A stretch of 64,000 nucleotides of DNA from Candidatus Methanomethylophilaceae archaeon (GTDB lineage: Archaea > Thermoplasmatota > Thermoplasmata > Methanomassiliicoccales > Methanomethylophilaceae), in assembly GCA_944320495.1 (NCBI GenBank), contig CALUHR010000001.1, forward strand, positions 1-64,000. The letters run 5' to 3'. Below, piece by piece: positions 1 through 64,000 of this stretch. The position numbers and the translations under genes were made by a program. How positions within the stretch are numbered: the first letter of the stretch is position 1; each line of letters opens with the position of its first letter. The notes under the pieces were generated by a model, which saw nothing but the letters and a program-made list of their open reading frames with translations, had not been told where the DNA came from and searched no databases.

Positions 1-2
1 GG

Positions 3-122
3 TTCTTCGCCGATCTGAGGGATGCCCTCGGTGTCGAAATCGATCTCGTATGTCAGGAATCCCTCCGTGATGACTTCAGCAGGGAGGTCCTCAGGGACAG
101 GAGGCTGCTCTATGAGGCGTGA
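3..122 (+). CDS. Minimal nucleotidyltransferase (MntA-like antitoxin), C-terminal part; runs off the window edge
   Basis: Frame reads FFADLRDALGVEIDLVCQESLRDDFSREVLRDRRLLYEA then TGA. Typical MNT C-terminus, overlapping the start of a HEPN gene. Confidence 0.75.
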   Translation, partial: FFADLRDALGVEIDLVCQESLRDDFSREVLRDRRLLYEA

Positions 123-473
123 CATCGGAATCCTCCGTGACATCGTGAAGTACTGTGACATGTGAACGAGATCGTCGAGATGTTCGGCTCGGACGAGGAG
201 GACTTCTTGGACAACAAGGTGTACCAGACCTCCACCGCGTTCTCCATCCTGCAGATCGGAGAGCTCGTCAAGAGGCTCTCGCCGGAACTCAGGGATGAGT
301 TCGGCGAGGTGACCTGGAGCAAGATCGCCGGCATGCGCGACATGTTCGCGCACCAGTATCACAACGTGATCCCGGAACTGCAGTGGAAGACGATTACCGA
401 AAGGGTCCCTGCGCTTAGAGAGGCATGCCTGGAGATCATCGAGGTGCTCGAGTCCAGACATGAAGAAGACTGA
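112..473 (+). pseudogene. HepT-like HEPN ribonuclease toxin (DUF86), frameshifted near 160-165
   Basis: ATG at 112 gives MRRDIGILRDIVKYCDM then TGA. The body continues in another frame from 162 and contains WSKIAGMRDMFAHQY (RX4H HEPN motif). One extra G in ATGTG would join the two parts. Confidence 0.75.
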
Positions 474-474
474 T

Positions 475-1780
475 TCATGCTATCGCCTCCGTTTCTCTTC
501 CAAATGCCTCCCTCTGTCTCCTGAGGAAGTATTCGTCTGGCTCCTCGAAGGGTCCGGCCATGACCAGGTCGTCGTCCATCGGGAGTCCGAGGTCGAGGGT
601 GCACAGGGTCAGCGGGCACATCCTGGAGAAGTCCACTATCGTCAGGTGCTCGTCTCTGAGCCTGGACTTGAACGATTGGAAGATGTTCCTGACGAGATCG
701 AAGTCCTCCGCGAAGACCACGACAGGATCGTCTCTGATGTATCTGATGTACGAGCCGGTGCAGTCGTGGTATCCGTCGAAGGTCCTGAGGATCCTGTGGC
801 ATTCCCTGCAGACGCGGATCTTGTACTGACGGTAGATTCCGAGGGTGCGGATGTTCCTCTTAGACACACCGCCCCAGTACCTGATCCTGAATTCCACCGC
901 GAGGGCTCTCATGGTCCACTGCTCCCAGTCGACCCCGGAGAGGTCCCCGACCATCCTTCCCTTGCCTTCGCCCGTTCTCGTTGTAATCCTTCTCAGTGTA
1001 GGATGCACCTGGGGACTGGAGTCCGGGGACGAGCATGTCGAGGACCTTCAGGTCCCAGTCGATGTCGTCGGGGTCCTTCTCGGCCATGCCGAGGCCCATG
1101 TGCGTCGTGAGGTAGGCGGCGGTGTGCCTGATGCTCCTGATCCTCTCGCGGGCGTGGACCTTCTTGATGAGCCAACCGGGATTGGATTTCCTGAATGCTG
1201 TGGTGTCGATGCGGCCGTAGCAGAGGATGTGGAAGTGCGGGGAGAACTCCCACTCCGATTCTTTCTGACGCCAGGGATGGAATATCGTGACTCCGGCTGT
1301 GGCACCGAACGCGACCATGGAGTCGTCGACATGCCTGCAGAGGTCGTCGAACTCGGGCTTGGTCTGGCAGAGCCTCTTGATCAGTTTCTGCGGAGGTGAG
1401 ACCACCCAGTGGTCGATGTCACCCACGTGAATCCCTTTCTTCTCGCTGAGGACTATGTACGAAAGGAGCTGCTTCTCTATCTGGACGCCCCTCTTGAGAG
1501 CGGTGTCGTTCATGCACTTCGGACATCTGAGGCTCCAGCAATGCCTGCGCTTGCCCTTGCAGTGGTGCTCGGGACCGTCGGGACATGCGGAGTACACGAT
1601 GCCACCTGTAGGGGAGCGAATGAATCCGCATCCCTTCCTGTCGGGACGCGAGATGTCGGGGACCGGGCAGGGGTGACTCTCACAAAGGATTTCTCCGACA
1701 GATGGACGGTGAGTTCCAGTCTTTCGGCGAACGACACTCGACCCCTGTCCGTTTCTATGCAGGTCGGGGAGGCCTGACAT
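475..1780 (-). pseudogene. Rolling-circle replication initiator (HUH endonuclease, archaeal plasmid/virus type), frameshifted at 971-973
   Basis: Cys/His cluster CPDGPEHHCKGKRRHCWSLRCPKC, then HWVVSPP, FHPWR...SPHFHILCYG (HUH motif) and AAYLTTH (catalytic Tyr). The C-terminal ORF 475..1008 (RYWGGVSKRN, CRECH) continues after a one-base shift in a GGG run. The start is uncertain. Confidence 0.65.
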
Positions 1781-1934
1781 TTCCTCGGATCTGCAAGATT
1801 GGCGTGTATAGTTAGCAAAGACTCGGCACGATTCACCATGTGATATGCAATAAAAGAGAACGCCACCGGAGTCGCAGTCATAGTCGTGGCGGTCTTTCCG
1901 CCTCTCGGAGCGGTCGGTCATCCCGGCGCGGGCA

Positions 1935-3347
1935 TCACAGCTGTCCGGAGAGCATCCACGAGACCGAGGTGCTCACCCTCTGCAGCAGGGTGCGCGAATC
2001 GTACATCCCTATCGTGTACTCGGTGCATCTCTCGAGGTCCCTCAGGAACGCCGCGTCCATCTCCGCCCCGAGCTCCTCGGAGTAGATCATTGCGTTGCCC
2101 TCGAAGTTCAGCGACATGCTGCGGTCGTCGAAGTTCGCGGAGCCCACGGAGCACAGCCTCCCGTCGGCCACGACGGATTTGGAGTGGACGAACCCGTCAT
2201 GGTACTCGTAGACCCTCACGCCGCTACGCATGACCTCGTAGGCGTACTTCCTGTTGGACCAGTACACGAACGGGTGGTCGCCGACGTCCGGGATGATCAC
2301 CCTCACGTCCACGCCCCTCATGGCCGCCGCTCTGAGGGCCATGAGGCAGGCCTGGTTGGGATCGAAGTACGGCGTGTGGATGTACAGGGTCCTCTCGGCG
2401 TTCTCGACCATCATCAGGTACTGGAAGGCGATGGGGTTGTCCCTCCCGACGTCGGGCCCGCCCATGACGGCCTGCACGGGCGTGTTTCCCATCCCGCACG
2501 CCTTCGCATAGTATTTGGGGTCCGCCGTCAGGTCCTCCTTGCACGCATACTTCCAGTCGGACGAGAACCTGAAGCTCAGGGCATTGGTCGCGGACCCCTC
2601 GATGCGGACGGCCGTGTCCCTCCAGTGTCCGAACTCCCCCTTCCCTAGGTACTCCTCGCCTATGTTGAAGCCGCCTATGTACGAGATCCCCCCGTCTATG
2701 ACGGCGATCTTCCTGTGGTTCCTGTTGTTCTTCTTGGGGCTCAGAAGGCAGACCGCCGCGGAGTGGAACACCGCGACCTTCCCTCCCGCCTCCCTCAGGG
2801 CCCTCTTGCCCGATGCGCCGGTGTTGAACCCCAGGGCGTCCACCATCAGTCTGACCTCCACGCCCTCCGCGGCCTTCTGTGCCAGGAGGGACACGATCTC
2901 GTCGCCGAGGGGGTCCTTGCGTATTATGTAATATTCCAGGTGCACGAACCTCCTGGCGTTGCGGATGTCCTCCTTAAGGGAGTCGAACTTCTCGTTCCCG
3001 TCGGTGAAGAGGCGGACGTCGTTGTCGGAGGTGACGATGCCCGCGCCCGCGCGGTAGAGGGCATCGTCCAATCCCGCACATCCCTCCGGGACACCGGAGG
3101 GAGATCCGCTCACGTACTCCGGCGGTATTCCCGACCTCTCCACCGATCTGAAGGCGTGCTTGGCGTAGAACGTCTGGCCGAAGAACAGGTACAGGACGAA
3201 TCCGAAGACCGGTATGACCAGGAGGATGACCACCCAGAGAAGGGTCTTGGACGGGTCTCCGCGCTCGAGGAACAGCATCGAGACCAGGAGCACCAGGTCG
3301 CTCAGGTAGATCAGTGGGACTATGTTGTCCAGGATGGTTTCCAGCAC
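1935..3347 (-). CDS. cls: Cardiolipin synthase (phospholipase D family)
   Basis: Two HKD motifs (NHRKIAVID, HSKSVVAD) and two N-terminal membrane helices. Confidence 0.92.
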   Translation of the reverse strand: MLETILDNIVPLIYLSDLVLLVSMLFLERGDPSKTLLWVVILLVIPVFGFVLYLFFGQTFYAKHAFRSVERSGIPPEYVSGSPSGVPEGCAGLDDALYRAGAGIVTSDNDVRLFTDGNEKFDSLKEDIRNARRFVHLEYYIIRKDPLGDEIVSLLAQKAAEGVEVRLMVDALGFNTGASGKRALREAGGKVAVFHSAAVCLLSPKKNNRNHRKIAVIDGGISYIGGFNIGEEYLGKGEFGHWRDTAVRIEGSATNALSFRFSSDWKYACKEDLTADPKYYAKACGMGNTPVQAVMGGPDVGRDNPIAFQYLMMVENAERTLYIHTPYFDPNQACLMALRAAAMRGVDVRVIIPDVGDHPFVYWSNRKYAYEVMRSGVRVYEYHDGFVHSKSVVADGRLCSVGSANFDDRSMSLNFEGNAMIYSEELGAEMDAAFLRDLERCTEYTIGMYDSRTLLQRVSTSVSWMLSGQL

Positions 3348-3561
3348 GGGTGCCCATCACATCCTCGATATATCCAGATTGGGTCCGCCGGATGCATGGG
3401 AGGGCCCTCCGGACCGCCGTTCCCCCCGTCGCCCAGATGGGTCCAGGATGCGCAGGATGGCGATGACCGCCGTAACGGACATCAATATGATGTTCCGATG
3501 CTTCATCGGGGTTCGACTGGTTGCACAGAAAAACGCCGGACGGGCCCTGGAGGCGATTCGG

Positions 3562-4806
3562 ATGGACGGGGTGAGGGCGGTCAACAGGTTCGCGTTCATG
3601 CTGTCGGTCCTGATCACCGGGGCTATCGCAGGGGCGTTCGTCTGGCTGGTCCTCTTCGCGATGGACGCCGGCCTAGACATCATCTGGGATCGTCTGGCCT
3701 CGTGGTTCGGCAGGTTCTATCCGATACCGGTATGCATCGTCGGAGGCATCGTCATCGGGCTGTTCGCCAGAAGGTATGGTGACTATCCAGAGGACCTCCG
3801 CACCGTGATGGCCAAGGTGAAGCGCGACGGGCGCTACGACTACGACAAGATTGGCAGGATGTCCGTCGCCGCCGTACTGCCGCTCGTATTCGGCGGCTCC
3901 GTCGGACCGGAGGCCGGGCTAACGGGGGTCATAGCGGGCCTGTGCTCCTGGGCGGCGGACAGGATGAGGCGCTTCGGTTCCGATCTCCGCGAGCTGACGG
4001 AGGCAGGCGTCACAGCCACGATGTCCGCGCTCTTCGGCGCCCCTCTGTACGGATTCGCGGAGGGGATGAGCGACCGCCCGTCAGAAGCCCATGAGATGTC
4101 GAAGTGGATGCGCGCGACAGTATACATCATAGCCATCGCAGGCGCGCTCGGCGCCCTCGTGCTGCTGAACCGCTTCGTGGGGGGCGGGATGCCACTGCCG
4201 CATTACGAATGGGATTCCGTCGAGGCCGAGGAGCTGCTGTGGTTCGTGCCGATGATGCTCGTGGGCGCCCTGGCAGGATGGATGTTCCGCGTCCTGGATT
4301 CGTCCATGCATCTTCTCTCGGGGAGGATGGGCCGCAGGCCGGTGCTCAAACCGGTGATCGCCGGCACCGTCCTGGGCATCATCGGGGTCATCCTCCCGTT
4401 CACCATGTTCTCCGGTGAGGCCCAGGCGGAGGAGCTGGACGCCGTTTGGGCGGGGACGGGCGCGCTGGTGCTGCTGGCCACGGGGTTCGTTAAGATCGCC
4501 GTCACAGCGATGTGCGTCAACATGGGCTGGCGCGGGGGGCACTTCTTCCCCGTGATATTCGCAGGGATATCCATCGGATACGGCATGTCCCTTCTGACGG
4601 GGACGGACCCGGTGTTCTGCCTCTGCGTGGTCACCGCGGCGCTCGTCGGAGGGGTGATGCGCAAGCCCGTGATGGCCCTGCTTATGCTGTTCCTGTGCTT
4701 CCCCCTACTAGCGGCTATACCGATGCTGGTCGCCGCGTTCGTCGGGTCCCGCATACCGTTGCCGGGATGGGCATCGGATCATGATGGGGAAACGGACAGC
4801 TCGTGA
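3562..4806 (+). CDS. ClC-family chloride channel/antiporter
   Basis: Motifs GGSVGPEAG, FGAPLYG and GGHFFP; multiple hydrophobic helices; GGAGG ribosome-binding site at 3549-3553 before ATG 3562. Confidence 0.85.
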   Translation: MDGVRAVNRFAFMLSVLITGAIAGAFVWLVLFAMDAGLDIIWDRLASWFGRFYPIPVCIVGGIVIGLFARRYGDYPEDLRTVMAKVKRDGRYDYDKIGRMSVAAVLPLVFGGSVGPEAGLTGVIAGLCSWAADRMRRFGSDLRELTEAGVTATMSALFGAPLYGFAEGMSDRPSEAHEMSKWMRATVYIIAIAGALGALVLLNRFVGGGMPLPHYEWDSVEAEELLWFVPMMLVGALAGWMFRVLDSSMHLLSGRMGRRPVLKPVIAGTVLGIIGVILPFTMFSGEAQAEELDAVWAGTGALVLLATGFVKIAVTAMCVNMGWRGGHFFPVIFAGISIGYGMSLLTGTDPVFCLCVVTAALVGGVMRKPVMALLMLFLCFPLLAAIPMLVAAFVGSRIPLPGWASDHDGETDSS

Positions 4807-5023
4807 TCCCGCGGTACGGGGCCAATCATCCCGGGGAACCTCGCGGATGTCAATCCGGATCATCCATCCGGGAGCGGCTCTCCCACTTCGGGCATCGTCC
4901 GTCCGTGTTCGTATATATGATATTTGTTGAATCGCGACGGTGGCGCCGTCCCGTTTTGTTGATTGCCGCATCTTTCTGCAGATGATGGGGCTGATGGCGG
5001 TACATAACCGACTGTTTTTATTG

Positions 5024-5056
5024 TTGGATACATACTCCAATTGGTTTTTTTTATAT
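5024..5056 (+). promoter_or_regulatory. Candidate operator palindrome plus TATA box upstream of the ABC operon
   Basis: TTGGA-N7-TCCAA at 5024-5040, followed by TTTATAT at about 5050-5056. Confidence 0.35.
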
Positions 5057-5109
5057 CGGAAACATCGGTCATTCTTCATGACGGTCCGAATCCGTCTGGA
5101 TGGGATGGC

Positions 5110-6060
5110 ATGAGAAAGCAGTTCGTGTGTCTGGCCGTGATATGCGTGATCGCTGTCGCGGCTTTCGTCAGCATCTCGATTTATCGCGAGGACGTGAGAT
5201 CCGACCTCGTACCGCTGAACGATTCCCTGGATGGGGGACTCTTCGGGAAGGTGGGGGCAACCATAGACGGCGAACCCTACGAGATTGCGGAGCTGTACTC
5301 GCAGATCAGTCCGGTCTACAGCGACGGGGATCATACCTACTGCGAACTCCTGATGATCGTCAACTCGAACGCCGAGGGGCGTCCGAGCTTCACGCTCTAC
5401 TACAGCTATTTCAGCGACTCTAATTCGCTCGTCCCAGAGGGTGCCCAGGCGTTGGCCGATGAGGGGTCATACCAGGTGTTCGAGTACACGGACGATCCCA
5501 GTGGGGACATCATCAGGTTCTACGTCTCCGACGAACGGATCCAGACCGTGGATGTGGTCGGTTCTTCGGTGCTGAAGGTCGGCGACGGGTTCAAGCCGCT
5601 GGACTACGACATGAGCGTCGATTACGGCGGTACCGTCACCAGCGTCAACCGTGTGATGGAGATGGACCCCACCCCCACGAAGGTCTACAGGATCGAGGGT
5701 CATGAGAACGGGGAGCGTCTCGAAGGTACGATAACGGTGAGATCCATCTCGTCGACGATCTTCCATGGGTACATCAACGAGTACGCCGAGGTCAGCATAG
5801 AGATCGAGGGTACCGAGCTTCCCGGATTCATCACGACGTTCTACTCCAGCCTGGGGGTGGACGGGTCGTTCTACAACAGCAATGCCAGTCTGGACATCTA
5901 CAGGGATGGGGTGTACGTGGAATCCGATTCGTCGGTCACTGTCGATGTCGACGACGGATGGGAAGTCGTCATGGAGGGCGTCGTCACGTACTACCAGCTC
6001 GACGAGAACCTCGGGATCGTCTCGGAGCGCACGATCGAGTTCGGATACGAGGTGATATGA
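5110..6060 (+). CDS. Membrane-anchored or secreted acidic hypothetical protein, first gene of the ABC operon
   Basis: MRK plus an N-terminal hydrophobic helix; Asp/Glu/Tyr-rich body; directly precedes the ABC ATPase. Confidence 0.7.
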   Translation: MRKQFVCLAVICVIAVAAFVSISIYREDVRSDLVPLNDSLDGGLFGKVGATIDGEPYEIAELYSQISPVYSDGDHTYCELLMIVNSNAEGRPSFTLYYSYFSDSNSLVPEGAQALADEGSYQVFEYTDDPSGDIIRFYVSDERIQTVDVVGSSVLKVGDGFKPLDYDMSVDYGGTVTSVNRVMEMDPTPTKVYRIEGHENGERLEGTITVRSISSTIFHGYINEYAEVSIEIEGTELPGFITTFYSSLGVDGSFYNSNASLDIYRDGVYVESDSSVTVDVDDGWEVVMEGVVTYYQLDENLGIVSERTIEFGYEVI

Positions 6061-6061
6061 C

Positions 6062-6985
6062 ATGCAGGGGATTCTCGAGGTGGAGGACGTCGTCAAGACG
6101 TTCCGGGGCCATGCCGCGGTGGACCATGCCTCCTTCTCCGTAGGGAAGGGCAGCTTCACCGCCCTGCTAGGGCCGAACGGATCGGGCAAGAGCACGACCC
6201 TCAAGATGTGCACCAACCTGTTGCAGCCCGATTCGGGCAGGATACTGATAGACGGGATCGATGTCTTCGAGGACACGGTGGCCGCGCTGTCGGGAGCCGG
6301 CTGCGTGATAGAGACCCCAGTGGTCTACCCGGATGTCAGTGGCAGGAGTTACCTGGAGCATCTGGGAAGGCTCTCGGGGATGTCCTCCGAGACCGCATCA
6401 TCGGAGGCCGAGCGCGTCCTGGGGATAGTGGGGATGTCCGATCGCTGTGACAGGAAGGTCGGATCCTACTCAAAGGGGATGCGGCAGAGGATCGTACTGG
6501 CCCAGTCTCTGATTGGCGATCCGTCGCTGATGATGATGGACGAGCCGACCTCTGGGCTGGACCCGCAGGGCAGCATGGAGTTCGGGGAGATCCTCAGACG
6601 TCTCAATCGCGAGGGCAAGACCATCCTGATGAGCTCGCACATGCTCCATGAGGTGGAGGGGCTGTGCGACAGCGTCGTGGTCATCGACCGCGGCAGGACG
6701 GTGGCCCAGGGCAGGATATCGGACATCACCAGGCTGTCCAGGATCACCGTCTCCGTGGTAGGCGAGGTGTCCGATGCCGCGCTGAGGTCTGTCTCCGAGA
6801 TGGAGGACGTCCTAGAGGCTTCCAAGATCGATGGGGGCCTGACGCTCAGGCTGGACGGAGGTGCCGACAGGCAGGCCGAACTGGTCAGGGACATGGTCTC
6901 CATGGGGCTTCGCGTGTACGCCGTAAGGAAGGAGGATCCGCTGGAGGAGGCGTTCATGCACATCACCGGAGGTGACGGCGAATGA
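6062..6985 (+). CDS. ABC transporter ATP-binding protein (CcmA/ABC-2 type)
   Basis: Walker A GPNGSGKST, signature YSKGMRQR, Walker B MMDEP, SSH motif. Confidence 0.93.
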   Translation: MQGILEVEDVVKTFRGHAAVDHASFSVGKGSFTALLGPNGSGKSTTLKMCTNLLQPDSGRILIDGIDVFEDTVAALSGAGCVIETPVVYPDVSGRSYLEHLGRLSGMSSETASSEAERVLGIVGMSDRCDRKVGSYSKGMRQRIVLAQSLIGDPSLMMMDEPTSGLDPQGSMEFGEILRRLNREGKTILMSSHMLHEVEGLCDSVVVIDRGRTVAQGRISDITRLSRITVSVVGEVSDAALRSVSEMEDVLEASKIDGGLTLRLDGGADRQAELVRDMVSMGLRVYAVRKEDPLEEAFMHITGGDGE

Positions 6986-7788
6986 ACGCCGTCGGATCCA
7001 TGAGGCAGGTCCTCGAGGTAACCCGTTTCGAGACGCTCAGGAAGGTTAAGAGCTGGAGACTTCTGTTCCCCTTGATATGCGCCGTCGCCGTATGTGCCCT
7101 GGCATTCGGCAACGGGAGCGGCGAGATGAGGGGCTATGCGGGCACGGAGTCCGCGTTGGCACTGCTCAGACCGTTCCTGGCATCCGCGCCCCTGATCGCG
7201 GCGATAGCCGCGACCGTGCTCTGCACGGAGACCCTCTCGGAGGAGTTCGAGAGGGGTTCCGGATACATCACGTTCACCAAGCCGGTCCGCAGGGAGACGG
7301 TCTTCGCTGGCAAGTTCCTATCGGGGTTCCTGGTGTCCCTGATCGTATTGGCAGTCTATTACGCCCTGACGTTCGCGATATGCGCCGCGTTGGCCGGCGA
7401 GGTGCCCGCAAGGGCGCTGGCGGCCGTCCCGCTGGCGGTGCTGTACCTGTTCGCGGTAACCGGGGTATGCATGCTCTTCAGCGCACTGGCACCCAAGGGC
7501 AGCATGGCGATGATGGCCGCCTTCCTGCTGATGGTGGTCCTGCAGATCTTCATGCAGAACGTGTCGTTCTCCACCGAGCCCTGGTACAGCCTGGGATACG
7601 AATGCGGGATCCTGGGCGACTATCCTCTTGGGAACCAGACCGAGTTCGATGTCGATGTGTTCGGCAACGCGAGGGCGGAAGACTATGTGCCAGACGTGAG
7701 CATCGCCTGCGTCGTCATGGCCGTGTACGCGCTCATCTCCACTGCGCTCGCCGTGACGGTGTTCAGGTACAGGAACATGAGATCCCGA
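6982..7788 (+). CDS. ABC-2 type permease; ends CGA-TGA (7791 under the standard code)
   Basis: About six hydrophobic segments; EEFERGS...KPVRR motif; ATGA overlap with the ATPase gene. Confidence 0.85.
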
Positions 7789-7880
7789 TGAGATCCCGGA
7801 CAGGGGGAGGGGGACGACTCCGGGCCGGCACCCCCTTCCCAAGAATGTTGTCGAGGGGGCTCAAGCCGCCCCCTCAGTGC

Positions 7881-8387
7881 TCAGGAGTTGAACCTCATGG
7901 TCCTGAGGAGCTCCCTTGCGGCCTCCACGGGGAACCCCTCCGGGGGATCCGTCACGAACGCCTCGAGCATCCTCCTGACCTCACCGCTCTGGGGGAGCAG
8001 GAACCCCGTCTCGCGGATGAGGTCCTCGCCCATCAGGCGGTCCGATCTGCGTACCGCGGACATGAGCGTCCTGAGGCCTGCGTCGTCCGTCGTCTCCGCC
8101 ACGTTCCTGGCGATGGCCTCCTGAACGGCCTTGCTCCTGGAGATCCCTCTCACGGCGTCGACGACCTTGGCGTCCTTGGGCTGCTGGTGCGGGTAGTCTA
8201 GGGGTATCATGCAGATGGCGGAGTTGGGACAGGACCTGGCGCAGTCTCCGCATCCGATGCATTTCTTGAAGTCGATCTGCCCGGTCTCGGTGTCCGTGGC
8301 CCCGGTGGGGCAGACGTAGAGGCACATGCAGTCCTTGGTGCAGATCCTGAGGTTCCTGGAGGCGATCATCCTCGGCATCTCAGGCAC
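7881..8387 (-). CDS. 4Fe-4S ferredoxin-domain protein
   Basis: [12 protein letters not shown] and [12 protein letters not shown] motifs. Confidence 0.85.
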
Positions 8388-9054
8388 CTCCCTGGATCCT
8401 GAGGATCATGTGCCCGGGGACCTTGCAGACGGGGCAGACCTCCGGAGGGTCGTCCCCGATGTAGATGAACCCGCAGATGTCGCAGACGTAGACCCCGGTG
8501 TGCTCCAGGAACGACGGGTCCTTCCTGTACCTCTCGAGCAGGGTCCTCATGATGAGGGTGGCCTTCTCGCTCCAGGTGAGCACCCTCAGGGCGCCCCTGT
8601 CCGACATGAGGGCGGCCGTCCCCTTGGCGTCGTTATAGGCCATGAGGTCGGCGTTGATCATCCTGAGGAGGGTGTCGATCCCCTCGTTGTCCTCGGTCAC
8701 GGTCCTGGATTCGAAGTAGTCAGCGATCTGTCCGAACAGCTCGGCCTCGCGGGTGAGCTGCTGCACCCCGCATCCCCTCTTCAGGTTGGAGCAGAGGGCG
8801 CTCAGCTGTCCGGGCGTGAGCTCGCGGAGCTCGTCGGTCTCCCATCCGGATATCTCCGGGGCGGGGGCCTGGGCGGTGGGCGCGGCCTCCTGGACCGTCG
8901 GGGAGGATGGGGACTCCTCCTCGTCCATGGGTTCGAAGCCCTCTTTGCCCTCGCCGCAGACGGGGCAGCACCAGTCATCGGGGAGGTCGGAGAACTTAAC
9001 TCCCTCCTTCTCCTCGTCGTAGATGTATCCGCAGACGCCGCATCTGTATCTCAT
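8380..9054 (-). CDS. Rubredoxin-domain protein with N- and C-terminal rubredoxin-like knuckles
   Basis: CGVCGYIY...WCCPVC at the N-terminus; CDICGFIY...CPVCK at the C-terminus. Confidence 0.85.
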
Positions 9055-9142
9055 GGACGTGCCAGCGCATCGGCCCTTTTTATATTCGGATGCCTCCGGA
9101 TGGGGATTGTGAAGGTCCGTTCAGACCCGGCGCAGAGGATGC

Positions 9143-9781
9143 TCGCCGATCCCTGGATGCCAGCCTCCTCCCCGTCGAGTAGGCGTTCTCCAGGTCCTTC
9201 GGGAACTGCGTCCTCCTGACCTCGGCCTTGTGCTCCGCATCGAACCCTGCCGCCCTGTACTTCGAATAGTCGTCGAACTGCAGGGTGTCGCAGCAATGAT
9301 GGTGCTCCACCGTCCCTCCGAGCTTCATCAAAGGGAGCATGGTCCGCTCGTAGAGCTCGTCGTATCCGCGGTAGTCGGATGGGAGGTTCATCGTGAAGAA
9401 GAACGCGACGTCGGTGCGCTTGGGGTGTATTACCCGGGTCGCGTCGTCATAGGTCATCGTGACATATCCCAGACGCTCGAGGAAGTTCCTCATCATCCCG
9501 GTGACGTCACCGAAGTAGATCGGGGAGCCCAGCAGGAGGACGTCCGCATCGAGTGCCCCCTCGAGCACCGGTGTCAGACCGTCCCTGTGATAGCATCTGC
9601 AGTAGTCCGCGTTCCTCCTGCGACAGGCGAAGCAGCTGACGCAACCGGAGAAGTCCAGGTCCGCGAGATGGACCATCTCAGTATCCGCGCCCACGGATGC
9701 GGCGCCCTCGAGGGCCCTCTCCAGGAGCATATCGGTGTTCCAGCCCTTCCTCGGGCTTCCGTTGACGGCCATGACTTTCAT
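9143..9781 (-). CDS. Flavodoxin family / NADPH-dependent FMN reductase (iron-sulfur flavoprotein-like); ends at CGA
   Basis: GSPRKGWNT, CVSCFAC and GSPIYFG motifs; C-terminus AYSTGRRLASRDR then CGA at 9145-9143. Confidence 0.85.
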
Positions 9782-9790
9782 AGCATCACA

Positions 9791-10333
9791 TCGGTGGCAG
9801 CTCTTCCCCATCTCGTATGCCTGCAGCATGAACGGAGTGCCAACCACGGTCCCCTTCTCGAAGACTCCGGTGGCCTCGACGGTCCCGCCTTCGACGGAAC
9901 CCTCCAGGCATTCCGCCAGGCCGCGCATGCAGTCGATGGCGCAGGAGGTGACATGGTCGTGGGTCTCGGCCCCGGCGGCGATGTAGTAGAACGTCTTGCC
10001 GCTGACGGCCTTCCAGCGGGCGTTGAACCTGTCGATGAGGGCCTTCAGCTGGGCGTCCACCGAGTAGAAGTACACCGGGCTGGCCAGCACGATTATGTCG
10101 GCGGCCTCCATCTTGGATATGATCTCGGGGACGTCGTCCCTGATGCAGCACTCTCCCCTGCCGTCCTTGCAGTGGTAGCAGGCGGTGCAGAAACCTATCC
10201 TCCTGTTCCTGAGGTTGATCTTCTCCACGTCATTGCCCGACTCAACTGCTCCGCGTACGAACTCGTCGCAGAGGAGGTCCGTGTTGCCTCCTTTGCGCGG
10301 GGACGCCGAAATCACAACTATCCTCTTGGACAT
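9791..10333 (-). CDS. Flavodoxin family / NADPH-dependent FMN reductase paralog; ends at CGA
   Basis: SASPRKGGNT, CTACYHC and ASPVYFY motifs; ends AYEMGKSCH then CGA at 9793-9791, 9 nt before the next ATG. Confidence 0.85.
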
Positions 10334-10497
10334 GCCTGGTTCCTCTTGGTGTCCCGTATCGTCGGATGAGGGGATATCGGTTGCTGTGACTGCCGTCATG
10401 TCGCAGAATCTCGAACATACGCCTCGGTGATAGATGCGGGAGGATGCAAGGCGGATGGATATCCGCCTCATCCTGAGAAGGTGTGTTGGTGTTTGAT

Positions 10498-10525
10498 GAC
10501 CCGGACCCTGTGGAAGGTCCGGGTC
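10498..10525 (-). terminator. GC hairpin just downstream of the CNNM/HlyC gene
   Basis: GACCCGGACC-N8-GGTCCGGGTC, a perfect 10-bp stem. Confidence 0.5.
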
Positions 10526-10533
10526 GGAGGGCC

Positions 10534-11790
10534 TCACTCCTCGGGAGGGGCCCTCTTGTCCATGACTCTGCACTCGTCGGCCATGTGGCCCTTGACGCTG
10601 ACGACGCTGAACTCGACGTCGTCCGCCATGACCCTGTCCCCGGTCGCCGGGGGCCTGCCGAGCCTGTGCATCAGGAATCCGGAGAGGGTGTTCTCCTCGT
10701 ATCCCTCGACGCTGAAGTCCCTCCCGAGGGCATCCATCAGATCATAGACGCTGGTGGCGCCGTTCACGGTGAAGGACCCGTCGGTGTTGGCGACGATGTC
10801 CTGGTGGATCTCGTCGCTCTCGTCCCAGATCTCTCCGACGAGTGCCTCGAGGACGTCCTCCAGGGTGATGATGCCTATGGTCCCGCCGTACGAGTCCAGG
10901 ACGACCGCCATGTGGGTCTTGGTCCTCTGGAAGTCGTTGAGCAGGTCGGATGCCCTGGTGGACTCCGGGACGTACTTGACCGTGGTCATGAGGTCCGTCA
11001 CGCCGCAGGGCATGCCCTTGCGCTTGGCGGTGAAGTACCTCTTGGCGGAGACCATGCCCACGATGTCGTCGATGGTGCCGTTGTACACGGGGTATCTGGA
11101 GAACTCCGTCTCCGTGACGAGGTCCGCGAGCTTCTCCGAGTCGGCATCCTTCGCGATGGCCACGATCTCGGTCCTGGGGACGCAGAGGTCGCCGACCATG
11201 ACGTCGTCGAACCTTATGGCGGACTTGATGAGCTCGCTCTCGCGGTCCTTCAGGACGCCGTCGTCCTCGCACTCGTCGATGAGGACCTCCAGCTCCTCGT
11301 CGCTCATGGCGGTGTTCTCGTCCTCGCCGATGGCCTTGGTGAGCTTGGTGAACAGCCAGGACACCGGGGAGAGGGCGCGAATCAGACCGTTGAACATGTT
11401 GGCGGTCTTGATGCACCACTTCTCGGGGCTCTTCTTGGCCACGGACTTGGGGATGATCTCGCAGAACGTCAGGGAGACCAGCGTCATCACGACGATGTTC
11501 ACCAGGCTTCCCAGGTCGCCGAACAGCGCGACGAACATGACCGTGGCGACGGTGCTCGAGGCGATGTTGACCACGTTCACACCGATTAGGTTGGTGGTGA
11601 GGAACTTGTCATAGTCCTCCAGCATCGTCAGCGCCTTCTCGGCCTTGGCGTTCCCATCGTTCGCCATCTTCTTGAGCCTGACACGGTTGGCGCCGGTGAA
11701 GGCCGTCTCCGTCAGGGAGAAGAAAGCGGAACAGATGACCAGTACAATGATGATTGAGGCGTAGATTATGGTCAGGCTGTCCATATCCAC
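10534..11790 (-). CDS. HlyC/CorC (CNNM) family Mg/Co transporter with DUF21, CBS and CorC domains
   Basis: AFFSLTETAF, FCEIIPKS, FSRYPVY and VVLDSYGGTIGIITLEDVLEALVGEIWDE motifs. Confidence 0.92.
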   Translation of the reverse strand: MDMDSLTIIYASIIIVLVICSAFFSLTETAFTGANRVRLKKMANDGNAKAEKALTMLEDYDKFLTTNLIGVNVVNIASSTVATVMFVALFGDLGSLVNIVVMTLVSLTFCEIIPKSVAKKSPEKWCIKTANMFNGLIRALSPVSWLFTKLTKAIGEDENTAMSDEELEVLIDECEDDGVLKDRESELIKSAIRFDDVMVGDLCVPRTEIVAIAKDADSEKLADLVTETEFSRYPVYNGTIDDIVGMVSAKRYFTAKRKGMPCGVTDLMTTVKYVPESTRASDLLNDFQRTKTHMAVVLDSYGGTIGIITLEDVLEALVGEIWDESDEIHQDIVANTDGSFTVNGATSVYDLMDALGRDFSVEGYEENTLSGFLMHRLGRPPATGDRVMADDVEFSVVSVKGHMADECRVMDKRAPPEE

Positions 11791-11801
11791 GCACCGTTAT
11801 T

Positions 11802-11880
11802 GTCGGAATCAGATTCTGACATATGTTGTCGGTGGATTATCTATCGTTCCAACTATATGAATGTGTCTGATGACAGACAC
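11802..11880. promoter_or_regulatory. Two palindromes in the promoter region of the CNNM gene
   Basis: GTCGGAATC-A-GATTCTGAC (11802-11820, one mismatch) and GTGTCTG-ATGA-CAGACAC (11863-11880, perfect). Confidence 0.4.
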
Positions 11881-11893
11881 AGGGGGCTCGTAT

Positions 11894-13279
11894 TCAGTCC
11901 GAATGTGCGATATCGCTCATGTTCCCGTCCCCGAGCCTCCCGCGGAGCACCGAGAGGACGTACAGTCCGAACATCGCGACGATGCAGGTCCCGATGACCT
12001 CCCCCACGGTCACGCTCCACCAGATCCCGGTCAGGGTGGATCCTATCAGCACGCACACCGGGATACGGATGAAGTTGCGGAGGGAGGAGGCGAGCAGCGC
12101 CCACAGCCCCCTGCCGATGGACTGGAACATGCTGGATGTGAGGATCCCTATCGAGCAGAACGGCATCATCAGCAGTCCGATTCTGACGAAGCGGGTCATC
12201 TCCTCGGACAGGGCCACGGTGTCTCCGGAATACGTGAACAGGTAGACGAGCCAGGGGGCTGCGACCATGGCGACGGCGGCCAGGCACGCCATAGCCAGGA
12301 CGCTGTACTTCAGGCCGTACATGTACGTCGCCCTGATCTTCCTGTAGTTGCCCTGCCCGTACGCGGCCGCGCTTATGGGGACCAGGGCGGAACCGAAGGA
12401 TATGGACAGGATCATGACCAGGTCGAGTATCCTCCAGCCGGTCGTGTAGGTCGCCACTCCGTTGATGGGGTCCACGGCCTCGATCAGGATGTTCATTATC
12501 AGGGTGGAGATGGAGACGAGGATCATCTCGACGGATGCGGGTATGCCGACGCGGAGTATGTCCCAGTCGATGGCCCTGTCGAAGCGGAACCCCCTGAACG
12601 AGATCTTCACATAGGTGTCGCGGTGCATGTAGATGTAGACGGCCAGGAGGGACGCGACGACCATGCACAGGGCGCTGGCCACGGCGGCTCCCATGACGCC
12701 CATTCCGAGGCCGTAGATGAGCAGAGGGTCCATTACCATGTGGACGGCGACGCCGGCGATCTGGATGAGCATGGACATCTTCGCAGCGCCCTCGGACCTC
12801 AGCAGCGCGCTGAAGATGAAGCTCAGGAGATAGATCGGCGAGCAGACCATTATTGGGACGCCGTAGGCGAGGACCTCGTCGATGTACACGCCGGCACCGG
12901 CGGCCTCGAAGATCCCCTCCGGGAAGAGGGCGAAGACGATCGCGATGACGATTCCCACGAGCACCCCGATCACGAGCGTCTGGGATGCTACGCGTCCGGC
13001 ACCCTCCCTGTCCCCTATGCCGATGCGGCGCGCGATGGCCTGTGAAGCACCCACGCCGAGACCGTTCCCTATGCCGATGAGGATGAAGAAGAACGGGAAC
13101 ACCACGCCCGTGGCAGCGAGCGCGGCGGTCCCGACCCCGGACACCCATATGGCGTCGACGAGGTTGTTCAGGGACTGGACGAGCATGCCTATCGCTATGG
13201 GTACGACCATGGCGATGAGCGCCCTCTTCGGGTCGCCCAGGATGTTCCCCGTGTCCCTCGCTGGCTCGGTGTCGGTCAT
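11894..13279 (-). CDS. MATE family efflux transporter
   Basis: About 12 hydrophobic segments; NLVDAIWVSGVGTAALAA, LRSEG and DPLLIYG...GAAVAS MATE motifs. Confidence 0.93.
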   Translation of the reverse strand: MTDTEPARDTGNILGDPKRALIAMVVPIAIGMLVQSLNNLVDAIWVSGVGTAALAATGVVFPFFFILIGIGNGLGVGASQAIARRIGIGDREGAGRVASQTLVIGVLVGIVIAIVFALFPEGIFEAAGAGVYIDEVLAYGVPIMVCSPIYLLSFIFSALLRSEGAAKMSMLIQIAGVAVHMVMDPLLIYGLGMGVMGAAVASALCMVVASLLAVYIYMHRDTYVKISFRGFRFDRAIDWDILRVGIPASVEMILVSISTLIMNILIEAVDPINGVATYTTGWRILDLVMILSISFGSALVPISAAAYGQGNYRKIRATYMYGLKYSVLAMACLAAVAMVAAPWLVYLFTYSGDTVALSEEMTRFVRIGLLMMPFCSIGILTSSMFQSIGRGLWALLASSLRNFIRIPVCVLIGSTLTGIWWSVTVGEVIGTCIVAMFGLYVLSVLRGRLGDGNMSDIAHSD

Positions 13280-13346
13280 GAACCGGCCGTTGCGAGGTAT
13301 GATTTTAAGCTTATGGGTCTGAGGATGGTCCGGCAGGAGCCGCGGG

Positions 13347-13802
13347 TCACTCGATGAGGTTCCTGATCCAGTCCTTCTCCTCCTCGGTGACCTCGCCGTC
13401 GACGGCGCACACCATGAGGCAGAGGAGGACGATGTCGTCCTTGAGCTCGGGGCTGACCCTCCCGATGACGTCGATCATCTGGTCCATGGCCCTCTTGTAG
13501 TCCTTGGGCTTGTCCAGACCCTCGTCGTAGAACAGCCTCTGGGCGTCCTCGAAGGTCGTCTCCCTCTGCAGGATGAGGTCCAGGGACGGCTTCAGGAAGA
13601 GGTACTCCTTCTCCGTAAGTTCCCCGTCCGCCGCGACCGCGCAGAGTATGAAGTCCGCGAAAACGGAGACCCCGCTCAGACTGTCCTCCGTGATGCCGAT
13701 CAGCGCCTTGATGACGTCCGCGGACTTCTGGTTGACGATGTCGTTGAACGTGTCGTTGTCCATGTCCTCGAGTACCTGGCACAGGGCGTCGAAGTTGCTC
13801 AT
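13347..13802 (-). CDS. TerB-like (tellurite resistance family) protein
   Basis: Duplicated AVAADGELTEKE and CAVDGEVTEEE motifs. Confidence 0.75.
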   Translation of the reverse strand: MSNFDALCQVLEDMDNDTFNDIVNQKSADVIKALIGITEDSLSGVSVFADFILCAVAADGELTEKEYLFLKPSLDLILQRETTFEDAQRLFYDEGLDKPKDYKRAMDQMIDVIGRVSPELKDDIVLLCLMVCAVDGEVTEEEKDWIRNLIE

Positions 13803-13912
13803 GCTGACGGCGGAGATGTTTCATATTTAATATCTGTCCAAACGAAGCTTCGGTCTGCCACTAAGTGTCACGGAACCGCAGACCTCTTATCCGTGATGCC
13901 GTTCGGACGTCC

Positions 13913-14740
13913 ATGGCAGTCGCTCTCCGCATCATCAGGCTCACCCAGAGGATAGACGAGGGTGACTACGACGCTTATCTCCAGCTGAAAGCCCTGGCTA
14001 AGACCGATCCCGACGCCAGGCGCGTCCTCAAGACCGTCCGCGAACCCGCTAAGCCCGCATCCCGCACCGTTAAGGTCGCGCCGCAGCCCAAGGCGGATAC
14101 ACCTAAGCAGGTCGAGGAGAAGGCCAAGGGCGGCGACCAGGTCGCCATCGCGCAGCTCAGGAAGCGCGCCGAGTACGAGGACTCGGCCGCACAGAGCGCT
14201 CTGGGCATCGCCCTCATGAAGACGGATGCAGAGGAGGCGTGCAAATGGCTCATCCGCTCCTGGAAGGTACAGGAGTCCATGGACGCCCTCAGGAGGATGG
14301 CCGCATCCGGCGATGCGAAGGCCGCGGCCTTCGTGGAGGAGCATGCCGGCGACACCCCTTCGCCCAGGGCGAGGCGCGTGGCGGCGGAGGACCAGCCCGT
14401 AAGGGACGAGCTGGGCTACTACAAGCCGCCGACCCGTCACACGAAGCCGAGGATCGGCGACGTCTACCGCCTGAACGACGCGAAGCTCCAGACCGGGCAG
14501 AAGAACAGCATGGTGCTTATCAAGGAGATGAAGGGCGACTTCGTCACCACGTGGACGGTCACCCGCGAGCCCGGGAGGCACAAGGCCGTACTGCTGCTGG
14601 ACCCGTCACTGGCGGGATTCGCCAGCCCCAAAGTGTACGTCCTCACAGACGTGGACCGCGTCTTCAGGAAGGACAGCCTCGCGGAGTACCGCGGGAGCAT
14701 CAGCCCGAGGGACGTGAAGCAGTTCAACCTCTCGGCCTGA
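13913..14740 (+). CDS. Hypothetical protein: helical/SEL1-like N-terminal region plus C-terminal PemK/MazF-like domain
   Basis: The C-terminal region (KPRIGDVYRL...VTTWTVT...VYVLTDVDRVFRKDSLAEYRGSISPRDVKQF) follows the PemK/MazF pattern. AQSALGIALM...EEACKWL resembles a SEL1 repeat. Domain calls were made by eye. Confidence 0.55.
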   Translation: MAVALRIIRLTQRIDEGDYDAYLQLKALAKTDPDARRVLKTVREPAKPASRTVKVAPQPKADTPKQVEEKAKGGDQVAIAQLRKRAEYEDSAAQSALGIALMKTDAEEACKWLIRSWKVQESMDALRRMAASGDAKAAAFVEEHAGDTPSPRARRVAAEDQPVRDELGYYKPPTRHTKPRIGDVYRLNDAKLQTGQKNSMVLIKEMKGDFVTTWTVTREPGRHKAVLLLDPSLAGFASPKVYVLTDVDRVFRKDSLAEYRGSISPRDVKQFNLSA

Positions 14741-14828
14741 AAGGGATCCCCGTCCTTCCGCTTCCTCTCGGAGGACGATCGGTCTGATTGAATAGGTCCC
14801 CGTCGGGACCGTCGTAGAATCATCAGGT

Positions 14829-14851
14829 GGGAGGGGAGGAGGCCCCCTCCC
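14829..14851. terminator. Hairpin between the convergent MazF-like gene and gdhA
   Basis: GGGAGGGG-N7-CCCCTCCC. Confidence 0.45.
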
Positions 14852-14862
14852 GGGGTTTTGGA

Positions 14863-16263
<1,401 letters not shown>

Positions 16264-16715
16264 CTATATAATACAAGCTTCGGTTCAAAACCGATATATT
16301 CGACATACATCTATTTAATTCTATACAATCAAAACATATATGCTAGGAATATTCTGAATTATAGATGTTTGAACATTTACAAAATGGCAAGCTTCCTGCT
16401 CGGATGAGCATCACTGGATGATAATCCGATCCACATGAGCATAACGTAGGGGATGTACGATACAAATGTCTGAAAGGACTCTGGGAAGGTCGGGGGCTCC
16501 CGCCACTGTCGGACCTTGTTGGCCTTGATGGCGCCTTCGGCCATGTCGAACTGCAGGTCGGCCATCATGAGGAGGTAGTCACGCCTCTCTTGCCGCAGGG
16601 GACCACACCGTAAGTGCGGGGGCCATCACTGGAATCGTGGATCTCGTGGCATCCCTGATGTTTTTACGTCCCGCGGTTCCCAGGTGGTGGAGAAAGGATC
16701 GAAACGGTTTCGGAC

Positions 16716-16736
16716 GGGGGCGGGATGTCCGCCCCC
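16716..16736 (-). terminator. Hairpin downstream of carB
   Basis: GGGGGCGG-GATGT-CCGCCCCC. Confidence 0.5.
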
Positions 16737-16743
16737 GCCGTAA

Positions 16744-19700
16744 TCAGTTGACCAGGTTGTGGAACTCCTTCATGCTCCTGACGCTGAGCTTCTCGGAGCG
16801 GGCGACCTTGATCGATCCCACCGCCATCTCCGCGCCGGGCACGGTGGTGACGTACGGGATCTCCAGCTCGACCGCGAGCCTGCGCATGGTGTATCCGTCG
16901 CGGACGGCGCCGGACTTGAGCGAGGGGGTGTTGATGATCAGGTTGATGTCGCCGTCCCTCATCAGTCCGACCGCGTTGGGCTTCTGGTTCTCGTCGAGCC
17001 TGAACACGGGGACGGTCTCCACGCCGTGCTCCCTCAGGAACGTGGACGTCCCCTTGGTGGCGTATATGGTGAATCCCATCTCCTTGAGGTCCCTGGCCAC
17101 CTGGACGATCCTGGGCTTGTCCTGGTCGTTGACGGTGATGTAGACGCCGCCCTCGGTCGGGAGCTTGTTGCCCGCGGCCACCTGGGCCTTGTAGCAGGCC
17201 GTGTGGAAGTCCTCGTCGATTCCCATGACCTCCCCGGTGGACTTCATCTCCGGCGTGAGGATGGAGTCGACGCCGGGCAGCTTGAGGAACGGGAAGACGG
17301 ACTCCTTGACGGCGTAGTGGTCGATGGACCTGTATCCCTTGAGGCCGAAGTCCTTCAGGGTCTTGCCGAGCATGACCTTGACGCCCACCTTGGCGAGCGG
17401 TATTCCGGTGGCCTTGGAGATGAAGGGGACGGTCCTGGACGCGCGGGGGTTGGCCTCGATCATGTAGATCTCGTCGTCCTTCACCGCGAGCTGGAGGTTC
17501 ATCAGTCCCTTGATGTGCAGGGCGAGGGCGACCTTGTCCGCGATGGCGACGATCTCCTCGATCACCTTGGGCTTCAGGGTGAACGGCGGGAGGACCATGG
17601 TGGCGTCCCCGGAGTGGCATCCGGCGTACTCCACGTGCTCCATGATGCCGCCGACGTACACGTCGGTGCCGTCGCAGACGCAGTCCACGTCGATCTCGGT
17701 GGCCTCGGTGAGGTACTTGTCGATGAGGATCGGGTGGTTCCTGGAGACCTTCACGGCGGTGTCGACGTAGGTCTTCAGCTCCTCGGTGGAGTAGACGATC
17801 TCCATCGCCCTGCCTCCGAGGACGTAGGACGGGCGCACGAGGACGGGGTATCCGATGTCCTCGGCGATGGCCTTGGCCTCCTCGAAGGAATACCCGGTCC
17901 CGGACTTCGGCTGCTTGATGCCGAGCTCGTCCATGAGCTTGGAGAACCTGCGGCGGTCCTCGGCGACGTCCATGTCGTCGGGGGTGGTGCCCAGGATCCT
18001 CGTCTTCGTGCCCTTCAGGGACCTCTCCAGGTCCACGGCGAGGTTGACGGAGGTCTGTCCGCCGTACTGGCAGATGACGCCGTCGGCGTCCTCGGACTCG
18101 ATGACGTTCAGCACGTCCTCCAGGGTCAGGGGCTCGAAGTAGAGCCTGTCGGAGATGTCGTAGTCGGTGGAAACGGTCTCGGGGTTGTTGTTGATGATGA
18201 CGGCGTCGACCCCCTCCTCCTGCAGCGCCATGACTCCGTGGACGCAGCAGTAGTCGAACTCGATCCCCTGTCCGATCCTGATGGGTCCGCCTCCGACGAT
18301 GACGACCTTCTTCTTGCCCTCCTCGGGCTTGGCCTCGGACCTGTGGCCGTAGGTTGAGTAGAAGTAGGGGGTCTGCGCCTCGAACTCGGCGGCGCAAGTG
18401 TCGACCATCTTGTAGACGGGGACGATGTCCTCGGACTTGCGCATGGCGCGCACGTCCTGCTGGTGGATGCCGCAGATGTCCGCGATGGTCTCGTCGGAGA
18501 ATCCCATCCTCTTGGCCTCCCTGAGAACCTCGGGGGTGAGCCCCTCGGCGAGGCGCTTCTCCATCTTGACGACGTTGAGCAGCTTCCTGACGAAGAAGAT
18601 GTCCCATTTGGCGAGATCGGCGACCTCCTCGGGGCTCCATCCCTTCCTGAGGGCCTCTGCCATGACGAAGATGCGCTTGTCGGTGGCGTTGACCAGCTCC
18701 TCGCGGATCTCGTCGTCGGTGACCTCGACGCGGTCGAGTCCCTTGACACCGATCTCCAGGGACCTGAGTCCCTTGAGCAGGGCCTCCTCGAAGGTCCTGC
18801 CGATGGACATGACCTCCCCGGTGGACTTCATCTGGGTGCCGAGGTGGCGGTCGACGGTGCGGAACTTGTCGAAGGGCCAGCGCGGGATCTTGATGACCAC
18901 GTAGTCGATGGACGGCTCGAACGCCGCGCAGGTGGTGCCGGTGATCCTGTTGGGGATCTCGTCGAGGGTGTATCCGACGGCGATCTTGGTGGCGACCCTG
19001 GCGATCGGGTATCCGGTCGCCTTGGAGGCGAGGGCGGAGGACCTGGACACACGGGGGTTGACCTCGATGAGCCTGTAGTCCCCGTTGGCGGGGTTGAACG
19101 CGAACTGGACGTTGCATCCTCCCTCGATGTTGAGGGCGCGGATGACCTTGAGGGCGGCGGTCCTGAGGCGCTGGTGGTCGGTGTCGGAGAGGGTCAGGCA
19201 GGGCGCGACGACGATGGACTCGCCGGTGTGGATGCCCATGGCGTCCAGGTTCTCCATGTTGCAGATGATGATGCAGTTGTCGTTGGAGTCCCTCATGACC
19301 TCGTACTCGTACTCCTTCCATCCGAGGACGGACTCCTCGATGAGGACCTGGTGGATCCTGGAGTAGGCGAGTCCGCGGGCGCAGATCTCCTCCAGCTCCT
19401 CCTCGTTGTGGGCGATTCCTCCGCCGGTGCCTCCCAGGGTGTAGGCGGGGCGCACGAGGACGGGGTATCTGCCGATGATCTTGACGGCCTCCTTGGCCTC
19501 CTCGATGGTGTTGACCGAGCGGGAGACGGGGACGGGCTCCCCGATCCTCTCCATGGTCTCCTTGAACAGCTCCCTGTCCTCGGACATGGCGATTGCATCG
19601 GGCTGGGTCCCAACGAGGGAGCATCCGAGCCTCTCGAGCTCTCCGGAGTCGGCGAGCTCCGAGCAGATGTTCAGGGCGGTCTGGCCGCCCATTCCGGACA

Positions 19701-19953
19701 GCACGCCGTCGACCCCCTCCCTCTCTATGATCTTGGCGATGTTGGCGGCCTCGAGCGGCTCGATGTAGACGCTGTCGGCGGTGTCGGTGTCGGTCTGGAT
19801 GGTGGCGGGGTTCGAGTTGACCAGGACGGTTCTGTACCCCTCCTCCTTCAGGGAGCGGCAGGCCTGCGTTCCGGAGAAGTCGAACTCGGCGGCCTGGCCG
19901 ATGACGATGGGTCCGGACCCGATCACCATGAGCTTCTTGTAATCCTTCCTCAT
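16744..19953 (-). CDS. carB: Carbamoyl-phosphate synthase large subunit
   Basis: GSGPIVIGQAAEFDFSG start, two ATP-grasp domains and a C-terminal MGS domain; 1069 aa. Confidence 0.98.
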   Translation of the reverse strand: MRKDYKKLMVIGSGPIVIGQAAEFDFSGTQACRSLKEEGYRTVLVNSNPATIQTDTDTADSVYIEPLEAANIAKIIEREGVDGVLSGMGGQTALNICSELADSGELERLGCSLVGTQPDAIAMSEDRELFKETMERIGEPVPVSRSVNTIEEAKEAVKIIGRYPVLVRPAYTLGGTGGGIAHNEEELEEICARGLAYSRIHQVLIEESVLGWKEYEYEVMRDSNDNCIIICNMENLDAMGIHTGESIVVAPCLTLSDTDHQRLRTAALKVIRALNIEGGCNVQFAFNPANGDYRLIEVNPRVSRSSALASKATGYPIARVATKIAVGYTLDEIPNRITGTTCAAFEPSIDYVVIKIPRWPFDKFRTVDRHLGTQMKSTGEVMSIGRTFEEALLKGLRSLEIGVKGLDRVEVTDDEIREELVNATDKRIFVMAEALRKGWSPEEVADLAKWDIFFVRKLLNVVKMEKRLAEGLTPEVLREAKRMGFSDETIADICGIHQQDVRAMRKSEDIVPVYKMVDTCAAEFEAQTPYFYSTYGHRSEAKPEEGKKKVVIVGGGPIRIGQGIEFDYCCVHGVMALQEEGVDAVIINNNPETVSTDYDISDRLYFEPLTLEDVLNVIESEDADGVICQYGGQTSVNLAVDLERSLKGTKTRILGTTPDDMDVAEDRRRFSKLMDELGIKQPKSGTGYSFEEAKAIAEDIGYPVLVRPSYVLGGRAMEIVYSTEELKTYVDTAVKVSRNHPILIDKYLTEATEIDVDCVCDGTDVYVGGIMEHVEYAGCHSGDATMVLPPFTLKPKVIEEIVAIADKVALALHIKGLMNLQLAVKDDEIYMIEANPRASRTVPFISKATGIPLAKVGVKVMLGKTLKDFGLKGYRSIDHYAVKESVFPFLKLPGVDSILTPEMKSTGEVMGIDEDFHTACYKAQVAAGNKLPTEGGVYITVNDQDKPRIVQVARDLKEMGFTIYATKGTSTFLREHGVETVPVFRLDENQKPNAVGLMRDGDINLIINTPSLKSGAVRDGYTMRRLAVELEIPYVTTVPGAEMAVGSIKVARSEKLSVRSMKEFHNLVN

Positions 19954-21035
19954 AGTTTCCCCTCCCTGATCATCCTGCCGAACCAATCGAACAGGTAAGA
20001 GGTGTCGCAGGGCCCGGGCGAGGCCTCGGGATGGTACTGGGACGTGAAGATGGGCAGGTTCTTGTGGACGACGCCCTCGACCGACCCGTCGTTGACGTTC
20101 TTCTGGTTGACGACGAGGTCGGTGCCGTCGAGGCTGTGCTCGTCGACGGCGAATCCGTGGTTCTGGGATGTGATGTAGACGCGGTTGTCGCATTTCACCG
20201 GCTGGTTGCATCCCCTGTGGCCGAACTTGAGCTTGTAGGTGGAGCCGCCCATGGCGATGCCGATGAGCTGACTGCCGAAGCAGATCCCGAACATCGGGAG
20301 CTGGCCGGCCAGGTCGGACACGGTCCTTACGGTGGTCTTGAGGATGTCCGGATGGGACGGGTCCCCCGGTCCGTTGGATATGAGGACTCCCTTCACTCCG
20401 GACTCGACGATAACGTCGGCGGGGGTGTCGTACGGGAACGTGACCACGTTGAACCTGGCGTTCAGGTCCCTCTGGATCCCGGACTTGGTGCCGCAGTCGA
20501 TCAGACCGACGGTGATGTCCTTGCCGTTGTCCCTGGACGAGATCTCTTTGCACGAGACCTCACTGACCAGGTTGCTCTCGGACGGGGCGGGCATCCTCTG
20601 GAGCCTCTTGATCGTCTCCTCCAGACCCTCGGCGTCCGTGGTGATGGCGCCCTTTACGGTGCCGCCGGTACGGATCTTGATGACCAGCTCCCTGGTGTCG
20701 ATGCCGGAGATGCCGGGTATGCCGTAGAACTTCAGGAAGTCGTCGATGGTCCTGCTGCCGTACATCGGGGACGGCTCCTTGCAGTATTCCCTGACCACGA
20801 GACCCCTGGTGTGGATCGCCTTTGACTGATAGTATTCCTCGGCAACGCCGTAGTTGCCGATGAGCGGATATGTCATGACGAGGATCTGTCCACGGAACGA
20901 CGGGTCGGTCAGGCTCTCCTGGTAACCGCACATGCCGGTCGTGAAAACTACCTCTCCGTCCGTCTCGCATTCCGCGCCGAACGTCTCCCCTTCGAAAACG
21001 GTCCCGTCCTCCAGGACCAAGTATCCCTTTGCCAT
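19950..21035 (-). CDS. carA: Carbamoyl-phosphate synthase small subunit
   Basis: GEVVFTTGMCGYQE, SNGPGDP, GICFGSQL and QYHPEASPGP motifs; ATGA overlap with carB. Confidence 0.97.
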   Translation of the reverse strand: MAKGYLVLEDGTVFEGETFGAECETDGEVVFTTGMCGYQESLTDPSFRGQILVMTYPLIGNYGVAEEYYQSKAIHTRGLVVREYCKEPSPMYGSRTIDDFLKFYGIPGISGIDTRELVIKIRTGGTVKGAITTDAEGLEETIKRLQRMPAPSESNLVSEVSCKEISSRDNGKDITVGLIDCGTKSGIQRDLNARFNVVTFPYDTPADVIVESGVKGVLISNGPGDPSHPDILKTTVRTVSDLAGQLPMFGICFGSQLIGIAMGGSTYKLKFGHRGCNQPVKCDNRVYITSQNHGFAVDEHSLDGTDLVVNQKNVNDGSVEGVVHKNLPIFTSQYHPEASPGPCDTSYLFDWFGRMIREGKL

Positions 21036-21186
21036 CGGGGATTTCTCAGATTTGAGGACCGTATATAATGTCTCCGAACGGGTCATGACACCCCGCTCGG
21101 AAGGTTGTCGGATAGGCGACATAACCGGGTCCGGGCGCTCCCGGGCGGGCGACACCTCTTTAGGCCCGGCGGGATATGGGCGGCCC

Positions 21187-22227
21187 ATGCGCATCCTGGG
21201 CGAGGACCGTGGGTCCGGCAGCGTGAAGGTCCTCATCGAGACCGACGAGGACATCTGGCACCTCTACAACGTGATCGAGGTCGGGGATCTCGTGACCGCA
21301 TCCACCACACGCAGGGAGGAGAAGTCGGCCGACAAGATCCGTGCCGAGAGGGCGGAGAAGAAGAGGATGACCCTCGGGGTCCGCATGGAGAAGATCGAGT
21401 TCTCCGAGGAGGACCTCCGCCTCAAGCTGCTCGGCACCATCGAGACTGGCCCCCAGGACATCGGCCAGCACCACACGCTCATCCTGGAGACGGGCGATTC
21501 CCTGACGATCGCGAAGACGCACTGGAGGGAGACACAGCTGGAGCGTCTCCAGCGCGCCGTCTCGGATTCGAAGAAGCCGAGGATCGTGTTCGTGTCCCTC
21601 GACCAGGACGAGGCGACGATAGCCGTCCTCAGGCAGTTCGGCCTGAAGGAGGTCGTCACCATAAGGTCCGGGAGGTCCGGCAAGCAGTACGCGGAGAAGC
21701 CCTCCGCCGACGGCTACCACGCGGAGATAGCGGCGAAGCTGGCGCCGCTTATGGAGCCCAACATGCCGCTGGTGCTCCTCGGCCCCGGGTTCGAGAAGGA
21801 GACCCTCTCGGAGGACCTGAAGAAGGCGGATCCGTCCGCGTTCGGCAGGATGTACGTCTACCACACCGGTCAGTGCGGGATGGCGGGGATCAACGAGCTC
21901 CTCAAGGGGGGCATGGGCGCCGACGTCCTCAGGGACTCCGCGGTCGGAACGGAGATCGAGGCCGTGGAGAGGCTGATGGCCGAGATATCCAAACCCAACG
22001 GCCTGGGGACCTACGGGACCCAGGAGGTGATGGACGCCGCCATGGCCGGAGCGGTCGACACGCTGCTGGTGCTCGACTCCAAGGTCCGCGAGCAGGACAT
22101 GGACGACGTGGTCCGCGCCGTGGAGTCCCAGAAGGGCAGCGTCATCGTGGTCTCGGGGCAGCACGACGGCGGTCGCGCCCTCGCATCCCTGGGGGGCATG
22201 GGAGCCATCCTCAGGTACCGTCTCCGA
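21187..22227 (+). CDS. pelA: Archaeal Pelota (aDom34) ribosome-rescue factor; ends at CGA
   Basis: ETDEDIWHLYNVIEVGD start, LLGPGFEK, and the family C-terminus GGMGAILRYRL directly followed by CGA at 22225-22227. Confidence 0.92.
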
Positions 22228-22240
22228 CGTCTCGCCGAGC

Positions 22241-22247
22241 TTATATA
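22241..22247 (+). promoter_or_regulatory. TATA box for the downstream homocitrate-synthase-like gene
   Basis: TTATATA between the Pelota CGA and ATG 22318. Confidence 0.5.
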
Positions 22248-22317
22248 TCGCGCATTTATATGGCGGGTCAGCGAAGGCCGTGCCAATGCGGGCATGGACC
22301 ATTCGGATGGGATGCAT

Positions 22318-23502
22318 ATGAAGACCAAGAGCGAGGTAGTAGAACGTCTGAACGCCCCCCTCTGCATCTGCGACTCCACCCTCGGAGCCGGAGAGCAGGC
22401 CGCCGGTGTGGTGTTCTCGAACATCGAGAAATACAGGATCGCGCAGCACCTGGACAACGCCGGCGTCCCCCAGCTGGAGGTCGGGAACCCGATGGTGGGT
22501 ACCGAGGAGAAGACCGCCGTGAAGCACATCGCCCACATGGGGCTCAGTGCATCCGTCATGTCCACCAACAGGGCGGACATCGCGGACATCAACGCCAGCA
22601 TCGAGTGCGACGTGGACGCCGTCTCCATCTCGCTCCCCACCTCCCAGCTCCAGATGGCCGAGATCCTCGGCAAGGACTCCAACTGGGTGCTCGACAAGGT
22701 CTTCGAGGCCGCTTCGTACGCCGCGCAGCACGGCCTCTACATCTGCTGTGTCGCGGAGGACGCCTCCAGGGCCGACCTCGGTTTCCTCATAGAATACGCC
22801 AAGGCCGCCAAGGACGCCGGCGCCGACAGGTTCGGCTACGCGGACAGCATAGGCGTCGAGGATCCCTTCACCTGCAACGAGCGCATCAGGATGCTCAAGC
22901 AGATCTCCGGAATGGACGTGGAGATCATCACCCGCAACGACTTCGGCATGGCCACCGCGAACACCGTCGCCGCCGTCAAGGCAGGGGCCAGGTTCGCCAG
23001 GGTCACCGCGATGGGAATCGGCCCCAGGGCCGGATGTGCCCCGCTGGAGGAGGTCGTCATGGCCTCCAAGCACGTCCTCGGAATGGACACCGGCGTGGAC
23101 ACCGCCAAGCTCCGCCCAGTCGCCGAGTCCGTGTCCGTAGCCTCAGGCATCTCCATCTGGCCCAGCAAGCCCATCATAGGATCCAAGTGCTTCGCCCAGG
23201 AGACCGGGTTCGTCAACAACCCCGCCGTCACGGAGCCCTACGACCCCGCAGAGGTCGGAACCGAGAGGTCCCTGGTCATCGGAAAGCACTCCGTCAGGAA
23301 TACCATCGTCGCCGCCATGAGCGACATGGGCATCGAGATCAGCAGGAACGATGCGGAGAACCTCCTCGTCCTCGTGAGGAAGGCCTCCTCCCAGATGCAC
23401 CGCTGCCTCAACCAGAGCGAGCTGTTCCTGCTCTACGAGGATATGATGTCCGGCAACAACACCTTCGACGACGTCCCCGTCCAGGACGCATCAGTCCAGT
23501 GA
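22318..23502 (+). CDS. Homocitrate/isopropylmalate synthase family protein (NifV/AksA-like) with a degenerate active site
   Basis: DSTLGAGEQ, LEVG, AEDASRAD, NDFGMATAN and GKHS place it in the family; several catalytic residues are substituted. Confidence 0.85.
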   Translation: MKTKSEVVERLNAPLCICDSTLGAGEQAAGVVFSNIEKYRIAQHLDNAGVPQLEVGNPMVGTEEKTAVKHIAHMGLSASVMSTNRADIADINASIECDVDAVSISLPTSQLQMAEILGKDSNWVLDKVFEAASYAAQHGLYICCVAEDASRADLGFLIEYAKAAKDAGADRFGYADSIGVEDPFTCNERIRMLKQISGMDVEIITRNDFGMATANTVAAVKAGARFARVTAMGIGPRAGCAPLEEVVMASKHVLGMDTGVDTAKLRPVAESVSVASGISIWPSKPIIGSKCFAQETGFVNNPAVTEPYDPAEVGTERSLVIGKHSVRNTIVAAMSDMGIEISRNDAENLLVLVRKASSQMHRCLNQSELFLLYEDMMSGNNTFDDVPVQDASVQ

Positions 23503-23508
23503 AACCTC

Positions 23509-23528
23509 TCCGGCCCTCCGGGGCCGGA
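23509..23528 (+). terminator. Hairpin downstream of the AksA-like gene
   Basis: TCCGGCCC-TCCG-GGGCCGGA. Confidence 0.5.
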
Positions 23529-23614
23529 ATTATGCTATTCCTCATGTTCTAAGGTATTAATATCTAATCAGATACCATCAACAATATAAACCGAACCCGA
23601 AGGTCTGGCGGTCC

Positions 23615-23995
23615 ATGACCATCCTGAGGGTAAGCGAACTTATCGAATGCAAGCACATGACGAGCATACTCGCCTGTCTGTACATGCGCGGATCCATGGG
23701 CAAGAGCGAGATCTACGACACGATCTCCAACAGCCCCAACATGGCACTGAAGCTCCGCATCCTCTCCGATGAGGGGCTGGTGGAGTCGAACCAGGTGGGG
23801 AGGCGCACCGAGTACAGTCTGACCGAGAAGGGGAGCTCCGTCGCGGAGAAGCTCTGCGGGCTGGAGGAGCTCGTCTACGGGAGGGTCGGGGACCTGAACC
23901 ACCTGGAGGAGGGGACAATCCATCTGGACGGGGACGTCCCCGACGAGACCCGCGACTGGTTCGAGGACCGCAGGAGGGGCTGTTGTCCCCTGCGA
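23615..23995 (+). CDS. Winged-helix transcriptional regulator (HxlR/ArsR-like); ends at CGA
   Basis: wHTH pattern GKSEIYDTIS...KLRILSDEGLV...EYSLTEKG; CGA at 23993-23995 abuts the convergent paaK stop. Confidence 0.75.
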
Positions 23996-25297
23996 TCACT
24001 CGTAGCTCCTGTTGTCGGTGACGTGGTTCGCCTTGCCCTCGAACCTCTCCAGGGTCCCGGGCAGCTCGAGCCTGACGTCCGCCTTGATGTTGAGGACGCT
24101 CTTCAGACGGGCCGAGAGGGTCTTGGACATCTCGGCCAGCTTGTTCATGTCCTCGGTGAGGTACTCCTCGTTGAGCTCGACCCTGACGGTCATGGCGTCC
24201 ATGTAGTTGGCGTTCTCCAGGGTGATGTGGTAGAACGGGGAGAGGAACGGCAGCTCGCCGATGACGCTCTCGATCTGGGACGGGAACACGTTGACCCCGC
24301 GGACCACGAGCATGTCGTCGGTCCTTCCCGAGATCCTCGAGAGACGAGGGTGGGTCCTGCCGCAGGCGCACTTCTCCCAGGTGATCGAGGAGATGTCCCC
24401 CATTCTGTAACGGATCAGGGGGAACGCCTCCTTCTGGAGCATGGTGACGACGATCTGTCCCTTCTCGCCCTCGGCGCAGGGCTCGTCGTTCTCGTCGAGG
24501 ATCTCGACGTAGGCCAGGTCGGCCCAGACGTGGATGCCCTGCTGCTCGGAGCATTCGAGGAACATGGGTCCGGACATCTCGCTGGCCCCGTAGCAGTTGT
24601 GGACGCGGACGCCGGTCCTGTCCTGGAGCTTCCTCCTCATGCTCTCGGACCAGGGCTCGCCGCCGGCGATGGCCAGCTTGACCTTGGTGTCCCTGCGGAT
24701 GTCGACGCCGATCTTGTCGCAGACGTCGGCGATGTGGAACATGTAGGAGGGCGTCCCGGCCCAGGCGGTCACGGGGAGGTCCTGCATGAGCTGGATCTGC
24801 CTCTCGGTGTTCCCGGTGCTTATGGGCAGGACGGTGGCGCCGATCCTCTCCGCACCGTAGTGGACCCCGAGCCCTCCGGTGAAGAGGCCGTATCCGTGGA
24901 AGTTCTGGAGCATGTCCTTCTTGGTCATGCCGAAGGAGGTCATGCCCCTGGCTAGGGACTCGGTCCAGTTGTCCAGGTCCTTCTGTGTGTATCCGACGAC
25001 GGTCGGTCTGCCGGTGGTGCCAGACGAGACGTGGATCCTGGTGATGTCGTCGTAGGGGACGGTGAACAGCTTGTCCGGGTAGTTGTCCCTCAGGTCGGAC
25101 TTGCGCATGAACGGGACCTTGCGGAAGGCCTCGAAGCTGTCGATGTCCTCGGGGAGTACGCCGGCCTCGCGCATCCTGTCGTGGAAGAACGGGGACTTGT
25201 CATACATCTCGCGCACCTTGGCCTTGAGCAGGCTGAGCTGGAGCTTCTCCAGTTCCTCGCGCGGCATAGTCTCGATCCTCTCGTTCCAGAACGCCAT
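23996..25297 (-). CDS. paaK: Phenylacetate-CoA ligase family protein
   Basis: HVSSGTTGRPT, YGASE, IRYRMGD and GRTDDML motifs. Confidence 0.92.
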   Translation of the reverse strand: MAFWNERIETMPREELEKLQLSLLKAKVREMYDKSPFFHDRMREAGVLPEDIDSFEAFRKVPFMRKSDLRDNYPDKLFTVPYDDITRIHVSSGTTGRPTVVGYTQKDLDNWTESLARGMTSFGMTKKDMLQNFHGYGLFTGGLGVHYGAERIGATVLPISTGNTERQIQLMQDLPVTAWAGTPSYMFHIADVCDKIGVDIRRDTKVKLAIAGGEPWSESMRRKLQDRTGVRVHNCYGASEMSGPMFLECSEQQGIHVWADLAYVEILDENDEPCAEGEKGQIVVTMLQKEAFPLIRYRMGDISSITWEKCACGRTHPRLSRISGRTDDMLVVRGVNVFPSQIESVIGELPFLSPFYHITLENANYMDAMTVRVELNEEYLTEDMNKLAEMSKTLSARLKSVLNIKADVRLELPGTLERFEGKANHVTDNRSYE

Positions 25298-25413
25298 TTC
25301 CGTACCCTCTGCTATGTGCTATCATCTAGCACGGTTGGTCGCAGTTATGCATGCCCGTATATAAGGAGTGCGATGAGAAAGGAAATACTCCCCAGGAGGG
25401 GAGGAAGTGTTTT

Positions 25414-26376
25414 TCACTCGAGGGTGGCGGAGCCCGCGACGCGGAGCTTCCCGCCCTCGAGGTACATGATTGTGGCCTTGTCACCGGGCCTGTGGATGAT
25501 GTCCGACTCGAGCTCGAGGACGACGGAGGCGGACCTGAAGTCGCCGTCGCCGTCGACGGAGGCCACCCTGCAGGGGACCATCTGCATCCAGTGGCCGATG
25601 TGGAGCACCATGCCCTCCTTCAGGGGGCTGGGCCAGTACTTGACGAGGGAGATCTTGCCCTCGATCTTCCTAGACATCTTCACGGACGGGTCGGTAGTGA
25701 CGACGAATCCCCTGTCGAGCTCGTCGGACTCGATGCCACGGAGGGCTAGTCCGACGTGGTCGCCCTTGACACCGAAGTCCGCGTCGAGGTCGTGCTTCTG
25801 GATGGACTTGAGGGTGACTTCGCGCCTGATCGGGAACACGGTCATCTTGTCGTGCTTCCTGAACCATCCGTCGATGACGGATCCGAGGACCACGGTGCCG
25901 ACGCCGCGAACGTTGAAGTGGCTGTCCACGGGGCACGAGCCGCAGGTCCCGTCGCTGGGCTGCCTGCCGTCCGCCTTCGCCATGGCGATGAGCTCCTCGC
26001 GCAGCTTGATGGGGTCCTCGTCCCTGAACTCGTAGTTCTCCAGGCAGGTGCCCGCCAGCAGGGGCTTGAGCTGCTCCGGCTGGATGTAGTTGCGGAGGAC
26101 GATCCATCCCTTGTCGATGCCGAGGCTGTCCGTCATGACGATGGTCTCGCCCAGGAAGGAGTCGATGCTGTCCACGACGAGGATGGCGAACTCGGACATC
26201 GCCACCGAGTAGAACAGGGACGAGAGCTTCTCGGGGTACTTGGAGGGCTCGATCAGGGTGAAGGAGTCGGTCCCGGACTTGTAGTCGTAGAAGGTCATGT
26301 CGGTGACGGTTCCCTTCTTTCCGACCTCGCCGGCGAGGCCCTTGGCGCCGATGACGGCCACGTTCAGGTTGCCCAT
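25414..26376 (-). CDS. SelB-like / EF-Tu-like protein with a degenerate G domain
   Basis: GKKGTVTDMTFY; EF-Tu domain II motif VDSHFNVRGVGTVVLG...KSIQKHD...GDHVGLALRGI; no canonical P-loop. Confidence 0.8.
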   Translation of the reverse strand: MGNLNVAVIGAKGLAGEVGKKGTVTDMTFYDYKSGTDSFTLIEPSKYPEKLSSLFYSVAMSEFAILVVDSIDSFLGETIVMTDSLGIDKGWIVLRNYIQPEQLKPLLAGTCLENYEFRDEDPIKLREELIAMAKADGRQPSDGTCGSCPVDSHFNVRGVGTVVLGSVIDGWFRKHDKMTVFPIRREVTLKSIQKHDLDADFGVKGDHVGLALRGIESDELDRGFVVTTDPSVKMSRKIEGKISLVKYWPSPLKEGMVLHIGHWMQMVPCRVASVDGDGDFRSASVVLELESDIIHRPGDKATIMYLEGGKLRVAGSATLE

Positions 26377-26378
26377 GT

Positions 26379-26807
26379 TCAGATCTCCGCGTCGTCGAGG
26401 AGTCTGATGCCCGCCTTCTCGAGGATGTCGACGGCCTTCTCGGTGTCGTCGACGCGAACGAAGAGCACGCTGTCGCTCACTCCGGTGTAGAAGTAGCCGT
26501 ACTCGATGTTGACGCCGGCGTTGCCGAGTACGTCGGCGGCCTCGAAGAAGGAGTCCGCCGCGTCGGTGACCGCGATGGCGATGATGTCCGTCTTGCGGAT
26601 GATGATGCCCTTCTCCCTCAGCTTCTCGAAGGAGTCGTCGGGGTTCTCGACGATGGCCCTCAGGATGCCGAACTCGGCGGATTCCGCGAGGTTGAACGCC
26701 CTCACCCTGATGCCCACGGACTTGATTATCTTGCAGACGTTGGCCAGACGGCCAGGCTCGTTGTTCACGAAAATCGAAAGCTGGGTAATGATCTTGCTCT
26801 CATCCAT
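26379..26807 (-). CDS. ACT-domain protein (acetolactate synthase small-subunit-like)
   Basis: QLSIFVNNEPGRLA and AGVNIEYGY motifs; the usual neighbour of paaK. Confidence 0.88.
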   Translation of the reverse strand: MDESKIITQLSIFVNNEPGRLANVCKIIKSVGIRVRAFNLAESAEFGILRAIVENPDDSFEKLREKGIIIRKTDIIAIAVTDAADSFFEAADVLGNAGVNIEYGYFYTGVSDSVLFVRVDDTEKAVDILEKAGIRLLDDAEI

Positions 26808-28106
26808 TCAAATCACCCTTGTGTCGACGACCCTCTTGGCCTTGCCCTCGAACCTCGGCAGCTCGCCGGGAGCCTTGAGTTCCACCTTGGCATAGATGTT
26901 CAGGTACTTCTTCAGCTCGGCCTCGATCTTCGCCCTGAGCTGGGCCATCTGGGCCATGTTGTCGCTGAAGGCCTCCGGACGGATCTCGACCTGGACGGTC
27001 ATCTCGTCCAGGGCACCCTCTCTGGAGACGTAGATCATGTACTGCTGACCGACCTCGGGGATGCGCATGAGCGTGTACTCGATCTGGGACGGGAACACGT
27101 TGATTCCGCGGACGATGAGCATGTCGTCGGACCTTCCGGAGATCCTCCCGATGCGGGGGGACGTGCGTCCGCAGGCGCACTCGTCCTCCATGAGGTAGGA
27201 GATGTCGCGGATCCTGTAGCGGATCATGGGCATGGCCTCCTTCTGGAGCATGGTGACGACCATCTCTCCCTTGTCGCCGTTCTCGACGGGTTCCCCGGAG
27301 TCGGGGTCGACGATCTCGACGAGCATGATGTCGCCGGCGACGTGGATCCCGTTCCTCTCGGTGCACTCGGTGAACATGGGTCCGGCCTGCTCGGAGGTGC
27401 CGTAGATGTCGTAGGCCTCGATGCCCATCTCGTCATGGATGAACTTGCGCATGCTCTCGGACCAGGGCTCGGCTCCGAGCAGTCCCTTGCGGAGCTTGGT
27501 GTCGTTCTTGATGCTGACGCCCATGGAGTTGGCGACGTCGTTGAGGTGGATCAGGTAGGACGGGGTGCACGCGATGGCGGTGACGCCGAGGTCCTGGATG
27601 AGCTCTACCTGCCTCTGGGTGTTACCGGTGCTGGAGGGCAGGACGGTCGCCCCGACCTTCTCGCCGCCGTAGTGGGCGCCGAGACCGCCGGTGAACAGGC
27701 CGTAGCCGTAGGAGACCTGGAGGACGTCCCCAGGTCCGATGCCGACGGAGGTCATGGAGCGGGCGAGGGCCTCGGTCCAGTAGTCCAGGTCGTTCTGGGT
27801 GTATCCGACCAGCGTGGGCTTCCCGGTGGTCCCTGAGGAGACGTGGTACCTCACGATCTCGTTCTTCGGGACGGTGAAGAGCTTGTCCGGGTAGTTGTCG
27901 CGCAGGTCCTGCTTGTACATGAACGGGAGCTTGCGGATGTCCGCCAGACAGGTGATGTCGTCGGGGTGGACCTTGTTCTCGACCATGCGGTCGTGGTAGA
28001 ACTTGTTGAAGGAATAGAGGTTGTATACCAGCTGTTTGAGCTCGCGGTACTGAAGCTTCTTGAGCTCCTCCACGGGCATGCATTCGATTCTGGGGTTCCA
28101 GTACAT
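26808..28106 (-). CDS. paaK: Phenylacetate-CoA ligase family protein, second paralog
   Basis: HVSSGTTGKPT, YGTSEQAGP, IRYRIRD and GRSDDML motifs. Confidence 0.92.
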   Translation of the reverse strand: MYWNPRIECMPVEELKKLQYRELKQLVYNLYSFNKFYHDRMVENKVHPDDITCLADIRKLPFMYKQDLRDNYPDKLFTVPKNEIVRYHVSSGTTGKPTLVGYTQNDLDYWTEALARSMTSVGIGPGDVLQVSYGYGLFTGGLGAHYGGEKVGATVLPSSTGNTQRQVELIQDLGVTAIACTPSYLIHLNDVANSMGVSIKNDTKLRKGLLGAEPWSESMRKFIHDEMGIEAYDIYGTSEQAGPMFTECTERNGIHVAGDIMLVEIVDPDSGEPVENGDKGEMVVTMLQKEAMPMIRYRIRDISYLMEDECACGRTSPRIGRISGRSDDMLIVRGINVFPSQIEYTLMRIPEVGQQYMIYVSREGALDEMTVQVEIRPEAFSDNMAQMAQLRAKIEAELKKYLNIYAKVELKAPGELPRFEGKAKRVVDTRVI

Positions 28107-28178
28107 GTTCGCCCTCTGGGATTATACGGGCTCGATGCGCAGACACTACTAAAAAGATACTATCGCGATGGAGGGTGC

Positions 28179-28757
28179 ATGGGACAGCAGGACGTCTGGG
28201 ACTCGTTCTACCGCTCCAACGGCCGGGCGTGGAGGGGCAACTGCAGGATGCCGGACCCGCTGGGAGGCGGGGGCGACGCCCTCGACCTGGGGTGCGGGAG
28301 CGGCAAGAGCGTGTCCACGCTGATCGACATGGGCTACAGGGCGGTCGGCCTCGACTTCTCGGATGAGGCCGTGTCCATGTGCAGGGAGAGGTTCGGCGGG
28401 GCGGCGGAGTTCGTCTCCGGCGATGTGCTGGCACTGCCGTTCGATGACGGTTCCTTCGACTATGTGACGGCTGTCCATGTGCTCGAGCACCTGACCGACG
28501 AGGCTCTCCGTACGGCTGCGGGGGAGATCGCGAGGGTCCTGCGCCCGGGCGGATACGCCTTCGTCAGGGACTTCGCCCCGGGGGACCTGAGATCGGAATC
28601 CAGGGAGGGGTCCGACATCAGGTACATTCACCGCACCCCCGAGGAGCTGGTCTCAGCGTTCGGGGACGTGGAGGTCGTGTCGGCTGGTGTCGTGGAGGAG
28701 AAGACGCGGTTCGGGGCGGTCCGCCGCCGTTCCGAGGTCCTCCTGAGACGCAGGCGA
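28179..28757 (+). CDS. Class I SAM-dependent methyltransferase; ends at CGA
   Basis: ALDLGCGSGK, GDVLALPFDDGSFDYV and EIARVLRPGG motifs; ends SEVLLRRR then CGA at 28755-28757. Confidence 0.85.
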
Positions 28758-28808
28758 TGCTTCCCCGGTCATCGAAGCCTATATGTTGTCGGGCCCAATC
28801 GGCCGTTT

Positions 28809-29165
28809 ATGAAGTGCCCCCGTTGTGGTCACGAGAATCCGGATGAGGTCCTCTTCTGCGAGGAGTGCGACTGGAGGGTCGACGTCCCTTACATACCGGA
28901 GAAGAAGCGCAATCCAGTGCATTTCGCAGGCGCGACGATCGTCCTGGGACTCATCGCCGCGGTGTGCGCGTTCATGAGCGGAACCGAGCTCGTGGCACTG
29001 GCCGTCGGAGCCATCGCCCTCATCCTGGGAGGATACTCCATGGGCGTCGCCAGACTAGTCGAGACCGACAAGACCCAGCTGTGCCTCGCCATCTCAGGTG
29101 TCGGTATGATCCTCGGGGTCCTCGGATTCCTCATCGGCTTCGCGTCCTTCGTGGGAGCGATGTGA
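28809..29165 (+). CDS. Zinc-ribbon membrane protein
   Basis: CPRCGHEN...FCEEC plus three hydrophobic helices; CTATATG TATA-like element about 25 nt upstream. Confidence 0.8.
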   Translation: MKCPRCGHENPDEVLFCEECDWRVDVPYIPEKKRNPVHFAGATIVLGLIAAVCAFMSGTELVALAVGAIALILGGYSMGVARLVETDKTQLCLAISGVGMILGVLGFLIGFASFVGAM

Positions 29166-29686
29166 TGGCAGTCTACCGCGGGAAGTACATACTCGAGGGT
29201 CTCGGAAGCATAAGCCCCGAGATGGAGCACAACCTCGACATCGCCTACGACATCTGCATGTCCTACAAGGGGGACTTCCCCTGCGAGATGTGCGGGAGGT
29301 GCTGCCACCAGCCCCACATAGTCGTGAGGCCGGAGGAGATCGACCGCGTCTCCACGGCCGCGGGCATCCCCCTTCCCGTCTTCATGACCGAGTACCTGGT
29401 ACGCATGCCGGACGGAAGGTTCCTGTTCAGGAAGACCGATCCGTGCGCGTTCCTAGGGAAGGACAACAGGTGCACCATCTGGAAGGACCGTCCTCAGATC
29501 TGCGACGACTTCCCCTACGCGGTCTCGATGTTCATGAGCCGCGTGTATCTCGCGCTCACGAATCCTGACGCGGACATCATGTCCCTCATATCCTACATGG
29601 ATGACGAGTGGCCGTGCACTCGCGTCATCAAGGCGGACATAGCCTCCAAGATAGAGGCGGCCCGCAAGGACGTCGTCGTCCAGCGA
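29165..29686 (+). CDS. YkgJ-family cysteine-cluster (putative Fe-S/Zn) protein; ends at CGA
   Basis: CEMCGRCC, CAFLGKDNRCTIWKDRPQICDDFPY; CGA at 29684-29686. Confidence 0.85.
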
Positions 29687-30461
29687 TCGGGTGCTCCGAG
29701 AAGAAGCCGAGCAGCTCGTCCGCGTACGCGTCGAACGGTATGCCATGGCCCTGTCCCTCCAGGATGATCATCCTGCTGTCGGGGATGCGATCCGCCACCT
29801 TGATCCCCTGCTCGCAGGGGACCATGATGTCCTCGTCGCCGTGGATGAGCAGTGTCGGTGCGGTTATTCCGAGGTCCGGCTCGCCGGAATCGTTGTCGCC
29901 GATGGCGTCCAGCTGCAGGAGGAGACCGTGCGGGTCCAGGGGCTCACGCGGCAACGGTGCGTCCCTCCCCTCGGCCTCGAACCTCCTGAACGTGGACTCG
30001 GTCAGGCAGAACGCGTTTATCGACCTGAACAGGCACTCCATAGGGGCCCTCCCGTCCAGGACCATGCCGATCATCCCCCTCAGGACGTAATCCGATCTGG
30101 CCGGTCTCTGGAGATAGGTCCCCACGAGGGTCAGGTCGGCGACCCTGTCGGGATGCCTGCAGGCGAGCTTTCTCGCTATGTGGGATCCCATGGACCAACC
30201 CACCACATGCGCCTTCCCGATCCCGAGTTCGTCCATGACGGCGACGGCGTCGTCCGCCATGTCGGCCATCGAGAAGGGTCCGTCGTACACGGTGTCGCCC
30301 ACCCCGCGATTGTCCATCGTCACGCAGAGGCACCCATCGAGCAGAGGAGGTATCCTCCTCCAGTAGGAACCGGCGGCTCCGAACCCGGCCAGTAGGATGA
30401 CGGGCTCCCCGTCACCGGAGGTCTCGTAGCATATCCTGGCCCCGACGGATTCGGCGAACAT
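29676..30461 (-). CDS. Alpha/beta hydrolase; ends at CGA
   Basis: DNRGVG, GWSMG nucleophile elbow, IHGDED and GQGH motifs; ends ELLGFFSEHPIAG then CGA-CGA. Confidence 0.88.
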
Positions 30462-30532
30462 GAAGCCGTCATGTCCGCATCCGCCTTAAACCAACGCGTA
30501 GCATAATTATCGTGGTAGGCGATTCCGCGTGC

Positions 30533-31771
30533 ATGTCCGAGTCCAAGAAGAGGATCCTTCTGATGGTCCTCGACGGTGCCGGTGACCGCGCCTGTCCCGA
30601 ACTCAGGGGTCTCACCCCGTTGCAGCACGTCAGGACGCCGAACCTGGACTGGTTCGTCGAGCACGGGATCGCCGGGCTCTGCGATCCCATATCGCCCGGG
30701 GTGCGCGCCGGCAGCGACACCGCCCATCTCTCCATCCTGGGGTATGACGCCCGGGCCGTGTACACCGGCAGGGGTCCTTTCGAGGCCATCGGGGCGGGTG
30801 TGGACATACAGCCCGGCGATGTGGCGTTCAGATGTAACTTCGCCACCGTCAACAGCGACATGGAGATCCTGGACCGCAGGGCAGGCAGGATAAGGGAGCC
30901 TGAGACGGAACAGCTCGCCGAGGCGCTGGACGGCATAGAGATAGACGGGATCGAGTGCTCGGTCCACGCCGGAACGGAGCACAGGGCGGTGCTCGTCCTG
31001 AGGGGGGACGGGCTTTCGCCCGATGTCACGGACTGCGATCCGGGGGAGGACTCCCATCTGCTCAGGTGTGAGCCGCTCACCGAGGAGGCGCAACTCACCG
31101 CGGACGTCGTCAACGGATTCCTGGACGAGGCCTACGAGAGGCTAAGGTCTCACACCGTCAACAGGAAGAGGTCCGCCGCCGGCCTCCCTCCGGCCAACAT
31201 TCTGGTCCCCCGTGGGGCTGGCGGATATCCCGACATCGAGTCGTTCCAGGAGAAGTACGGCATCAGCGCAACCTGCGTTGCCGGTGTCGGTCTCGTCAAG
31301 GGCATATGCAAGGTCTGCGGACTGGACGTCTATCCGCTCCCGCCAGTCTGCGACGGGGGCATGGACTCTGATCTCATCATGAAGATGGAGGGAGTCCTCG
31401 AAGCTCTCGAGGAGTACGATTTCGTCCTGATGAACATCAAGGCCCCGGACGTGGCGGGGCATGACGGCGACGCCAAGGCGAAGAGCGAGGTCATCAAGCG
31501 TATAGACGCGGCGGTGGGATTCTTCCGTTCCAGGATGCCTGAGGACCTGGTCGTCGTGATTACCTGCGACCACTGCACCCCGTGCTCGCTCCAGGACCAT
31601 AGTGGCGATCCGGTGCCCATAGCGTTCTACACCCAGGGCATGATCTGGGACGATGCCGGGGAGTTCAGCGAGACCGGATGCTCCAGGGGCATGGTCGGGA
31701 GGATCAGGGCGACAGACATCATCCCGATCTGCATGGACCTGGCAAACCGCACGTCGAAGTTCGGATCGTGA
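30533..31771 (+). CDS. apgM: 2,3-bisphosphoglycerate-independent phosphoglycerate mutase (archaeal type)
   Basis: VLDGAGD, GSDTAHLSILGYD, YTGRGPFEA, KAPDVAGHDGD and TCDHCTP motifs. Confidence 0.93.
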   Translation: MSESKKRILLMVLDGAGDRACPELRGLTPLQHVRTPNLDWFVEHGIAGLCDPISPGVRAGSDTAHLSILGYDARAVYTGRGPFEAIGAGVDIQPGDVAFRCNFATVNSDMEILDRRAGRIREPETEQLAEALDGIEIDGIECSVHAGTEHRAVLVLRGDGLSPDVTDCDPGEDSHLLRCEPLTEEAQLTADVVNGFLDEAYERLRSHTVNRKRSAAGLPPANILVPRGAGGYPDIESFQEKYGISATCVAGVGLVKGICKVCGLDVYPLPPVCDGGMDSDLIMKMEGVLEALEEYDFVLMNIKAPDVAGHDGDAKAKSEVIKRIDAAVGFFRSRMPEDLVVVITCDHCTPCSLQDHSGDPVPIAFYTQGMIWDDAGEFSETGCSRGMVGRIRATDIIPICMDLANRTSKFGS

Positions 31772-32218
31772 GCACAGGCCCAGTTGTACCGTGAGGCTAC
31801 CTCCTGTGGTGACCGGGACCGTCAGTCCCGCCGAGATGTCCGGTGTTCCGTAACCGTCCCCGATGCTCGTCCCCAGGACGTCACCGGATGGTGCCGAGAA
31901 CGACAGATCCAGCAGATACGGTCTCCCCTTGCAGAAAGCATCCAGAGACTCCTCGAGATATTCCAGCGCCTCGCCCTTTCCCGTGACCAGGGACAGAGCC
32001 GCCATGTCGGACAGGCGGACCAGCGTGTCGTCCCCCTCCGACATGTCCGACATGCGGACCTTGGAGGACATCACGTCCTCCAGGAACCCGTAGGCGTCCC
32101 TGTCGTCATCCGCACCGGTGTCCGCGACCTGGGTGACCACGGAGGCCGCGATCATTATGACGAAGATGAACAGCATGGCGTCGACCATGGCGACGAATCC
32201 GCGGTCGCTCGTGCGCAC
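31766..32218 (-). CDS. Small protein with a class III (pilin-like) signal; ends at CGA
   Basis: GTG start; RTSDRG followed by hydrophobic FVAMVDAMLFIFVIMIAASVV; ends LTVQLGLCS then CGA at 31768-31766. Confidence 0.65.
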
Positions 32219-32616
32219 AGGACCACCTCGAACACCGCGAGCACCTCCCTGCCGCCGTCGCACCCTATCACGGACGTGACCGACCTCGACCACGGCGAGC
32301 CGTCGGTGGACCCGATCACGAAGGGCCCCGTCGCCTCGCAGAACCCCCCGGGCACGGTCACTGTGACGGAGGCGCCGGAAAGGCCCCTGGACCCCAGATA
32401 CCTCTCGATATAATCCTGAAACGCGGGGATAAACTCCCCGTCGACGATCTCTCCCGTGATTCTGTCGGGATCAAGCCCCTCGGTGGGGTCCGACGTGATA
32501 CCTGCCGCGCCGACCGCCAGTCCGAGGAATGCCGTCAGCACGAGGATGACGGCCATCGCGGCTATCATCGACTCCAGGAATCCCATGTCGCCCCTGTCGT
32601 CCGCATACATGGTCAC
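32209..32616 (-). CDS. Small protein with a class III (pilin-like) signal; ends at CGA
   Basis: ADDRG followed by DMGFLESMIAAMAVILVLTAFL; ends VFEVVLCA then CGA at 32211-32209, overlapping the next GTG start. Confidence 0.65.
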
Positions 32617-32672
32617 ATGTGCGTCGGACCGGACATATAACCCTGAGCCGCTGCGTCAGTACTGCACCATCG

Positions 32673-34586
32673 TCATTCCTGGCGCAGGCCCCTCTTGTAG
32701 AGGCCTTGGGTGAAAGTCCCGCCGCACATCTCCAGGATCTTCTCCCTTAGCTTGGGGTCCTGGTCCCTGGAGTACCTCGCCACGGCCTTCGCGAGAGCCG
32801 GAGGCCTCTTCCTCACATCGATGCCCACGGAGGACACACCGGACCTGCCGAGCTCCGAGATGTCGTCGAGGAGGAACAGGTCCACGGAGTTCAGGACGCG
32901 GGCGAACCCGCGGGAGTCGCGGTACACCGGGAACGACGCGCCCATGTCGTCAGTGATGGCCCCCGTCTCGATCCCCGGATCGCGGGTGTACATGAGCTCC
33001 GTCCTTCCGAAGGCCATGACCTCCGTCCTGGCGGGGTAGCGCGCCACGAGGTCGGACACCTCGTTCCTGGAGAGCTCCACTGAAAGCGTGGCCTGGTAGA
33101 CGTCGCCGGGGAACAGCGAGTTGAAGGCGTTCATGGATGCCGCCGTGTATATCCTGGACCCCTTGGCGGACGCGAACTGCGACGGGTTCGCGATCATGAC
33201 GGATCCCTCCGCCTTGCACTCGTCCCTGCTGTCGAACCTCGGCAGGATGGTGACGAACTCCCTGCCGGCGGCCTCGCACGCTTCGCGGGCCTCGGTCAGG
33301 TGCGGGCCCCATTCGAAGTAGATCCTGTCGGCGTATGGCAGGACCGCGTCCAGCACCTTCATCCCGCTGACGTAGAACGACCTGTCCGGGACGGAGTCCC
33401 TGTGCGGGTTCCTGGCGGGGACGGTGCCCTCAACCTTCGGCCTCTGGGTGCTCCCGTTGAGCCTGGGGGCTCCGCCGATGAGGTTCTTGACCTCGTCTAT
33501 GCGAGGGTCATAGGTGCGGTAGATGTCGTAGGTTCCGTCGGGGATCTTGAACGGCACGGTGATGGGGTCGAGGGTTCCGACCTTGAACCCGCCGACCTTC
33601 TCGTCCCCTCTGAATATCGATATGCCGTCCTTCCTGCCGATGGGGTCCCTGAAGTCCACGGGCGTGAGGCGCTGGGCTCTGATCTCCGCGGTCCCTAGGC
33701 GGAACCCGCGATTGTCCGGGTAGAGCGGCTGGACGGGCGACACGACGCCGTCCAGGTATCCTGTGGACGTCCCGCGGTTGAACACGGTGCGCAGGAGTCC
33801 GAGGGCCTCCTCGTACTCCTCCCCGCGGTCCCCGTCCTCAGCGAGCGAGTAGACCTTGGCGGAGAGGTAGGCGTACGCCGGTGAGCGCATCCTCCCCTCG
33901 ATCTTCAGAGAATCGACGCCGATGTCCCTCAGGGCCTCTATGCGGTCGGCCCCGAACAGGTCGGCGCAACTCAGCAGGTATCCGGAAGATCCCTTTGTCT
34001 CGTATCTCTTCCGGCACGGCTGCGCGCAGGATCCGCGGTTGCCGCTCCTGCCGCCCATGAAGCTGGACATGAGGCATCCGCCAGACATGCAGTAGCAGAG
34101 CGCCCCCTGGATGAACACCTCCGTCTCAATCGGGGAGTCGGGGACGATGCCGGCGAGCTCCTCCAGCGTGAGCTCCCTGGCGAGGACGGCGCGGTCGAGC
34201 CCCTGCTCTGCGCACCACTCCAGCCCCCTGAGGGAATGGATCTGCATCTGCGTGGAGGCGTGCTTCGGGATGTCTATCTCGGAGACGGCCCTCAGGAGTC
34301 CGAGGTCCTGTACGAGCACCGCGTCCGCGTCTATGTCCCTCAGGAACCTGACGAACGAGACGGCCTCGTCCATCTCCCTGTTCAGTATCGACGTGTTAAC
34401 GGCGACATGCACCTTGACGTGGCGGTCGTGGGCGTAGCCTATTGCCCCCTCGAGCTCGCGATCGGTGAAATTCCCCGCGAACGCACGGGCGCCGAAGCTC
34501 TTGCCCGCCAGATAAACGGCGTCGCATCCGCCCTTAATCGCTGCTGCCAGTCCTTCCGGGTTGCCTGCCGGCGAAAGTATCTCCAC
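32673..34586 (-). CDS. Peptidase U32 family protein (RlhA/TrhP-like Fe-S hydroxylase family)
   Basis: EILSPAG, ARAFAGNF, HASTQ, FIQGALCYCMSGGCLMS, SGNRGSCAQPCR and KIEGRM motifs. Confidence 0.9.
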   Translation of the reverse strand: MEILSPAGNPEGLAAAIKGGCDAVYLAGKSFGARAFAGNFTDRELEGAIGYAHDRHVKVHVAVNTSILNREMDEAVSFVRFLRDIDADAVLVQDLGLLRAVSEIDIPKHASTQMQIHSLRGLEWCAEQGLDRAVLARELTLEELAGIVPDSPIETEVFIQGALCYCMSGGCLMSSFMGGRSGNRGSCAQPCRKRYETKGSSGYLLSCADLFGADRIEALRDIGVDSLKIEGRMRSPAYAYLSAKVYSLAEDGDRGEEYEEALGLLRTVFNRGTSTGYLDGVVSPVQPLYPDNRGFRLGTAEIRAQRLTPVDFRDPIGRKDGISIFRGDEKVGGFKVGTLDPITVPFKIPDGTYDIYRTYDPRIDEVKNLIGGAPRLNGSTQRPKVEGTVPARNPHRDSVPDRSFYVSGMKVLDAVLPYADRIYFEWGPHLTEAREACEAAGREFVTILPRFDSRDECKAEGSVMIANPSQFASAKGSRIYTAASMNAFNSLFPGDVYQATLSVELSRNEVSDLVARYPARTEVMAFGRTELMYTRDPGIETGAITDDMGASFPVYRDSRGFARVLNSVDLFLLDDISELGRSGVSSVGIDVRKRPPALAKAVARYSRDQDPKLREKILEMCGGTFTQGLYKRGLRQE

Positions 34587-34755
34587 GCCACCCAATCCCC
34601 CGCCGATATAATGGTTGTTGTGGCGCTGGCCGTCGTCTCGTATCCTCTGACGGTCCGAGAGGGCTGCCGATTTGTATCGCAGAGGGTTCGTCATATTGTT
34701 CAACTTATCTAAGAACGTGCATTAATACTTGCACTGACGGTCTCCGATTATAATC

Positions 34756-35289
34756 TTGGACGAGGAACCGCGCCCCATGGAATCCAAATTCGGATTGGAC
34801 AGGCTGTTCGGGCATTCGGAGGAGCCCCCTCCGGCAGAGGTCTGCGACGACCTCCTGACGATTGACTGCAGGGGATGCGGGTACGCACCCGTCCCCGGGT
34901 CCAGGGAGTGCCTTGGATGCATGGTGGAGAGGATGAGCGCCGTAGGCGGCGCGGACAGGCTGATCCTCCGCACCGGGAGGGACACCGAGATATCCGGCAG
35001 GGCGGGCATGGCCGTCAGGGAGGCGGCTTCGCTTAGGCGTTGGTCGATGCCCCAGGAGCCTCCCAAGGGGCGCTGCAGGGCATGTCCGGTGTCTAGGCAT
35101 GGGATCCTCTCCCGCGCGTGGGAGCGCTTCCCGGAGGGCATGACGGACGGTCTGGCGGAGGAGGCTCTGTCGCAGGTCCCGGAGAGGGACGGGTGCAGGG
35201 AGTGTGTGGAATCCACCGTTCGCGCCCTCGCGCAGCTGGACGAGGGCATGGCGGAGATCCTCTCCAAGATGACTGGTGGTCTGCCATGA
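34756..35289 (+). CDS. Cys-rich hypothetical protein preceding the secretion ATPase
   Basis: Several CxxC pairs (CRGC, CLGC, CRAC, CREC); ATGA overlap with the next gene; start may be TTG 34756 or ATG 34777. Confidence 0.7.
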   Translation: MDEEPRPMESKFGLDRLFGHSEEPPPAEVCDDLLTIDCRGCGYAPVPGSRECLGCMVERMSAVGGADRLILRTGRDTEISGRAGMAVREAASLRRWSMPQEPPKGRCRACPVSRHGILSRAWERFPEGMTDGLAEEALSQVPERDGCRECVESTVRALAQLDEGMAEILSKMTGGLP

Positions 35290-37043
35290 AACTGCGCCTG
35301 CCGCCGTTCGCGACCATCATCCGCCCGTCGCCGGAGGACGATTTCGTCATCCCAGGGACCAAGGGCGGGGGACAAAACCCGCCCGGGAGACCTCCGTCCG
35401 CGCTCCAGAGGGCAGGGGGCAGCCCCTCGGCGTTCTCCGAGGCCTTCACGGTGCTCATGGGGGAGAACGTTCGCACCAAACCGTCATACACGGACTGCTG
35501 GATAGCATCGGTCCCCGAGCTCCGCCCGATCGCGTCGTACATGACAGACATGGGCTCCGTCCTCATCGGGCTGTCAGAGGGCGGTGAGACCGTGTACTCC
35601 GTCACACCGAGGGAGTACGCGTACCCCGATCCGCTAAACGCGGTGGTGATGGACGTCATCGACGGGATCCGCGACGTGTACAGGGACGGCGGTGGGAGTC
35701 TGGACCGCGACACGGTCATGGGCATGACCCGCTCGGTCCTGACAGATAGGTGGGACGACCTGGAGAGGGCGTGCGGGGGCGGGGACGTGGAGTCGGTCAT
35801 GAGGGACGTCTGCGCCATTGCGTACCGCCATTCCGTCGGCGCGGGGATATTCGAGGTCCTGCTGGCCGACCGCCACATCGAGGACATCTATGTGGACGCA
35901 CCTTGCAGCATGAACCGCATCCACGTCACGGTGAACGGGATCAACGGTCTGAACTCCCACATCAGATGCTCCACCAATCTGATGGCGGAGGAGCGCGAGG
36001 TATCCAACCTCCTGAACATCCTGAAGAGGGACAGTGGCCTTCGCTTCTGCAGGTCCTGCCCCGTCCTTGAGACGGATATGCGCGGGTTCGACGCGAGGGC
36101 GACCGTGGTGGGCTACCCGCTCAGCCCCAGGGGGAACGCGATTGCCATCAGGAAGCACTCCGTACGCCCGTGGACCCTTTCCCGTTTGATCGCCAACGGC
36201 ACCGTCAGCCCGAGGGCAGCCGGCATCCTCTCGTTCATAGTCAACAGCAGGGCGACCGTCCTGATATGCGGGGCGCGCGGGGCAGGCAAGAGCGCCCTCC
36301 TCAGCGCCCTGATGTTCGAGTTCCCGCTGAGCCAGAGGATACTCACCATCGAGGACACCCTGGAGCTGCCTGGAGACCACATGAGGAGGATGGGCTACAA
36401 GGTGCAGACCATGCTGGTGGACGACCGCATCCAGGGGTCCGTCTCATCCCGCTCCGACGAGGCGTTGCGCGTGTCCCTGAGGCTGGGGGAGTCGGCGATA
36501 GTCATGGGGGAGGTCCGCGGGGAGGAGGCCAGGACGCTCTATCAGAGCATGCGCGCGGGCCGCGCCGGGAGCGCGATCATGGGCACGGTGCACGGCGACT
36601 CCGCCGCATCCGTCTACCAGAGGATGGTCTTCGACATGGGCATCCCACCCGAGGCGTTCGGCGCCACGGACATACTGGTGACCCTCGGGACGGTGAGGGA
36701 CAGGCGCACGGGGAACCTCATCCGCAGGGTTAACGAGCTGGTGGCCACCGGTACATCCCCGGGAGAATTCCTGGATGTCTCAGGGGTGGACGGGCTTCTC
36801 GCATCGCCGTTCGCAGAGAGGGCCCTGTCCTCCCTTCAATTGGGCCGCAGGGACGTCGTGAAGGAGATCAGGGCGAGGTCGATGATGCGCTCGTATCTGG
36901 CGTCCCTCGGCACCGAGGACGAGGGGTTCCTGGGACCGGAATGGGTCCTGGCGTCGAACGAGATCCTCGCCGGAATGCCCCAGTCGGCTTCCGCGGAGGA
37001 AGCCCTGGCCGTGCTGAAGGGGAGGACCGGTAGGGATGACCGA
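35286..37043 (+). CDS. Type II/IV secretion ATPase (TadA/CpaF/VirB11 family); ends at CGA
   Basis: Walker A GARGAGKS, TIEDTLEL, IVMGEVRGEEA and GTVHG motifs; CGA at 37041-37043 gives an 8-nt overlap with the next ATG. Confidence 0.9.
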
Positions 37044-38424
37044 TCCGAGGAGGCTGACCAACGAGGGCCCGACGGTCGTCGGGCTGATGACCTCCGTCAT
37101 AGAGTCGGGGGGATCCCTGGATACGGCGGCCAGGGCGGTGTCCGAGGAGGGGCCGAGACTCTCCGCTGAGCTGTTCTCCGGAGCCGTGAGGCTCACGGAC
37201 ACCAAGGGCTCCGTCGGAATCTCTCAGGCGCTATCCGAATCGCTTTCCGTTCTGCCGGAGTCCGCTTCGGGCTACAGGCAGGCGATGCTGCTGTGCATCT
37301 CCGCATCCGAGGCGGCCGAACCGCAGGAGAGGCTCAGGATCCTCAAGGAGGCTTCCGATGTGGCCCTGGACGCCGTGCGCATCATTGGGGAGAAGTACGC
37401 CGCAGGCCTCTCCACGCCGTGCATGGCGGTCTTCGGCCTGGGGATAATGGCACCTATGATCCTGATGTCCATACTGCCGATCATGGGCCTCGGCGGGATG
37501 TTCGCTGAGATGCCGGTGGACAGCGGCACGATGCTCATGGCGACTCTGGTCCTGATCCCGGCGGCGATTCTCTGCCTGGCGTACTGGCTGCGCCAATCGA
37601 ACCCGTTCCTGGAGCGTTCGGGGAGTCCCCGCGACGCGGTGTGCGCACTACCACTCCTCACAGCAATCCCGCTCTATCTGGCGATGATGTCCCTGCGCAC
37701 GGGGGCCGTGGAGGCCCTGATTCTCTCGATCGCCCCGTCCGCGGTGGCCTGTCTGATAATGATGTTCGACGGCCGCAGGGCGGACCAGGCCAGGGCCAGG
37801 TCCGAGAAGGGGCTGAGGGACTGCGTCTTCGAGCTTGGCAACTCCCTGCTGGGAGGAGACAACTTCGAGACCGTGGCCGTGGAGGCTGTGTCGTCCAGGG
37901 TCGAGTGCAGGGATGTGGGCACTGCGCTCAGCAGGGAACTCGACCTGTGCAGGGGAGATGTCCGCGGTGCGATCAGGAGATCGGTGGGACCGGTATCGCC
38001 CGAGGTCTCCAGGACCCTCTGCGACATCCAGCACTGCTCCGAGAAGGACACCGAGGACGCGGGGAGGTTGGCCATCGCCGTGGGGAGGCAGTACCAGAAC
38101 ACGTCCAACATCAGGAACGAGCTGGGCCTGAAGCTCAAGGGGATGACCGACATGATGGTGGGCACGGCGATGCTGTTCGCCCCGATGGTCCTCGGGATGA
38201 GCACATCGATGCTCGGGCCGCTAAGCGAGATATCCGGATACGCCGGCCTTGAGGGCACGGAGGTGGTGCTGGCCGTGTATCTCGTAGAGCTCTGCGCGAT
38301 CATCGCCGTGCTCACGTCGAGCCTGGGGGACGGCGATGGCATCAGGGGGATGGTGTGGAGGTTCTGTCTCTCGTGTCCGATCGCCCTGGTCGTGTTCTGG
38401 TTCTGCATCGGGGTCCAGCTCCGA
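37036..38424 (+). CDS. TadB/TadC (GspF-like) membrane platform protein; ends at CGA
   Basis: Two soluble regions alternating with membrane helices; adjacent to the ATPase; ends FCIGVQL then CGA. Confidence 0.7.
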
Positions 38425-38456
38425 AGGTGTTAACCCAGGGGAGGGGATGCGAGGGT

Positions 38457-38960
38457 ATGGACGGCAGGACCAGACTGTTGGTGGCGGGATGCATCGCATC
38501 TGGGGTGGTACTCGCCCTGATGTTCCTGTCGCCCCTCCTATCCCCCTACGGTCTCTTCAGGGGGCTTGACGGGTCCCCCGGATTCATAGACGGAGGCTGG
38601 GAGGGCGGAGGCCCGGCCAGTCTGGCGTATCTGCTGGGGGATCTCGTCTGTCATCAGGAGGAGGCCAGGAGCCTGATCCTGAACGGCTCCCAGATGCCCG
38701 TCTGCGCGAGGGACACCGGGATCCTCATAGGTCTCACGATCGGTTTCGCCGCATGTCTGCCCATCGGCAACAGGCTGGCGGACAGGCGCATCGCGGCCCT
38801 GGGCGTGGTGCTCGTAGCGGTCATGGCGGTCGAGTGGCTTGTGGAGACGACGGGCTTCGATTCGCAGGCCTGCAGGCTCATCTCTGGGGTTTCTGCCGGG
38901 GTCGGTGCGAGCCTATTTCTGGCTTGGATGCTATATAGGCAGGATGACCGGGGAGAGCGA
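38457..38960 (+). CDS. DUF2085-like membrane protein; ends at CGA
   Basis: CHQEEARSL...NGSQMPVCARDTG motif; about four hydrophobic helices. Confidence 0.75.
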
Positions 38961-39666
38961 CGCGGGTATCGACTGGGAGTACGGCAGGGCCGCCTCCGAT
39001 GCGGTGGAGTGGCTCCTGAAGGAGGGATTCCTGAAAGAGGACGACTGCTCCATGAACGTCGCCTGCGGTCGCGGCGGATTCGCCGTTCCGATGAGCAGGG
39101 CGGTCCGTGTGCTGGTCTGCATGGACAGCAGCAGGGACTCCCTCGACATAACCGGTCAGCGCTGCGCCGGGGGATGTCGCACCGAGCTCTTTCAGCAGGA
39201 CTGGCGCTCCTACGTCCCCGCCAGGGGGAGGTACGACTCATGTGTCATGTCGCCGTCGTACCTGTGCTTCAACATGGAGGCCATACGCAGGATCGAGACA
39301 GTCTCCAAAAGGGGATGCGCCGTGGTCTTCCCGCTAGAGTTCGACTACCGCAGGCTCCGGAAGGGATTCCTCCAGAGTCTCGGCGTCGATGCGGGCTTCC
39401 TGTCGATGCCGGAGTTCCCTGACCCGCGCCCGTTCGCCGTCTGGCTGTCGGAGAAGGGCAGGAACATGGAGACGCGTCGCTTCCAGTCCACAGTGGAGTG
39501 TCCCGACGAGGTCTTCAGGACGGCGATCGTCCGCGATTCCGTCCTTCACGGGGCCGACGAGGCCGCCGCAGCCTCCATGGCCGACAGATACGTCTCGAAG
39601 GTCAGCAGGGGCGGTGCGGTCAAGTACAAGTTCTCCGCCAACGTCGTTGCCTGGAACATGGTGCGA
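38944..39666 (+). CDS. Divergent class I SAM-dependent methyltransferase; ends at CGA
   Basis: MNVACGRGGFA motif I, MDSSRDSL, GRYD; ends VVAWNMV then CGA. Confidence 0.65.
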
Positions 39667-39691
39667 TCAAGTTCGGATCGTGGATAAGGGT

Positions 39692-39804
39692 GAGACGAGC
39701 AGGCACGAAGTCCTGACGCCGGCCCGGCATGGTTGAAAGTTGAGGCACGCGGGTCTGTCTAAAGATGCGTGTATGTCGCACGGGTCTTACTGGCTACTCG
39801 TCTC
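39692..39804. ncRNA. Candidate structured RNA or palindromic element in a convergent intergenic gap
   Basis: Terminal helix GAGACGAG/CTCGTCTC enclosing smaller stems; family not recognised. Confidence 0.25.
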
Positions 39805-39852
39805 GACACGCCGTATCGGGACGTATTGAAAAAGCCTTCGGAGAGGTTTGTC

Positions 39853-39873
39853 GGGAGGGGTGTTGCCCCTCCC
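39853..39873 (-). terminator. Hairpin downstream of the RNR gene
   Basis: GGGAGGGG-TGTTG-CCCCTCCC. Confidence 0.5.
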
Positions 39874-39880
39874 ATGAGAT

Positions 39881-42118
39881 TCACTCGCACTTGGTCCATC
39901 CGCAGGACTTGCAGACGTTGCAGCCGCCCTGGAACTCGAGCTCCGCCCCGCACTTGGGGCAGGGGTTCTTGATCTCCCTGACGGGTGTCTCCTCCGGTGC
40001 CTCCTCGGGGATCCCGCGGATCTGGGTCTGCATCTCGTTGTACATGTCCATCAGCGCCCAGCCGACGGCCATGGGGCAGCAGGATCCGAGGGAGGTGTCC
40101 CTCTTGGTGTGGGTCCTGACCACGTAGGATGGGCAGGAGCCGCAGGACTTGAGCTGGTCGACGATCTTGTCGATGCTGCATCCGGACCTGGCGGCCAGGG
40201 AGATCATTCTGGACAGTCCGACCATGAAGTTGTTGCATCCGCCGGTGGATCCCTTGTTGAGGTAGGCCTCCTTGAGCTCGCCGGTGTCGGGGTCGAAGAA
40301 CGCGGTGCAGTGCAGGCTGCCGCATCCGGTCATCAGCTTCCTCTTCTTGCCGACGACGTTGTTGCTGACCTCCTCGACGGCCCCGCGCTTCTCCTCCTTG
40401 ACGGCGGGTGCGGGCGCAGGTTCGGGGGCCTTGTCCTTGGTTGAGAGGATGCCGAGGCGCTTGCAGCCGTCGCGGAAGACGGTGACACCCTTGCATCCGG
40501 ACTCCCATGCGAGCATGTAGATGTTGTAGACGTCCTTCTCGGGGAAGTCCTCGGGGAGATTGACGGTGGAGCTGATCGACGCGTCGATGTGCTTCTGCCA
40601 GGTGGCCTGCATCCCGATCCTGTTCTTGTAGTCAAGGTTCTGGGCGGTGACGAAGTATCCGGGGAGCTGCTCCTCGGTCGTCACGTCGGGGTGCCTGTCC
40701 ATGTAGGACTGCACGATGGGGGTGTAGACCTTGTAGTACTCGTCGTGGTCCGAGAGGGAGGTGGTCCTCCTCTCGTACGAGATGGCGAAGATCGGCTCGA
40801 TGCCGCCGGAGATGCCCAGCATGGTCGAGAGCGTCCCGGTGGGGGCGATGGTGAGGAGCTGGGAGTTCCTGAGTCCGTACTCGGCGACCAGGGCGCGGGT
40901 CTCGTCGGAGGCGTTCTCCTTGAAGAAGGGAGATTCGAGGATCTGCTCGGGGACGCACTTGGCGAACATGCCCTTGTCCCTGGCCAGGACGGCGGACTCG
41001 TTGAGGGCGGTGTCCATCATGAGCCTTCCGAGCTTGTCGCAGAAGTCGACGGCCTCGGGGGATCCGTAGGTGTAGCCGAGCATGATCAGCATGTCGGCGA
41101 GTCCCATGATGCCCAGCCCGATCTGCCTCCAGTTGCTGACGGACTCCTTCTGCTCCTGCAGGGGGTGCAGCGGGAGCCCCTCCTCCAGCACGTCGTTCAG
41201 GGCGCGGACGCAGATGCGGACCGACTCGATGAAGTCCTCGGACTGGAACTTCCCGTCTCTTACGAAGGCGGCCAGGTTCATGCTTCCGAGGAGGCAGCTG
41301 CCTCCGGCCGGGAGCGGCTCCTCGGCGCAGGGGTTGGTTCCGGCGTAGGAGTAGTCGGGGAACTCGGAGAGGAGGTTCCAGGAAGAGATCCTGTCCCAGA
41401 ACAGGCATCCGGGCTCTCCGTAGTCCCAGTTGTTGTAGCATAGCCTCTCGAAGAACGCGTTGGCGTCGAGCTCCTTCTCGATGTGCTGGTTGCTCTCGGG
41501 GCGGTCGAACCACTGGATGAACTTCCTCCTGTCCCTGACGCAGTTCATGAACTCGTCGGTCACGCGGATGGACATGTTGGCCTTGGTGACCCTCTCGAGG
41601 TCGGTCTTGACGGACATGAACTCCTCGAGGTCGGGGTGCTCGCACGACATGGTGAGCATCAGCGCGCCGCGCCTACCGTGCTGGCCGATGAGGCCGGTGA
41701 CCATGGAGAAGAGGTCGGTGAAGGACACAGCACCGGAGGTCTCCGAGGCGGTGTTGTTGATCCTGGCTCCCCTGGGGGCGAGCTTGGAGATGTCGATTCC
41801 GCATCCTCCGCCGTAGCTGAAGGTGCGGGCGAGCCTCCCGGCGGTCTCGAAGATGGACTCGATGGAGTCCTCGGGCGGACTGAGCACGTAGCAGTTGGAA
41901 TATGTGACCTTGAGCCCACCCTTGTAGAGGCCCCTGTTGGCGAGGATCCTACCTCCGAAGAGGAACTTCTTCTCGGCGATCAGCCTGCGGAGGTCCTGGT
42001 CCCCGTTGCTGACCCTGTCGAGCCACTCGTCGAAGGTCTCCCCGTCGTGGCAGTACTTCTTGTTCCAAATGTCTATTCCAAGCTGATTGTCGCTTCCAAG
42101 CCAATCCTCGATCTGCAC
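39881..42118 (-). CDS. nrdJ: Class II (adenosylcobalamin-dependent) ribonucleotide reductase with C-terminal TSCPD and zinc-ribbon domains
   Basis: SNCY, GGGCG, RRGALM, TNPCAE, CLLGS, IAPTGT and CKGVTVFRDG motifs; GTG start after a purine-rich RBS. Confidence 0.93.
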   Translation of the reverse strand: MQIEDWLGSDNQLGIDIWNKKYCHDGETFDEWLDRVSNGDQDLRRLIAEKKFLFGGRILANRGLYKGGLKVTYSNCYVLSPPEDSIESIFETAGRLARTFSYGGGCGIDISKLAPRGARINNTASETSGAVSFTDLFSMVTGLIGQHGRRGALMLTMSCEHPDLEEFMSVKTDLERVTKANMSIRVTDEFMNCVRDRRKFIQWFDRPESNQHIEKELDANAFFERLCYNNWDYGEPGCLFWDRISSWNLLSEFPDYSYAGTNPCAEEPLPAGGSCLLGSMNLAAFVRDGKFQSEDFIESVRICVRALNDVLEEGLPLHPLQEQKESVSNWRQIGLGIMGLADMLIMLGYTYGSPEAVDFCDKLGRLMMDTALNESAVLARDKGMFAKCVPEQILESPFFKENASDETRALVAEYGLRNSQLLTIAPTGTLSTMLGISGGIEPIFAISYERRTTSLSDHDEYYKVYTPIVQSYMDRHPDVTTEEQLPGYFVTAQNLDYKNRIGMQATWQKHIDASISSTVNLPEDFPEKDVYNIYMLAWESGCKGVTVFRDGCKRLGILSTKDKAPEPAPAPAVKEEKRGAVEEVSNNVVGKKRKLMTGCGSLHCTAFFDPDTGELKEAYLNKGSTGGCNNFMVGLSRMISLAARSGCSIDKIVDQLKSCGSCPSYVVRTHTKRDTSLGSCCPMAVGWALMDMYNEMQTQIRGIPEEAPEETPVREIKNPCPKCGAELEFQGGCNVCKSCGWTKCE

Positions 42119-42346
42119 TTCTCTCCCCCCGATGATTCCTCTCTTTTCGTTCGAGCCCAAGGTAACTTTTCCCCCTATTAAGGTCCAACGTGGATTATGC
42201 ATCCATCCATTATAAATTGGTGTGCAGATGTCGACAATGGACTGTTCTTTGTTAAGCTATGAGCTAGATTATTCCATAAATGTCTGAAATCAGACGATTT
42301 TCGGCGGAAACAAGGCGATAGAGGAGGGGGAGGGACCCCCATCCCG

Positions 42347-43801
42347 TCACTGGCCGGGGCTCTGGCTCTTCCTGAGCAGCTCCATCTTGTCGGAGTAGTA
42401 GGACGGACTCATGTCCATATGGTGGACATGGGGGTTCTCGAACCTCTGCTCCTCCTCCCATATCTCCTCGGAGAGCTGCCTCCTCACATGGGCGCGGATG
42501 TCCCCGAGGGGGACGAAGGGCGCGACGCGCTCCCCCTTGGACACAACCTTCCTGAGAAGGGGCTTCGCGGTGCAATCCGTGAGCACGACGTCCTTCCAGG
42601 GACGTACGGTGTCGATGCACCTGTACGGTTCGGAGAGGTCCACCTCCTCGTAGTCGTGGGTTATCAGGTCGGCGGTGGCATGGCCGGTGGAGTCGTACAC
42701 CCTGTACACGGCCTTCCTGCCTGGGTTTGTGATCTTCTCGACGGTCTCCGAGACCTTGATTTTCGGCACGACGGTGCCGTCGCGCTCCAGCGCTGCGATC
42801 TTGTAGACGCCTCCGAACACCGGGTCGCTGCTGGAAGTGATGAGCCTCTCGCCCACCCCGAATGCGTCGATGCATCCGCCCTGGTCTATGATCGAGCTGA
42901 TGGAATGCTCATCGAGGCTGTTGGACGCGACGATCCTGCAGTCCTCCAGGCCGGCGGCGTCGAGCATCCTGCGCACCTCCTTGGTTAGATAGGCGAGGTC
43001 GCCGGAGTCCAGGCGGACCCCCTTGAGCCTCCTGCCCATGGGTTCCAGGACCTCCTTCGCGCAGCGTATGGCGTTGGGGGTCCCGGATCTGAGCACATCG
43101 TAGGTGTCGATCAGCAGGATGGTGTCGTCCGGGTACAGTCTGGCGTAGCTCTCGAAGGCCTCGTACTCCGAGCGGTGGTACATGACCCAGCTGTGGGCCA
43201 TGGTACCCGTGATGGGTATGCCGAACATCTTGCCGGCGAGGACGGTGGCGCTGCCGGACGCCCCGCCGATATAGGCGGCCCTGGCTCCGTAGACGGCGGC
43301 ATCCATGTTGTGCGCCCTGCGGGCGCCGAAGTCGGAGACGCCCCTGCCCCTGGCCGCCCTGACGATGCGGGCGGTCTTGGTGGCGATGAGCGACTGATGG
43401 TTGAACTGCGCGAGGATGGCGGTCTCTATCATCTGCGCGTCTATCATCGGGGCGGTGACGGTGATCACCGGCTCACCGGGATAGATGACGGTGCCCTCGT
43501 CGAAGGCGCAGACGTCTCCCCTGAAGCGGAAGCCCCTCAGGAACTCGAGGAACCTCTCGTCGAACATCCCCAGCGAGTTGAGGTAGTCTATGTCGTCATC
43601 GTCGAAGTGCATCTCCGTGATGAACTCGACGATCTGTTCCAGGCCGGCGAAAACAGCGTAGCCTCCCCCGTCCGGGACCCTGCGGAAGTACACATCGAAG
43701 GTGGCGATGTCGTCGCATCCCTCGATGAAGTATCCGTTGGACATAGTCAGTTCATACAGGTCCATCACCATGGACAGGTTGCGTCTGTCTCCCATGCTCA
43801 T
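42347..43801 (-). CDS. pncB: Nicotinate phosphoribosyltransferase
   Basis: DLYELTM, DFGARRAH, GTMAHSW, LIDTYD, VRLDSGD and FGVGERL motifs. Confidence 0.95.
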   Translation of the reverse strand: MSMGDRRNLSMVMDLYELTMSNGYFIEGCDDIATFDVYFRRVPDGGGYAVFAGLEQIVEFITEMHFDDDDIDYLNSLGMFDERFLEFLRGFRFRGDVCAFDEGTVIYPGEPVITVTAPMIDAQMIETAILAQFNHQSLIATKTARIVRAARGRGVSDFGARRAHNMDAAVYGARAAYIGGASGSATVLAGKMFGIPITGTMAHSWVMYHRSEYEAFESYARLYPDDTILLIDTYDVLRSGTPNAIRCAKEVLEPMGRRLKGVRLDSGDLAYLTKEVRRMLDAAGLEDCRIVASNSLDEHSISSIIDQGGCIDAFGVGERLITSSSDPVFGGVYKIAALERDGTVVPKIKVSETVEKITNPGRKAVYRVYDSTGHATADLITHDYEEVDLSEPYRCIDTVRPWKDVVLTDCTAKPLLRKVVSKGERVAPFVPLGDIRAHVRRQLSEEIWEEEQRFENPHVHHMDMSPSYYSDKMELLRKSQSPGQ

Positions 43802-43842
43802 GAGAACGCTCTCCGCTCGCCGCCCCATCGTCGCATCGTAGT

Positions 43843-44901
43843 TCATTCTTTTGGGGCCGGATCCATCACCAGGGCGACCTTCATGATCCCGTCGCCGCGC
43901 TCGGAGAAGAGGTCGTAGGCCTCCATCGCCCTGCTGAATGGGAACCTGTGCGTGATCAGGCAGGACGCGTCCACTCTTCCCGCGGCGATGAGTTCCATAA
44001 TCTCGCCGCAGTGGCATCCGTCCACGCCCCCGGTCTTGAAGGTGAGGTTCTTGCCGTACATGTCGGGGAGCGGCAGTGTCTGGGTCTCCTCGTACATCGC
44101 CACGACAACGACGACGGCGTTCGGTCTCGCGATCCGCCAGGCGGTCTGCAGAGTGTCCCTGCCCCCGGCGACCTCAAGGACAACGTCTGCCCCGCGGCCG
44201 TCCGTCAACCCCTCGATGACCGTGCGCGGGTCCTCCGTTGCTGGGTCGATGTGGATGTCGCCGATGCCGTGCCTCCTCGCGAATACGAGGCGGAACGGGT
44301 CGGTGTCGATCAGGACGATCTTCGCAGGGTTGCGCAGGGCGGCCATCATGGCGCAGCACAGTCCCGTCGGTCCAGCGCCTATGATCGCCACCACGTCGCC
44401 CTCCGAGATGCCGCCGATGTCAACCGCCCAATATCCCGTGGAGAGGAGGTCCCCGGTCAGGAGGGCCCTCTCGTCGGAGACGCCGTCGGGGATCCGAGTG
44501 AGGCAGTTGTCCGCGTAGGGTACGCGCGCGTACTCCGCCTGTCCCCCGTCGATCCTGCAGCCCAGGGCCCATCCGCCCTTGGGGTCCGTGCAGTTGTTCA
44601 CCCAGCCATGCCTGCAGAAGAAGCAGTCCCCACAATAGGTCTCGCAGTTCACCGCGACCCTGTCCCCCGGCCTTATGCCATGCACATCCTCCCCGACATC
44701 GGTCACGACGCCGACGAACTCGTGGCCTACGGCGATGCCCGGGACGGCCCTGGGCACGGCCCCGGCGCGTATGTGCAGGTCGCTGGTGCAGATCGCAGCC
44801 ATGGTCACCCTGACGATCGCGTCCCTCGGGTCTTGGATACAGGGTTCCGGCTTCTCGGTGATGCGGAAATCGCCCTTTCCGACGTAGGTTACCGCCTTCA
44901 T
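43843..44901 (-). CDS. Zn-dependent alcohol dehydrogenase (MDR family)
   Basis: ICTSDLH, GHEFVG, CGDCFFC...NNC and GAGPTG motifs. Confidence 0.92.
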   Translation of the reverse strand: MKAVTYVGKGDFRITEKPEPCIQDPRDAIVRVTMAAICTSDLHIRAGAVPRAVPGIAVGHEFVGVVTDVGEDVHGIRPGDRVAVNCETYCGDCFFCRHGWVNNCTDPKGGWALGCRIDGGQAEYARVPYADNCLTRIPDGVSDERALLTGDLLSTGYWAVDIGGISEGDVVAIIGAGPTGLCCAMMAALRNPAKIVLIDTDPFRLVFARRHGIGDIHIDPATEDPRTVIEGLTDGRGADVVLEVAGGRDTLQTAWRIARPNAVVVVVAMYEETQTLPLPDMYGKNLTFKTGGVDGCHCGEIMELIAAGRVDASCLITHRFPFSRAMEAYDLFSERGDGIMKVALVMDPAPKE

Positions 44902-45044
44902 GCCCCCTGGATGAGGAGGACCCTATATCCATCCAGCGGACCGGATCGGGGCGGAAGTACTGTTATATAGAGGTCCATCCTTCCCAATTGACAGCACGGT
45001 CGAGGACGGTGCCTTTTTCCATCACTCGATGAGGAGATTGACCA

Positions 45045-45677
45045 ATGACTGAGGACACTCTTAAGACTGGCACGACCACAATAGGGCTCAAGCTGAAGGA
45101 CGGAGTCATACTGGCCTCCGACCAGAGGGCCACGATGAGCAACCTCATCGCCCACAGCCATGTCCAGAAGGTCTACAGGCTCTCGGACAACATCGGCATG
45201 ACCATCGCCGGGGTAGTCGGGGACGCCCAGCTCATGGTCCGCTACATGCAGAGCGAGATCTCCATCTACACGATGAAGAAGGGAGCACCCATGTCCGTCA
45301 CCGCGGCCGCCACCCTCATCGCCAGCGTCATCCGTCAGGGATTCTATCTCGGACTCATCGTCGGAGGATATGACAGGACCGGAGGGCACATCTTCAGCAT
45401 CGACGGCGCCGGAGGATACATCGAGGACAACTACTGCTCCGTCGGATCCGGCTCCCTCTTCGCCCTCGGCGCGCTCGAGTCCAACTTCAAGGAGGGCATG
45501 ACCAAGGAGGAGGGCATCGATGTTGCCATCACCGCCCTCAACTCCGCCAGGAGGAGGGACAACTGCACCGGAGACGGCATGCTCATCTCCTACATCGGCC
45601 CGGACGGCTACGAGGAGATCCCACGCGACAGGATCGTCTCCCGCTGCGAGGAGCTCGGGTTCAACTTCCCCAACTGA
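45045..45677 (+). CDS. psmB: Proteasome beta subunit
   Basis: Propeptide ...LKTG followed by TTTIG (N-terminal Thr nucleophile), then ASDQRAT and GSGS. Confidence 0.96.
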   Translation: MTEDTLKTGTTTIGLKLKDGVILASDQRATMSNLIAHSHVQKVYRLSDNIGMTIAGVVGDAQLMVRYMQSEISIYTMKKGAPMSVTAAATLIASVIRQGFYLGLIVGGYDRTGGHIFSIDGAGGYIEDNYCSVGSGSLFALGALESNFKEGMTKEEGIDVAITALNSARRRDNCTGDGMLISYIGPDGYEEIPRDRIVSRCEELGFNFPN

Positions 45678-45748
45678 GATTCATCACAAACCCCTTCCCA
45701 AAACCGATTTTCTACTCTCTTCAATCAAGATAGCAAGCAGGTCATCAC

Positions 45749-47653
45749 ATGAATGTCGACAGACTTTTCGACTCCCTGAGGGAGGAGGTGAGACGCGCGA
45801 TGCCCCCGGACGTAAGCATCAAGGACATCAAGTTCGAGGGGCCGCTGGTGGTCGTGTACACGGACGAGTACGAGAAGCTCTCCGCCAACGACTCGGTCGC
45901 CAGGACAGTGGCGCAGACGATACACCGCAGGGTGGACATACGCCCCGACCCCGCCGGACTAGAGGACCCGGCGAAGGTCGAGGAGATGATCCGCTCCATG
46001 ATTCCCGAGAAGGCGGACATCTTCGACATCAACTTCCTTGAGGAGACCGGGGAGGCCCTGGTCGAGGCGATCAACCCGTCAGAGGTGGTCGGGAAGGAGG
46101 GCAAGCTGCTGGCCGACCTGCGCAAGCAGTCCGGATGGAACGTCAAGGTCATCCGCGCCCCGCCGATACCGTCCAAGACCGTCTCCGACGTGAGGGGGTA
46201 CCTGAGGGTCAACCACGAGGAGCGCCAGGAGATGCTGACATCGGTCGCCAGGCGCATCGCCAGGCCGAAGCTCGAGGGGGAGCAGTGGGTCCGTGTCACC
46301 GCCATGGGCGGATTCAGGCAGGTCGGACGCTCCGCGTCCCTCCTGACCACCCGTGAGAGCAAGATCCTCATCGACTGCGGTCTCGACCCGTCCTCGGACA
46401 ACACGCCATACTTCGGCATCCCGGAGGCCCAGCCTCTGGCGGACATCGATGCCGTCGTCATCACCCATGCCCATCTGGACCACTGCGGCACCCTTCCGGC
46501 GCTGTTCAAGTACGGTTACAGGGGGCCCGTGTACTGCACGCCGCCCACCAGGGACCTCATGGCGCTGCTCCAGTTGGACAACATCAAGCTGGGGTTCGGG
46601 GAGAACAAGAAGACCCCCTACGAGGCGCAGCACGTCAGGCAGGAGATCCTGCACACGATCACGCTCAAGTACAACGAGGTCACCGACATCGCTCCGGATG
46701 TGCGCCTCACCTTCTACAACGCCGGACACATCCTCGGTTCCGCCATCGCCCACTTCCACATCGGCGAGGGCCTGCACAACGTGGCCTTCTCCGGCGATAC
46801 CAAGTACGAGAAGACCTGGCTGTTCAATCCCGCGAACACGAGGTTCCCCAGGCTCGAGACCCTGGTCATGGAGTCCACCTACGGAGGCCACAACGACATG
46901 CAGCCCTCCAGGGCGGATGCGTCCGAGCAGCTAGGTCAGTACCTGCAGCAGGCCGTCGAGCACGGCGGCAAGGTGCTGATCCCCGTCTTCGCCGTCGGAA
47001 GGTCCCAGGAGGTCATGCTGGTCATCGAGGAGCTCATCCGCACCGGCAAGATCCCCAAGATGACCGTGTGGCTCGACGGTATGATCTGGGAGGCCACAGC
47101 CATCCACACCGCGTACCCCGAGTACCTCAACAGCCAACTCAGGACCCAGATATTCCAGCAGAACAACAACCCGTTCCTGTCCCCCATCTTCAAGAGGGTC
47201 GAGACGGCCGACATGAGAGAGGAGATCTGCCACTCGCCCGACCCGTGCATCGTGCTCGCCACGAGCGGTATGATGTCCGGCGGACCGGTCATGGAGTACT
47301 TCCGCGAGTGGGCGGACGACGAGAGGAACTGGCTGCTCTTCGTAGGTTACCAGTCCGAGGGGAGCATCGGCCGCACCATCCAGAGGGGCAGGCCGGAGAT
47401 CACCCTCAACATGCGCGGCAAGCCGATCACCCTGAAGATCAAGATGCAGAGGGAGACGGTGGACGGATTCTCCGGACACTCGGACAGGAAGCAGCTCATG
47501 CGCTACATATCGTCCCTCGACCCGAAGCCGGACAGGATCATCATCGGGCACGGCGACGACCGCAAGTGCACGGACCTGGCGTCCTCGATCTACAAGAAGT
47601 ACGGCATCGAGACCAAGGCCCCGCAGAACCTCGAGACCATCAGGCTCAGGTGA
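45749..47653 (+). CDS. aCPSF1/FttA beta-CASP ribonuclease (two KH domains, MBL fold, beta-CASP)
   Basis: THAHLDHCG, AGHILGS, MESTYG and FSGHSD motifs; conserved archaeal position next to psmB. Confidence 0.95.
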   Translation: MNVDRLFDSLREEVRRAMPPDVSIKDIKFEGPLVVVYTDEYEKLSANDSVARTVAQTIHRRVDIRPDPAGLEDPAKVEEMIRSMIPEKADIFDINFLEETGEALVEAINPSEVVGKEGKLLADLRKQSGWNVKVIRAPPIPSKTVSDVRGYLRVNHEERQEMLTSVARRIARPKLEGEQWVRVTAMGGFRQVGRSASLLTTRESKILIDCGLDPSSDNTPYFGIPEAQPLADIDAVVITHAHLDHCGTLPALFKYGYRGPVYCTPPTRDLMALLQLDNIKLGFGENKKTPYEAQHVRQEILHTITLKYNEVTDIAPDVRLTFYNAGHILGSAIAHFHIGEGLHNVAFSGDTKYEKTWLFNPANTRFPRLETLVMESTYGGHNDMQPSRADASEQLGQYLQQAVEHGGKVLIPVFAVGRSQEVMLVIEELIRTGKIPKMTVWLDGMIWEATAIHTAYPEYLNSQLRTQIFQQNNNPFLSPIFKRVETADMREEICHSPDPCIVLATSGMMSGGPVMEYFREWADDERNWLLFVGYQSEGSIGRTIQRGRPEITLNMRGKPITLKIKMQRETVDGFSGHSDRKQLMRYISSLDPKPDRIIIGHGDDRKCTDLASSIYKKYGIETKAPQNLETIRLR

Positions 47654-47665
47654 AAAACATCCCCA

Positions 47666-47690
47666 TCCCCCGGCGGATCCTGCCGGGGGA
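47666..47690. terminator. Hairpin between convergent genes
   Basis: TCCCCCGGC-N7-GCCGGGGGA. Confidence 0.5.
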
Positions 47691-47734
47691 CGGTTCTCAA
47701 GAAGTTTCGGAGGGACGGCGGTGCCGCCCCGGAC

Positions 47735-50605
47735 TCAGGCGTTCCTGCGACGTACGACCACGACGGCGGCTATCGCTATCACCGCTATGACCGCTATCGC
47801 GATGCCGACGATCAGCACGGTGTCGATGCCCCCGTCCTCGGTACCGGTCTCGGTCAGCGTGAAGGACGAGATCATGTCGGCGCCGGTTGTGGTGAAGGAT
47901 GTGACCCCGTCGGAGACGGTTACGTCGAAGGGGTAGCCGAAGCCGTCGGAGCCGTATCCGTCCACATCCCATTCGCCGTTCAGGGTGATCGAGGCGTCCA
48001 GGTAGGTCTGGGACCCCTCCTCGTCCAGCGTGGATGCGTACATGGCGTACAGCGGGGCATCCACCCAGGTCATGTAGTCGGGCACGCTGTCGTTGCGCTC
48101 CAGCTCGAACCATACCGGACCTGCGGGGATGTCCGCCAGCGCGACGGTCACGCTCCCGATGTCGTTTCTGACGGTCAGGTGCGTCGTCGGACCGGTCCTC
48201 GCGTTCGTGAGCGAGGAGGCGTCGGCCAGATAGAACACGGAGTCGGAGCCGATGTCCACCTTCAGTACGGAGCCTTCCTGGGCGAAGTCGTAGGACGGCA
48301 CCCATACATCGGTCAGGGTCTCGTCGGCGTGGACGTGGTATTCGGTGCCTGCCGGATAGTAGTAGAATCCGCCGAACCATCCGGCGAACGTCATCCCCTC
48401 CGATTCGGACGAGGGCTCCACCGCTATGGTCTGACCGAACTCGTAGGTGGATGTGACTCCGCCGATGGTGACCTCGAAGGACGGCATGGACTGGTTCACG
48501 ATGACGTATCTGTCCCCATGCCCGAGGTCGGTGACGGTGGCGGAGCCGTCGTCGTTGAGTTCGTACGGCATCCCGCTGAGGTACGGGTTGTAGGGCTCGA
48601 TGATGTACTGTGCGCCGAAGCCCAGTCCGTGCTGGCAGGGCACCATGGTCACGGATACGACCTCGGAATCCACAATCTCCACGGTGGCGTCGATGTAGCT
48701 CCAGCTCGGGAAGTAGTACTCGCGATCGGCGATGATCGAGTCGTCGGTTCCGCTGCAGAAGATGGCGGTCCCGTTCACGCTCCCGCCCCCTATCTCCACG
48801 AAGTCCACGTGGCTGTCCTCGAAGGTCACGCTGACGTCTTCCGGCACGTAGAGTTCGGTCGATGCGAAGGTCAGGTAGTTGGAGATGTCGTTGCCTCCGT
48901 GGTCGAGGGCGTAGACCAGATCGCCGGAGACCACCGATGCGCCGGAGAACACGAGATCCGATCCTTCGATGTAGCTCATGGTGCCTTCGATGCTCTCGAG
49001 GTCCGCACGGTAGGTGTCGACGTTGAAGTCGGTCATGGCGGAGCCCTCGGCGGTCATTCCCGTGAGGGTCTCGGTCACTCCGAAGTTGCTTCCCCCGTTG
49101 TAGACGGTCATCGATCCGATCTCGATGGACTGCCCGTCGGAGCCGGAAACCGCCCTCAGATCGGAGATCTCGTAGGATGCGTTCCTGTGGAACTCGTCCG
49201 TGATGGATATCCGCCCCTCGGCCATGAGGGATCCGATCTCAATGAGGGTCTCGGCGCCCGTCTCCGAGGAGGAGGTCTGCACGTGCACTCCGCTGATCCT
49301 CACGGCGGACATGACGGCCTCCTCGTTCCAGGAGGATCCGGTCGCCGAACCCAGCGAGACGGCGAGGTCCACATCGCCGGCGGATGCGCTGATGTCAGCT
49401 GAGATGTCGGAGAGTGCGAACTCCCCACCCATGGAACCGGTCTCGGCGGTGAGGTCGGACTTCACGGAGGCCGACGGTAGGTCGATGTTCAGGGCGAGGT
49501 CTGCGGCCGTCTGATCGGCGGAGATGCTGATCCTCGCACCGATCTCTGCGCCGGTGGCATCGAACTCGAAGGATAGCGACTGTTCGGCCGTAGTCTGGTG
49601 GATTGTCGCCGAGACCGATCCCACGGAAACGCCGAAGGTCTCGCCTTCGAGGTCTCCTCCGATCGTCATGGACCCGTCCTTTCCCTGGAGCAGGTCGAAC
49701 TCGGTTCTGATGTCATCCGCACTGATGTCCATCGAGAAGTATTCGGTCTCGTACGAGAGCGAGACGGAACCAACCGAAACGGATGCGGGAATAGCCGTGC
49801 CATCATCGGATTGGGCGAGTCCGAATTCGACCCTGACATCCTCTGTGGATGCTGCCCCGATCCCTGGGATGGACATGGACAGCGACGCCGCGGAGATGAA
49901 TGCGGGGCCGTCCCCGGAGATGTCCGTCATGGACATGGCGCCGGTGGCCAGGTCGGCGGTCATGCGGATCTCTGCTCTCATATCGGTGCAGTCCGAGCTC
50001 AGGCTGGAGAATGGGAATTGGATCTCGGGGTACAGTGCCGATATGACCGATGTCGGCAGGGTGCCGGCGGATTCGGGTATATCGATGAGGACGGACACCT
50101 CGAAAGAGGTCTCGGTGATCGACACCCTGCCGTCCATCTCCTTGGAAGGGCCTCCGACGGTGACGCCGTCGAACATCGTGATCCTCCCGCCGTCGCTGAT
50201 GTCCATCGAGACGATCATGTCAGCGGGGTCCGTCAGGTCTATGACGAGGTCAAAGGTGCCATCGAATCCGACATCTGTCCTGTCCGCCACCAGATAGGGG
50301 GTGGCCATGTACCATACCGTGGATCCGGGCATGAGCACTATGGTGCCGTCGCCCGATACGCTGGTGCTACCGTTGACGAGGAGGGATGACCCGGTCTCGA
50401 AGGTCATGGTGGCCCCATCCGCGAATGTCACGTTCTTTCCTGAGAGATCGAAGGTCTCCAGGGCCCCGAAGCTCCGGTCGCCGGAGACCTCGTAAGGCTC
50501 CAGATCCCCCGTCGCCGCTTCGCACCCATCCTCGGCCAGGATGGCCACGCCGGCGAAGGCGATTACGACTGCCAGCATGGCAGTCAGCGCTATTCTTCTG
50601 TCCAT
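47735..50605 (-). CDS. Large acidic cell-surface or adhesin-like protein
   Basis: N-terminal signal peptide, Ser/Thr/Asp-rich beta-rich body, one InlB B-repeat-like unit (FAGWFGG...ADETLTDVW), and a C-terminal TM helix plus RRR tail. Confidence 0.8.
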   Translation of the reverse strand: MDRRIALTAMLAVVIAFAGVAILAEDGCEAATGDLEPYEVSGDRSFGALETFDLSGKNVTFADGATMTFETGSSLLVNGSTSVSGDGTIVLMPGSTVWYMATPYLVADRTDVGFDGTFDLVIDLTDPADMIVSMDISDGGRITMFDGVTVGGPSKEMDGRVSITETSFEVSVLIDIPESAGTLPTSVISALYPEIQFPFSSLSSDCTDMRAEIRMTADLATGAMSMTDISGDGPAFISAASLSMSIPGIGAASTEDVRVEFGLAQSDDGTAIPASVSVGSVSLSYETEYFSMDISADDIRTEFDLLQGKDGSMTIGGDLEGETFGVSVGSVSATIHQTTAEQSLSFEFDATGAEIGARISISADQTAADLALNIDLPSASVKSDLTAETGSMGGEFALSDISADISASAGDVDLAVSLGSATGSSWNEEAVMSAVRISGVHVQTSSSETGAETLIEIGSLMAEGRISITDEFHRNASYEISDLRAVSGSDGQSIEIGSMTVYNGGSNFGVTETLTGMTAEGSAMTDFNVDTYRADLESIEGTMSYIEGSDLVFSGASVVSGDLVYALDHGGNDISNYLTFASTELYVPEDVSVTFEDSHVDFVEIGGGSVNGTAIFCSGTDDSIIADREYYFPSWSYIDATVEIVDSEVVSVTMVPCQHGLGFGAQYIIEPYNPYLSGMPYELNDDGSATVTDLGHGDRYVIVNQSMPSFEVTIGGVTSTYEFGQTIAVEPSSESEGMTFAGWFGGFYYYPAGTEYHVHADETLTDVWVPSYDFAQEGSVLKVDIGSDSVFYLADASSLTNARTGPTTHLTVRNDIGSVTVALADIPAGPVWFELERNDSVPDYMTWVDAPLYAMYASTLDEEGSQTYLDASITLNGEWDVDGYGSDGFGYPFDVTVSDGVTSFTTTGADMISSFTLTETGTEDGGIDTVLIVGIAIAVIAVIAIAAVVVVRRRNA

Positions 50606-50771
50606 GAAATATCACCTTGCGGAATCCGTCGGGATACTGCAGAAATCGTATCGACGGGAATGCATTTAACAGGTATGTAAAGAGAATGGGCAGAGGTACT
50701 GATAGAAGGAGTGGGAAGAGGGATAGAATATGGAATGGGCCCGCCGTAGCGGACCCTTGAGTTTTAGAGAA

Positions 50772-51311
50772 TCACCAGTTGGTGGCCCTGACCTCGAAGA
50801 AAGACTGGGCGTGCTTGCACACCGGGCAGACCTGGGGCGCGGTCTCTCCGACGTGGATGTATCCGCAGTTGCGGCATTTCCACATGACGACCTGGTCCTT
50901 CTTGAAGACCATTCCGCCCTCGAGGTTCTTCAGGAGGTCGTTGTACCTGGCCTCGTGGGTCTTCTCGATTCCGCCGACGGCCTCGAACAGGGCGGCGATC
51001 TCGTCGAATCCCTCCTCCCTCGCGGTCTTCGCGAAGTCGGCGTACATGGTGGTCCACTCGTAGTTCTCGCCGGCGGCGGCGTCCTTCAGGTTCTCGACGG
51101 TCTTGGGGACCTTGTTGTCGTGGAGGGCCTTGAACCACAGCTTGGCGTGCTCCTTCTCGTTCTCGGCGGTCTCGAGGAAGATGTCGGCGATCTGCTCGTA
51201 TCCCTCTTTCTTGGCCTGGGAGGCGTAGTAGGTGTATTTGTTCCTGGCCATGGACTCGCCAGCGAAGGCGGCGTTCAGGTTGGCTTCTGTTTTGGATCCT
51301 TTGAGTTCCAT
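50772..51311 (-). CDS. rbr: Rubrerythrin
   Basis: [27 protein letters not shown] and WKCRNCG...CPVC motifs. Confidence 0.96.
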
Positions 51312-51415
51312 AATATCCTCGGATAGGGGGATGGACGCCGACGATTAATAAGTTAACGGCGTTAGGACGACCTAAGACAAAGATATGCATTGCTGACCTC
51401 ACGATATGTGGGATA

Positions 51416-52042
51416 TCGGTGCCTGAGCTTGTCCTTCCACGACCTCTTCAGATTGCCGTCCTTGTCGAACTTGGTCCTCATCAGCTTGTCGTAGTTGCTC
51501 CGGATCTTCGGGTCGGCCGGCTTGATCTCCATCAGCAGCTCCAGCTCCGCCTTCGCCTTCCGATAGTCCTTGAGATCGTTCAGGAGCAGGACCGCGTAGT
51601 TCTGATGGTAGACGTAGTTGGACGGATCCGTGGCGATAGCCTTCTCGTAGAATTCGCCCGCCCTCCTGAAGTCAGTTATCTGGTTGCGGAGGAATCTGGC
51701 ATACTCGTTGTACAGGTCGCCAGAGGGACAGAGTTCCACAAGTCTTTTGAAGAGCTCGTCGGTCTCCTTGTTGTTCCTCTTGTCGCGGGCGAGGACCGAG
51801 ACCTTCGCCTTCATGGCATCGGTGTTGACGGGGTCCAGATCCAGGATGACGTCCAGCTGCATCAGCCCGTAGCTGACGTCCTGGAGGTCCCTGATGGCGA
51901 TCTCCGCGAGGACCAGCCTGGGCTTGGTGTTGTGCGGGTCTGTGGCCAGATACGCCTCCAGCGTGTTAGCGGCTCCCGTGGGGTTGCCGCTGGACGCCTG
52001 GTTCCTCGCCTTGGTGATGGCCTCGAATGCCGGATCGCTCAT
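51416..52042 (-). CDS. Tetratricopeptide-repeat protein; ends at CGA
   Basis: Repeated helical TPR-like units (YEKAIATDPSN, LLMEIKPADP); ends WKDKLRH then CGA at 51418-51416. Confidence 0.8.
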
Positions 52043-52148
52043 GACACCCCGAGCGGTGACCTGTTTATAATGGGTTTATCGGAAGCCTCGTCGGAGTCGG
52101 GATCGACCGTTCGAAGGTCTCTTAACCGCGATGGCGGTTGTACGGTCG

Positions 52149-52541
52149 ATGGGAGCTCGCAAGGCGGCCGTTTCGTTCCTGGCCGGGATGCTGATGACCG
52201 TGCTACTGGTGGTCATCATACCGGTCATAGTCGATGAGTACATCCAGGAGTGGATACGGGAGGCGGTCGGGGACACCGGACTTGCCTTCTTGACATCCGA
52301 TGTCATAGTGACCATACTCATCTGGGTCGTCATCCTGGGATTCATGATAGTCCTCGGGGCCGGAGGCATACTCAGACGCTTCGGCATTTTCGGGATCCTC
52401 GGCCTGATCTTCGCCTATTGGATCATGGGCGATGTGACGGATGCTGTCCTGCCGCTGCTGATCCTCGTGGCGATGCTTGTCGTCTCATGGGTGCGCGATG
52501 TCAGGAGGAGGAAGAGGGATGGTACCCTCAAAACCAGATGA
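52149..52541 (+). CDS. Small multi-pass membrane protein
   Basis: About four hydrophobic helices and a basic C-terminal tail. Confidence 0.7.
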   Translation: MGARKAAVSFLAGMLMTVLLVVIIPVIVDEYIQEWIREAVGDTGLAFLTSDVIVTILIWVVILGFMIVLGAGGILRRFGIFGILGLIFAYWIMGDVTDAVLPLLILVAMLVVSWVRDVRRRKRDGTLKTR

Positions 52542-52774
52542 TGAGGTCTCAACGAACATCAACACCGTTAATCTGGGCAGTTAGTTTTAAATATAAGATG
52601 AAAATGCCCATTACAGGGAAGCCCGACGTCCGTAGCCCGTCAGTCGTTTTCCTCCTTTACCCGACACGGAACCATTTACTGGCGACGGCTCTCCCCCCCC
52701 CCCTTCTTGTCCAACAACATCTGATGTCTGAGATCGGACGCATCCATCTTTAATCCGCATCCTCATGACGGGTC

Positions 52775-53614
52775 GTGGATCGCAGTTCCATCGATCGTTC
52801 GGATTCATCCGGTAGGAAGGAGCCGGATGAGGGCAGGAGTTTCGATGTCGATGCATATCTGGCTCGCATCGGGATGCCCCGTCCCTCCGAGCCGGATCTC
52901 GGATACGCCGACTCCCTGGTCCTCTCGCATCAGTGCTCGGTCCCATTCGAGAATCTGGACTGCTACGACCTTGGGAAGGTCCCGGACACATCGATGGGAG
53001 CCGTGTTCGCGAAGGTCGTCCGCGATCATCGCGGCGGGTACTGCTTCGAGATCAACAAGCTGTTCTCCCGTCTGCTCTCGGAATGCGGATACAGGGCGTG
53101 GCCGATATCCTGCAGCGTCCTTCACGGCAGCGACCATGCGGAGATGATGCTTCATCGCGCCACGCTGGTCGAGATCGACGGCTCTGTCTACTACTGCGAT
53201 GTCGGCATCGGAGGTCCGCAGCCTGCCGGGCTTGTCCCCCTGGACGGATCCAGGACCCTTCTAGGAGAGCACTATTCCGTCGAGAGGGACGATGGGCCCT
53301 GGTGCTATCTGGTCCGCCATCGCGACGACGGCACATGTGCCAGATTGGTCGCGTTCCTCGACTTCCCCGTGCCGGATGGGTTCTTCGTTCCATTCAACCA
53401 CTACTGCTCCACCAGCGCGGATTCCAAGTTCACCAGGAGGCGCATCGTCAACATGCGCACGCATCGCGGCAGCCTGTCCCTCGTGGGCGGGACACTGACC
53501 GAGCGTTGCGACGGGAGGACCACCGTGACGGAATACGATCGCTGCGAGGATCTGGCAATGATGCTCCGCGAGAAGTTCGGGATAGAGGTCCAGCCGTCCG
53601 ATCTGAGGGTGCGA
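52775..53614 (+). CDS. Arylamine N-acetyltransferase; ends at CGA
   Basis: DAYLARIG, VPFENLD, RGGYCFEIN (catalytic Cys), LHRATLV (His) and YCDVGIG (Asp); ends EKFGIEVQPSDLRV then CGA. Confidence 0.9.
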
Positions 53615-53624
53615 TCCCCTTCGG

Positions 53625-54764
53625 TCATTCCTTCCCATTCCTCTTCCTCTCGAATCCTTCGCATATCATCCTGCGATCGGTGTTCTCGAAGTTGTTGGCG
53701 TAGAGGAATCCGTACATCACCGATGTGACCAGCAGCGGGATGAGGAACGAGAGGTAGTTGACGATGATGCGCTCCACATCGTTGCCCAGGTACACGGACA
53801 GCAGGAACATCATCATGAACGCACCCAGCGTGGCGAAGGTGGTGAAGAGCCTGTGCTTGGCACCCTCCCACAGGTAGTAGTCCCTCGGGGCGTCGGAGGT
53901 CACCCTGGCGCCGACGCAGCGGACGATCTGCCACGGGAGTATGAGGGCCGGTGTGAACATGGACAGCATGAGGGTGATGGAGAGCATCGTCTTCCAGTCC
54001 ATGACCTCCAGGAAGTACGGGTTGACGAAGAGATAGGACGAGACCAGGAGCCCGAGCATGAACAGATAGGTGGAGATGCTCACCGCCCTGCCGAGGTCGA
54101 ATGCATGCTCCCCCCTCGGATCCAGTTCGATGCTTCTGATATCGATGATGTCCGGGACCATGAAGAAGCGCTCGGCCTTCCCGCGTTTCCCTTCCTTGGC
54201 ATGGGATGCCATGGACGAGAAGACGTTCGGCATGTAGATGCGCAGGTAGGACGAGATCACGCTGGTCACTCCGATGGAGGTGAAGAGCACGACCGCGTAG
54301 GTGGCCAGGAAGCAAACAATCTCCCTGGTGAGCCCGTGGAGCTCTATCCCGATTGCCCCGAGCATGTCCGACACGGCGACCAGGAACGAGAAGTCCCCGA
54401 ATATCGCGCCGCACACCCACAGAAGCAGAGAGAGAGCGGCGGCGAACAGGATGATCACCCAGCCGGGGAAGACGCCCTTGGACATCATCAGGCTGCAGGG
54501 GACGCCCAGTATCGCGAAGCAGAACACGAACGACAGGCACAGGAGCTCTATGAGTCCCGGGATGGTGAACTCGCCGAGATAGATCGCGGCCGCCAGCCAT
54601 ATGAGCAGGGCGACCACGACGAAGTACGGGAATCCGCGGGCGATCTTCGTCTCGCCGCTGGCTATGCGGGGCTCGCCGTCCCCGTCGCGCCCCATGCCCT
54701 CGGCCGCGGCGTCGAGCCTGTCGGCGAATCCGTCGACCGCGCTGTCGATCCTGTCCCTCTTCAC
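53625..54764 (-). CDS. Multi-pass membrane protein of unknown function
   Basis: About eight hydrophobic helices; codon usage matches the rest of the window. Confidence 0.75.
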   Translation of the reverse strand: MKRDRIDSAVDGFADRLDAAAEGMGRDGDGEPRIASGETKIARGFPYFVVVALLIWLAAAIYLGEFTIPGLIELLCLSFVFCFAILGVPCSLMMSKGVFPGWVIILFAAALSLLLWVCGAIFGDFSFLVAVSDMLGAIGIELHGLTREIVCFLATYAVVLFTSIGVTSVISSYLRIYMPNVFSSMASHAKEGKRGKAERFFMVPDIIDIRSIELDPRGEHAFDLGRAVSISTYLFMLGLLVSSYLFVNPYFLEVMDWKTMLSITLMLSMFTPALILPWQIVRCVGARVTSDAPRDYYLWEGAKHRLFTTFATLGAFMMMFLLSVYLGNDVERIIVNYLSFLIPLLVTSVMYGFLYANNFENTDRRMICEGFERKRNGKE

Positions 54765-54838
54765 GGCGAGAAGATTGCTGTCTCATTTAAAAAGGGTCTG
54801 ATACCTTTTTATCAGATGTCACTGCGATGCGGGTACTC

Positions 54839-55993
54839 ATGGCCGAGCAGAGCGGACTGAAGAATCGCGGACACACAGTCGCAGACATGGAGGAGAGGCG
54901 CGCGGCCGCCGAGGCCTTCACCGGAGCGACACTCGAGGAGATAGCCAGAGGGGGCATGGACCCCGAGACGGCGTCCAAGAACATCGAGAACATGATCGGG
55001 ACGACCCAGATTCCGCTCGGCTATGCCGGACCGGTCGACATCCACGGAGGGTACGCCCAGGGCAGGTTCCTCATCCCGCTCGCGACCACCGAGGGCGCGC
55101 TCATCGCATCGATCTCCCGCGGCATGTCGGTCATCAACGACGGCGGAGGGGTGAGCGTCGCCGTCTTCCAGGATGCCATGACGAGGGCGCCCGTGTTCCG
55201 CGTCGAGGGCGTCGAGCATGCTACCAGGGTCATGCAGTGGGTCGACACCCACCACGAGGAGATCGATTACGCCGTGTCCACCACGACCTCTCATGGGAAG
55301 CTCGTGAGGATCGAGATGTTCCCGTCCGGCAGGAGCCTGTACATGCGCCTGTCCTTCCAGACCGGGGACGCCATGGGGATGAACATGGCCACCATAGCCA
55401 GCGAGGCCGTCTGCAGGCTGGTCGAGACAGAGACCGGGGCCACGCTCGTCTCGGTCTCCGGGAACATGTGCTCGGACAAGAAGCCCGCCGCCATCAACAT
55501 GATCGAGGGTCGCGGGAAGACCGTGGTCGCAGAGGCCCGCATACCCAGGGAGGTCGTCGAAGGGCGCCTCCACGCCACGTCCGAGGCGATCGTCGAGACC
55601 AACTACCGCAAGAACCTGGTCGGCAGCAGCATGGCCGGCACGATGGGCGCCAACGCCCATGCGGCCAACATGGTCGCCGCGCTGTACATAGCGACCGGTC
55701 AGGACCCGGCGCAGGTCGTGGGCGGGAGCATGGCCATCACCACCTGCGAGGACATCGACGGCGACCTCTACATCGCCGTGCGCATGCCCGCGGTCGAGGT
55801 CGGCACCGTCGGCGGCGGGACCAGGCTCCCCTGCCAGAGGGAGGCCCTCTCCATGATCGGGTGCGTCGGCGAGGGCAAGGCGAGGAAGCTGGCCGAGATC
55901 GTGGCCACCACCGTCCTCGCGGGCGAGCTCTCGACGCTCGCGGCGCAGGCCGCGGGTCAGCTCGGCGCCGCACATGCCCGTCTGGGCCGCTGA
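54839..55993 (+). CDS. hmgA: HMG-CoA reductase (class I, NADPH)
   Basis: NIENMIG, PLATTEGAL, TGDAMGMNM, SGNMCSDKKP and GQDPAQVV motifs. Confidence 0.96.
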   Translation: MAEQSGLKNRGHTVADMEERRAAAEAFTGATLEEIARGGMDPETASKNIENMIGTTQIPLGYAGPVDIHGGYAQGRFLIPLATTEGALIASISRGMSVINDGGGVSVAVFQDAMTRAPVFRVEGVEHATRVMQWVDTHHEEIDYAVSTTTSHGKLVRIEMFPSGRSLYMRLSFQTGDAMGMNMATIASEAVCRLVETETGATLVSVSGNMCSDKKPAAINMIEGRGKTVVAEARIPREVVEGRLHATSEAIVETNYRKNLVGSSMAGTMGANAHAANMVAALYIATGQDPAQVVGGSMAITTCEDIDGDLYIAVRMPAVEVGTVGGGTRLPCQREALSMIGCVGEGKARKLAEIVATTVLAGELSTLAAQAAGQLGAAHARLGR

Positions 55994-56044
55994 GGCTCGC
56001 GCGCGTGCGCGTCCATTTATAGGGCATCCCCGTTCCGCGTAAGC

Positions 56045-57703
56045 ATGCCAGTCATAAACTTCAGGTACAGCGACCTGTGCTCGATGCTCGGGGAGGAGGT
56101 ACCGGAGCAGACGCTCGTAGACAGGATCCCGATGATCGGGGCCGACATGGGGGACACCGAGGGCGGTTCCGACGAGATGTCTGTGGAGTTCTTCCCGGAC
56201 CGTCCCGACATGTACAGCGTCGAGGGTGTAGCCAGGGCCATGAGGGCCTTCCTCGACATCGAGCCCGGGATGAAGACCTACCCCGTGGGGGAATCGGACA
56301 TCGAGGTCACCATCGACCGGAGCGTCAAGGAGGTCCGTCCGTACTTCCTCTGCGGGATCGTACGCGGCGTCGACGTCACCGACGAGCTCCTGAAGTCCAT
56401 GATGGAGACGCAGGAGAAGCTCCACATCACCATCGGCAGGAAGAGGAGCAAGCTGGCAATCGGCATCCACGACCTCTCCAAGGTCAAACCACCGTTCATC
56501 TACAGGCTCGCCGAGCCCCACTCCATCCGCTTCGTCCCCCTCGCCATGGACGAGGAGATGGACATGGCCGAGATCCTCGAGAGGAATGAGAAGGGCAGGG
56601 AGTACAACAAGCTCCTGGAGGGGATGTCCGAGTACCCCGTCATCCTCGATTCCGAGGGGCAGGTCCTTTCGTTCCCGCCCATCATCAACGGCCGTCTCAC
56701 CACCGTGACGGTCGGCAGGCACGACCTCTTCATCGATGTCACCGGAAACGACGCAAAGGCCGTCAAGGGCGCCCTGGACATCGTCGCTTGCGCTCTCGCC
56801 GAGCGTGGCGGGAAGATCGAGTCCGTGATCATGCACGAAGGGGACGCCACGTTCAGGTCCCCAGACCTCACCCCCACCGTCAGGAGGATCTCCGCATCCG
56901 CCTGCGACAGGTTCCTGGGCAAGGACATCGGCCCGGAGGGCACCGTCGAATGCCTCCGCAGGATGGGCATGGACGCCGTCGCCGAGGGAGACGAGGTCAC
57001 CGTGACCATCCCGCCAGTCAGACTGGACATCATGCACGACGTGGACATCTACGAGGATGTCGCCACCGGATACGGCTTCGAGAGGTTCGGGGGATCGTAC
57101 ACTGTCACCCAGACCCCTGGTGCCCTGCTTCCGGAGACCGCGTTCTCCGAGTCGCTGAGGGACATCCTCGTCGGTCTCGGGTTCACCGAGGTCAACACCC
57201 TCACCCTGAGCAACCAGAGGGAGGAGTTCGAAATCCCCGGATTCCCGGAGGTCGATGTCGTGCGCGTCCTCAACCCGATCACCGAGGACCACACATGCCT
57301 CAGGGCGTACCTCGCCCCCAGCCTCGTCAGGATCCTCAGGCACAACAAGCACCGCGACCTGCCCCAGAGGATCTTCGAGGTCGGATACGTAGTCAGGGAC
57401 CAGCTCACCCAGCTCCGCCTCTGCGCCATGGCCACAGCGTCCAAGGTCCCCTTCACCGAGGTCAAGTCCTGGACCGAGTCCATCCTCCGCGAGGCCGGCG
57501 TCGAATACACGCTCGAACCCTGCGAGTACCCCACATTCGTCCGCGGGAGGGGCGCCCAGGTGATCTCAGGAGGGAAGGTCATCGGCATGTTCGGCGAGAT
57601 GTCCCCGAAGGTCGTCGTCGACTACGGCATAACCCATCCCATCGGATTCTGCGAGCTGGATCTGGAGCCCATCATCGCCGGGAAGAGCGACACCCTGTTC
57701 TGA
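56045..57703 (+). CDS. pheT: Phenylalanyl-tRNA synthetase beta subunit (archaeal type)
   Basis: FPDRPDMYSVEG, QEKLH, FPPIING, RLDIMHDVDIYED and NPITEDHTCLR motifs. Confidence 0.96.
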   Translation: MPVINFRYSDLCSMLGEEVPEQTLVDRIPMIGADMGDTEGGSDEMSVEFFPDRPDMYSVEGVARAMRAFLDIEPGMKTYPVGESDIEVTIDRSVKEVRPYFLCGIVRGVDVTDELLKSMMETQEKLHITIGRKRSKLAIGIHDLSKVKPPFIYRLAEPHSIRFVPLAMDEEMDMAEILERNEKGREYNKLLEGMSEYPVILDSEGQVLSFPPIINGRLTTVTVGRHDLFIDVTGNDAKAVKGALDIVACALAERGGKIESVIMHEGDATFRSPDLTPTVRRISASACDRFLGKDIGPEGTVECLRRMGMDAVAEGDEVTVTIPPVRLDIMHDVDIYEDVATGYGFERFGGSYTVTQTPGALLPETAFSESLRDILVGLGFTEVNTLTLSNQREEFEIPGFPEVDVVRVLNPITEDHTCLRAYLAPSLVRILRHNKHRDLPQRIFEVGYVVRDQLTQLRLCAMATASKVPFTEVKSWTESILREAGVEYTLEPCEYPTFVRGRGAQVISGGKVIGMFGEMSPKVVVDYGITHPIGFCELDLEPIIAGKSDTLF

Positions 57704-57713
57704 GGCGCATCCC

Positions 57714-58187
57714 ATGGAAGTCGGCGACAGGTTCCCGGAGTTCAGGCTCAGGGACGAGAACGGCGAGGAGCTGGACAGCTCGTCGCTGGAGGGCATAAGG
57801 TACGTGATCTACTTCTATCCGAAGGACAACACGCCCGGATGCACCAAGGAGGCCGAGGAGTTCAGCGCCAGCATCGGGCAGTTCCTGATGCGCAACATCC
57901 CTGTGATAGGTGTGAGCAAGGACTCCGTCGAATCCCATCGGAAGTTCATCGACAAGCACCAGCTCAGGGTGAAGCTCCTCAGCGATCCCGACCACGAGCT
58001 GATGGAGAAGGTCGGCGCCTGGGGCACCAAGGTCTCCTACGGCAAGGAGACCGTCGGCACCATCAGGTCGACCTTCCTGGTCGGCAGGGACGGGACCGTC
58101 GAGGCCGTCTGGCGCAACGTCAAGGTCAACGGGCATGTGGACAAGGTCCTCGCATGCGCCGTGTCCTGTTCGAAATCGAAGAGCTGA
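57714..58187 (+). CDS. bcp: Peroxiredoxin, BCP subfamily
   Basis: YFYPKDNTPGCTKEA motif. Confidence 0.95.
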   Translation: MEVGDRFPEFRLRDENGEELDSSSLEGIRYVIYFYPKDNTPGCTKEAEEFSASIGQFLMRNIPVIGVSKDSVESHRKFIDKHQLRVKLLSDPDHELMEKVGAWGTKVSYGKETVGTIRSTFLVGRDGTVEAVWRNVKVNGHVDKVLACAVSCSKSKS

Positions 58188-59237
58188 ATCCAGGCTCCTC
58201 AGGACCTCTCCGGCATCCGCCAGGAGGCTGAGGTCCGCGAAACCGTGTATGGGGGCGTCGGGATCGCTGTTGACGGCGATGATCCTGCGCGCCCCCGTCA
58301 TGCCAACCCTGTGCTGTACGGCGCCGGATATCCCGAACGCGATGTAGAGGTCGGGGGACACGATCCTCCCGGACATGCCGACCTGACGGGAGCGGGGCAT
58401 CCATCCCCTCTCGACCAGGGCGCGGGAGCAGCACACGGCCCCTCCCATCTTCTTCGCCACGGATTCCGCCACATCGATCAGGCCCCTGTCGCGTATGCCG
58501 TCGCCGAGCGCGATGAGCACACGGGCGTCCTCGATCCCGTGATCGGCATCGATCCGCTCGTCCGATACGATGTCCTTCACGGAATCGCCCGGGTACTGCC
58601 AGTAGATCGCCGTGCCCTTCCTGTCCTCCCTCTCCGGCATCCCGAAGGCGCCCGGACGGACCGTGGCGACCTGCGGATACCCCACATACCTGATGTCGGC
58701 CATCAGGGAGCCTCCGAAGGCGGGTCTCGTCGCGACAAGGTCGCGTCCGTCGGCACCGAGGCCGGTGCAGTCCGCGGTGATCCCCGAGCCGATGGATGCG
58801 GCCACACGAGGCGCCAGCTCCCTTCCGAAGGGGGTGGCCGAGAACAGGACGATCGCAGGTTCGATCCTCGCGATGACGGCGGAGATGCATTCCGCATACG
58901 CCTCGGGCATGTAGGTCTCGAGTCTGGCGTCCCTGACGTGGTAGATCGTGTCCACGCCGTATCCGAACGCATCGGGATACATTCCCTTGACCTCCGGTCC
59001 GCCGAACACCACTCCGAAGACGCGGCCGACACCGAGCGAGCGGGCCGCGCCGATGAGCTCCGCGGAGTGGTCCGCGAGCCTGACGCCCTCCCCGGAGCCC
59101 GTAGTCTCCAGATGGACCAGGATGCCGTCAGCCACGGACTGGTTGATGTCGTAGCGCTTGAGCATGCCGGGCGGGAGCCTGTCGGGGTCGTCCCCTCCGC
59201 CGCACGTGGAGCATGAGCCCCCTTCGCATCCGCTCAT
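58176..59237 (-). CDS. etfA: Electron transfer flavoprotein alpha subunit; ends at CGA
   Basis: GITADCT, RPAFGG, CSRALVERGW, RQVGMSG and GISGAVQH motifs; ends ADAGEVLRSLDSAL then CGA at 58178-58176. Confidence 0.9.
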
Positions 59238-60007
59238 CTGGATCCAGCCTCCCTGATGATTATGTCGGCGGCCTTGGACGGATCGGTGATCTCGACCATC
59301 ATGTTCCTCCTGGCGGACTGCACGGTCCTGGTGGATGCTATCCTGGTGAGCGATCCCTTCAGTCCGACCGAGTACAGGCCGAGGCCGACGTCTATGCGAT
59401 TGAGTATGTGCGGCTCGTGCCCCCTCGCCCTCAGGTACCCATCGGCGTTGGGGATGGAACCGTTGGGGTCCACGTTGCCGAACGCAACCACGGACCCCTT
59501 CGGGACCCTGGCGGTCCTCGTGAAGGTGCCGTAGTCCTGAACCGCGACGAAGCCATCGCCTTCCCTTGACAGCTCGGTCACGTATGCGAACTGCTGAACG
59601 TCCATGAGCGCTGCGAACTCGAAGGGCACCTGGCCCGTCTCGCCGTCGATGGCGCGCCCTCCGAAGACGTAGAGGCAGGCGTCGCAGGCGTATCTGCCGG
59701 CGTATGCGGCGAGCGTCCTGGAAGTTGCCCACGTGTCGGCACCGGCGAAGTCCCTGTCCGATATGAGGAAGGAGTCGTCCGCTCCGAGTTCGATGCAGCG
59801 TCTGAGCGCATCTGCGGCCTGCATGGGCCCCATCGTGACCGCGACGACCTCGTCGTCATCACCCCTGATGCGGAGGGTCCTGAGGAGCGCAAGCTCGGAA
59901 TAGGGGTCTAGTATGCTCGGGACGCCCGCTCTGACGAGCGAGCCGTCTTCGTCCACGGTGACGGACATCGTGTCGGGGACCTGCTTCACGAAGACGACGA
60001 ACCTCAT
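59234..60007 (-). CDS. etfB: Electron transfer flavoprotein beta subunit
   Basis: VKQVPDT, TMGP, SDRDFAGADTWATS and GGRAIDGETGQV motifs. Confidence 0.92.
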   Translation of the reverse strand: MRFVVFVKQVPDTMSVTVDEDGSLVRAGVPSILDPYSELALLRTLRIRGDDDEVVAVTMGPMQAADALRRCIELGADDSFLISDRDFAGADTWATSRTLAAYAGRYACDACLYVFGGRAIDGETGQVPFEFAALMDVQQFAYVTELSREGDGFVAVQDYGTFTRTARVPKGSVVAFGNVDPNGSIPNADGYLRARGHEPHILNRIDVGLGLYSVGLKGSLTRIASTRTVQSARRNMMVEITDPSKAADIIIREAGSR

Positions 60008-61557
60008 CTCCTCTCCTCCAGGATGTTACCGGGGCACAGGATGCCCTTGGGATCGATCACGCTCTTGACGCATCTTAGCTCCTCGATCCCCTCGTCGCCG
60101 TACATCATGCGCATGTACTCGCGCTTGATCTTGCCTATCCCATGCTCCGCGCTGGGGGACCCGCCGAGCTCGACCGCCTTCCTCGCGAACTCCGCGTAAA
60201 CGGCCTTGGCCTTCTCGAAGTCGTCCATCGACTTCAGTATGATCTCCACGTGCGGGTGGTTGTTCCCCAGGTGTCCGAATACGACGTATTCGAGGCCGGC
60301 CTCCTCGAGTTTCTTCCTGTAGAACGACATCATCTCGTCGGCGCGGTCGTCGGGCACCGCCATGTCCGTCCCCATCTTGTGGATGCCCGGCATGGTCCCT
60401 TTAAGCGAGGCGACGTACTCGAAGATGGACCTCGGTATGGCATGGCGCATGTCCCTCATGCGCCCCTGGTCCTCGCGACCCCTGCCGCACCAGATCATGG
60501 ATGCGTCGCCACCGTGTGCCTCCGCCATGCGGCAGACGGCCTCGATGCGGGAGTCCTCAGTACCGTCGGCGGCCACGTCGAGGAAGACGGCCGCCCCGGC
60601 ACAATCGGGCAGGTCCGGGATCCTTATCGCCGCCGGGTCGTCGGTCCTCACGCGGCGGATCAGGTCGAGTGACCCGCCGTCCATGTACTCCAGGAACTCG
60701 GGACCGATCCCATCATCGGCGCGGATGTCGCGTATCATGCCGAGAGCATCCGCATCAGAAGGCAGGAACGCTATGAGCGAAACTGTCGGGTGCCACGGCG
60801 CCAGATAGACATCGGCCTCTGCGATGATTCCGAAGATCCCCTCGGACCCCACGAACAGGTCCACGAGGTCCATGTCCTTTCCGAACCTCGGGCCCATCGC
60901 GCTCTTGACGTTGTCGTTGTAGGTGTATCTGGGCACATCGAAGGAGTAGAGCTCCCTGCCGGCGGGGAATGTCATGCGCCATCCGTCGGCGCATATGTCC
61001 CCGCGGGTGATGTCCAGCCCCTGTCCGTCCGGCAGGACCATGTAGAGCCTTCTCACCCAGTCCCTCGTGGGGCCGTACTTGAACGTCCTCGGTCCCGAGG
61101 AGTTGCAGGCTATGTTCCCTCCGATGGAGCCGTCCAGCTCCGTCGGGTCTATGGGATAGAGCCACGGGACCAGCTCCGATCTGAGCGATTCGATGGCCCC
61201 GGGCGTGATGTCCGCAAGGTCATCGAAGTCCCTGCGCTCCAGCAGGGAGTTCATCTCGCGGACGGTGGTGCATGGGAGCACCCTGACGAAGTACCCCCTC
61301 TCGTCCCTGCCGATGCCGATGACGCCGGTCATGCGCTCGAGCGAGAGCACGTAGCCGTCGGTGGGCACGCATCCTCCGCACACCCCTGTGCGCATGGCGC
61401 TGACGGTCATGCGGTTGCCCTTGGAGTGGTTGATCCTCATGGCCTCCCTGAGCTCGGCCTCGTCGTTCGGAAGGACGACGTAGTCGGCGCGGCCGGTCAT
61501 CTTCGATTCATCCGTGAGGTACTTGGACCCCTGGCGGATCTGCCTCCTGTCGAACAT
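60004..61557 (-). CDS. FAD-linked oxidoreductase (D-lactate dehydrogenase/GlcD family)
   Basis: PIDPTELDGSIGGNIACNSSG, GSEGIFGII, FGHLGNNHPH and SAEHGIGKIK motifs. Confidence 0.9.
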   Translation of the reverse strand: MFDRRQIRQGSKYLTDESKMTGRADYVVLPNDEAELREAMRINHSKGNRMTVSAMRTGVCGGCVPTDGYVLSLERMTGVIGIGRDERGYFVRVLPCTTVREMNSLLERRDFDDLADITPGAIESLRSELVPWLYPIDPTELDGSIGGNIACNSSGPRTFKYGPTRDWVRRLYMVLPDGQGLDITRGDICADGWRMTFPAGRELYSFDVPRYTYNDNVKSAMGPRFGKDMDLVDLFVGSEGIFGIIAEADVYLAPWHPTVSLIAFLPSDADALGMIRDIRADDGIGPEFLEYMDGGSLDLIRRVRTDDPAAIRIPDLPDCAGAAVFLDVAADGTEDSRIEAVCRMAEAHGGDASMIWCGRGREDQGRMRDMRHAIPRSIFEYVASLKGTMPGIHKMGTDMAVPDDRADEMMSFYRKKLEEAGLEYVVFGHLGNNHPHVEIILKSMDDFEKAKAVYAEFARKAVELGGSPSAEHGIGKIKREYMRMMYGDEGIEELRCVKSVIDPKGILCPGNILEERR

Positions 61558-61558
61558 C

Positions 61559-62506
61559 TCATCCCTCCCAGATGCGGGGTATCATCGCCGCGGTGATGGC
61601 CTGCTCCGTAAGCCCGAGACGGTCCAGAAGCCCGTGGCTGAGCATTCCGACCGCGCCCTGGCGCTTGCCTATCCCCTCGCCGCCGTAGAGCTCCCTGACG
61701 GCGTCGCCGACGGTCCTTCCGGATCTGACCAGGGACGCTATGTCGTCCGGGTAGCGGAACCCGGAACCCTGGCCGTAGGTTATCCTCCCGTCCGAGCTGA
61801 CGACGGCGCAGTGCTGAATGTCGTACAGGCCATCCGGGAACTCGAAGACGCCCGCCTCTATCCCGACGGCCATCCCGTGGTTGCCGAGGGCGTTCCTCGC
61901 ACGGTTCTCCGCCCCGAGGCGCGTCTCCCCCTCGAAGGGCTGCTGCGGCACGCCGCCCTGGACGTCAACAGCGGTGATCCGCACATCGCCGTATATGCGC
62001 TCCATGACGTTGCGGACGGCCTCCACCTTCACGGGGTTGAGAGACCCGACGGCGATGTCTGGGACATCCCTCCTGCCGGTGCGGCCGTATTCGCCGCGGA
62101 GGATGGCGGAAGCGCTGATCTTGGACCCGTCGTCGGCGTCCACAAGGGGGACAACGGACAGCTCCAGCGGACGCACCCCTCTGGAGGCGCGCTCCTCGTT
62201 GAGCATCCTGCCGTTCCCGAGGGTCTCATCGGAGACCACTAGGACGTCTGCGGAGTCCATAATCTCCCTCGGGCCGTACATGTCGTCGATGACGAACAGC
62301 TCGTATCCGCCCAGCTGGTCGAGGAACGCTTTTAGCTCGCGCTCACGGACCTCAAGCGGCACGTACACGGGCCTCCCTGATGCGGCCATGCGGTCCGACG
62401 TTATCCCCACGAGGACCCTGTCACCGACCTCGAAGGCCCTCCTCAGGAGGGCGGCGTGGCCGTCATGCAGGACGTCGAAGGTCCCTGCGACAGCGGAAGT
62501 CCTCAT
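61559..62506 (-). CDS. Fused phosphopantetheine adenylyltransferase (archaeal CoaD) and YjjX-type inosine/xanthosine triphosphatase
   Basis: AGTFDVLHDGH, KISASAI; then GSLNPVKVEAV, QPFEGET and GIEAG. Confidence 0.88.
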   Translation of the reverse strand: MRTSAVAGTFDVLHDGHAALLRRAFEVGDRVLVGITSDRMAASGRPVYVPLEVRERELKAFLDQLGGYELFVIDDMYGPREIMDSADVLVVSDETLGNGRMLNEERASRGVRPLELSVVPLVDADDGSKISASAILRGEYGRTGRRDVPDIAVGSLNPVKVEAVRNVMERIYGDVRITAVDVQGGVPQQPFEGETRLGAENRARNALGNHGMAVGIEAGVFEFPDGLYDIQHCAVVSSDGRITYGQGSGFRYPDDIASLVRSGRTVGDAVRELYGGEGIGKRQGAVGMLSHGLLDRLGLTEQAITAAMIPRIWEG

Positions 62507-62706
62507 ATCGTGATCACTACGCAGACAACGACGACGGCCACGAGCGCGACCCAGATCAGCATGAGCTTCCTGAGCTTCCCCTTGACCTCGCCCCTGGCCG
62601 TTTCCTCGCACTCGGGGGAGCAGAAGTTCCCCTTGCCGACGAACGCCTTCCCGCACTTCTCGCAGTGGCGGTGCTGCGGTATCCTCTCTACTGTTGGCTC
62701 TGTCAT
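62503..62706 (-). CDS. DUF2116-like zinc-ribbon membrane protein
   Basis: HRHCEKCG...FCSPEC plus a C-terminal TM helix. Confidence 0.8.
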   Translation of the reverse strand: MTEPTVERIPQHRHCEKCGKAFVGKGNFCSPECEETARGEVKGKLRKLMLIWVALVAVVVVCVVITI

Positions 62707-63299
62707 GATGATGCCTCTCTGCGGTCCATCTCGTTGTGCACGACCACTATGCAGTGGTTGGCGTGCAGGCTCTTGGGACCCAGGTTGATCCTGTCAGGAT
62801 CGTGTGATTCGAAAATGCGCTCCTCTTCCTCGGTGGGGTCCCTGTCGTCGCCCATGACGAACACTGGGTTCTCGGGGAACTCGTATCCCCTGCAGTCGGT
62901 CCCGTCCTCCCTGAGGTAGATTAGCTTGCTGTCGCGGGTCAGCTCTTCGAGGACCTGCTCCAGGGACCTGCGCACGACGCTGACGCCGGGCGAGGCCAGG
63001 ACCTCGCGGTCCTCGAGAGGCTTCATGAGGGCGTTGCGGATCAGCGATGCGGTGCTCCTCTCGTCCGGGTTGAGGTATCTGACGGTCTCCCCTCTGAATA
63101 TGACCGTCTTGGGGGCATCGTCGCCCCCTTCCAGGACCAGGTAGACCTCCACATCCCTGCGGATGCCGTGACTCAGGAACAGGGATGCGTTGACGCATCT
63201 CACCAGGATGTCGAGCCTACCGGCCCCTCCCGCTATGTCGTCCAGCTTGAAGTCCCCGGTTGTGGAGGCACGATGGCCGATGACGACGAATCTCTTCAT
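62703..63299 (-). CDS. trmY: tRNA (pseudouridine-54-N1)-methyltransferase
   Basis: GAGRLDILVRC, LSHGIRRDV, LNPDERS and SLHANHCI motifs. Confidence 0.92.
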   Translation of the reverse strand: MKRFVVIGHRASTTGDFKLDDIAGGAGRLDILVRCVNASLFLSHGIRRDVEVYLVLEGGDDAPKTVIFRGETVRYLNPDERSTASLIRNALMKPLEDREVLASPGVSVVRRSLEQVLEELTRDSKLIYLREDGTDCRGYEFPENPVFVMGDDRDPTEEEERIFESHDPDRINLGPKSLHANHCIVVVHNEMDRREASS

Positions 63300-63303
63300 C
63301 GGA

Positions 63304-63999
63304 TCACTGGAGGTCCTTGATGCTGTCGAGATCGATTCCGCCCATCTGCTTCATCATCATCTTGCGCATCTTGCGGTCCTTGCCGAACCTCTCCATCGTG
63401 TTCTTGGTGGTGTTGTATTGCTTGAGAAGCTCGCGCACGTCGTGGACGGAGACGCCTGCGCCGGCGGCGATCCTCTCCACGCGCTTCGATTTGATGATCT
63501 CGGGGTTCTCCTTTTCCTGGGGGGTCATGGAGTCCATGATCACGCGGAAGACCTCGAGCTTCTTCTGGGAGGCCTCGTAGTCGATCTTGTCCTCGTATCC
63601 GCTCATCCCTGGGAGCATGCTCATGAGCTTCTGGAGGGTCCCCATCTTGCCGACGGCCTTCATCTGATAGTACATGTCGTTCAGATTGAACTTGCCCTTG
63701 GCGAGGCTCTTGGAGATCTGCTCGATCATCTCGTCGTCGCCCATCTCCTCGGTGGCGGTAGCGATGAGCGTGCCTATGTCGCCCATGCCGAGCAGGCGGC
63801 CGATGAACTTCTTGGCGTCGAAGGGCTCGAGGTCGCGTATGTGTTCCCCCACTCCGAGGAACACGATCCTCGCCTTGGTCTTGGACATGGCGGAGATGGC
63901 GCCACCTCCCTTGGCGGTTCCGTCCATCTTCGTCAGGATGACCCCCGTGACGCCGACGGCGTTGTGGAAGGCCTCAGCCTGGGGTCCGGCCTGCTGACC
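63304..63999 (-). CDS. srp54: Signal recognition particle protein SRP54, C-terminal part; runs off the window edge
   Basis: TKMDGTAKGGGA, FLGVGE, GRLLGMGD and the Met-rich M domain. Confidence 0.96.
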   Translation of the reverse strand, partial: GQQAGPQAEAFHNAVGVTGVILTKMDGTAKGGGAISAMSKTKARIVFLGVGEHIRDLEPFDAKKFIGRLLGMGDIGTLIATATEEMGDDEMIEQISKSLAKGKFNLNDMYYQMKAVGKMGTLQKLMSMLPGMSGYEDKIDYEASQKKLEVFRVIMDSMTPQEKENPEIIKSKRVERIAAGAGVSVHDVRELLKQYNTTKNTMERFGKDRKMRKMMMKQMGGIDLDSIKDLQ

Positions 64000-64000
64000 C

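Follow-up and report, generated by a model that had tools for sequence, protein, structure and literature searches.

The 64,000-nucleotide stretch of archaeal contig CALUHR010000001.1 analysed here (the window) raises the question of whether CGA, an arginine codon in the standard code, can close genes. A sequence-only reading had proposed this for 17 genes, and at 17/17 of its coordinates CGA (TCG for genes on the minus strand) was found in frame, closing protein-like ORFs. An independent gene call, based upon a self-trained codon model with TAA, TAG, TGA and CGA as stops, gave 60 genes in the window, of which TGA closes 42 and CGA 18. All 17 of the proposed CGA ends were thus retained, while the 43 TGA ends counted earlier became 42. 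The additional CGA, at 968–970(-), closes gene 968–1597(-), the product of which matched no Pfam family.

The decisive cases are 22225, 9791 and 28755, where a table 11 reading would fuse neighbouring genes. The CGA at 22225–22227(+) closes the gene for Pelota (21187–22227), in which the Pfam eRF1_3 profile runs to 106/106 and ends on the last residue before CGA. Relatives show LRY[KR]x and then, at offset 0–3, a TGA or TAA stop, and the Pelota genes of three species of the same genus (G018, G014 and G010) are also ended by CGA. Under table 11 the frame continues into an 856 amino acid chimera of Pelota and the HMGL-like domain of a homocitrate-synthase-like gene. At 9791–9793(-) CGA closes an FMN-reductase gene (9791–10333(-)), and the next gene starts four codons on in the same frame, so that table 11 fuses two FMN_red domains into a single ORF. 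The CGA at 28755–28757(+) closes a methyltransferase gene (28179–28757), which table 11 would fuse to the zinc-ribbon protein encoded next in the same frame; in the same genus its orthologues stop at offsets -1 to +5 with CGA or TAA, apart from one with TGA at +21.

Tails unlike protein follow two other sites, 9143–9145(-), which closes an FMN-reductase gene (9143–9781(-); 21 codons), and 38958–38960(+), which closes a DUF2085 gene (38427–38960; 154 codons) with the profile matched to 89/90. Beyond 23993–23995(+), the end of an HxlR-like gene (23615–23995) whose same-genus orthologues also end in CGA, the tail runs antisense through the adjoining gene. The match to Abhydrolase_1 extends to profile position 243/245 in the alpha/beta-hydrolase gene 29676–30461(-), closed by CGA at 29676–29678(-) with an 11-nt overlap with its convergent neighbour, and that to Acetyltransf_2 to position 236/240 in the arylamine N-acetyltransferase gene 52874–53614, closed at 53612–53614(+). 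The CxxCxxCC gene 29162–29686 ends in CGA at 29684–29686(+); at offset 0–1 its orthologues in the genus carry CGA, TGA or TAA. Gene 31766–32218(-) is closed at 31766–31768(-), with CGA at the equivalent place in the G018 orthologue, and gene 32209–32616(-) at 32209–32211(-), overlapping the start of the next gene. The next start (37036) is also overlapped by the T2SSE/Tad-type ATPase gene (35286–37043), closed at 37041–37043(+), for which same-genus orthologues share an identical end point with TGA (e.g. VGAE-TGA) or CGA. A TPR gene (51416–52042(-)) is closed at 51416–51418(-). For the EtfA gene (58176–59237(-)), closed at 58176–58178(-), eight same-genus orthologues possess an aligned four-residue end motif before TGA (DRSL in five of them, otherwise DRLL, ERSL or DKSL), and a further one has EESL before TAA; at the same position CGA follows DSAL in this genome and in G018, ERRL in G010 and DRSL in G014.

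Three sites carry little weight singly, as a standard stop lies soon after each. The CGA at 7786–7788(+), at the end of an ABC-2 permease gene (6982–7788), is directly followed by TGA and could be a terminal arginine codon, which makes it uninformative alone. The CGA at 38422–38424(+), closing a membrane-protein gene (37036–38424), has TAA three codons on, and that at 39664–39666(+), closing a methyltransferase gene (38944–39666), has TAA seven codons on.

The same four-stop call of the 1.77 Mb genome gave 1,773 genes at 90% coding density, with TGA ending 1,232, CGA about 444 (25%), TAA 62 and TAG 35. In 206 ORFs genome-wide, coding potential is about +0.75 ahead of the first CGA and falls precisely there to -0.68, and CGG, used as a control codon, shows no step. 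In-frame potential past the stop is -0.77 for CGA, -0.76 for TGA and +0.23 for TAG; the last value indicates that the test separates a sense codon from a stop. Mid-ORF CGA occurs 29 times in 118,132 codons, but TTA is nearly as scarce (24), and the rarity of CGA is therefore no proof alone. The potential step and the gene call bear out the earlier claim that genes end at CGA and that coding sequence has been purged of it. CGA lies at gene ends in this genome, as the first observation had it, in a pattern far beyond chance. The further suggestion that the stop set is YGA did not hold, as TAA ends 62 genes here as well as orthologues of CGA-ending genes.

Within the genus TGA, TAA and CGA replace one another at the same end residue in Pelota, EtfA and the T2SSE ATPase. 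When CGA-ending genes are compared with their orthologues in other families, the standard stop of the latter is offset by a median of +1 codon (28 comparisons, of which 16 are Pelota). Every one of the 17 species sampled from the genus (GC 0.49–0.64) has the trait, and their loci contain six CGA in about 83,600 aligned codons, one of them truly internal. No sign of the trait was seen in 16 sister-family genomes, which have 7–33 CGA per locus, aligned mostly to arginine, and CGA was already rare across the family before the change. Since CGA ends appear in every independent assembly of the genus examined, two of them complete genomes, and TGATC occurs at the expected frequency with no motif-linked T-to-C deficit, they are not a base-calling artefact. 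Comparison with related genomes, proposed earlier as a check on T-to-C miscalls, thus identifies the CGA gene ends as a genus-wide property of the lineage.

Internal CGA was reported to be absent from the genes inspected, which is correct within the window but not genome-wide, where one each was found in the genes for aRF1, ribosomal protein L18e and a flavodoxin. Arg88 of aRF1 is CGA in 22/23 copies from the genus, whereas nearby synonymous sites vary freely. In sister families the codon is CGC, CGT, CGG or AGA, and CGA at this position was found in no other genus of the family. The frame of aRF1 runs on through the CGA, where arginine is the conserved residue, and the context is always NCU-CGA-CUN. 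L18e likewise contains a conserved internal CGA at an arginine position. Judging from these alignments, CGA must be read as arginine in aRF1 and L18e, and termination at CGA cannot be absolute. The two bases following terminator CGA are most often TC (25%), TG (21%), CG (12%) and GG (11%); CT, as in aRF1, accounts for 0.7% and GA, as in L18e, for 3.7%. The sequence-only reading had named internal CGA at a conserved arginine of an intact essential gene as evidence against a stop, and its presence in aRF1 and L18e narrows the claim. Because there are only a few internal sites, which are conserved and have an atypical context, the claim becomes one of a context-dependent stop and is not overturned.

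The loss of tRNA-Arg(UCG) that had been postulated did not occur. The genome has a full tRNA set, including this gene (55.7 bits against the Rfam tRNA model), which was also recovered from 20 species, among them one with a complete genome. A conserved, well-folded tRNA with a UCG anticodon should read CGA as arginine, and this counts against a stop. Among 13 distinct sequences from the genus, pair 31-39 at the base of the anticodon stem is always mismatched while the other four pairs co-vary; the tRNA of G008 departs in another way, with C33 and a mismatch in the stem. In five copies from sister families the anticodon stem is fully paired. The 31-39 mismatch would be expected to weaken the tRNA. 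CGG is depleted in coding sequence but still occurs, and the genome has a gene for tRNA(CCG).

A visible change in aRF1, which the proposal of a factor tolerant of C had implied, was likewise not observed. The NIKS and YxCxxxF motifs and their flanks are the same as in a sister genus where CGA is decoded as arginine; the flank QASNIKSKTTM is common to sister genera g12 and g17, of which g12 uses CGA for arginine. The only genus-specific residues are D27 and C152, and the comparison with sister genera gave no feature explaining acceptance of C at the first position. No more than one full-length aRF1 was found per genome; the second matches were fragments, except that G005 carries a partial extra copy. 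It is this aRF1 that we infer to be the agent terminating at CGA.

With moderate confidence we propose that CGA is a fourth termination signal in this genus, contested by a weakened tRNA and linked to aRF1 by feedback on its own CGA. Since tRNA-Arg(UCG) is kept but probably weakened, the two readings of CGA would compete. Where the terminator context is the usual one (+4 U, +5 G or C), termination would prevail, most likely through the single aRF1, and in a few protected contexts the tRNA would read CGA as arginine. CGA is probably, on the sequence evidence, a context-dependent stop in competition with this tRNA, and termination at it would be leaky. Synthesis of full-length aRF1 would then depend inversely on its own CGA-terminating activity, and aRF1 may be autoregulated in this way through codon 88. 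More tentatively, and a little short of an even chance in our estimation, this is a cellular genome in which CGA has a dual meaning, stop by default and arginine at a few protected sites, with the balance held by the 4-bp-stem tRNA and a self-sensing aRF1.

Could CGA simply remain an arginine codon that is very rare, with the apparent ends representing true extensions and fusions or errors of sequencing and assembly in which T was called as C? The presence of tRNA-Arg(UCG), the comparable rarity of TTA and the standard stop within 1–7 codons in 3/17 of the window cases would fit, but coding potential drops exactly at CGA, orthologues have standard stops at the equivalent place, and read-through gives implausible chimeras and antisense tails. 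Moreover, the pattern recurs in 17/17 same-genus species with differing adjoining codons, and the motif-tied T-to-C deficit is absent. The potential step, the orthologous stops and the genus-wide recurrence already contradict this explanation, to which we give almost no credence.

Two other explanations accept that proteins end at CGA and leave aRF1 or the decoding apparatus as it is. Site-specific C-to-U editing of mRNA, converting terminal CGA to UGA under standard decoding, agrees with the unaltered aRF1 motifs and with the interchange of CGA and TGA, one transition apart, at orthologous stops; the distinct context of terminal CGA could be an editing motif. It would nevertheless require more than 400 edited sites per genome, it leaves unexplained both the tRNA(UCG) defect peculiar to the genus and the CGA conserved in aRF1, and we know of no archaeal case of C-to-U mRNA editing. 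We regard it as very improbable. Somewhat less so, though still unlikely, is that CGA is a "hungry" codon on which the defective tRNA is slow, ribosomes being split by Pelota/ABCE1 and the protein freed by peptidyl-tRNA hydrolase without the involvement of aRF1. The aRF1 recognition motifs shared with a sister genus in which CGA is arginine, the aberrant anticodon arm of tRNA(UCG) across the genus and the prior rarity of CGA in the family are what such stalling and rescue would predict. Against it, a costly pathway would be needed for a quarter of the genes, Pelota itself included, the terminator-specific +4/+5 context resembles release-factor context effects, and the conserved CGA within the aRF1 gene would have no obvious purpose.

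The proposed termination at CGA, contested by a weakened tRNA, may be compared with several known systems. Sense-to-stop codes (NCBI tables 2, 22 and 23) are found in organelles, and to our knowledge only there: AGA/AGG in vertebrate mitochondria, UCA in Scenedesmus and UUA in Thraustochytrium mitochondria. As in these, a codon that has sense in the standard code closes genes and has all but gone from coding sequence, and as with vertebrate-mitochondrial AGA/AGG an arginine codon is affected. Organelle genomes are tiny, whereas here the chromosome belongs to a free-living or gut archaeon and has about 1,800 genes, some 25% of them ended by the new stop; its cognate tRNA is kept, and the codon is still arginine at a few conserved sites. 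Ambiguous or context-dependent stops are those of Condylostoma magnum, Parduczia and Blastocrithidia, together with UGA-Sec and UAG-Pyl. There too one codon has two meanings and context decides, but a stop has gained a sense meaning, whereas here a sense codon has gained a stop. The mechanism in Blastocrithidia also involves a tRNA whose anticodon stem has 4 bp; there the short stem strengthens a near-cognate tRNA, while here it lies in the cognate tRNA and would weaken it. Bacterial prfB (RF2) is autoregulated through an in-frame UGA that requires a +1 frameshift. It shares with the aRF1 gene a conserved in-frame copy of the factor's presumed target codon, and in both the full-length product would fall as factor activity rises, the feedback here being suggested by conservation alone. 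There is no programmed frameshift in the archaeal gene, where plain in-frame reading of CGA gives the conserved arginine.

Context-dependent and ambiguous stop codons are treated in PMC13092985. Among prokaryotes, bacterial CGA/CGG have been reassigned to tryptophan and other amino acids (PMC8629427). In two hydrothermal-vent archaeal assemblies of about 50% GC, which lack tRNA(UCG), CGG is assigned to tryptophan and it was speculated that CGA is perhaps a stop; the methods used cannot infer stop codons and gene-end evidence is not given (bioRxiv 10.64898/2026.04.02.715157). As in these reassignments, CGN codons change in this genus and CGA is missing from recognisable domains. The vent assemblies represent other organisms with CGG as tryptophan, whereas here CGG still occurs in coding sequence alongside tRNA(CCG) and the stop role of CGA rests on orthologous stop positions.

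We found no description of CGA as a stop in such an organism in the literature searched. In these genomes table 11 annotation mis-predicts roughly a quarter of the proteins, producing false extensions, false fusions (e.g. Pelota-homocitrate synthase) and the suppression of neighbouring genes, and these errors will sit in public protein databases. If true, the use of CGA here would be the first case outside organelles in which a sense codon was reassigned to stop, with an intact regulatory circuit, and would mean that a change of this kind is able to spread across the about 1,800 genes of a cellular genus. The CGA in aRF1 would be an archaeal counterpart to prfB autoregulation. Apparent intermediates have been kept, namely a codon very rare in the family, an altered but retained tRNA and essential genes needing the old meaning, so that the route of codon reassignment becomes testable.

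The source genome comprises 1.77 Mb in 14 contigs, with 61% GC and an estimated completeness of 90.6%. Genes were called with a crude, purpose-made codon model trained on this genome, in which TAA, TAG, TGA and CGA were accepted as stops. This gave 60 genes in the window, 42 of them ending in TGA and 18 in CGA. The latter comprise one end at 968 on the minus strand and the 17 which the sequence-only reading had proposed; CGA is present at every one of these 17 positions, in frame with an upstream protein-like ORF. Three (7786, 38422 and 39664), with a standard stop one to seven codons past the CGA, carry little weight individually. Under table 11, Pelota and a homocitrate-synthase-like gene become a single 856-aa ORF, two FMN reductases are merged, a methyltransferase is merged with a zinc-ribbon protein, and further tails beyond CGA run antisense across neighbouring genes. 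We regard these fusions and antisense tails as decisive. The Pfam models of the window proteins are full-length by the CGA: in Pelota the eRF1_3 model ends (106/106) at the last residue, and the NAT, hydrolase and DUF2085 models extend to 236/240, 243/245 and 89/90, respectively. Two convergent genes, both CGA-ended, overlap by 11 nt at 29676–29686 (TCG 29676–29678 on the minus strand; CGA 29684–29686 on the plus strand).

In crude table-11 ORFs from the whole genome (118,132 codons), mid-gene CGA was found 29 times vs 191 for CGG, and CGA is concentrated in the final tenth of the ORFs. Rarity by itself is weak proof, because TTA is equally rare. The decisive genome-wide signal is a step in coding potential: in 206 ORFs the mean stays at about +0.75 until five codons before the first CGA and is -0.68 just past it, while CGG, serving as the control, gives no such step. 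Were the non-coding tails the product of frameshift or assembly errors, a gradual fall would be expected, with off-frame drift beginning some 20 codons upstream; the observed step is abrupt and lies exactly at the CGA, and this explanation was rejected. A motif-linked T-to-C miscall, in which methylated TGATC is read as CGATC, is likewise excluded since TGATC is abundant (5,409 vs 6,919).

Counting CGA as a stop gives a coding density of 90% and 1,773 genes, which end in TGA (1,232), CGA (444; 25%), TAA (62) or TAG (35). In-frame potential downstream of these ends is -0.76, -0.77, -0.63 and +0.23, respectively; because the TAG value is positive and 59% of TAG-ended ORFs are still coding, this measure tells real stops from a sense codon. 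By the same figure TAG acts as a sense codon here; at orthologous stops it was not seen in the genus and is used in sister families, and the genome encodes a pyrrolysyl-tRNA synthetase, PylS (contig C9, 67854–68522, minus strand; 260.8 bits). Back-up stops behind CGA show no meaningful enrichment, the next standard stop lying at a median of 23 codons for CGA vs 27 for TGA.

Orthologous genes show CGA exchanging with standard stops. In 30 relatives the Pelota C-terminus reads LRY[KR]x and is followed by TGA or TAA at an offset of 0–3; in the source genome and in the relatives G018, G014 and G010, CGA occupies that place, as illustrated by one pair of loci ending CTG GAA TGA (L014) and CTG GAG CGA (L015). 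EtfA ends in an aligned four-residue motif plus TGA in eight species of the genus (DRSL in five, also DRLL, ERSL and DKSL), in EESL-TAA in one further species, and in CGA at the same position in four (DSAL in the source genome and G018, ERRL in G010 and DRSL in G014). The T2SSE ATPase shows the same interchange. Across the genus, orthologues of the source CGA-ended genes have CGA (13), TGA (20) or TAA (6) in the same place; their counterparts in other families terminate at standard stops, with a median offset of +1 codon, in a comparison few genes deep (28 comparisons, 16 of them Pelota).

Source proteins were also aligned to 20-kb loci from 17 species of the genus (L035–L051) and 16 genomes of six other families of the order (L052–L067). 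The genus loci (GC 0.49–0.64) gave six CGA in about 83,600 aligned codons, five of which coincide with the stop or with the edge of an alignment, vs 7–33 CGA per locus, chiefly aligned to Arg, in the other families. The CGA pattern is thus an inherited property of the genus and not an artefact of a single assembly. The one real internal case is in carB of G018 (L035, G018:C86), which has about 99% protein identity to the source: its conserved Arg301 (EVNP-R-VSR) is CGA, vs CGT in the source gene (16744–19953). This codon in an essential gene could reflect leakiness that is tolerated, a mutation that is recent and deleterious, or an assembly error. CGG is strongly depleted as well, with 0–17 per genus locus vs 26–85 in the GC-rich sister families.

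In 18 other genera of the family CGA is rare yet sense, at 1–13 per 2–5 thousand aligned codons. CGA-type gene ends number 3 of 237 outside g17, a sister genus, and 2 of 19 within it. Both of the latter, in locus L307 (G097:C1:1375200–1395199), fall far ahead of any standard stop, one being followed by an in-frame cbf5 start, and CGA is very rare in g17 coding sequence also. From this pattern, g17 may be a second genus with a CGA stop.

The sequence-only reading had postulated loss of tRNA-Arg(UCG). On the contrary, its gene was found at C13:413317–413390 (plus strand; 55.7 bits vs the Rfam tRNA model) and is conserved in the genus. Pattern searches missed it in five species, their candidates being coding sequence, but a full Rfam tRNA scan of one of these, the complete genome G008, recovered a tRNA(tcg) whose anticodon loop is unusual (L186), and its absence there was rejected. 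The four upper anticodon-stem pairs co-vary (TCAGA/ACTGA, CTAGA/ACTAG, TTGGC/ACCAA, GTGGA/ACCAT), whereas pair 31-39 is mismatched in 13 of 13 distinct genus sequences, vs a perfect 5-bp stem in five sister-family tRNAs. In G008, C33 replaces the near-universal U33, and there is a C-C stem mismatch. We conclude that the tRNA is retained under selection with an anticodon arm that is abnormal genus-wide, which probably weakens its decoding.

Full-length aRF1, the archaeal class-I release factor, occurs at most once per genome, any second match being a fragment except in G005, where a further, partial copy lies on a different contig. The source gene lies at C2:85936–87195 (minus strand). The proposal that its product has changed so as to tolerate C at the first codon position found no counterpart: the NIKS, YRCDSxF and GT(E) loop motifs are intact, and no determinant could be identified. 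The flank QASNIKSKTTM is unlike that of other families, but it is identical in the sister genera g12 and g17, of which g12 reads CGA as Arg, and its substitutions were therefore rejected as the determinant. D27 and C152 are the sole residues fixed within the genus but not found outside it. The gene carries a single in-frame CGA (C2:86932–86934; GCT-CGA-CTC) at conserved Arg88 (SIAA-R-LKTY), as do 22 of the 23 genus copies, always within NCU-CGA-CUN, while the synonymous sites around it vary freely (CTC, CTG, CTA, CTT; AAA, AAG; ACC, ACA, ACG, ACT). In the exceptional copy, from G005 (L100, G005:C189; assembly contamination 8%), codon 88 is AAG and the sole in-frame CGA lies at Arg35. Codon 88 is CGC, CGT, CGG or AGA in other families and is CGA in none of the family's other genera.

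Terminator CGA prefers a different context, with U preceding it in 10% of cases, +4 being U in 54% and C in 17%, and +5 being U in 7%; CU follows directly in 0.7%. Most internal candidates from the coding-potential screen were rejected, as they fall past the last domain or in the stretch separating two domains or two genes. In ribosomal protein L18e (C13:191557–191934, minus strand) the CGA at IW-R-D is present in 20 of 21 genus and 9 of 9 sister-family loci, within a block, ATCTGG-CGA-GA, invariant in every sequence compared. This suggests a nucleotide-level constraint that predates the code change and might stem from an RNA element or from pausing during decoding; a conserved structure around the aRF1 and L18e CGAs was not convincingly supported, RNAalifold yielding no more than weak helices. 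A Flavodoxin_4 gene (C8:55307–55837, plus strand) has CGA within its domain (GKTI-CGA-PFCT); either this codon is read through or the gene has only recently become a pseudogene. The earlier impression that internal CGA does not occur holds within the window but not strictly across the genome, given the CGAs of aRF1, L18e and the flavodoxin gene. The conserved Arg codons of aRF1 and L18e require that CGA can still be decoded as Arg, so that its action as a stop is context dependent and presumably leaky.

We propose that release and Arg decoding compete at CGA. Where the codon stands in its usual surroundings, (C/G)-CGA-U-(G/C), release would prevail, most simply through aRF1; at a few protected sites the weakened tRNA-Arg(UCG) would prevail, the tRNA being retained because L18e and aRF1 need Arg at CGA. 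Stalling and rescue at CGA, with no release-factor recognition, would be a different route to the same gene ends, which we consider unlikely; we place less faith still in C-to-U mRNA editing of the terminal CGA. Least credible is reading of CGA as Arg everywhere, which is contradicted by the coding-potential step, the orthologous stop positions and the near-absence of CGA genus-wide.

A CGA stop in this clade was not described in the literature searched. Codetta-type screens are unable to infer stop codons (bioRxiv 10.64898/2026.04.02.715157). The same 2026 preprint speculates on CGA as a possible stop in two unrelated archaeal assemblies from hydrothermal vents, in which CGG is Trp and tRNA(UCG) is missing, and gives no gene-end evidence; the source genome, in contrast, retains tRNA(UCG).

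Derived, strictly conserved and in an anti-terminator context, the aRF1 CGA suggests negative feedback, by analogy with the in-frame UGA of the release-factor gene prfB, although in aRF1 there is no frameshift. If aRF1 is the agent that terminates at CGA, it would regulate its own synthesis through this codon. CGA was already uncommon in the family when its use as a stop arose.

Follow-up and report, generated by a model that had tools for sequence, protein, structure and literature searches.

The question raised by this locus was whether a reading frame of 856 residues, in which a Pelota sequence runs into an AksA-like sequence without a standard stop, represents a genuine fusion gene or two neighbouring genes. 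It was addressed in a window of 64,000 nucleotides from Candidatus Methanomethylophilaceae archaeon (GCA_944320495.1, contig CALUHR010000001.1, positions 1 to 64,000), a gut methanogen of the genus Methanoprimaticola/UBA71, family Methanomethylophilaceae. On the evidence of sequence, the two parts are considered with good confidence as ordinary neighbouring genes, joined only because this organism appears to use the arginine codon CGA as a fourth stop codon. Nothing marked the CGA end of Pelota as a special sensor.

The observation made in the initial annotation held in every element: Pelota is followed directly by CGA, then by a TATA-like box and by the ATG of an AksA-like gene, all in one frame, and Pelota lacks the GGQ motif. 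Features are collected in the table below. No TAA, TAG or TGA was found between 20932 and 23500. The in-frame join itself was within chance, since one in three neighbouring genes shares a frame and a GC-rich linker of 30 codons often lacks a standard stop. Our gene call uncovered 13 such in-frame joins in the genome, and 35 CGA-ended genes with at least 300 further open codons. What was far beyond chance was the genome-wide behaviour of CGA.

Features of the Pelota-aksA locus (positions in the window)
Positions	Strand	Feature	Remarks
20932-23502		Reading frame of the standard code	856 aa; 771 aa from the real ATG
20932-21186	+	Non-coding 5' extension of this frame, upstream of the real Pelota start
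21187-22224	+	Pelota (aPelota/Dom34 family) coding sequence	346 codons, ATG at 21187, ending ...GGMGAILRYRL
22225-22227	+	In-frame CGA ending Pelota	inferred functional terminator in this genus
22228-22317	+	Intergenic linker	30 codons in frame, no standard stop
22241-22261	+	Two TATA-like boxes, candidate aksA promoter	TTATATAT at 22241-22248, TTTATAT at 22255-22261
22318-23502	+	AksA-like gene of the homocitrate-synthase family	ATG at 22318, 394 codons plus TGA at 23500-23502

Both families were unambiguous by sequence. Pelota matched the NCBIfam equivalog profile TIGR00111 with 279.1 bits (cut-off 177.65), residues 5-346 being aligned to profile positions 5-351/351. Pfam eRF1_1 covered residues 6-125 and eRF1_3 residues 255-346, to profile end 106/106, so that the profiles ended at the codon before CGA. 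No GGQ was found in the 346 residues, while aRF1 of the same genome displayed GGQS. Pelota of relatives aligned from the same ATG (MRILGED...), and the 5' extension displayed a position-specific GC of 0.51/0.62/0.71, against 0.64/0.40/0.93 inside Pelota. None of the 24 Arg codons of Pelota was CGA. In the downstream gene, the HMGL-like barrel (PF00682, E = 1.4e-59) covered residues 16-272 (profile 3-260/260) and HCS_D2 (PF22617, 29.2 bits, cut-off 27) residues 296-357. The best NCBIfam hit, nifV_homocitr (TIGR02660), scored 377 bits and was below its cut-off of 462.9, as were all others below theirs; the gene is thus only designated AksA-like, without implying a substrate. Relatives aligned from residue 1 of its ATG.

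The linker displayed a non-coding composition. GC3 was 0.55 for the 31 codons 22225-22317, which include the CGA, against 0.93 in Pelota and 0.90 in the AksA-like gene. It matched no Pfam family and no Rfam entry, and its folding revealed no structure beyond shuffles (z = 0.12). The order Pelota-aksA was kept in 12 further genomes, in all three relative frames and with standard stops between the genes; linker length was 86-256 nt in the 13 relatives measured and longer in one genome (G013). A/T-rich boxes at -61 to -82 from the aksA ATG recurred in eight further relatives of the genus, sometimes followed by CGCGC, and their promoter function is only inferred. Every relative examined outside the species group of genomes G000 and G018 displayed stops and variable frames between the two genes. 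Orthologous fusions in standard-code relatives had been named beforehand as a finding that would contradict two separate genes; among 5.8 billion protein clusters, no Pelota-HMGL fusion was found outside this species group, the only one being a 94% identical copy.

The stop of Pelota was then compared across 38 genomes of the genus. Pelota ended with TGA in 29, CGA in six and TAA in three, most relatives displaying TGA or TAA after ...LRY(K/R)x(x). No other sense codon occupied this position: TGG, the other transition neighbour of TGA, was never encountered (6 against 0). Counting one further lineage seen in a second search, six lineages in all have CGA, and in at least three of them (genomes G065 and G014 and the SIG8 MAG) the last residues match those of sister species that have TGA. 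Extensions to the next standard stop were 4 to 424 codons long. A Pelota variant of 358 aa (P0006), considered at the protein level only, reads ...RYKV-R-RPRR.... The CGA end was therefore not conserved, being scattered across lineages at a frequency comparable to the background rate of 7-24% CGA ends. No internal CGA was found in the 16 Pelota genes of the genus or in the 65 family loci that were read, and no change specific to the genus, such as a gained GGQ, was evident by eye in an alignment with three outgroup sequences.

Genome-wide, CGA was found only 14 times in 120,217 central codons, although the trinucleotide makes up 27.6 per 1000 of the DNA. A first segmentation test of internal signal ends was uninformative (CGA 48 against TCG 49 within 8 codons) and was replaced by a window-based test of what follows each codon. 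Of 256 first in-frame CGAs following coding signal, only about eight continued coding, whereas 70-80% continued for AGA, TCA, ACA, CCA and CTA. A gene call with four stops gave TGA 1127, CGA 380, TAA 46 and TAG 16, so that about 24% of 1569 called genes ended at CGA; the caller was home-made, and this figure and the gradients derived from it include some false calls. For 33 CGA-ended genes, the orthologue in genome G008 displayed a standard stop at the same position in 42% and within three codons in 73%. In ten other CGA-ended genes of the window read through with the standard code, no Pfam domain spanned the CGA: in seven every domain lay before it, in two of those seven a further domain restarted at profile position 1 after it, and three had no Pfam match. 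As a control, the standard-code outgroup G025, of similar GC (60%), used CGA as a normal sense codon (37 continued, three were lost), while the genus member G004 displayed 0 CGA in 21,770 central codons. The latter count was obtained with a GC3/GC2 filter, since generic training on ORF length in high-GC relatives was contaminated by antisense ORFs in G004 and gave 241 apparent CGAs. An assembly or sequencing artefact was rejected, because the same CGA features recurred in many independent assemblies, including single-contig genomes.

A tRNA-Arg(UCG) gene was present in this genome and in 15 further genomes, that is in 16 of the 19 genus genomes examined; it was not found in three incomplete ones (G006, G014 and G017). 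All 16 copies displayed a 4-bp anticodon stem, due to a 31-39 mismatch in 12 and to a 27-43 mismatch plus C33 in the four copies of the G008 group, whereas five outgroup genomes from five families displayed canonical 5-bp stems. The gene was retained with compensatory stem changes, so some decoding of CGA as Arg presumably persists. A few CGAs also lay inside conserved domains, for example in a flavodoxin-like protein, and CGA is therefore probably a leaky or context-dependent stop rather than an absolute one. The gene that carried a conserved in-frame CGA was that of the single release factor aRF1. All 15 complete genus genes examined had exactly one, at a conserved Arg (R78 in 14, R25 in genome G005), while twelve outgroups used other Arg codons at R78 and placed their CGAs elsewhere. 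The CGA of aRF1 lies in the context NCU-CGA-CUN, and aRF1 of this genus has genus-specific residues flanking NIKS (Q53, A56, T63 and M65). The CGA of Pelota is followed by C at +4, like the inferred read-through site in aRF1, which is the minority context among CGA stops (17% C against 55% T).

In our view, CGA has dropped out of sense use in this genus and now serves as a fourth terminator interchangeable with TGA. The ancestral TGA of Pelota would have become CGA by one T-to-C change, and standard-code software reads through into aksA because the spacer happens to be in frame and free of TAA, TAG and TGA. The gene ends, the comparison of stop positions, the behaviour of CGA in the genome, the atypical tRNA-Arg(UCG) and the single conserved in-frame CGA of aRF1 rest on direct analysis of sequences. 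By contrast, it is purely inferred that proteins end at CGA through aRF1, in kinetic competition with a weak or altered tRNA-Arg(UCG), and also inferred that the in-frame CGA provides aRF1 with negative feedback, and that Pelota has no special role, its CGA end being one neutral instance among several hundred.

The interpretation of the initial annotation was thus only partly supported. Its main reading, that Pelota ends at CGA and that the long frame is probably an artefact of the standard code, agreed with both profile ends, the composition of the linker, the conserved promoter-like box, the comparison with relatives and the genome-wide CGA statistics. Its further suggestion was that, if CGA lacks a cognate tRNA, termination could involve stalling and rescue, and, speculatively, that the CGA end of Pelota could be a feedback sensor. 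This reading, with CGA as an unassigned 'hungry' codon at which stalled ribosomes are resolved by Pelota/ABCE1-type rescue, was not supported and appears very unlikely. The scarcity of CGA as a sense codon, the non-canonical anticodon arm, which might decode poorly, and the lower frequency of CGA ends in genes with strong codon bias (5% against 40%), as expected of a slow terminator, would be compatible with it. However, the tRNA gene exists and keeps its structure, the CGA end of Pelota is not conserved, Pelota is otherwise ordinary, and the conserved in-frame CGA points to the release factor. Moreover, as is established, Dom34/aPelota cannot hydrolyse peptidyl-tRNA, so a quarter of all proteins would need a separate hydrolase, and a CGA at the very end of the frame would delay release of finished Pelota when Pelota is scarce, which is positive rather than homeostatic feedback.

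A standard code with a real 771-aa protein, either a genuine fusion or a tolerated TGA-to-CGA stop-loss, was the least likely alternative. The frame is open, a tRNA-Arg(UCG) gene is present and the 771-aa product is held in public protein collections from several assemblies; but the composition of the linker, its promoter-like boxes, the absence of the fusion in the relatives examined and the exclusive replacement of TGA by CGA speak against it, and the same reading would imply C-terminal garbage or fusions for about 380 genes. Conversion of CGA into UGA by C-to-U editing of the mRNA, which creates stops in plant organelles, would explain the exact interchange of both codons at orthologous stops, but it is also very unlikely. 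It would have to spare the single CGA of aRF1, it does not explain the genus-wide remodelling of the tRNA, and mRNA editing of this kind is not known in archaea. A more speculative and improbable possibility, not excluded here, is that a regulated minority of ribosomes passes the leaky CGA of Pelota, with its +4 C and no standard stop for 424 codons, and makes a Pelota-linker-AksA fusion, or that Pelota-type rescue takes part in resolving ribosomes paused at CGA. Either would tie the surveillance factor to the decoding of the new codon.

If CGA is a working stop codon in Methanoprimaticola, no earlier sense-to-stop change of the genetic code is known outside organelles. The retained and remodelled tRNA, together with a release-factor gene keeping one in-frame copy of the codon, makes the path of reassignment testable, and this locus offers a clean instance, with one orthologous stop that would have flipped between TGA and CGA six times, a predicted native C-terminal peptide and a predicted absence of junction peptides. 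There is also a practical cost, since about a quarter of the genes of this genome would be mis-extended or fused by standard-code annotation, as the artefactual 771-aa "protein" already illustrates.

Among known systems, the sense-to-stop codes of organelles (NCBI tables 2, 22 and 23: AGA/AGG in vertebrate mitochondria, TCA in Scenedesmus mitochondria and TTA in thraustochytrid mitochondria) similarly display a former sense codon that is absent from conserved sense positions and lies at gene ends, so that standard-code translation produces run-on frames. The present case concerns a free-living (gut) archaeon with a 1.8-Mb genome and about 380 affected genes, in which the cognate tRNA gene is retained and the release-factor gene itself keeps one in-frame copy of the codon. 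Within the library searched, the closest paper only raises the possibility of a CGA stop, for two hydrothermal-vent archaeal assemblies in which CGA is absent from recognisable protein domains (Melnykov 2026, bioRxiv 10.64898/2026.04.02.715157). Those are different organisms, with CGG reassigned to Trp and no tRNA-UCG found, and the paper states that its method cannot infer stops and leaves the question open; here the gene-end evidence is direct, CGG stays Arg-like and the tRNA-UCG is present. Autoregulated release-factor genes, such as bacterial prfB with its in-frame UGA and +1 frameshift, likewise carry in frame a codon on which the factor itself is thought to terminate, allowing negative feedback; here, as inferred from conservation only, the event would be read-through by a tRNA at a conserved Arg rather than a frameshift, and it concerns aRF1, not Pelota. 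Finally, 4-bp anticodon stems are linked to code change in tRNA-Trp of Blastocrithidia and ciliates, and in bacteria (Fakih et al. 2026, PMC13092985). In those cases the short stem lets tRNA-Trp(CCA) read UGA, a stop-to-sense change, whereas here it is found, with an effect that can only be presumed, in the cognate tRNA of a codon that appears to have become a stop.

All elements of the Pelota locus listed in the initial annotation were found at their positions, so the observation itself is real. With the standard code the frame was open over 856 aa, running from upstream of the Pelota ATG through Pelota, whose last residues are ...GGMGAILRYRL, an in-frame CGA and two TATA-like boxes (TTATATAT and TTTATAT) into a second ATG in the same frame, and ending at TGA. 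Its interpretation was only partly supported: that the locus consists of two genes, with Pelota ending at CGA, is well supported, whereas termination by stalling and rescue, with Pelota as a sensor, is not supported.

Coordinates of the features considered (the first nine rows are window positions; G000 is the genome analysed here, C numbers are contigs and L numbers are extracted loci)
Feature	Location	Strand	Locus
Standard-code open frame (856 aa)	20932-23502		
Pelota ATG	21187		
Last sense position of Pelota	22224		
CGA following Pelota	22225-22227		
TATA-like box TTATATAT	22241-22248		
TATA-like box TTTATAT	22255-22261		
ATG of the AksA-like gene; its TGA	22318; 23500-23502		
Pseudo-fusion across CGA, flavodoxin-fold and FMN-reductase genes	9083-10228	-	
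Pseudo-fusion across CGA, methyltransferase and zinc-ribbon genes	28179-29165	+	
aRF1 gene, outside the window	G000:C2:85936-87165	-	L021:237-1466:-
tRNA-Arg(UCG) gene	G000:C13:413317-413390	+	L022:68-141
Further tRNA-Arg(UCG) loci			L071-L082, L125, L128, L130, L131
In-frame CGA followed by continued coding signal	G000:C8, about 55685	+	
In-frame CGA followed by continued coding signal	G000:C13, about 357786 (reverse-strand coordinate)	-	
In-frame CGA followed by continued coding signal	G000:C8, about 8034	-	
Segment of the complete genome G008 (same genus)	G008:C1:1-360000		L023-L040

The NCBIfam pelota equivalog matched residues 5-346 to profile positions 5-351/351 at 279 bits (cut-off 177.65) and Pfam eRF1_3 reached its last profile position at residue 346; the family therefore ends at the codon before CGA. 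The second part is a protein of the homocitrate-synthase family displaying HMGL-like and HCS_D2 domains. Its best NCBIfam model was nifV_homocitr at 377 bits, below the cut-off of that model, and it is consequently referred to as AksA-like. GC at third codon positions was 0.93 in Pelota and 0.90 in aksA but only 0.55 in the linker, for which searches of Pfam and Rfam returned no match and folding revealed no structure beyond that of shuffled sequences. The order Pelota-aksA was conserved in 12 further genomes, two of them from another family. In all of these, aksA aligned from residue 1 of the ATG of the AksA-like gene, the frame relative to Pelota took all three values, and standard stops lay between the genes. 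TATA-like boxes located 61-82 nt upstream of the aksA ATG recurred in eight further relatives from the genus; that they form a promoter is inferred.

By record titles, the genus is Methanoprimaticola/UBA71, family Methanomethylophilaceae. In 38 genomes of this genus, Pelota ended with TGA 29 times, with CGA six times and with TAA three times, and a second set of loci added one more CGA lineage. Six lineages thus displayed CGA at this orthologous stop, namely genomes G000/G018, G065, G035, G014, G010 and the SIG8 MAG, although genomes within the genus are related and such counts are not independent. G065, G014 and SIG8 displayed the same last residues as sister species carrying TGA (for example RYRMD-CGA against RYRMD-TGA, and RYKLE-CGA against RYKLE-TGA). 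G010 shared its RYRMD ending with several TGA-ended genomes of the genus, which are not necessarily its sisters, while for G000/G018 and G035 the sample contained no TGA-ended genome with identical last residues. No other sense codon ever occupied the stop position, not even TGG, the other transition neighbour of TGA. The distance to the next standard stop was 4, 9, 24, 47, 95 and 424 codons, and there was thus no sign of constraint. Three genomes of another family ended at the same place with TGA.

The boundary of this stop usage appeared to lie inside the family. No internal CGA was seen in the first 325 codons of any of the 65 Methanomethylophilaceae Pelota genes read (from loci L175-L245). 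In one Candidatus Methanoplasma MAG (locus L218), however, a CGA lay at the conserved Arg of the terminal LRY motif, and in another (L215) a CGA came just before the TGA, where sisters have Arg, so CGA looks like a sense codon there.

Genome-wide, TGA ended 90 % of long ORFs with high GC3. CGA was found only 14 times in 120,217 central codons, although the trinucleotide makes up 27.6 per 1000 of the genome. Of 256 first in-frame CGAs preceded by 40 codons of coding signal, about eight were followed by continued coding, the others losing the signal or meeting a standard stop within 10 codons; for AGA, TCA, ACA, CCA and CTA, 70-80 % continued. Among the few exceptions, one CGA lay inside a flavodoxin-like motif (...GKTI-R-PFCT...) and one at a junction before a GmhB-like RAVFIDRD motif, and these are possible sense or read-through sites.

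A simple four-stop gene call, made with a home-made caller, gave 1569 genes, of which 1127 ended with TGA, 380 (24 %) with CGA, 46 with TAA and 16 with TAG; in the window, 18 of 57 genes ended at CGA. The share of genes ending in CGA fell from 40 % in the lowest quintile of codon bias to 5 % in the highest (Mann-Whitney p = 4e-27), Pelota lying at the 72nd percentile, but false gene calls in the low quintiles may inflate this gradient. The base following a CGA stop was T in 55 % of cases, against 29 % after TGA, and A in only 7 %. A standard stop followed directly in 6.3 % of cases, against 3.0 % after TGA. The CGA of Pelota and that of aRF1 both displayed C at +4.

Comparison with 360 kb of the complete genome G008 showed that, for 33 CGA-ended genes, the orthologue had a standard stop at the same position in 42 % and within three codons in 73 % of cases, the corresponding figures for TGA-ended genes being 59 % and 92 %. 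Ten other CGA-ended genes of the window were read through with the standard code, and no Pfam domain spanned the CGA. In seven of them all domains lay before the CGA, and three had no Pfam match. In two of the seven, a further domain restarted at profile position 1 just after the CGA, revealing two further in-frame pseudo-fusions; in the one joining a flavodoxin-fold gene to an FMN-reductase gene, the profile of the latter restarted four codons after the CGA.

The outgroup genome G025 (GC 60 %) used CGA as an ordinary sense codon, with 37 events continuing and three lost. In contrast, genus member G004 had no CGA in 21,770 central codons and 18 CGA events, of which one continued. G008 (GC 54 %) displayed almost no in-frame CGA over the segment analysed, either as a sense codon (three in 44,271 central codons) or at gene ends, yet it retained the aRF1 CGA. 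CGG was rare there as well, and this genome looks like an "emptied codon" state. The share of CGA stops therefore varies within the genus and is highest in the GC-rich genome considered here.

The initial annotation had inferred that, if CGA lacks a cognate tRNA, termination there could involve stalling and rescue, and had speculated that the CGA end of Pelota could then be a feedback sensor. The premise is wrong, since a tRNA-Arg(UCG) gene is present and was found in 15 further genomes of the genus; it was not found in three incomplete ones (G006, G014 and G017). Compensatory changes keep four stem pairs. This tRNA is nevertheless odd, its anticodon stem having only 4 bp in all 16 genomes. 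It is the only one of the 45 tRNAs of the genome with a 31-39 mismatch, and all 12 copies of this type display one (A.A, C.A or U.C). The four copies of the G008 group display instead a 27-43 mismatch and a CCUCGAC loop, which means C33 if the anticodon is UCG. Five outgroup genomes from five families displayed canonical 5-bp stems and a CUUCG(G/A)A loop. Pelota itself is ordinary: no difference from three outgroup sequences was evident by eye, it lacks GGQ, as the initial annotation had stated for the family, it had no internal CGA in the 16 genus genes read, and it ends in CGA at about the background rate. In addition, a CGA at the very end of its ORF could only delay release of finished Pelota when rescue is scarce, which would not be homeostatic.

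By contrast, aRF1, the only strong match to the aRF1 query in this 90.6 %-complete assembly, displayed in 14 of the 15 complete genus genes examined exactly one in-frame CGA at the conserved Arg (Arg78) of IAA-R-LKTY, in the context NCU-CGA-CUN. The fifteenth, from G005, has its single CGA at another conserved Arg, R25. Twelve outgroups encode Arg78 with CGC, CGU, CGG, AGA or AGG and place their CGAs elsewhere. This is a candidate autoregulatory read-through site, and the pattern fits aRF1 competing with a weak tRNA at CGA, with negative feedback on aRF1, but does not fit a Pelota sensor. Substitutions specific to the genus flank the NIKS motif of aRF1, namely, in G000 numbering, Q53 (F/L/Y in outgroups), A56 (S), T63 (G/R/S) and M65 (Q/R), and are candidates for altered first-base recognition, which is no more than a lead. 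The gene ends, stop comparisons, codon counts and tRNA sequences are shown here, while every mechanistic statement, including action of the release factor at CGA, weak decoding by the tRNA and feedback, is inferred. The underlying phenomenon, a sense-to-stop change in a free-living archaeon, is of high interest but on present evidence rests on sequence statistics alone.

The 771-aa read-through product was found in the public protein collection (P0002), where it represents a cluster of 41 members with at least seven distinct 771-aa variants from different assemblies (including P0010-P0015). P0006, a 358-aa Pelota from a close relative, continues ...RYKV-R-RPRR..., which may be another CGA end. 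Among 5.8 billion clusters, in a search that scored only the 8000 candidates sharing most words, the only other protein joining Pelota and HMGL domains was a 94 % identical 730-aa copy. In the literature searched, the closest paper only raises the possibility of a CGA stop in two unrelated hydrothermal-vent archaea and states that its method cannot infer stops. Work on 4-bp anticodon stems concerns tRNA-Trp reading UGA, as compared with the tRNA-Arg(UCG) encountered here.
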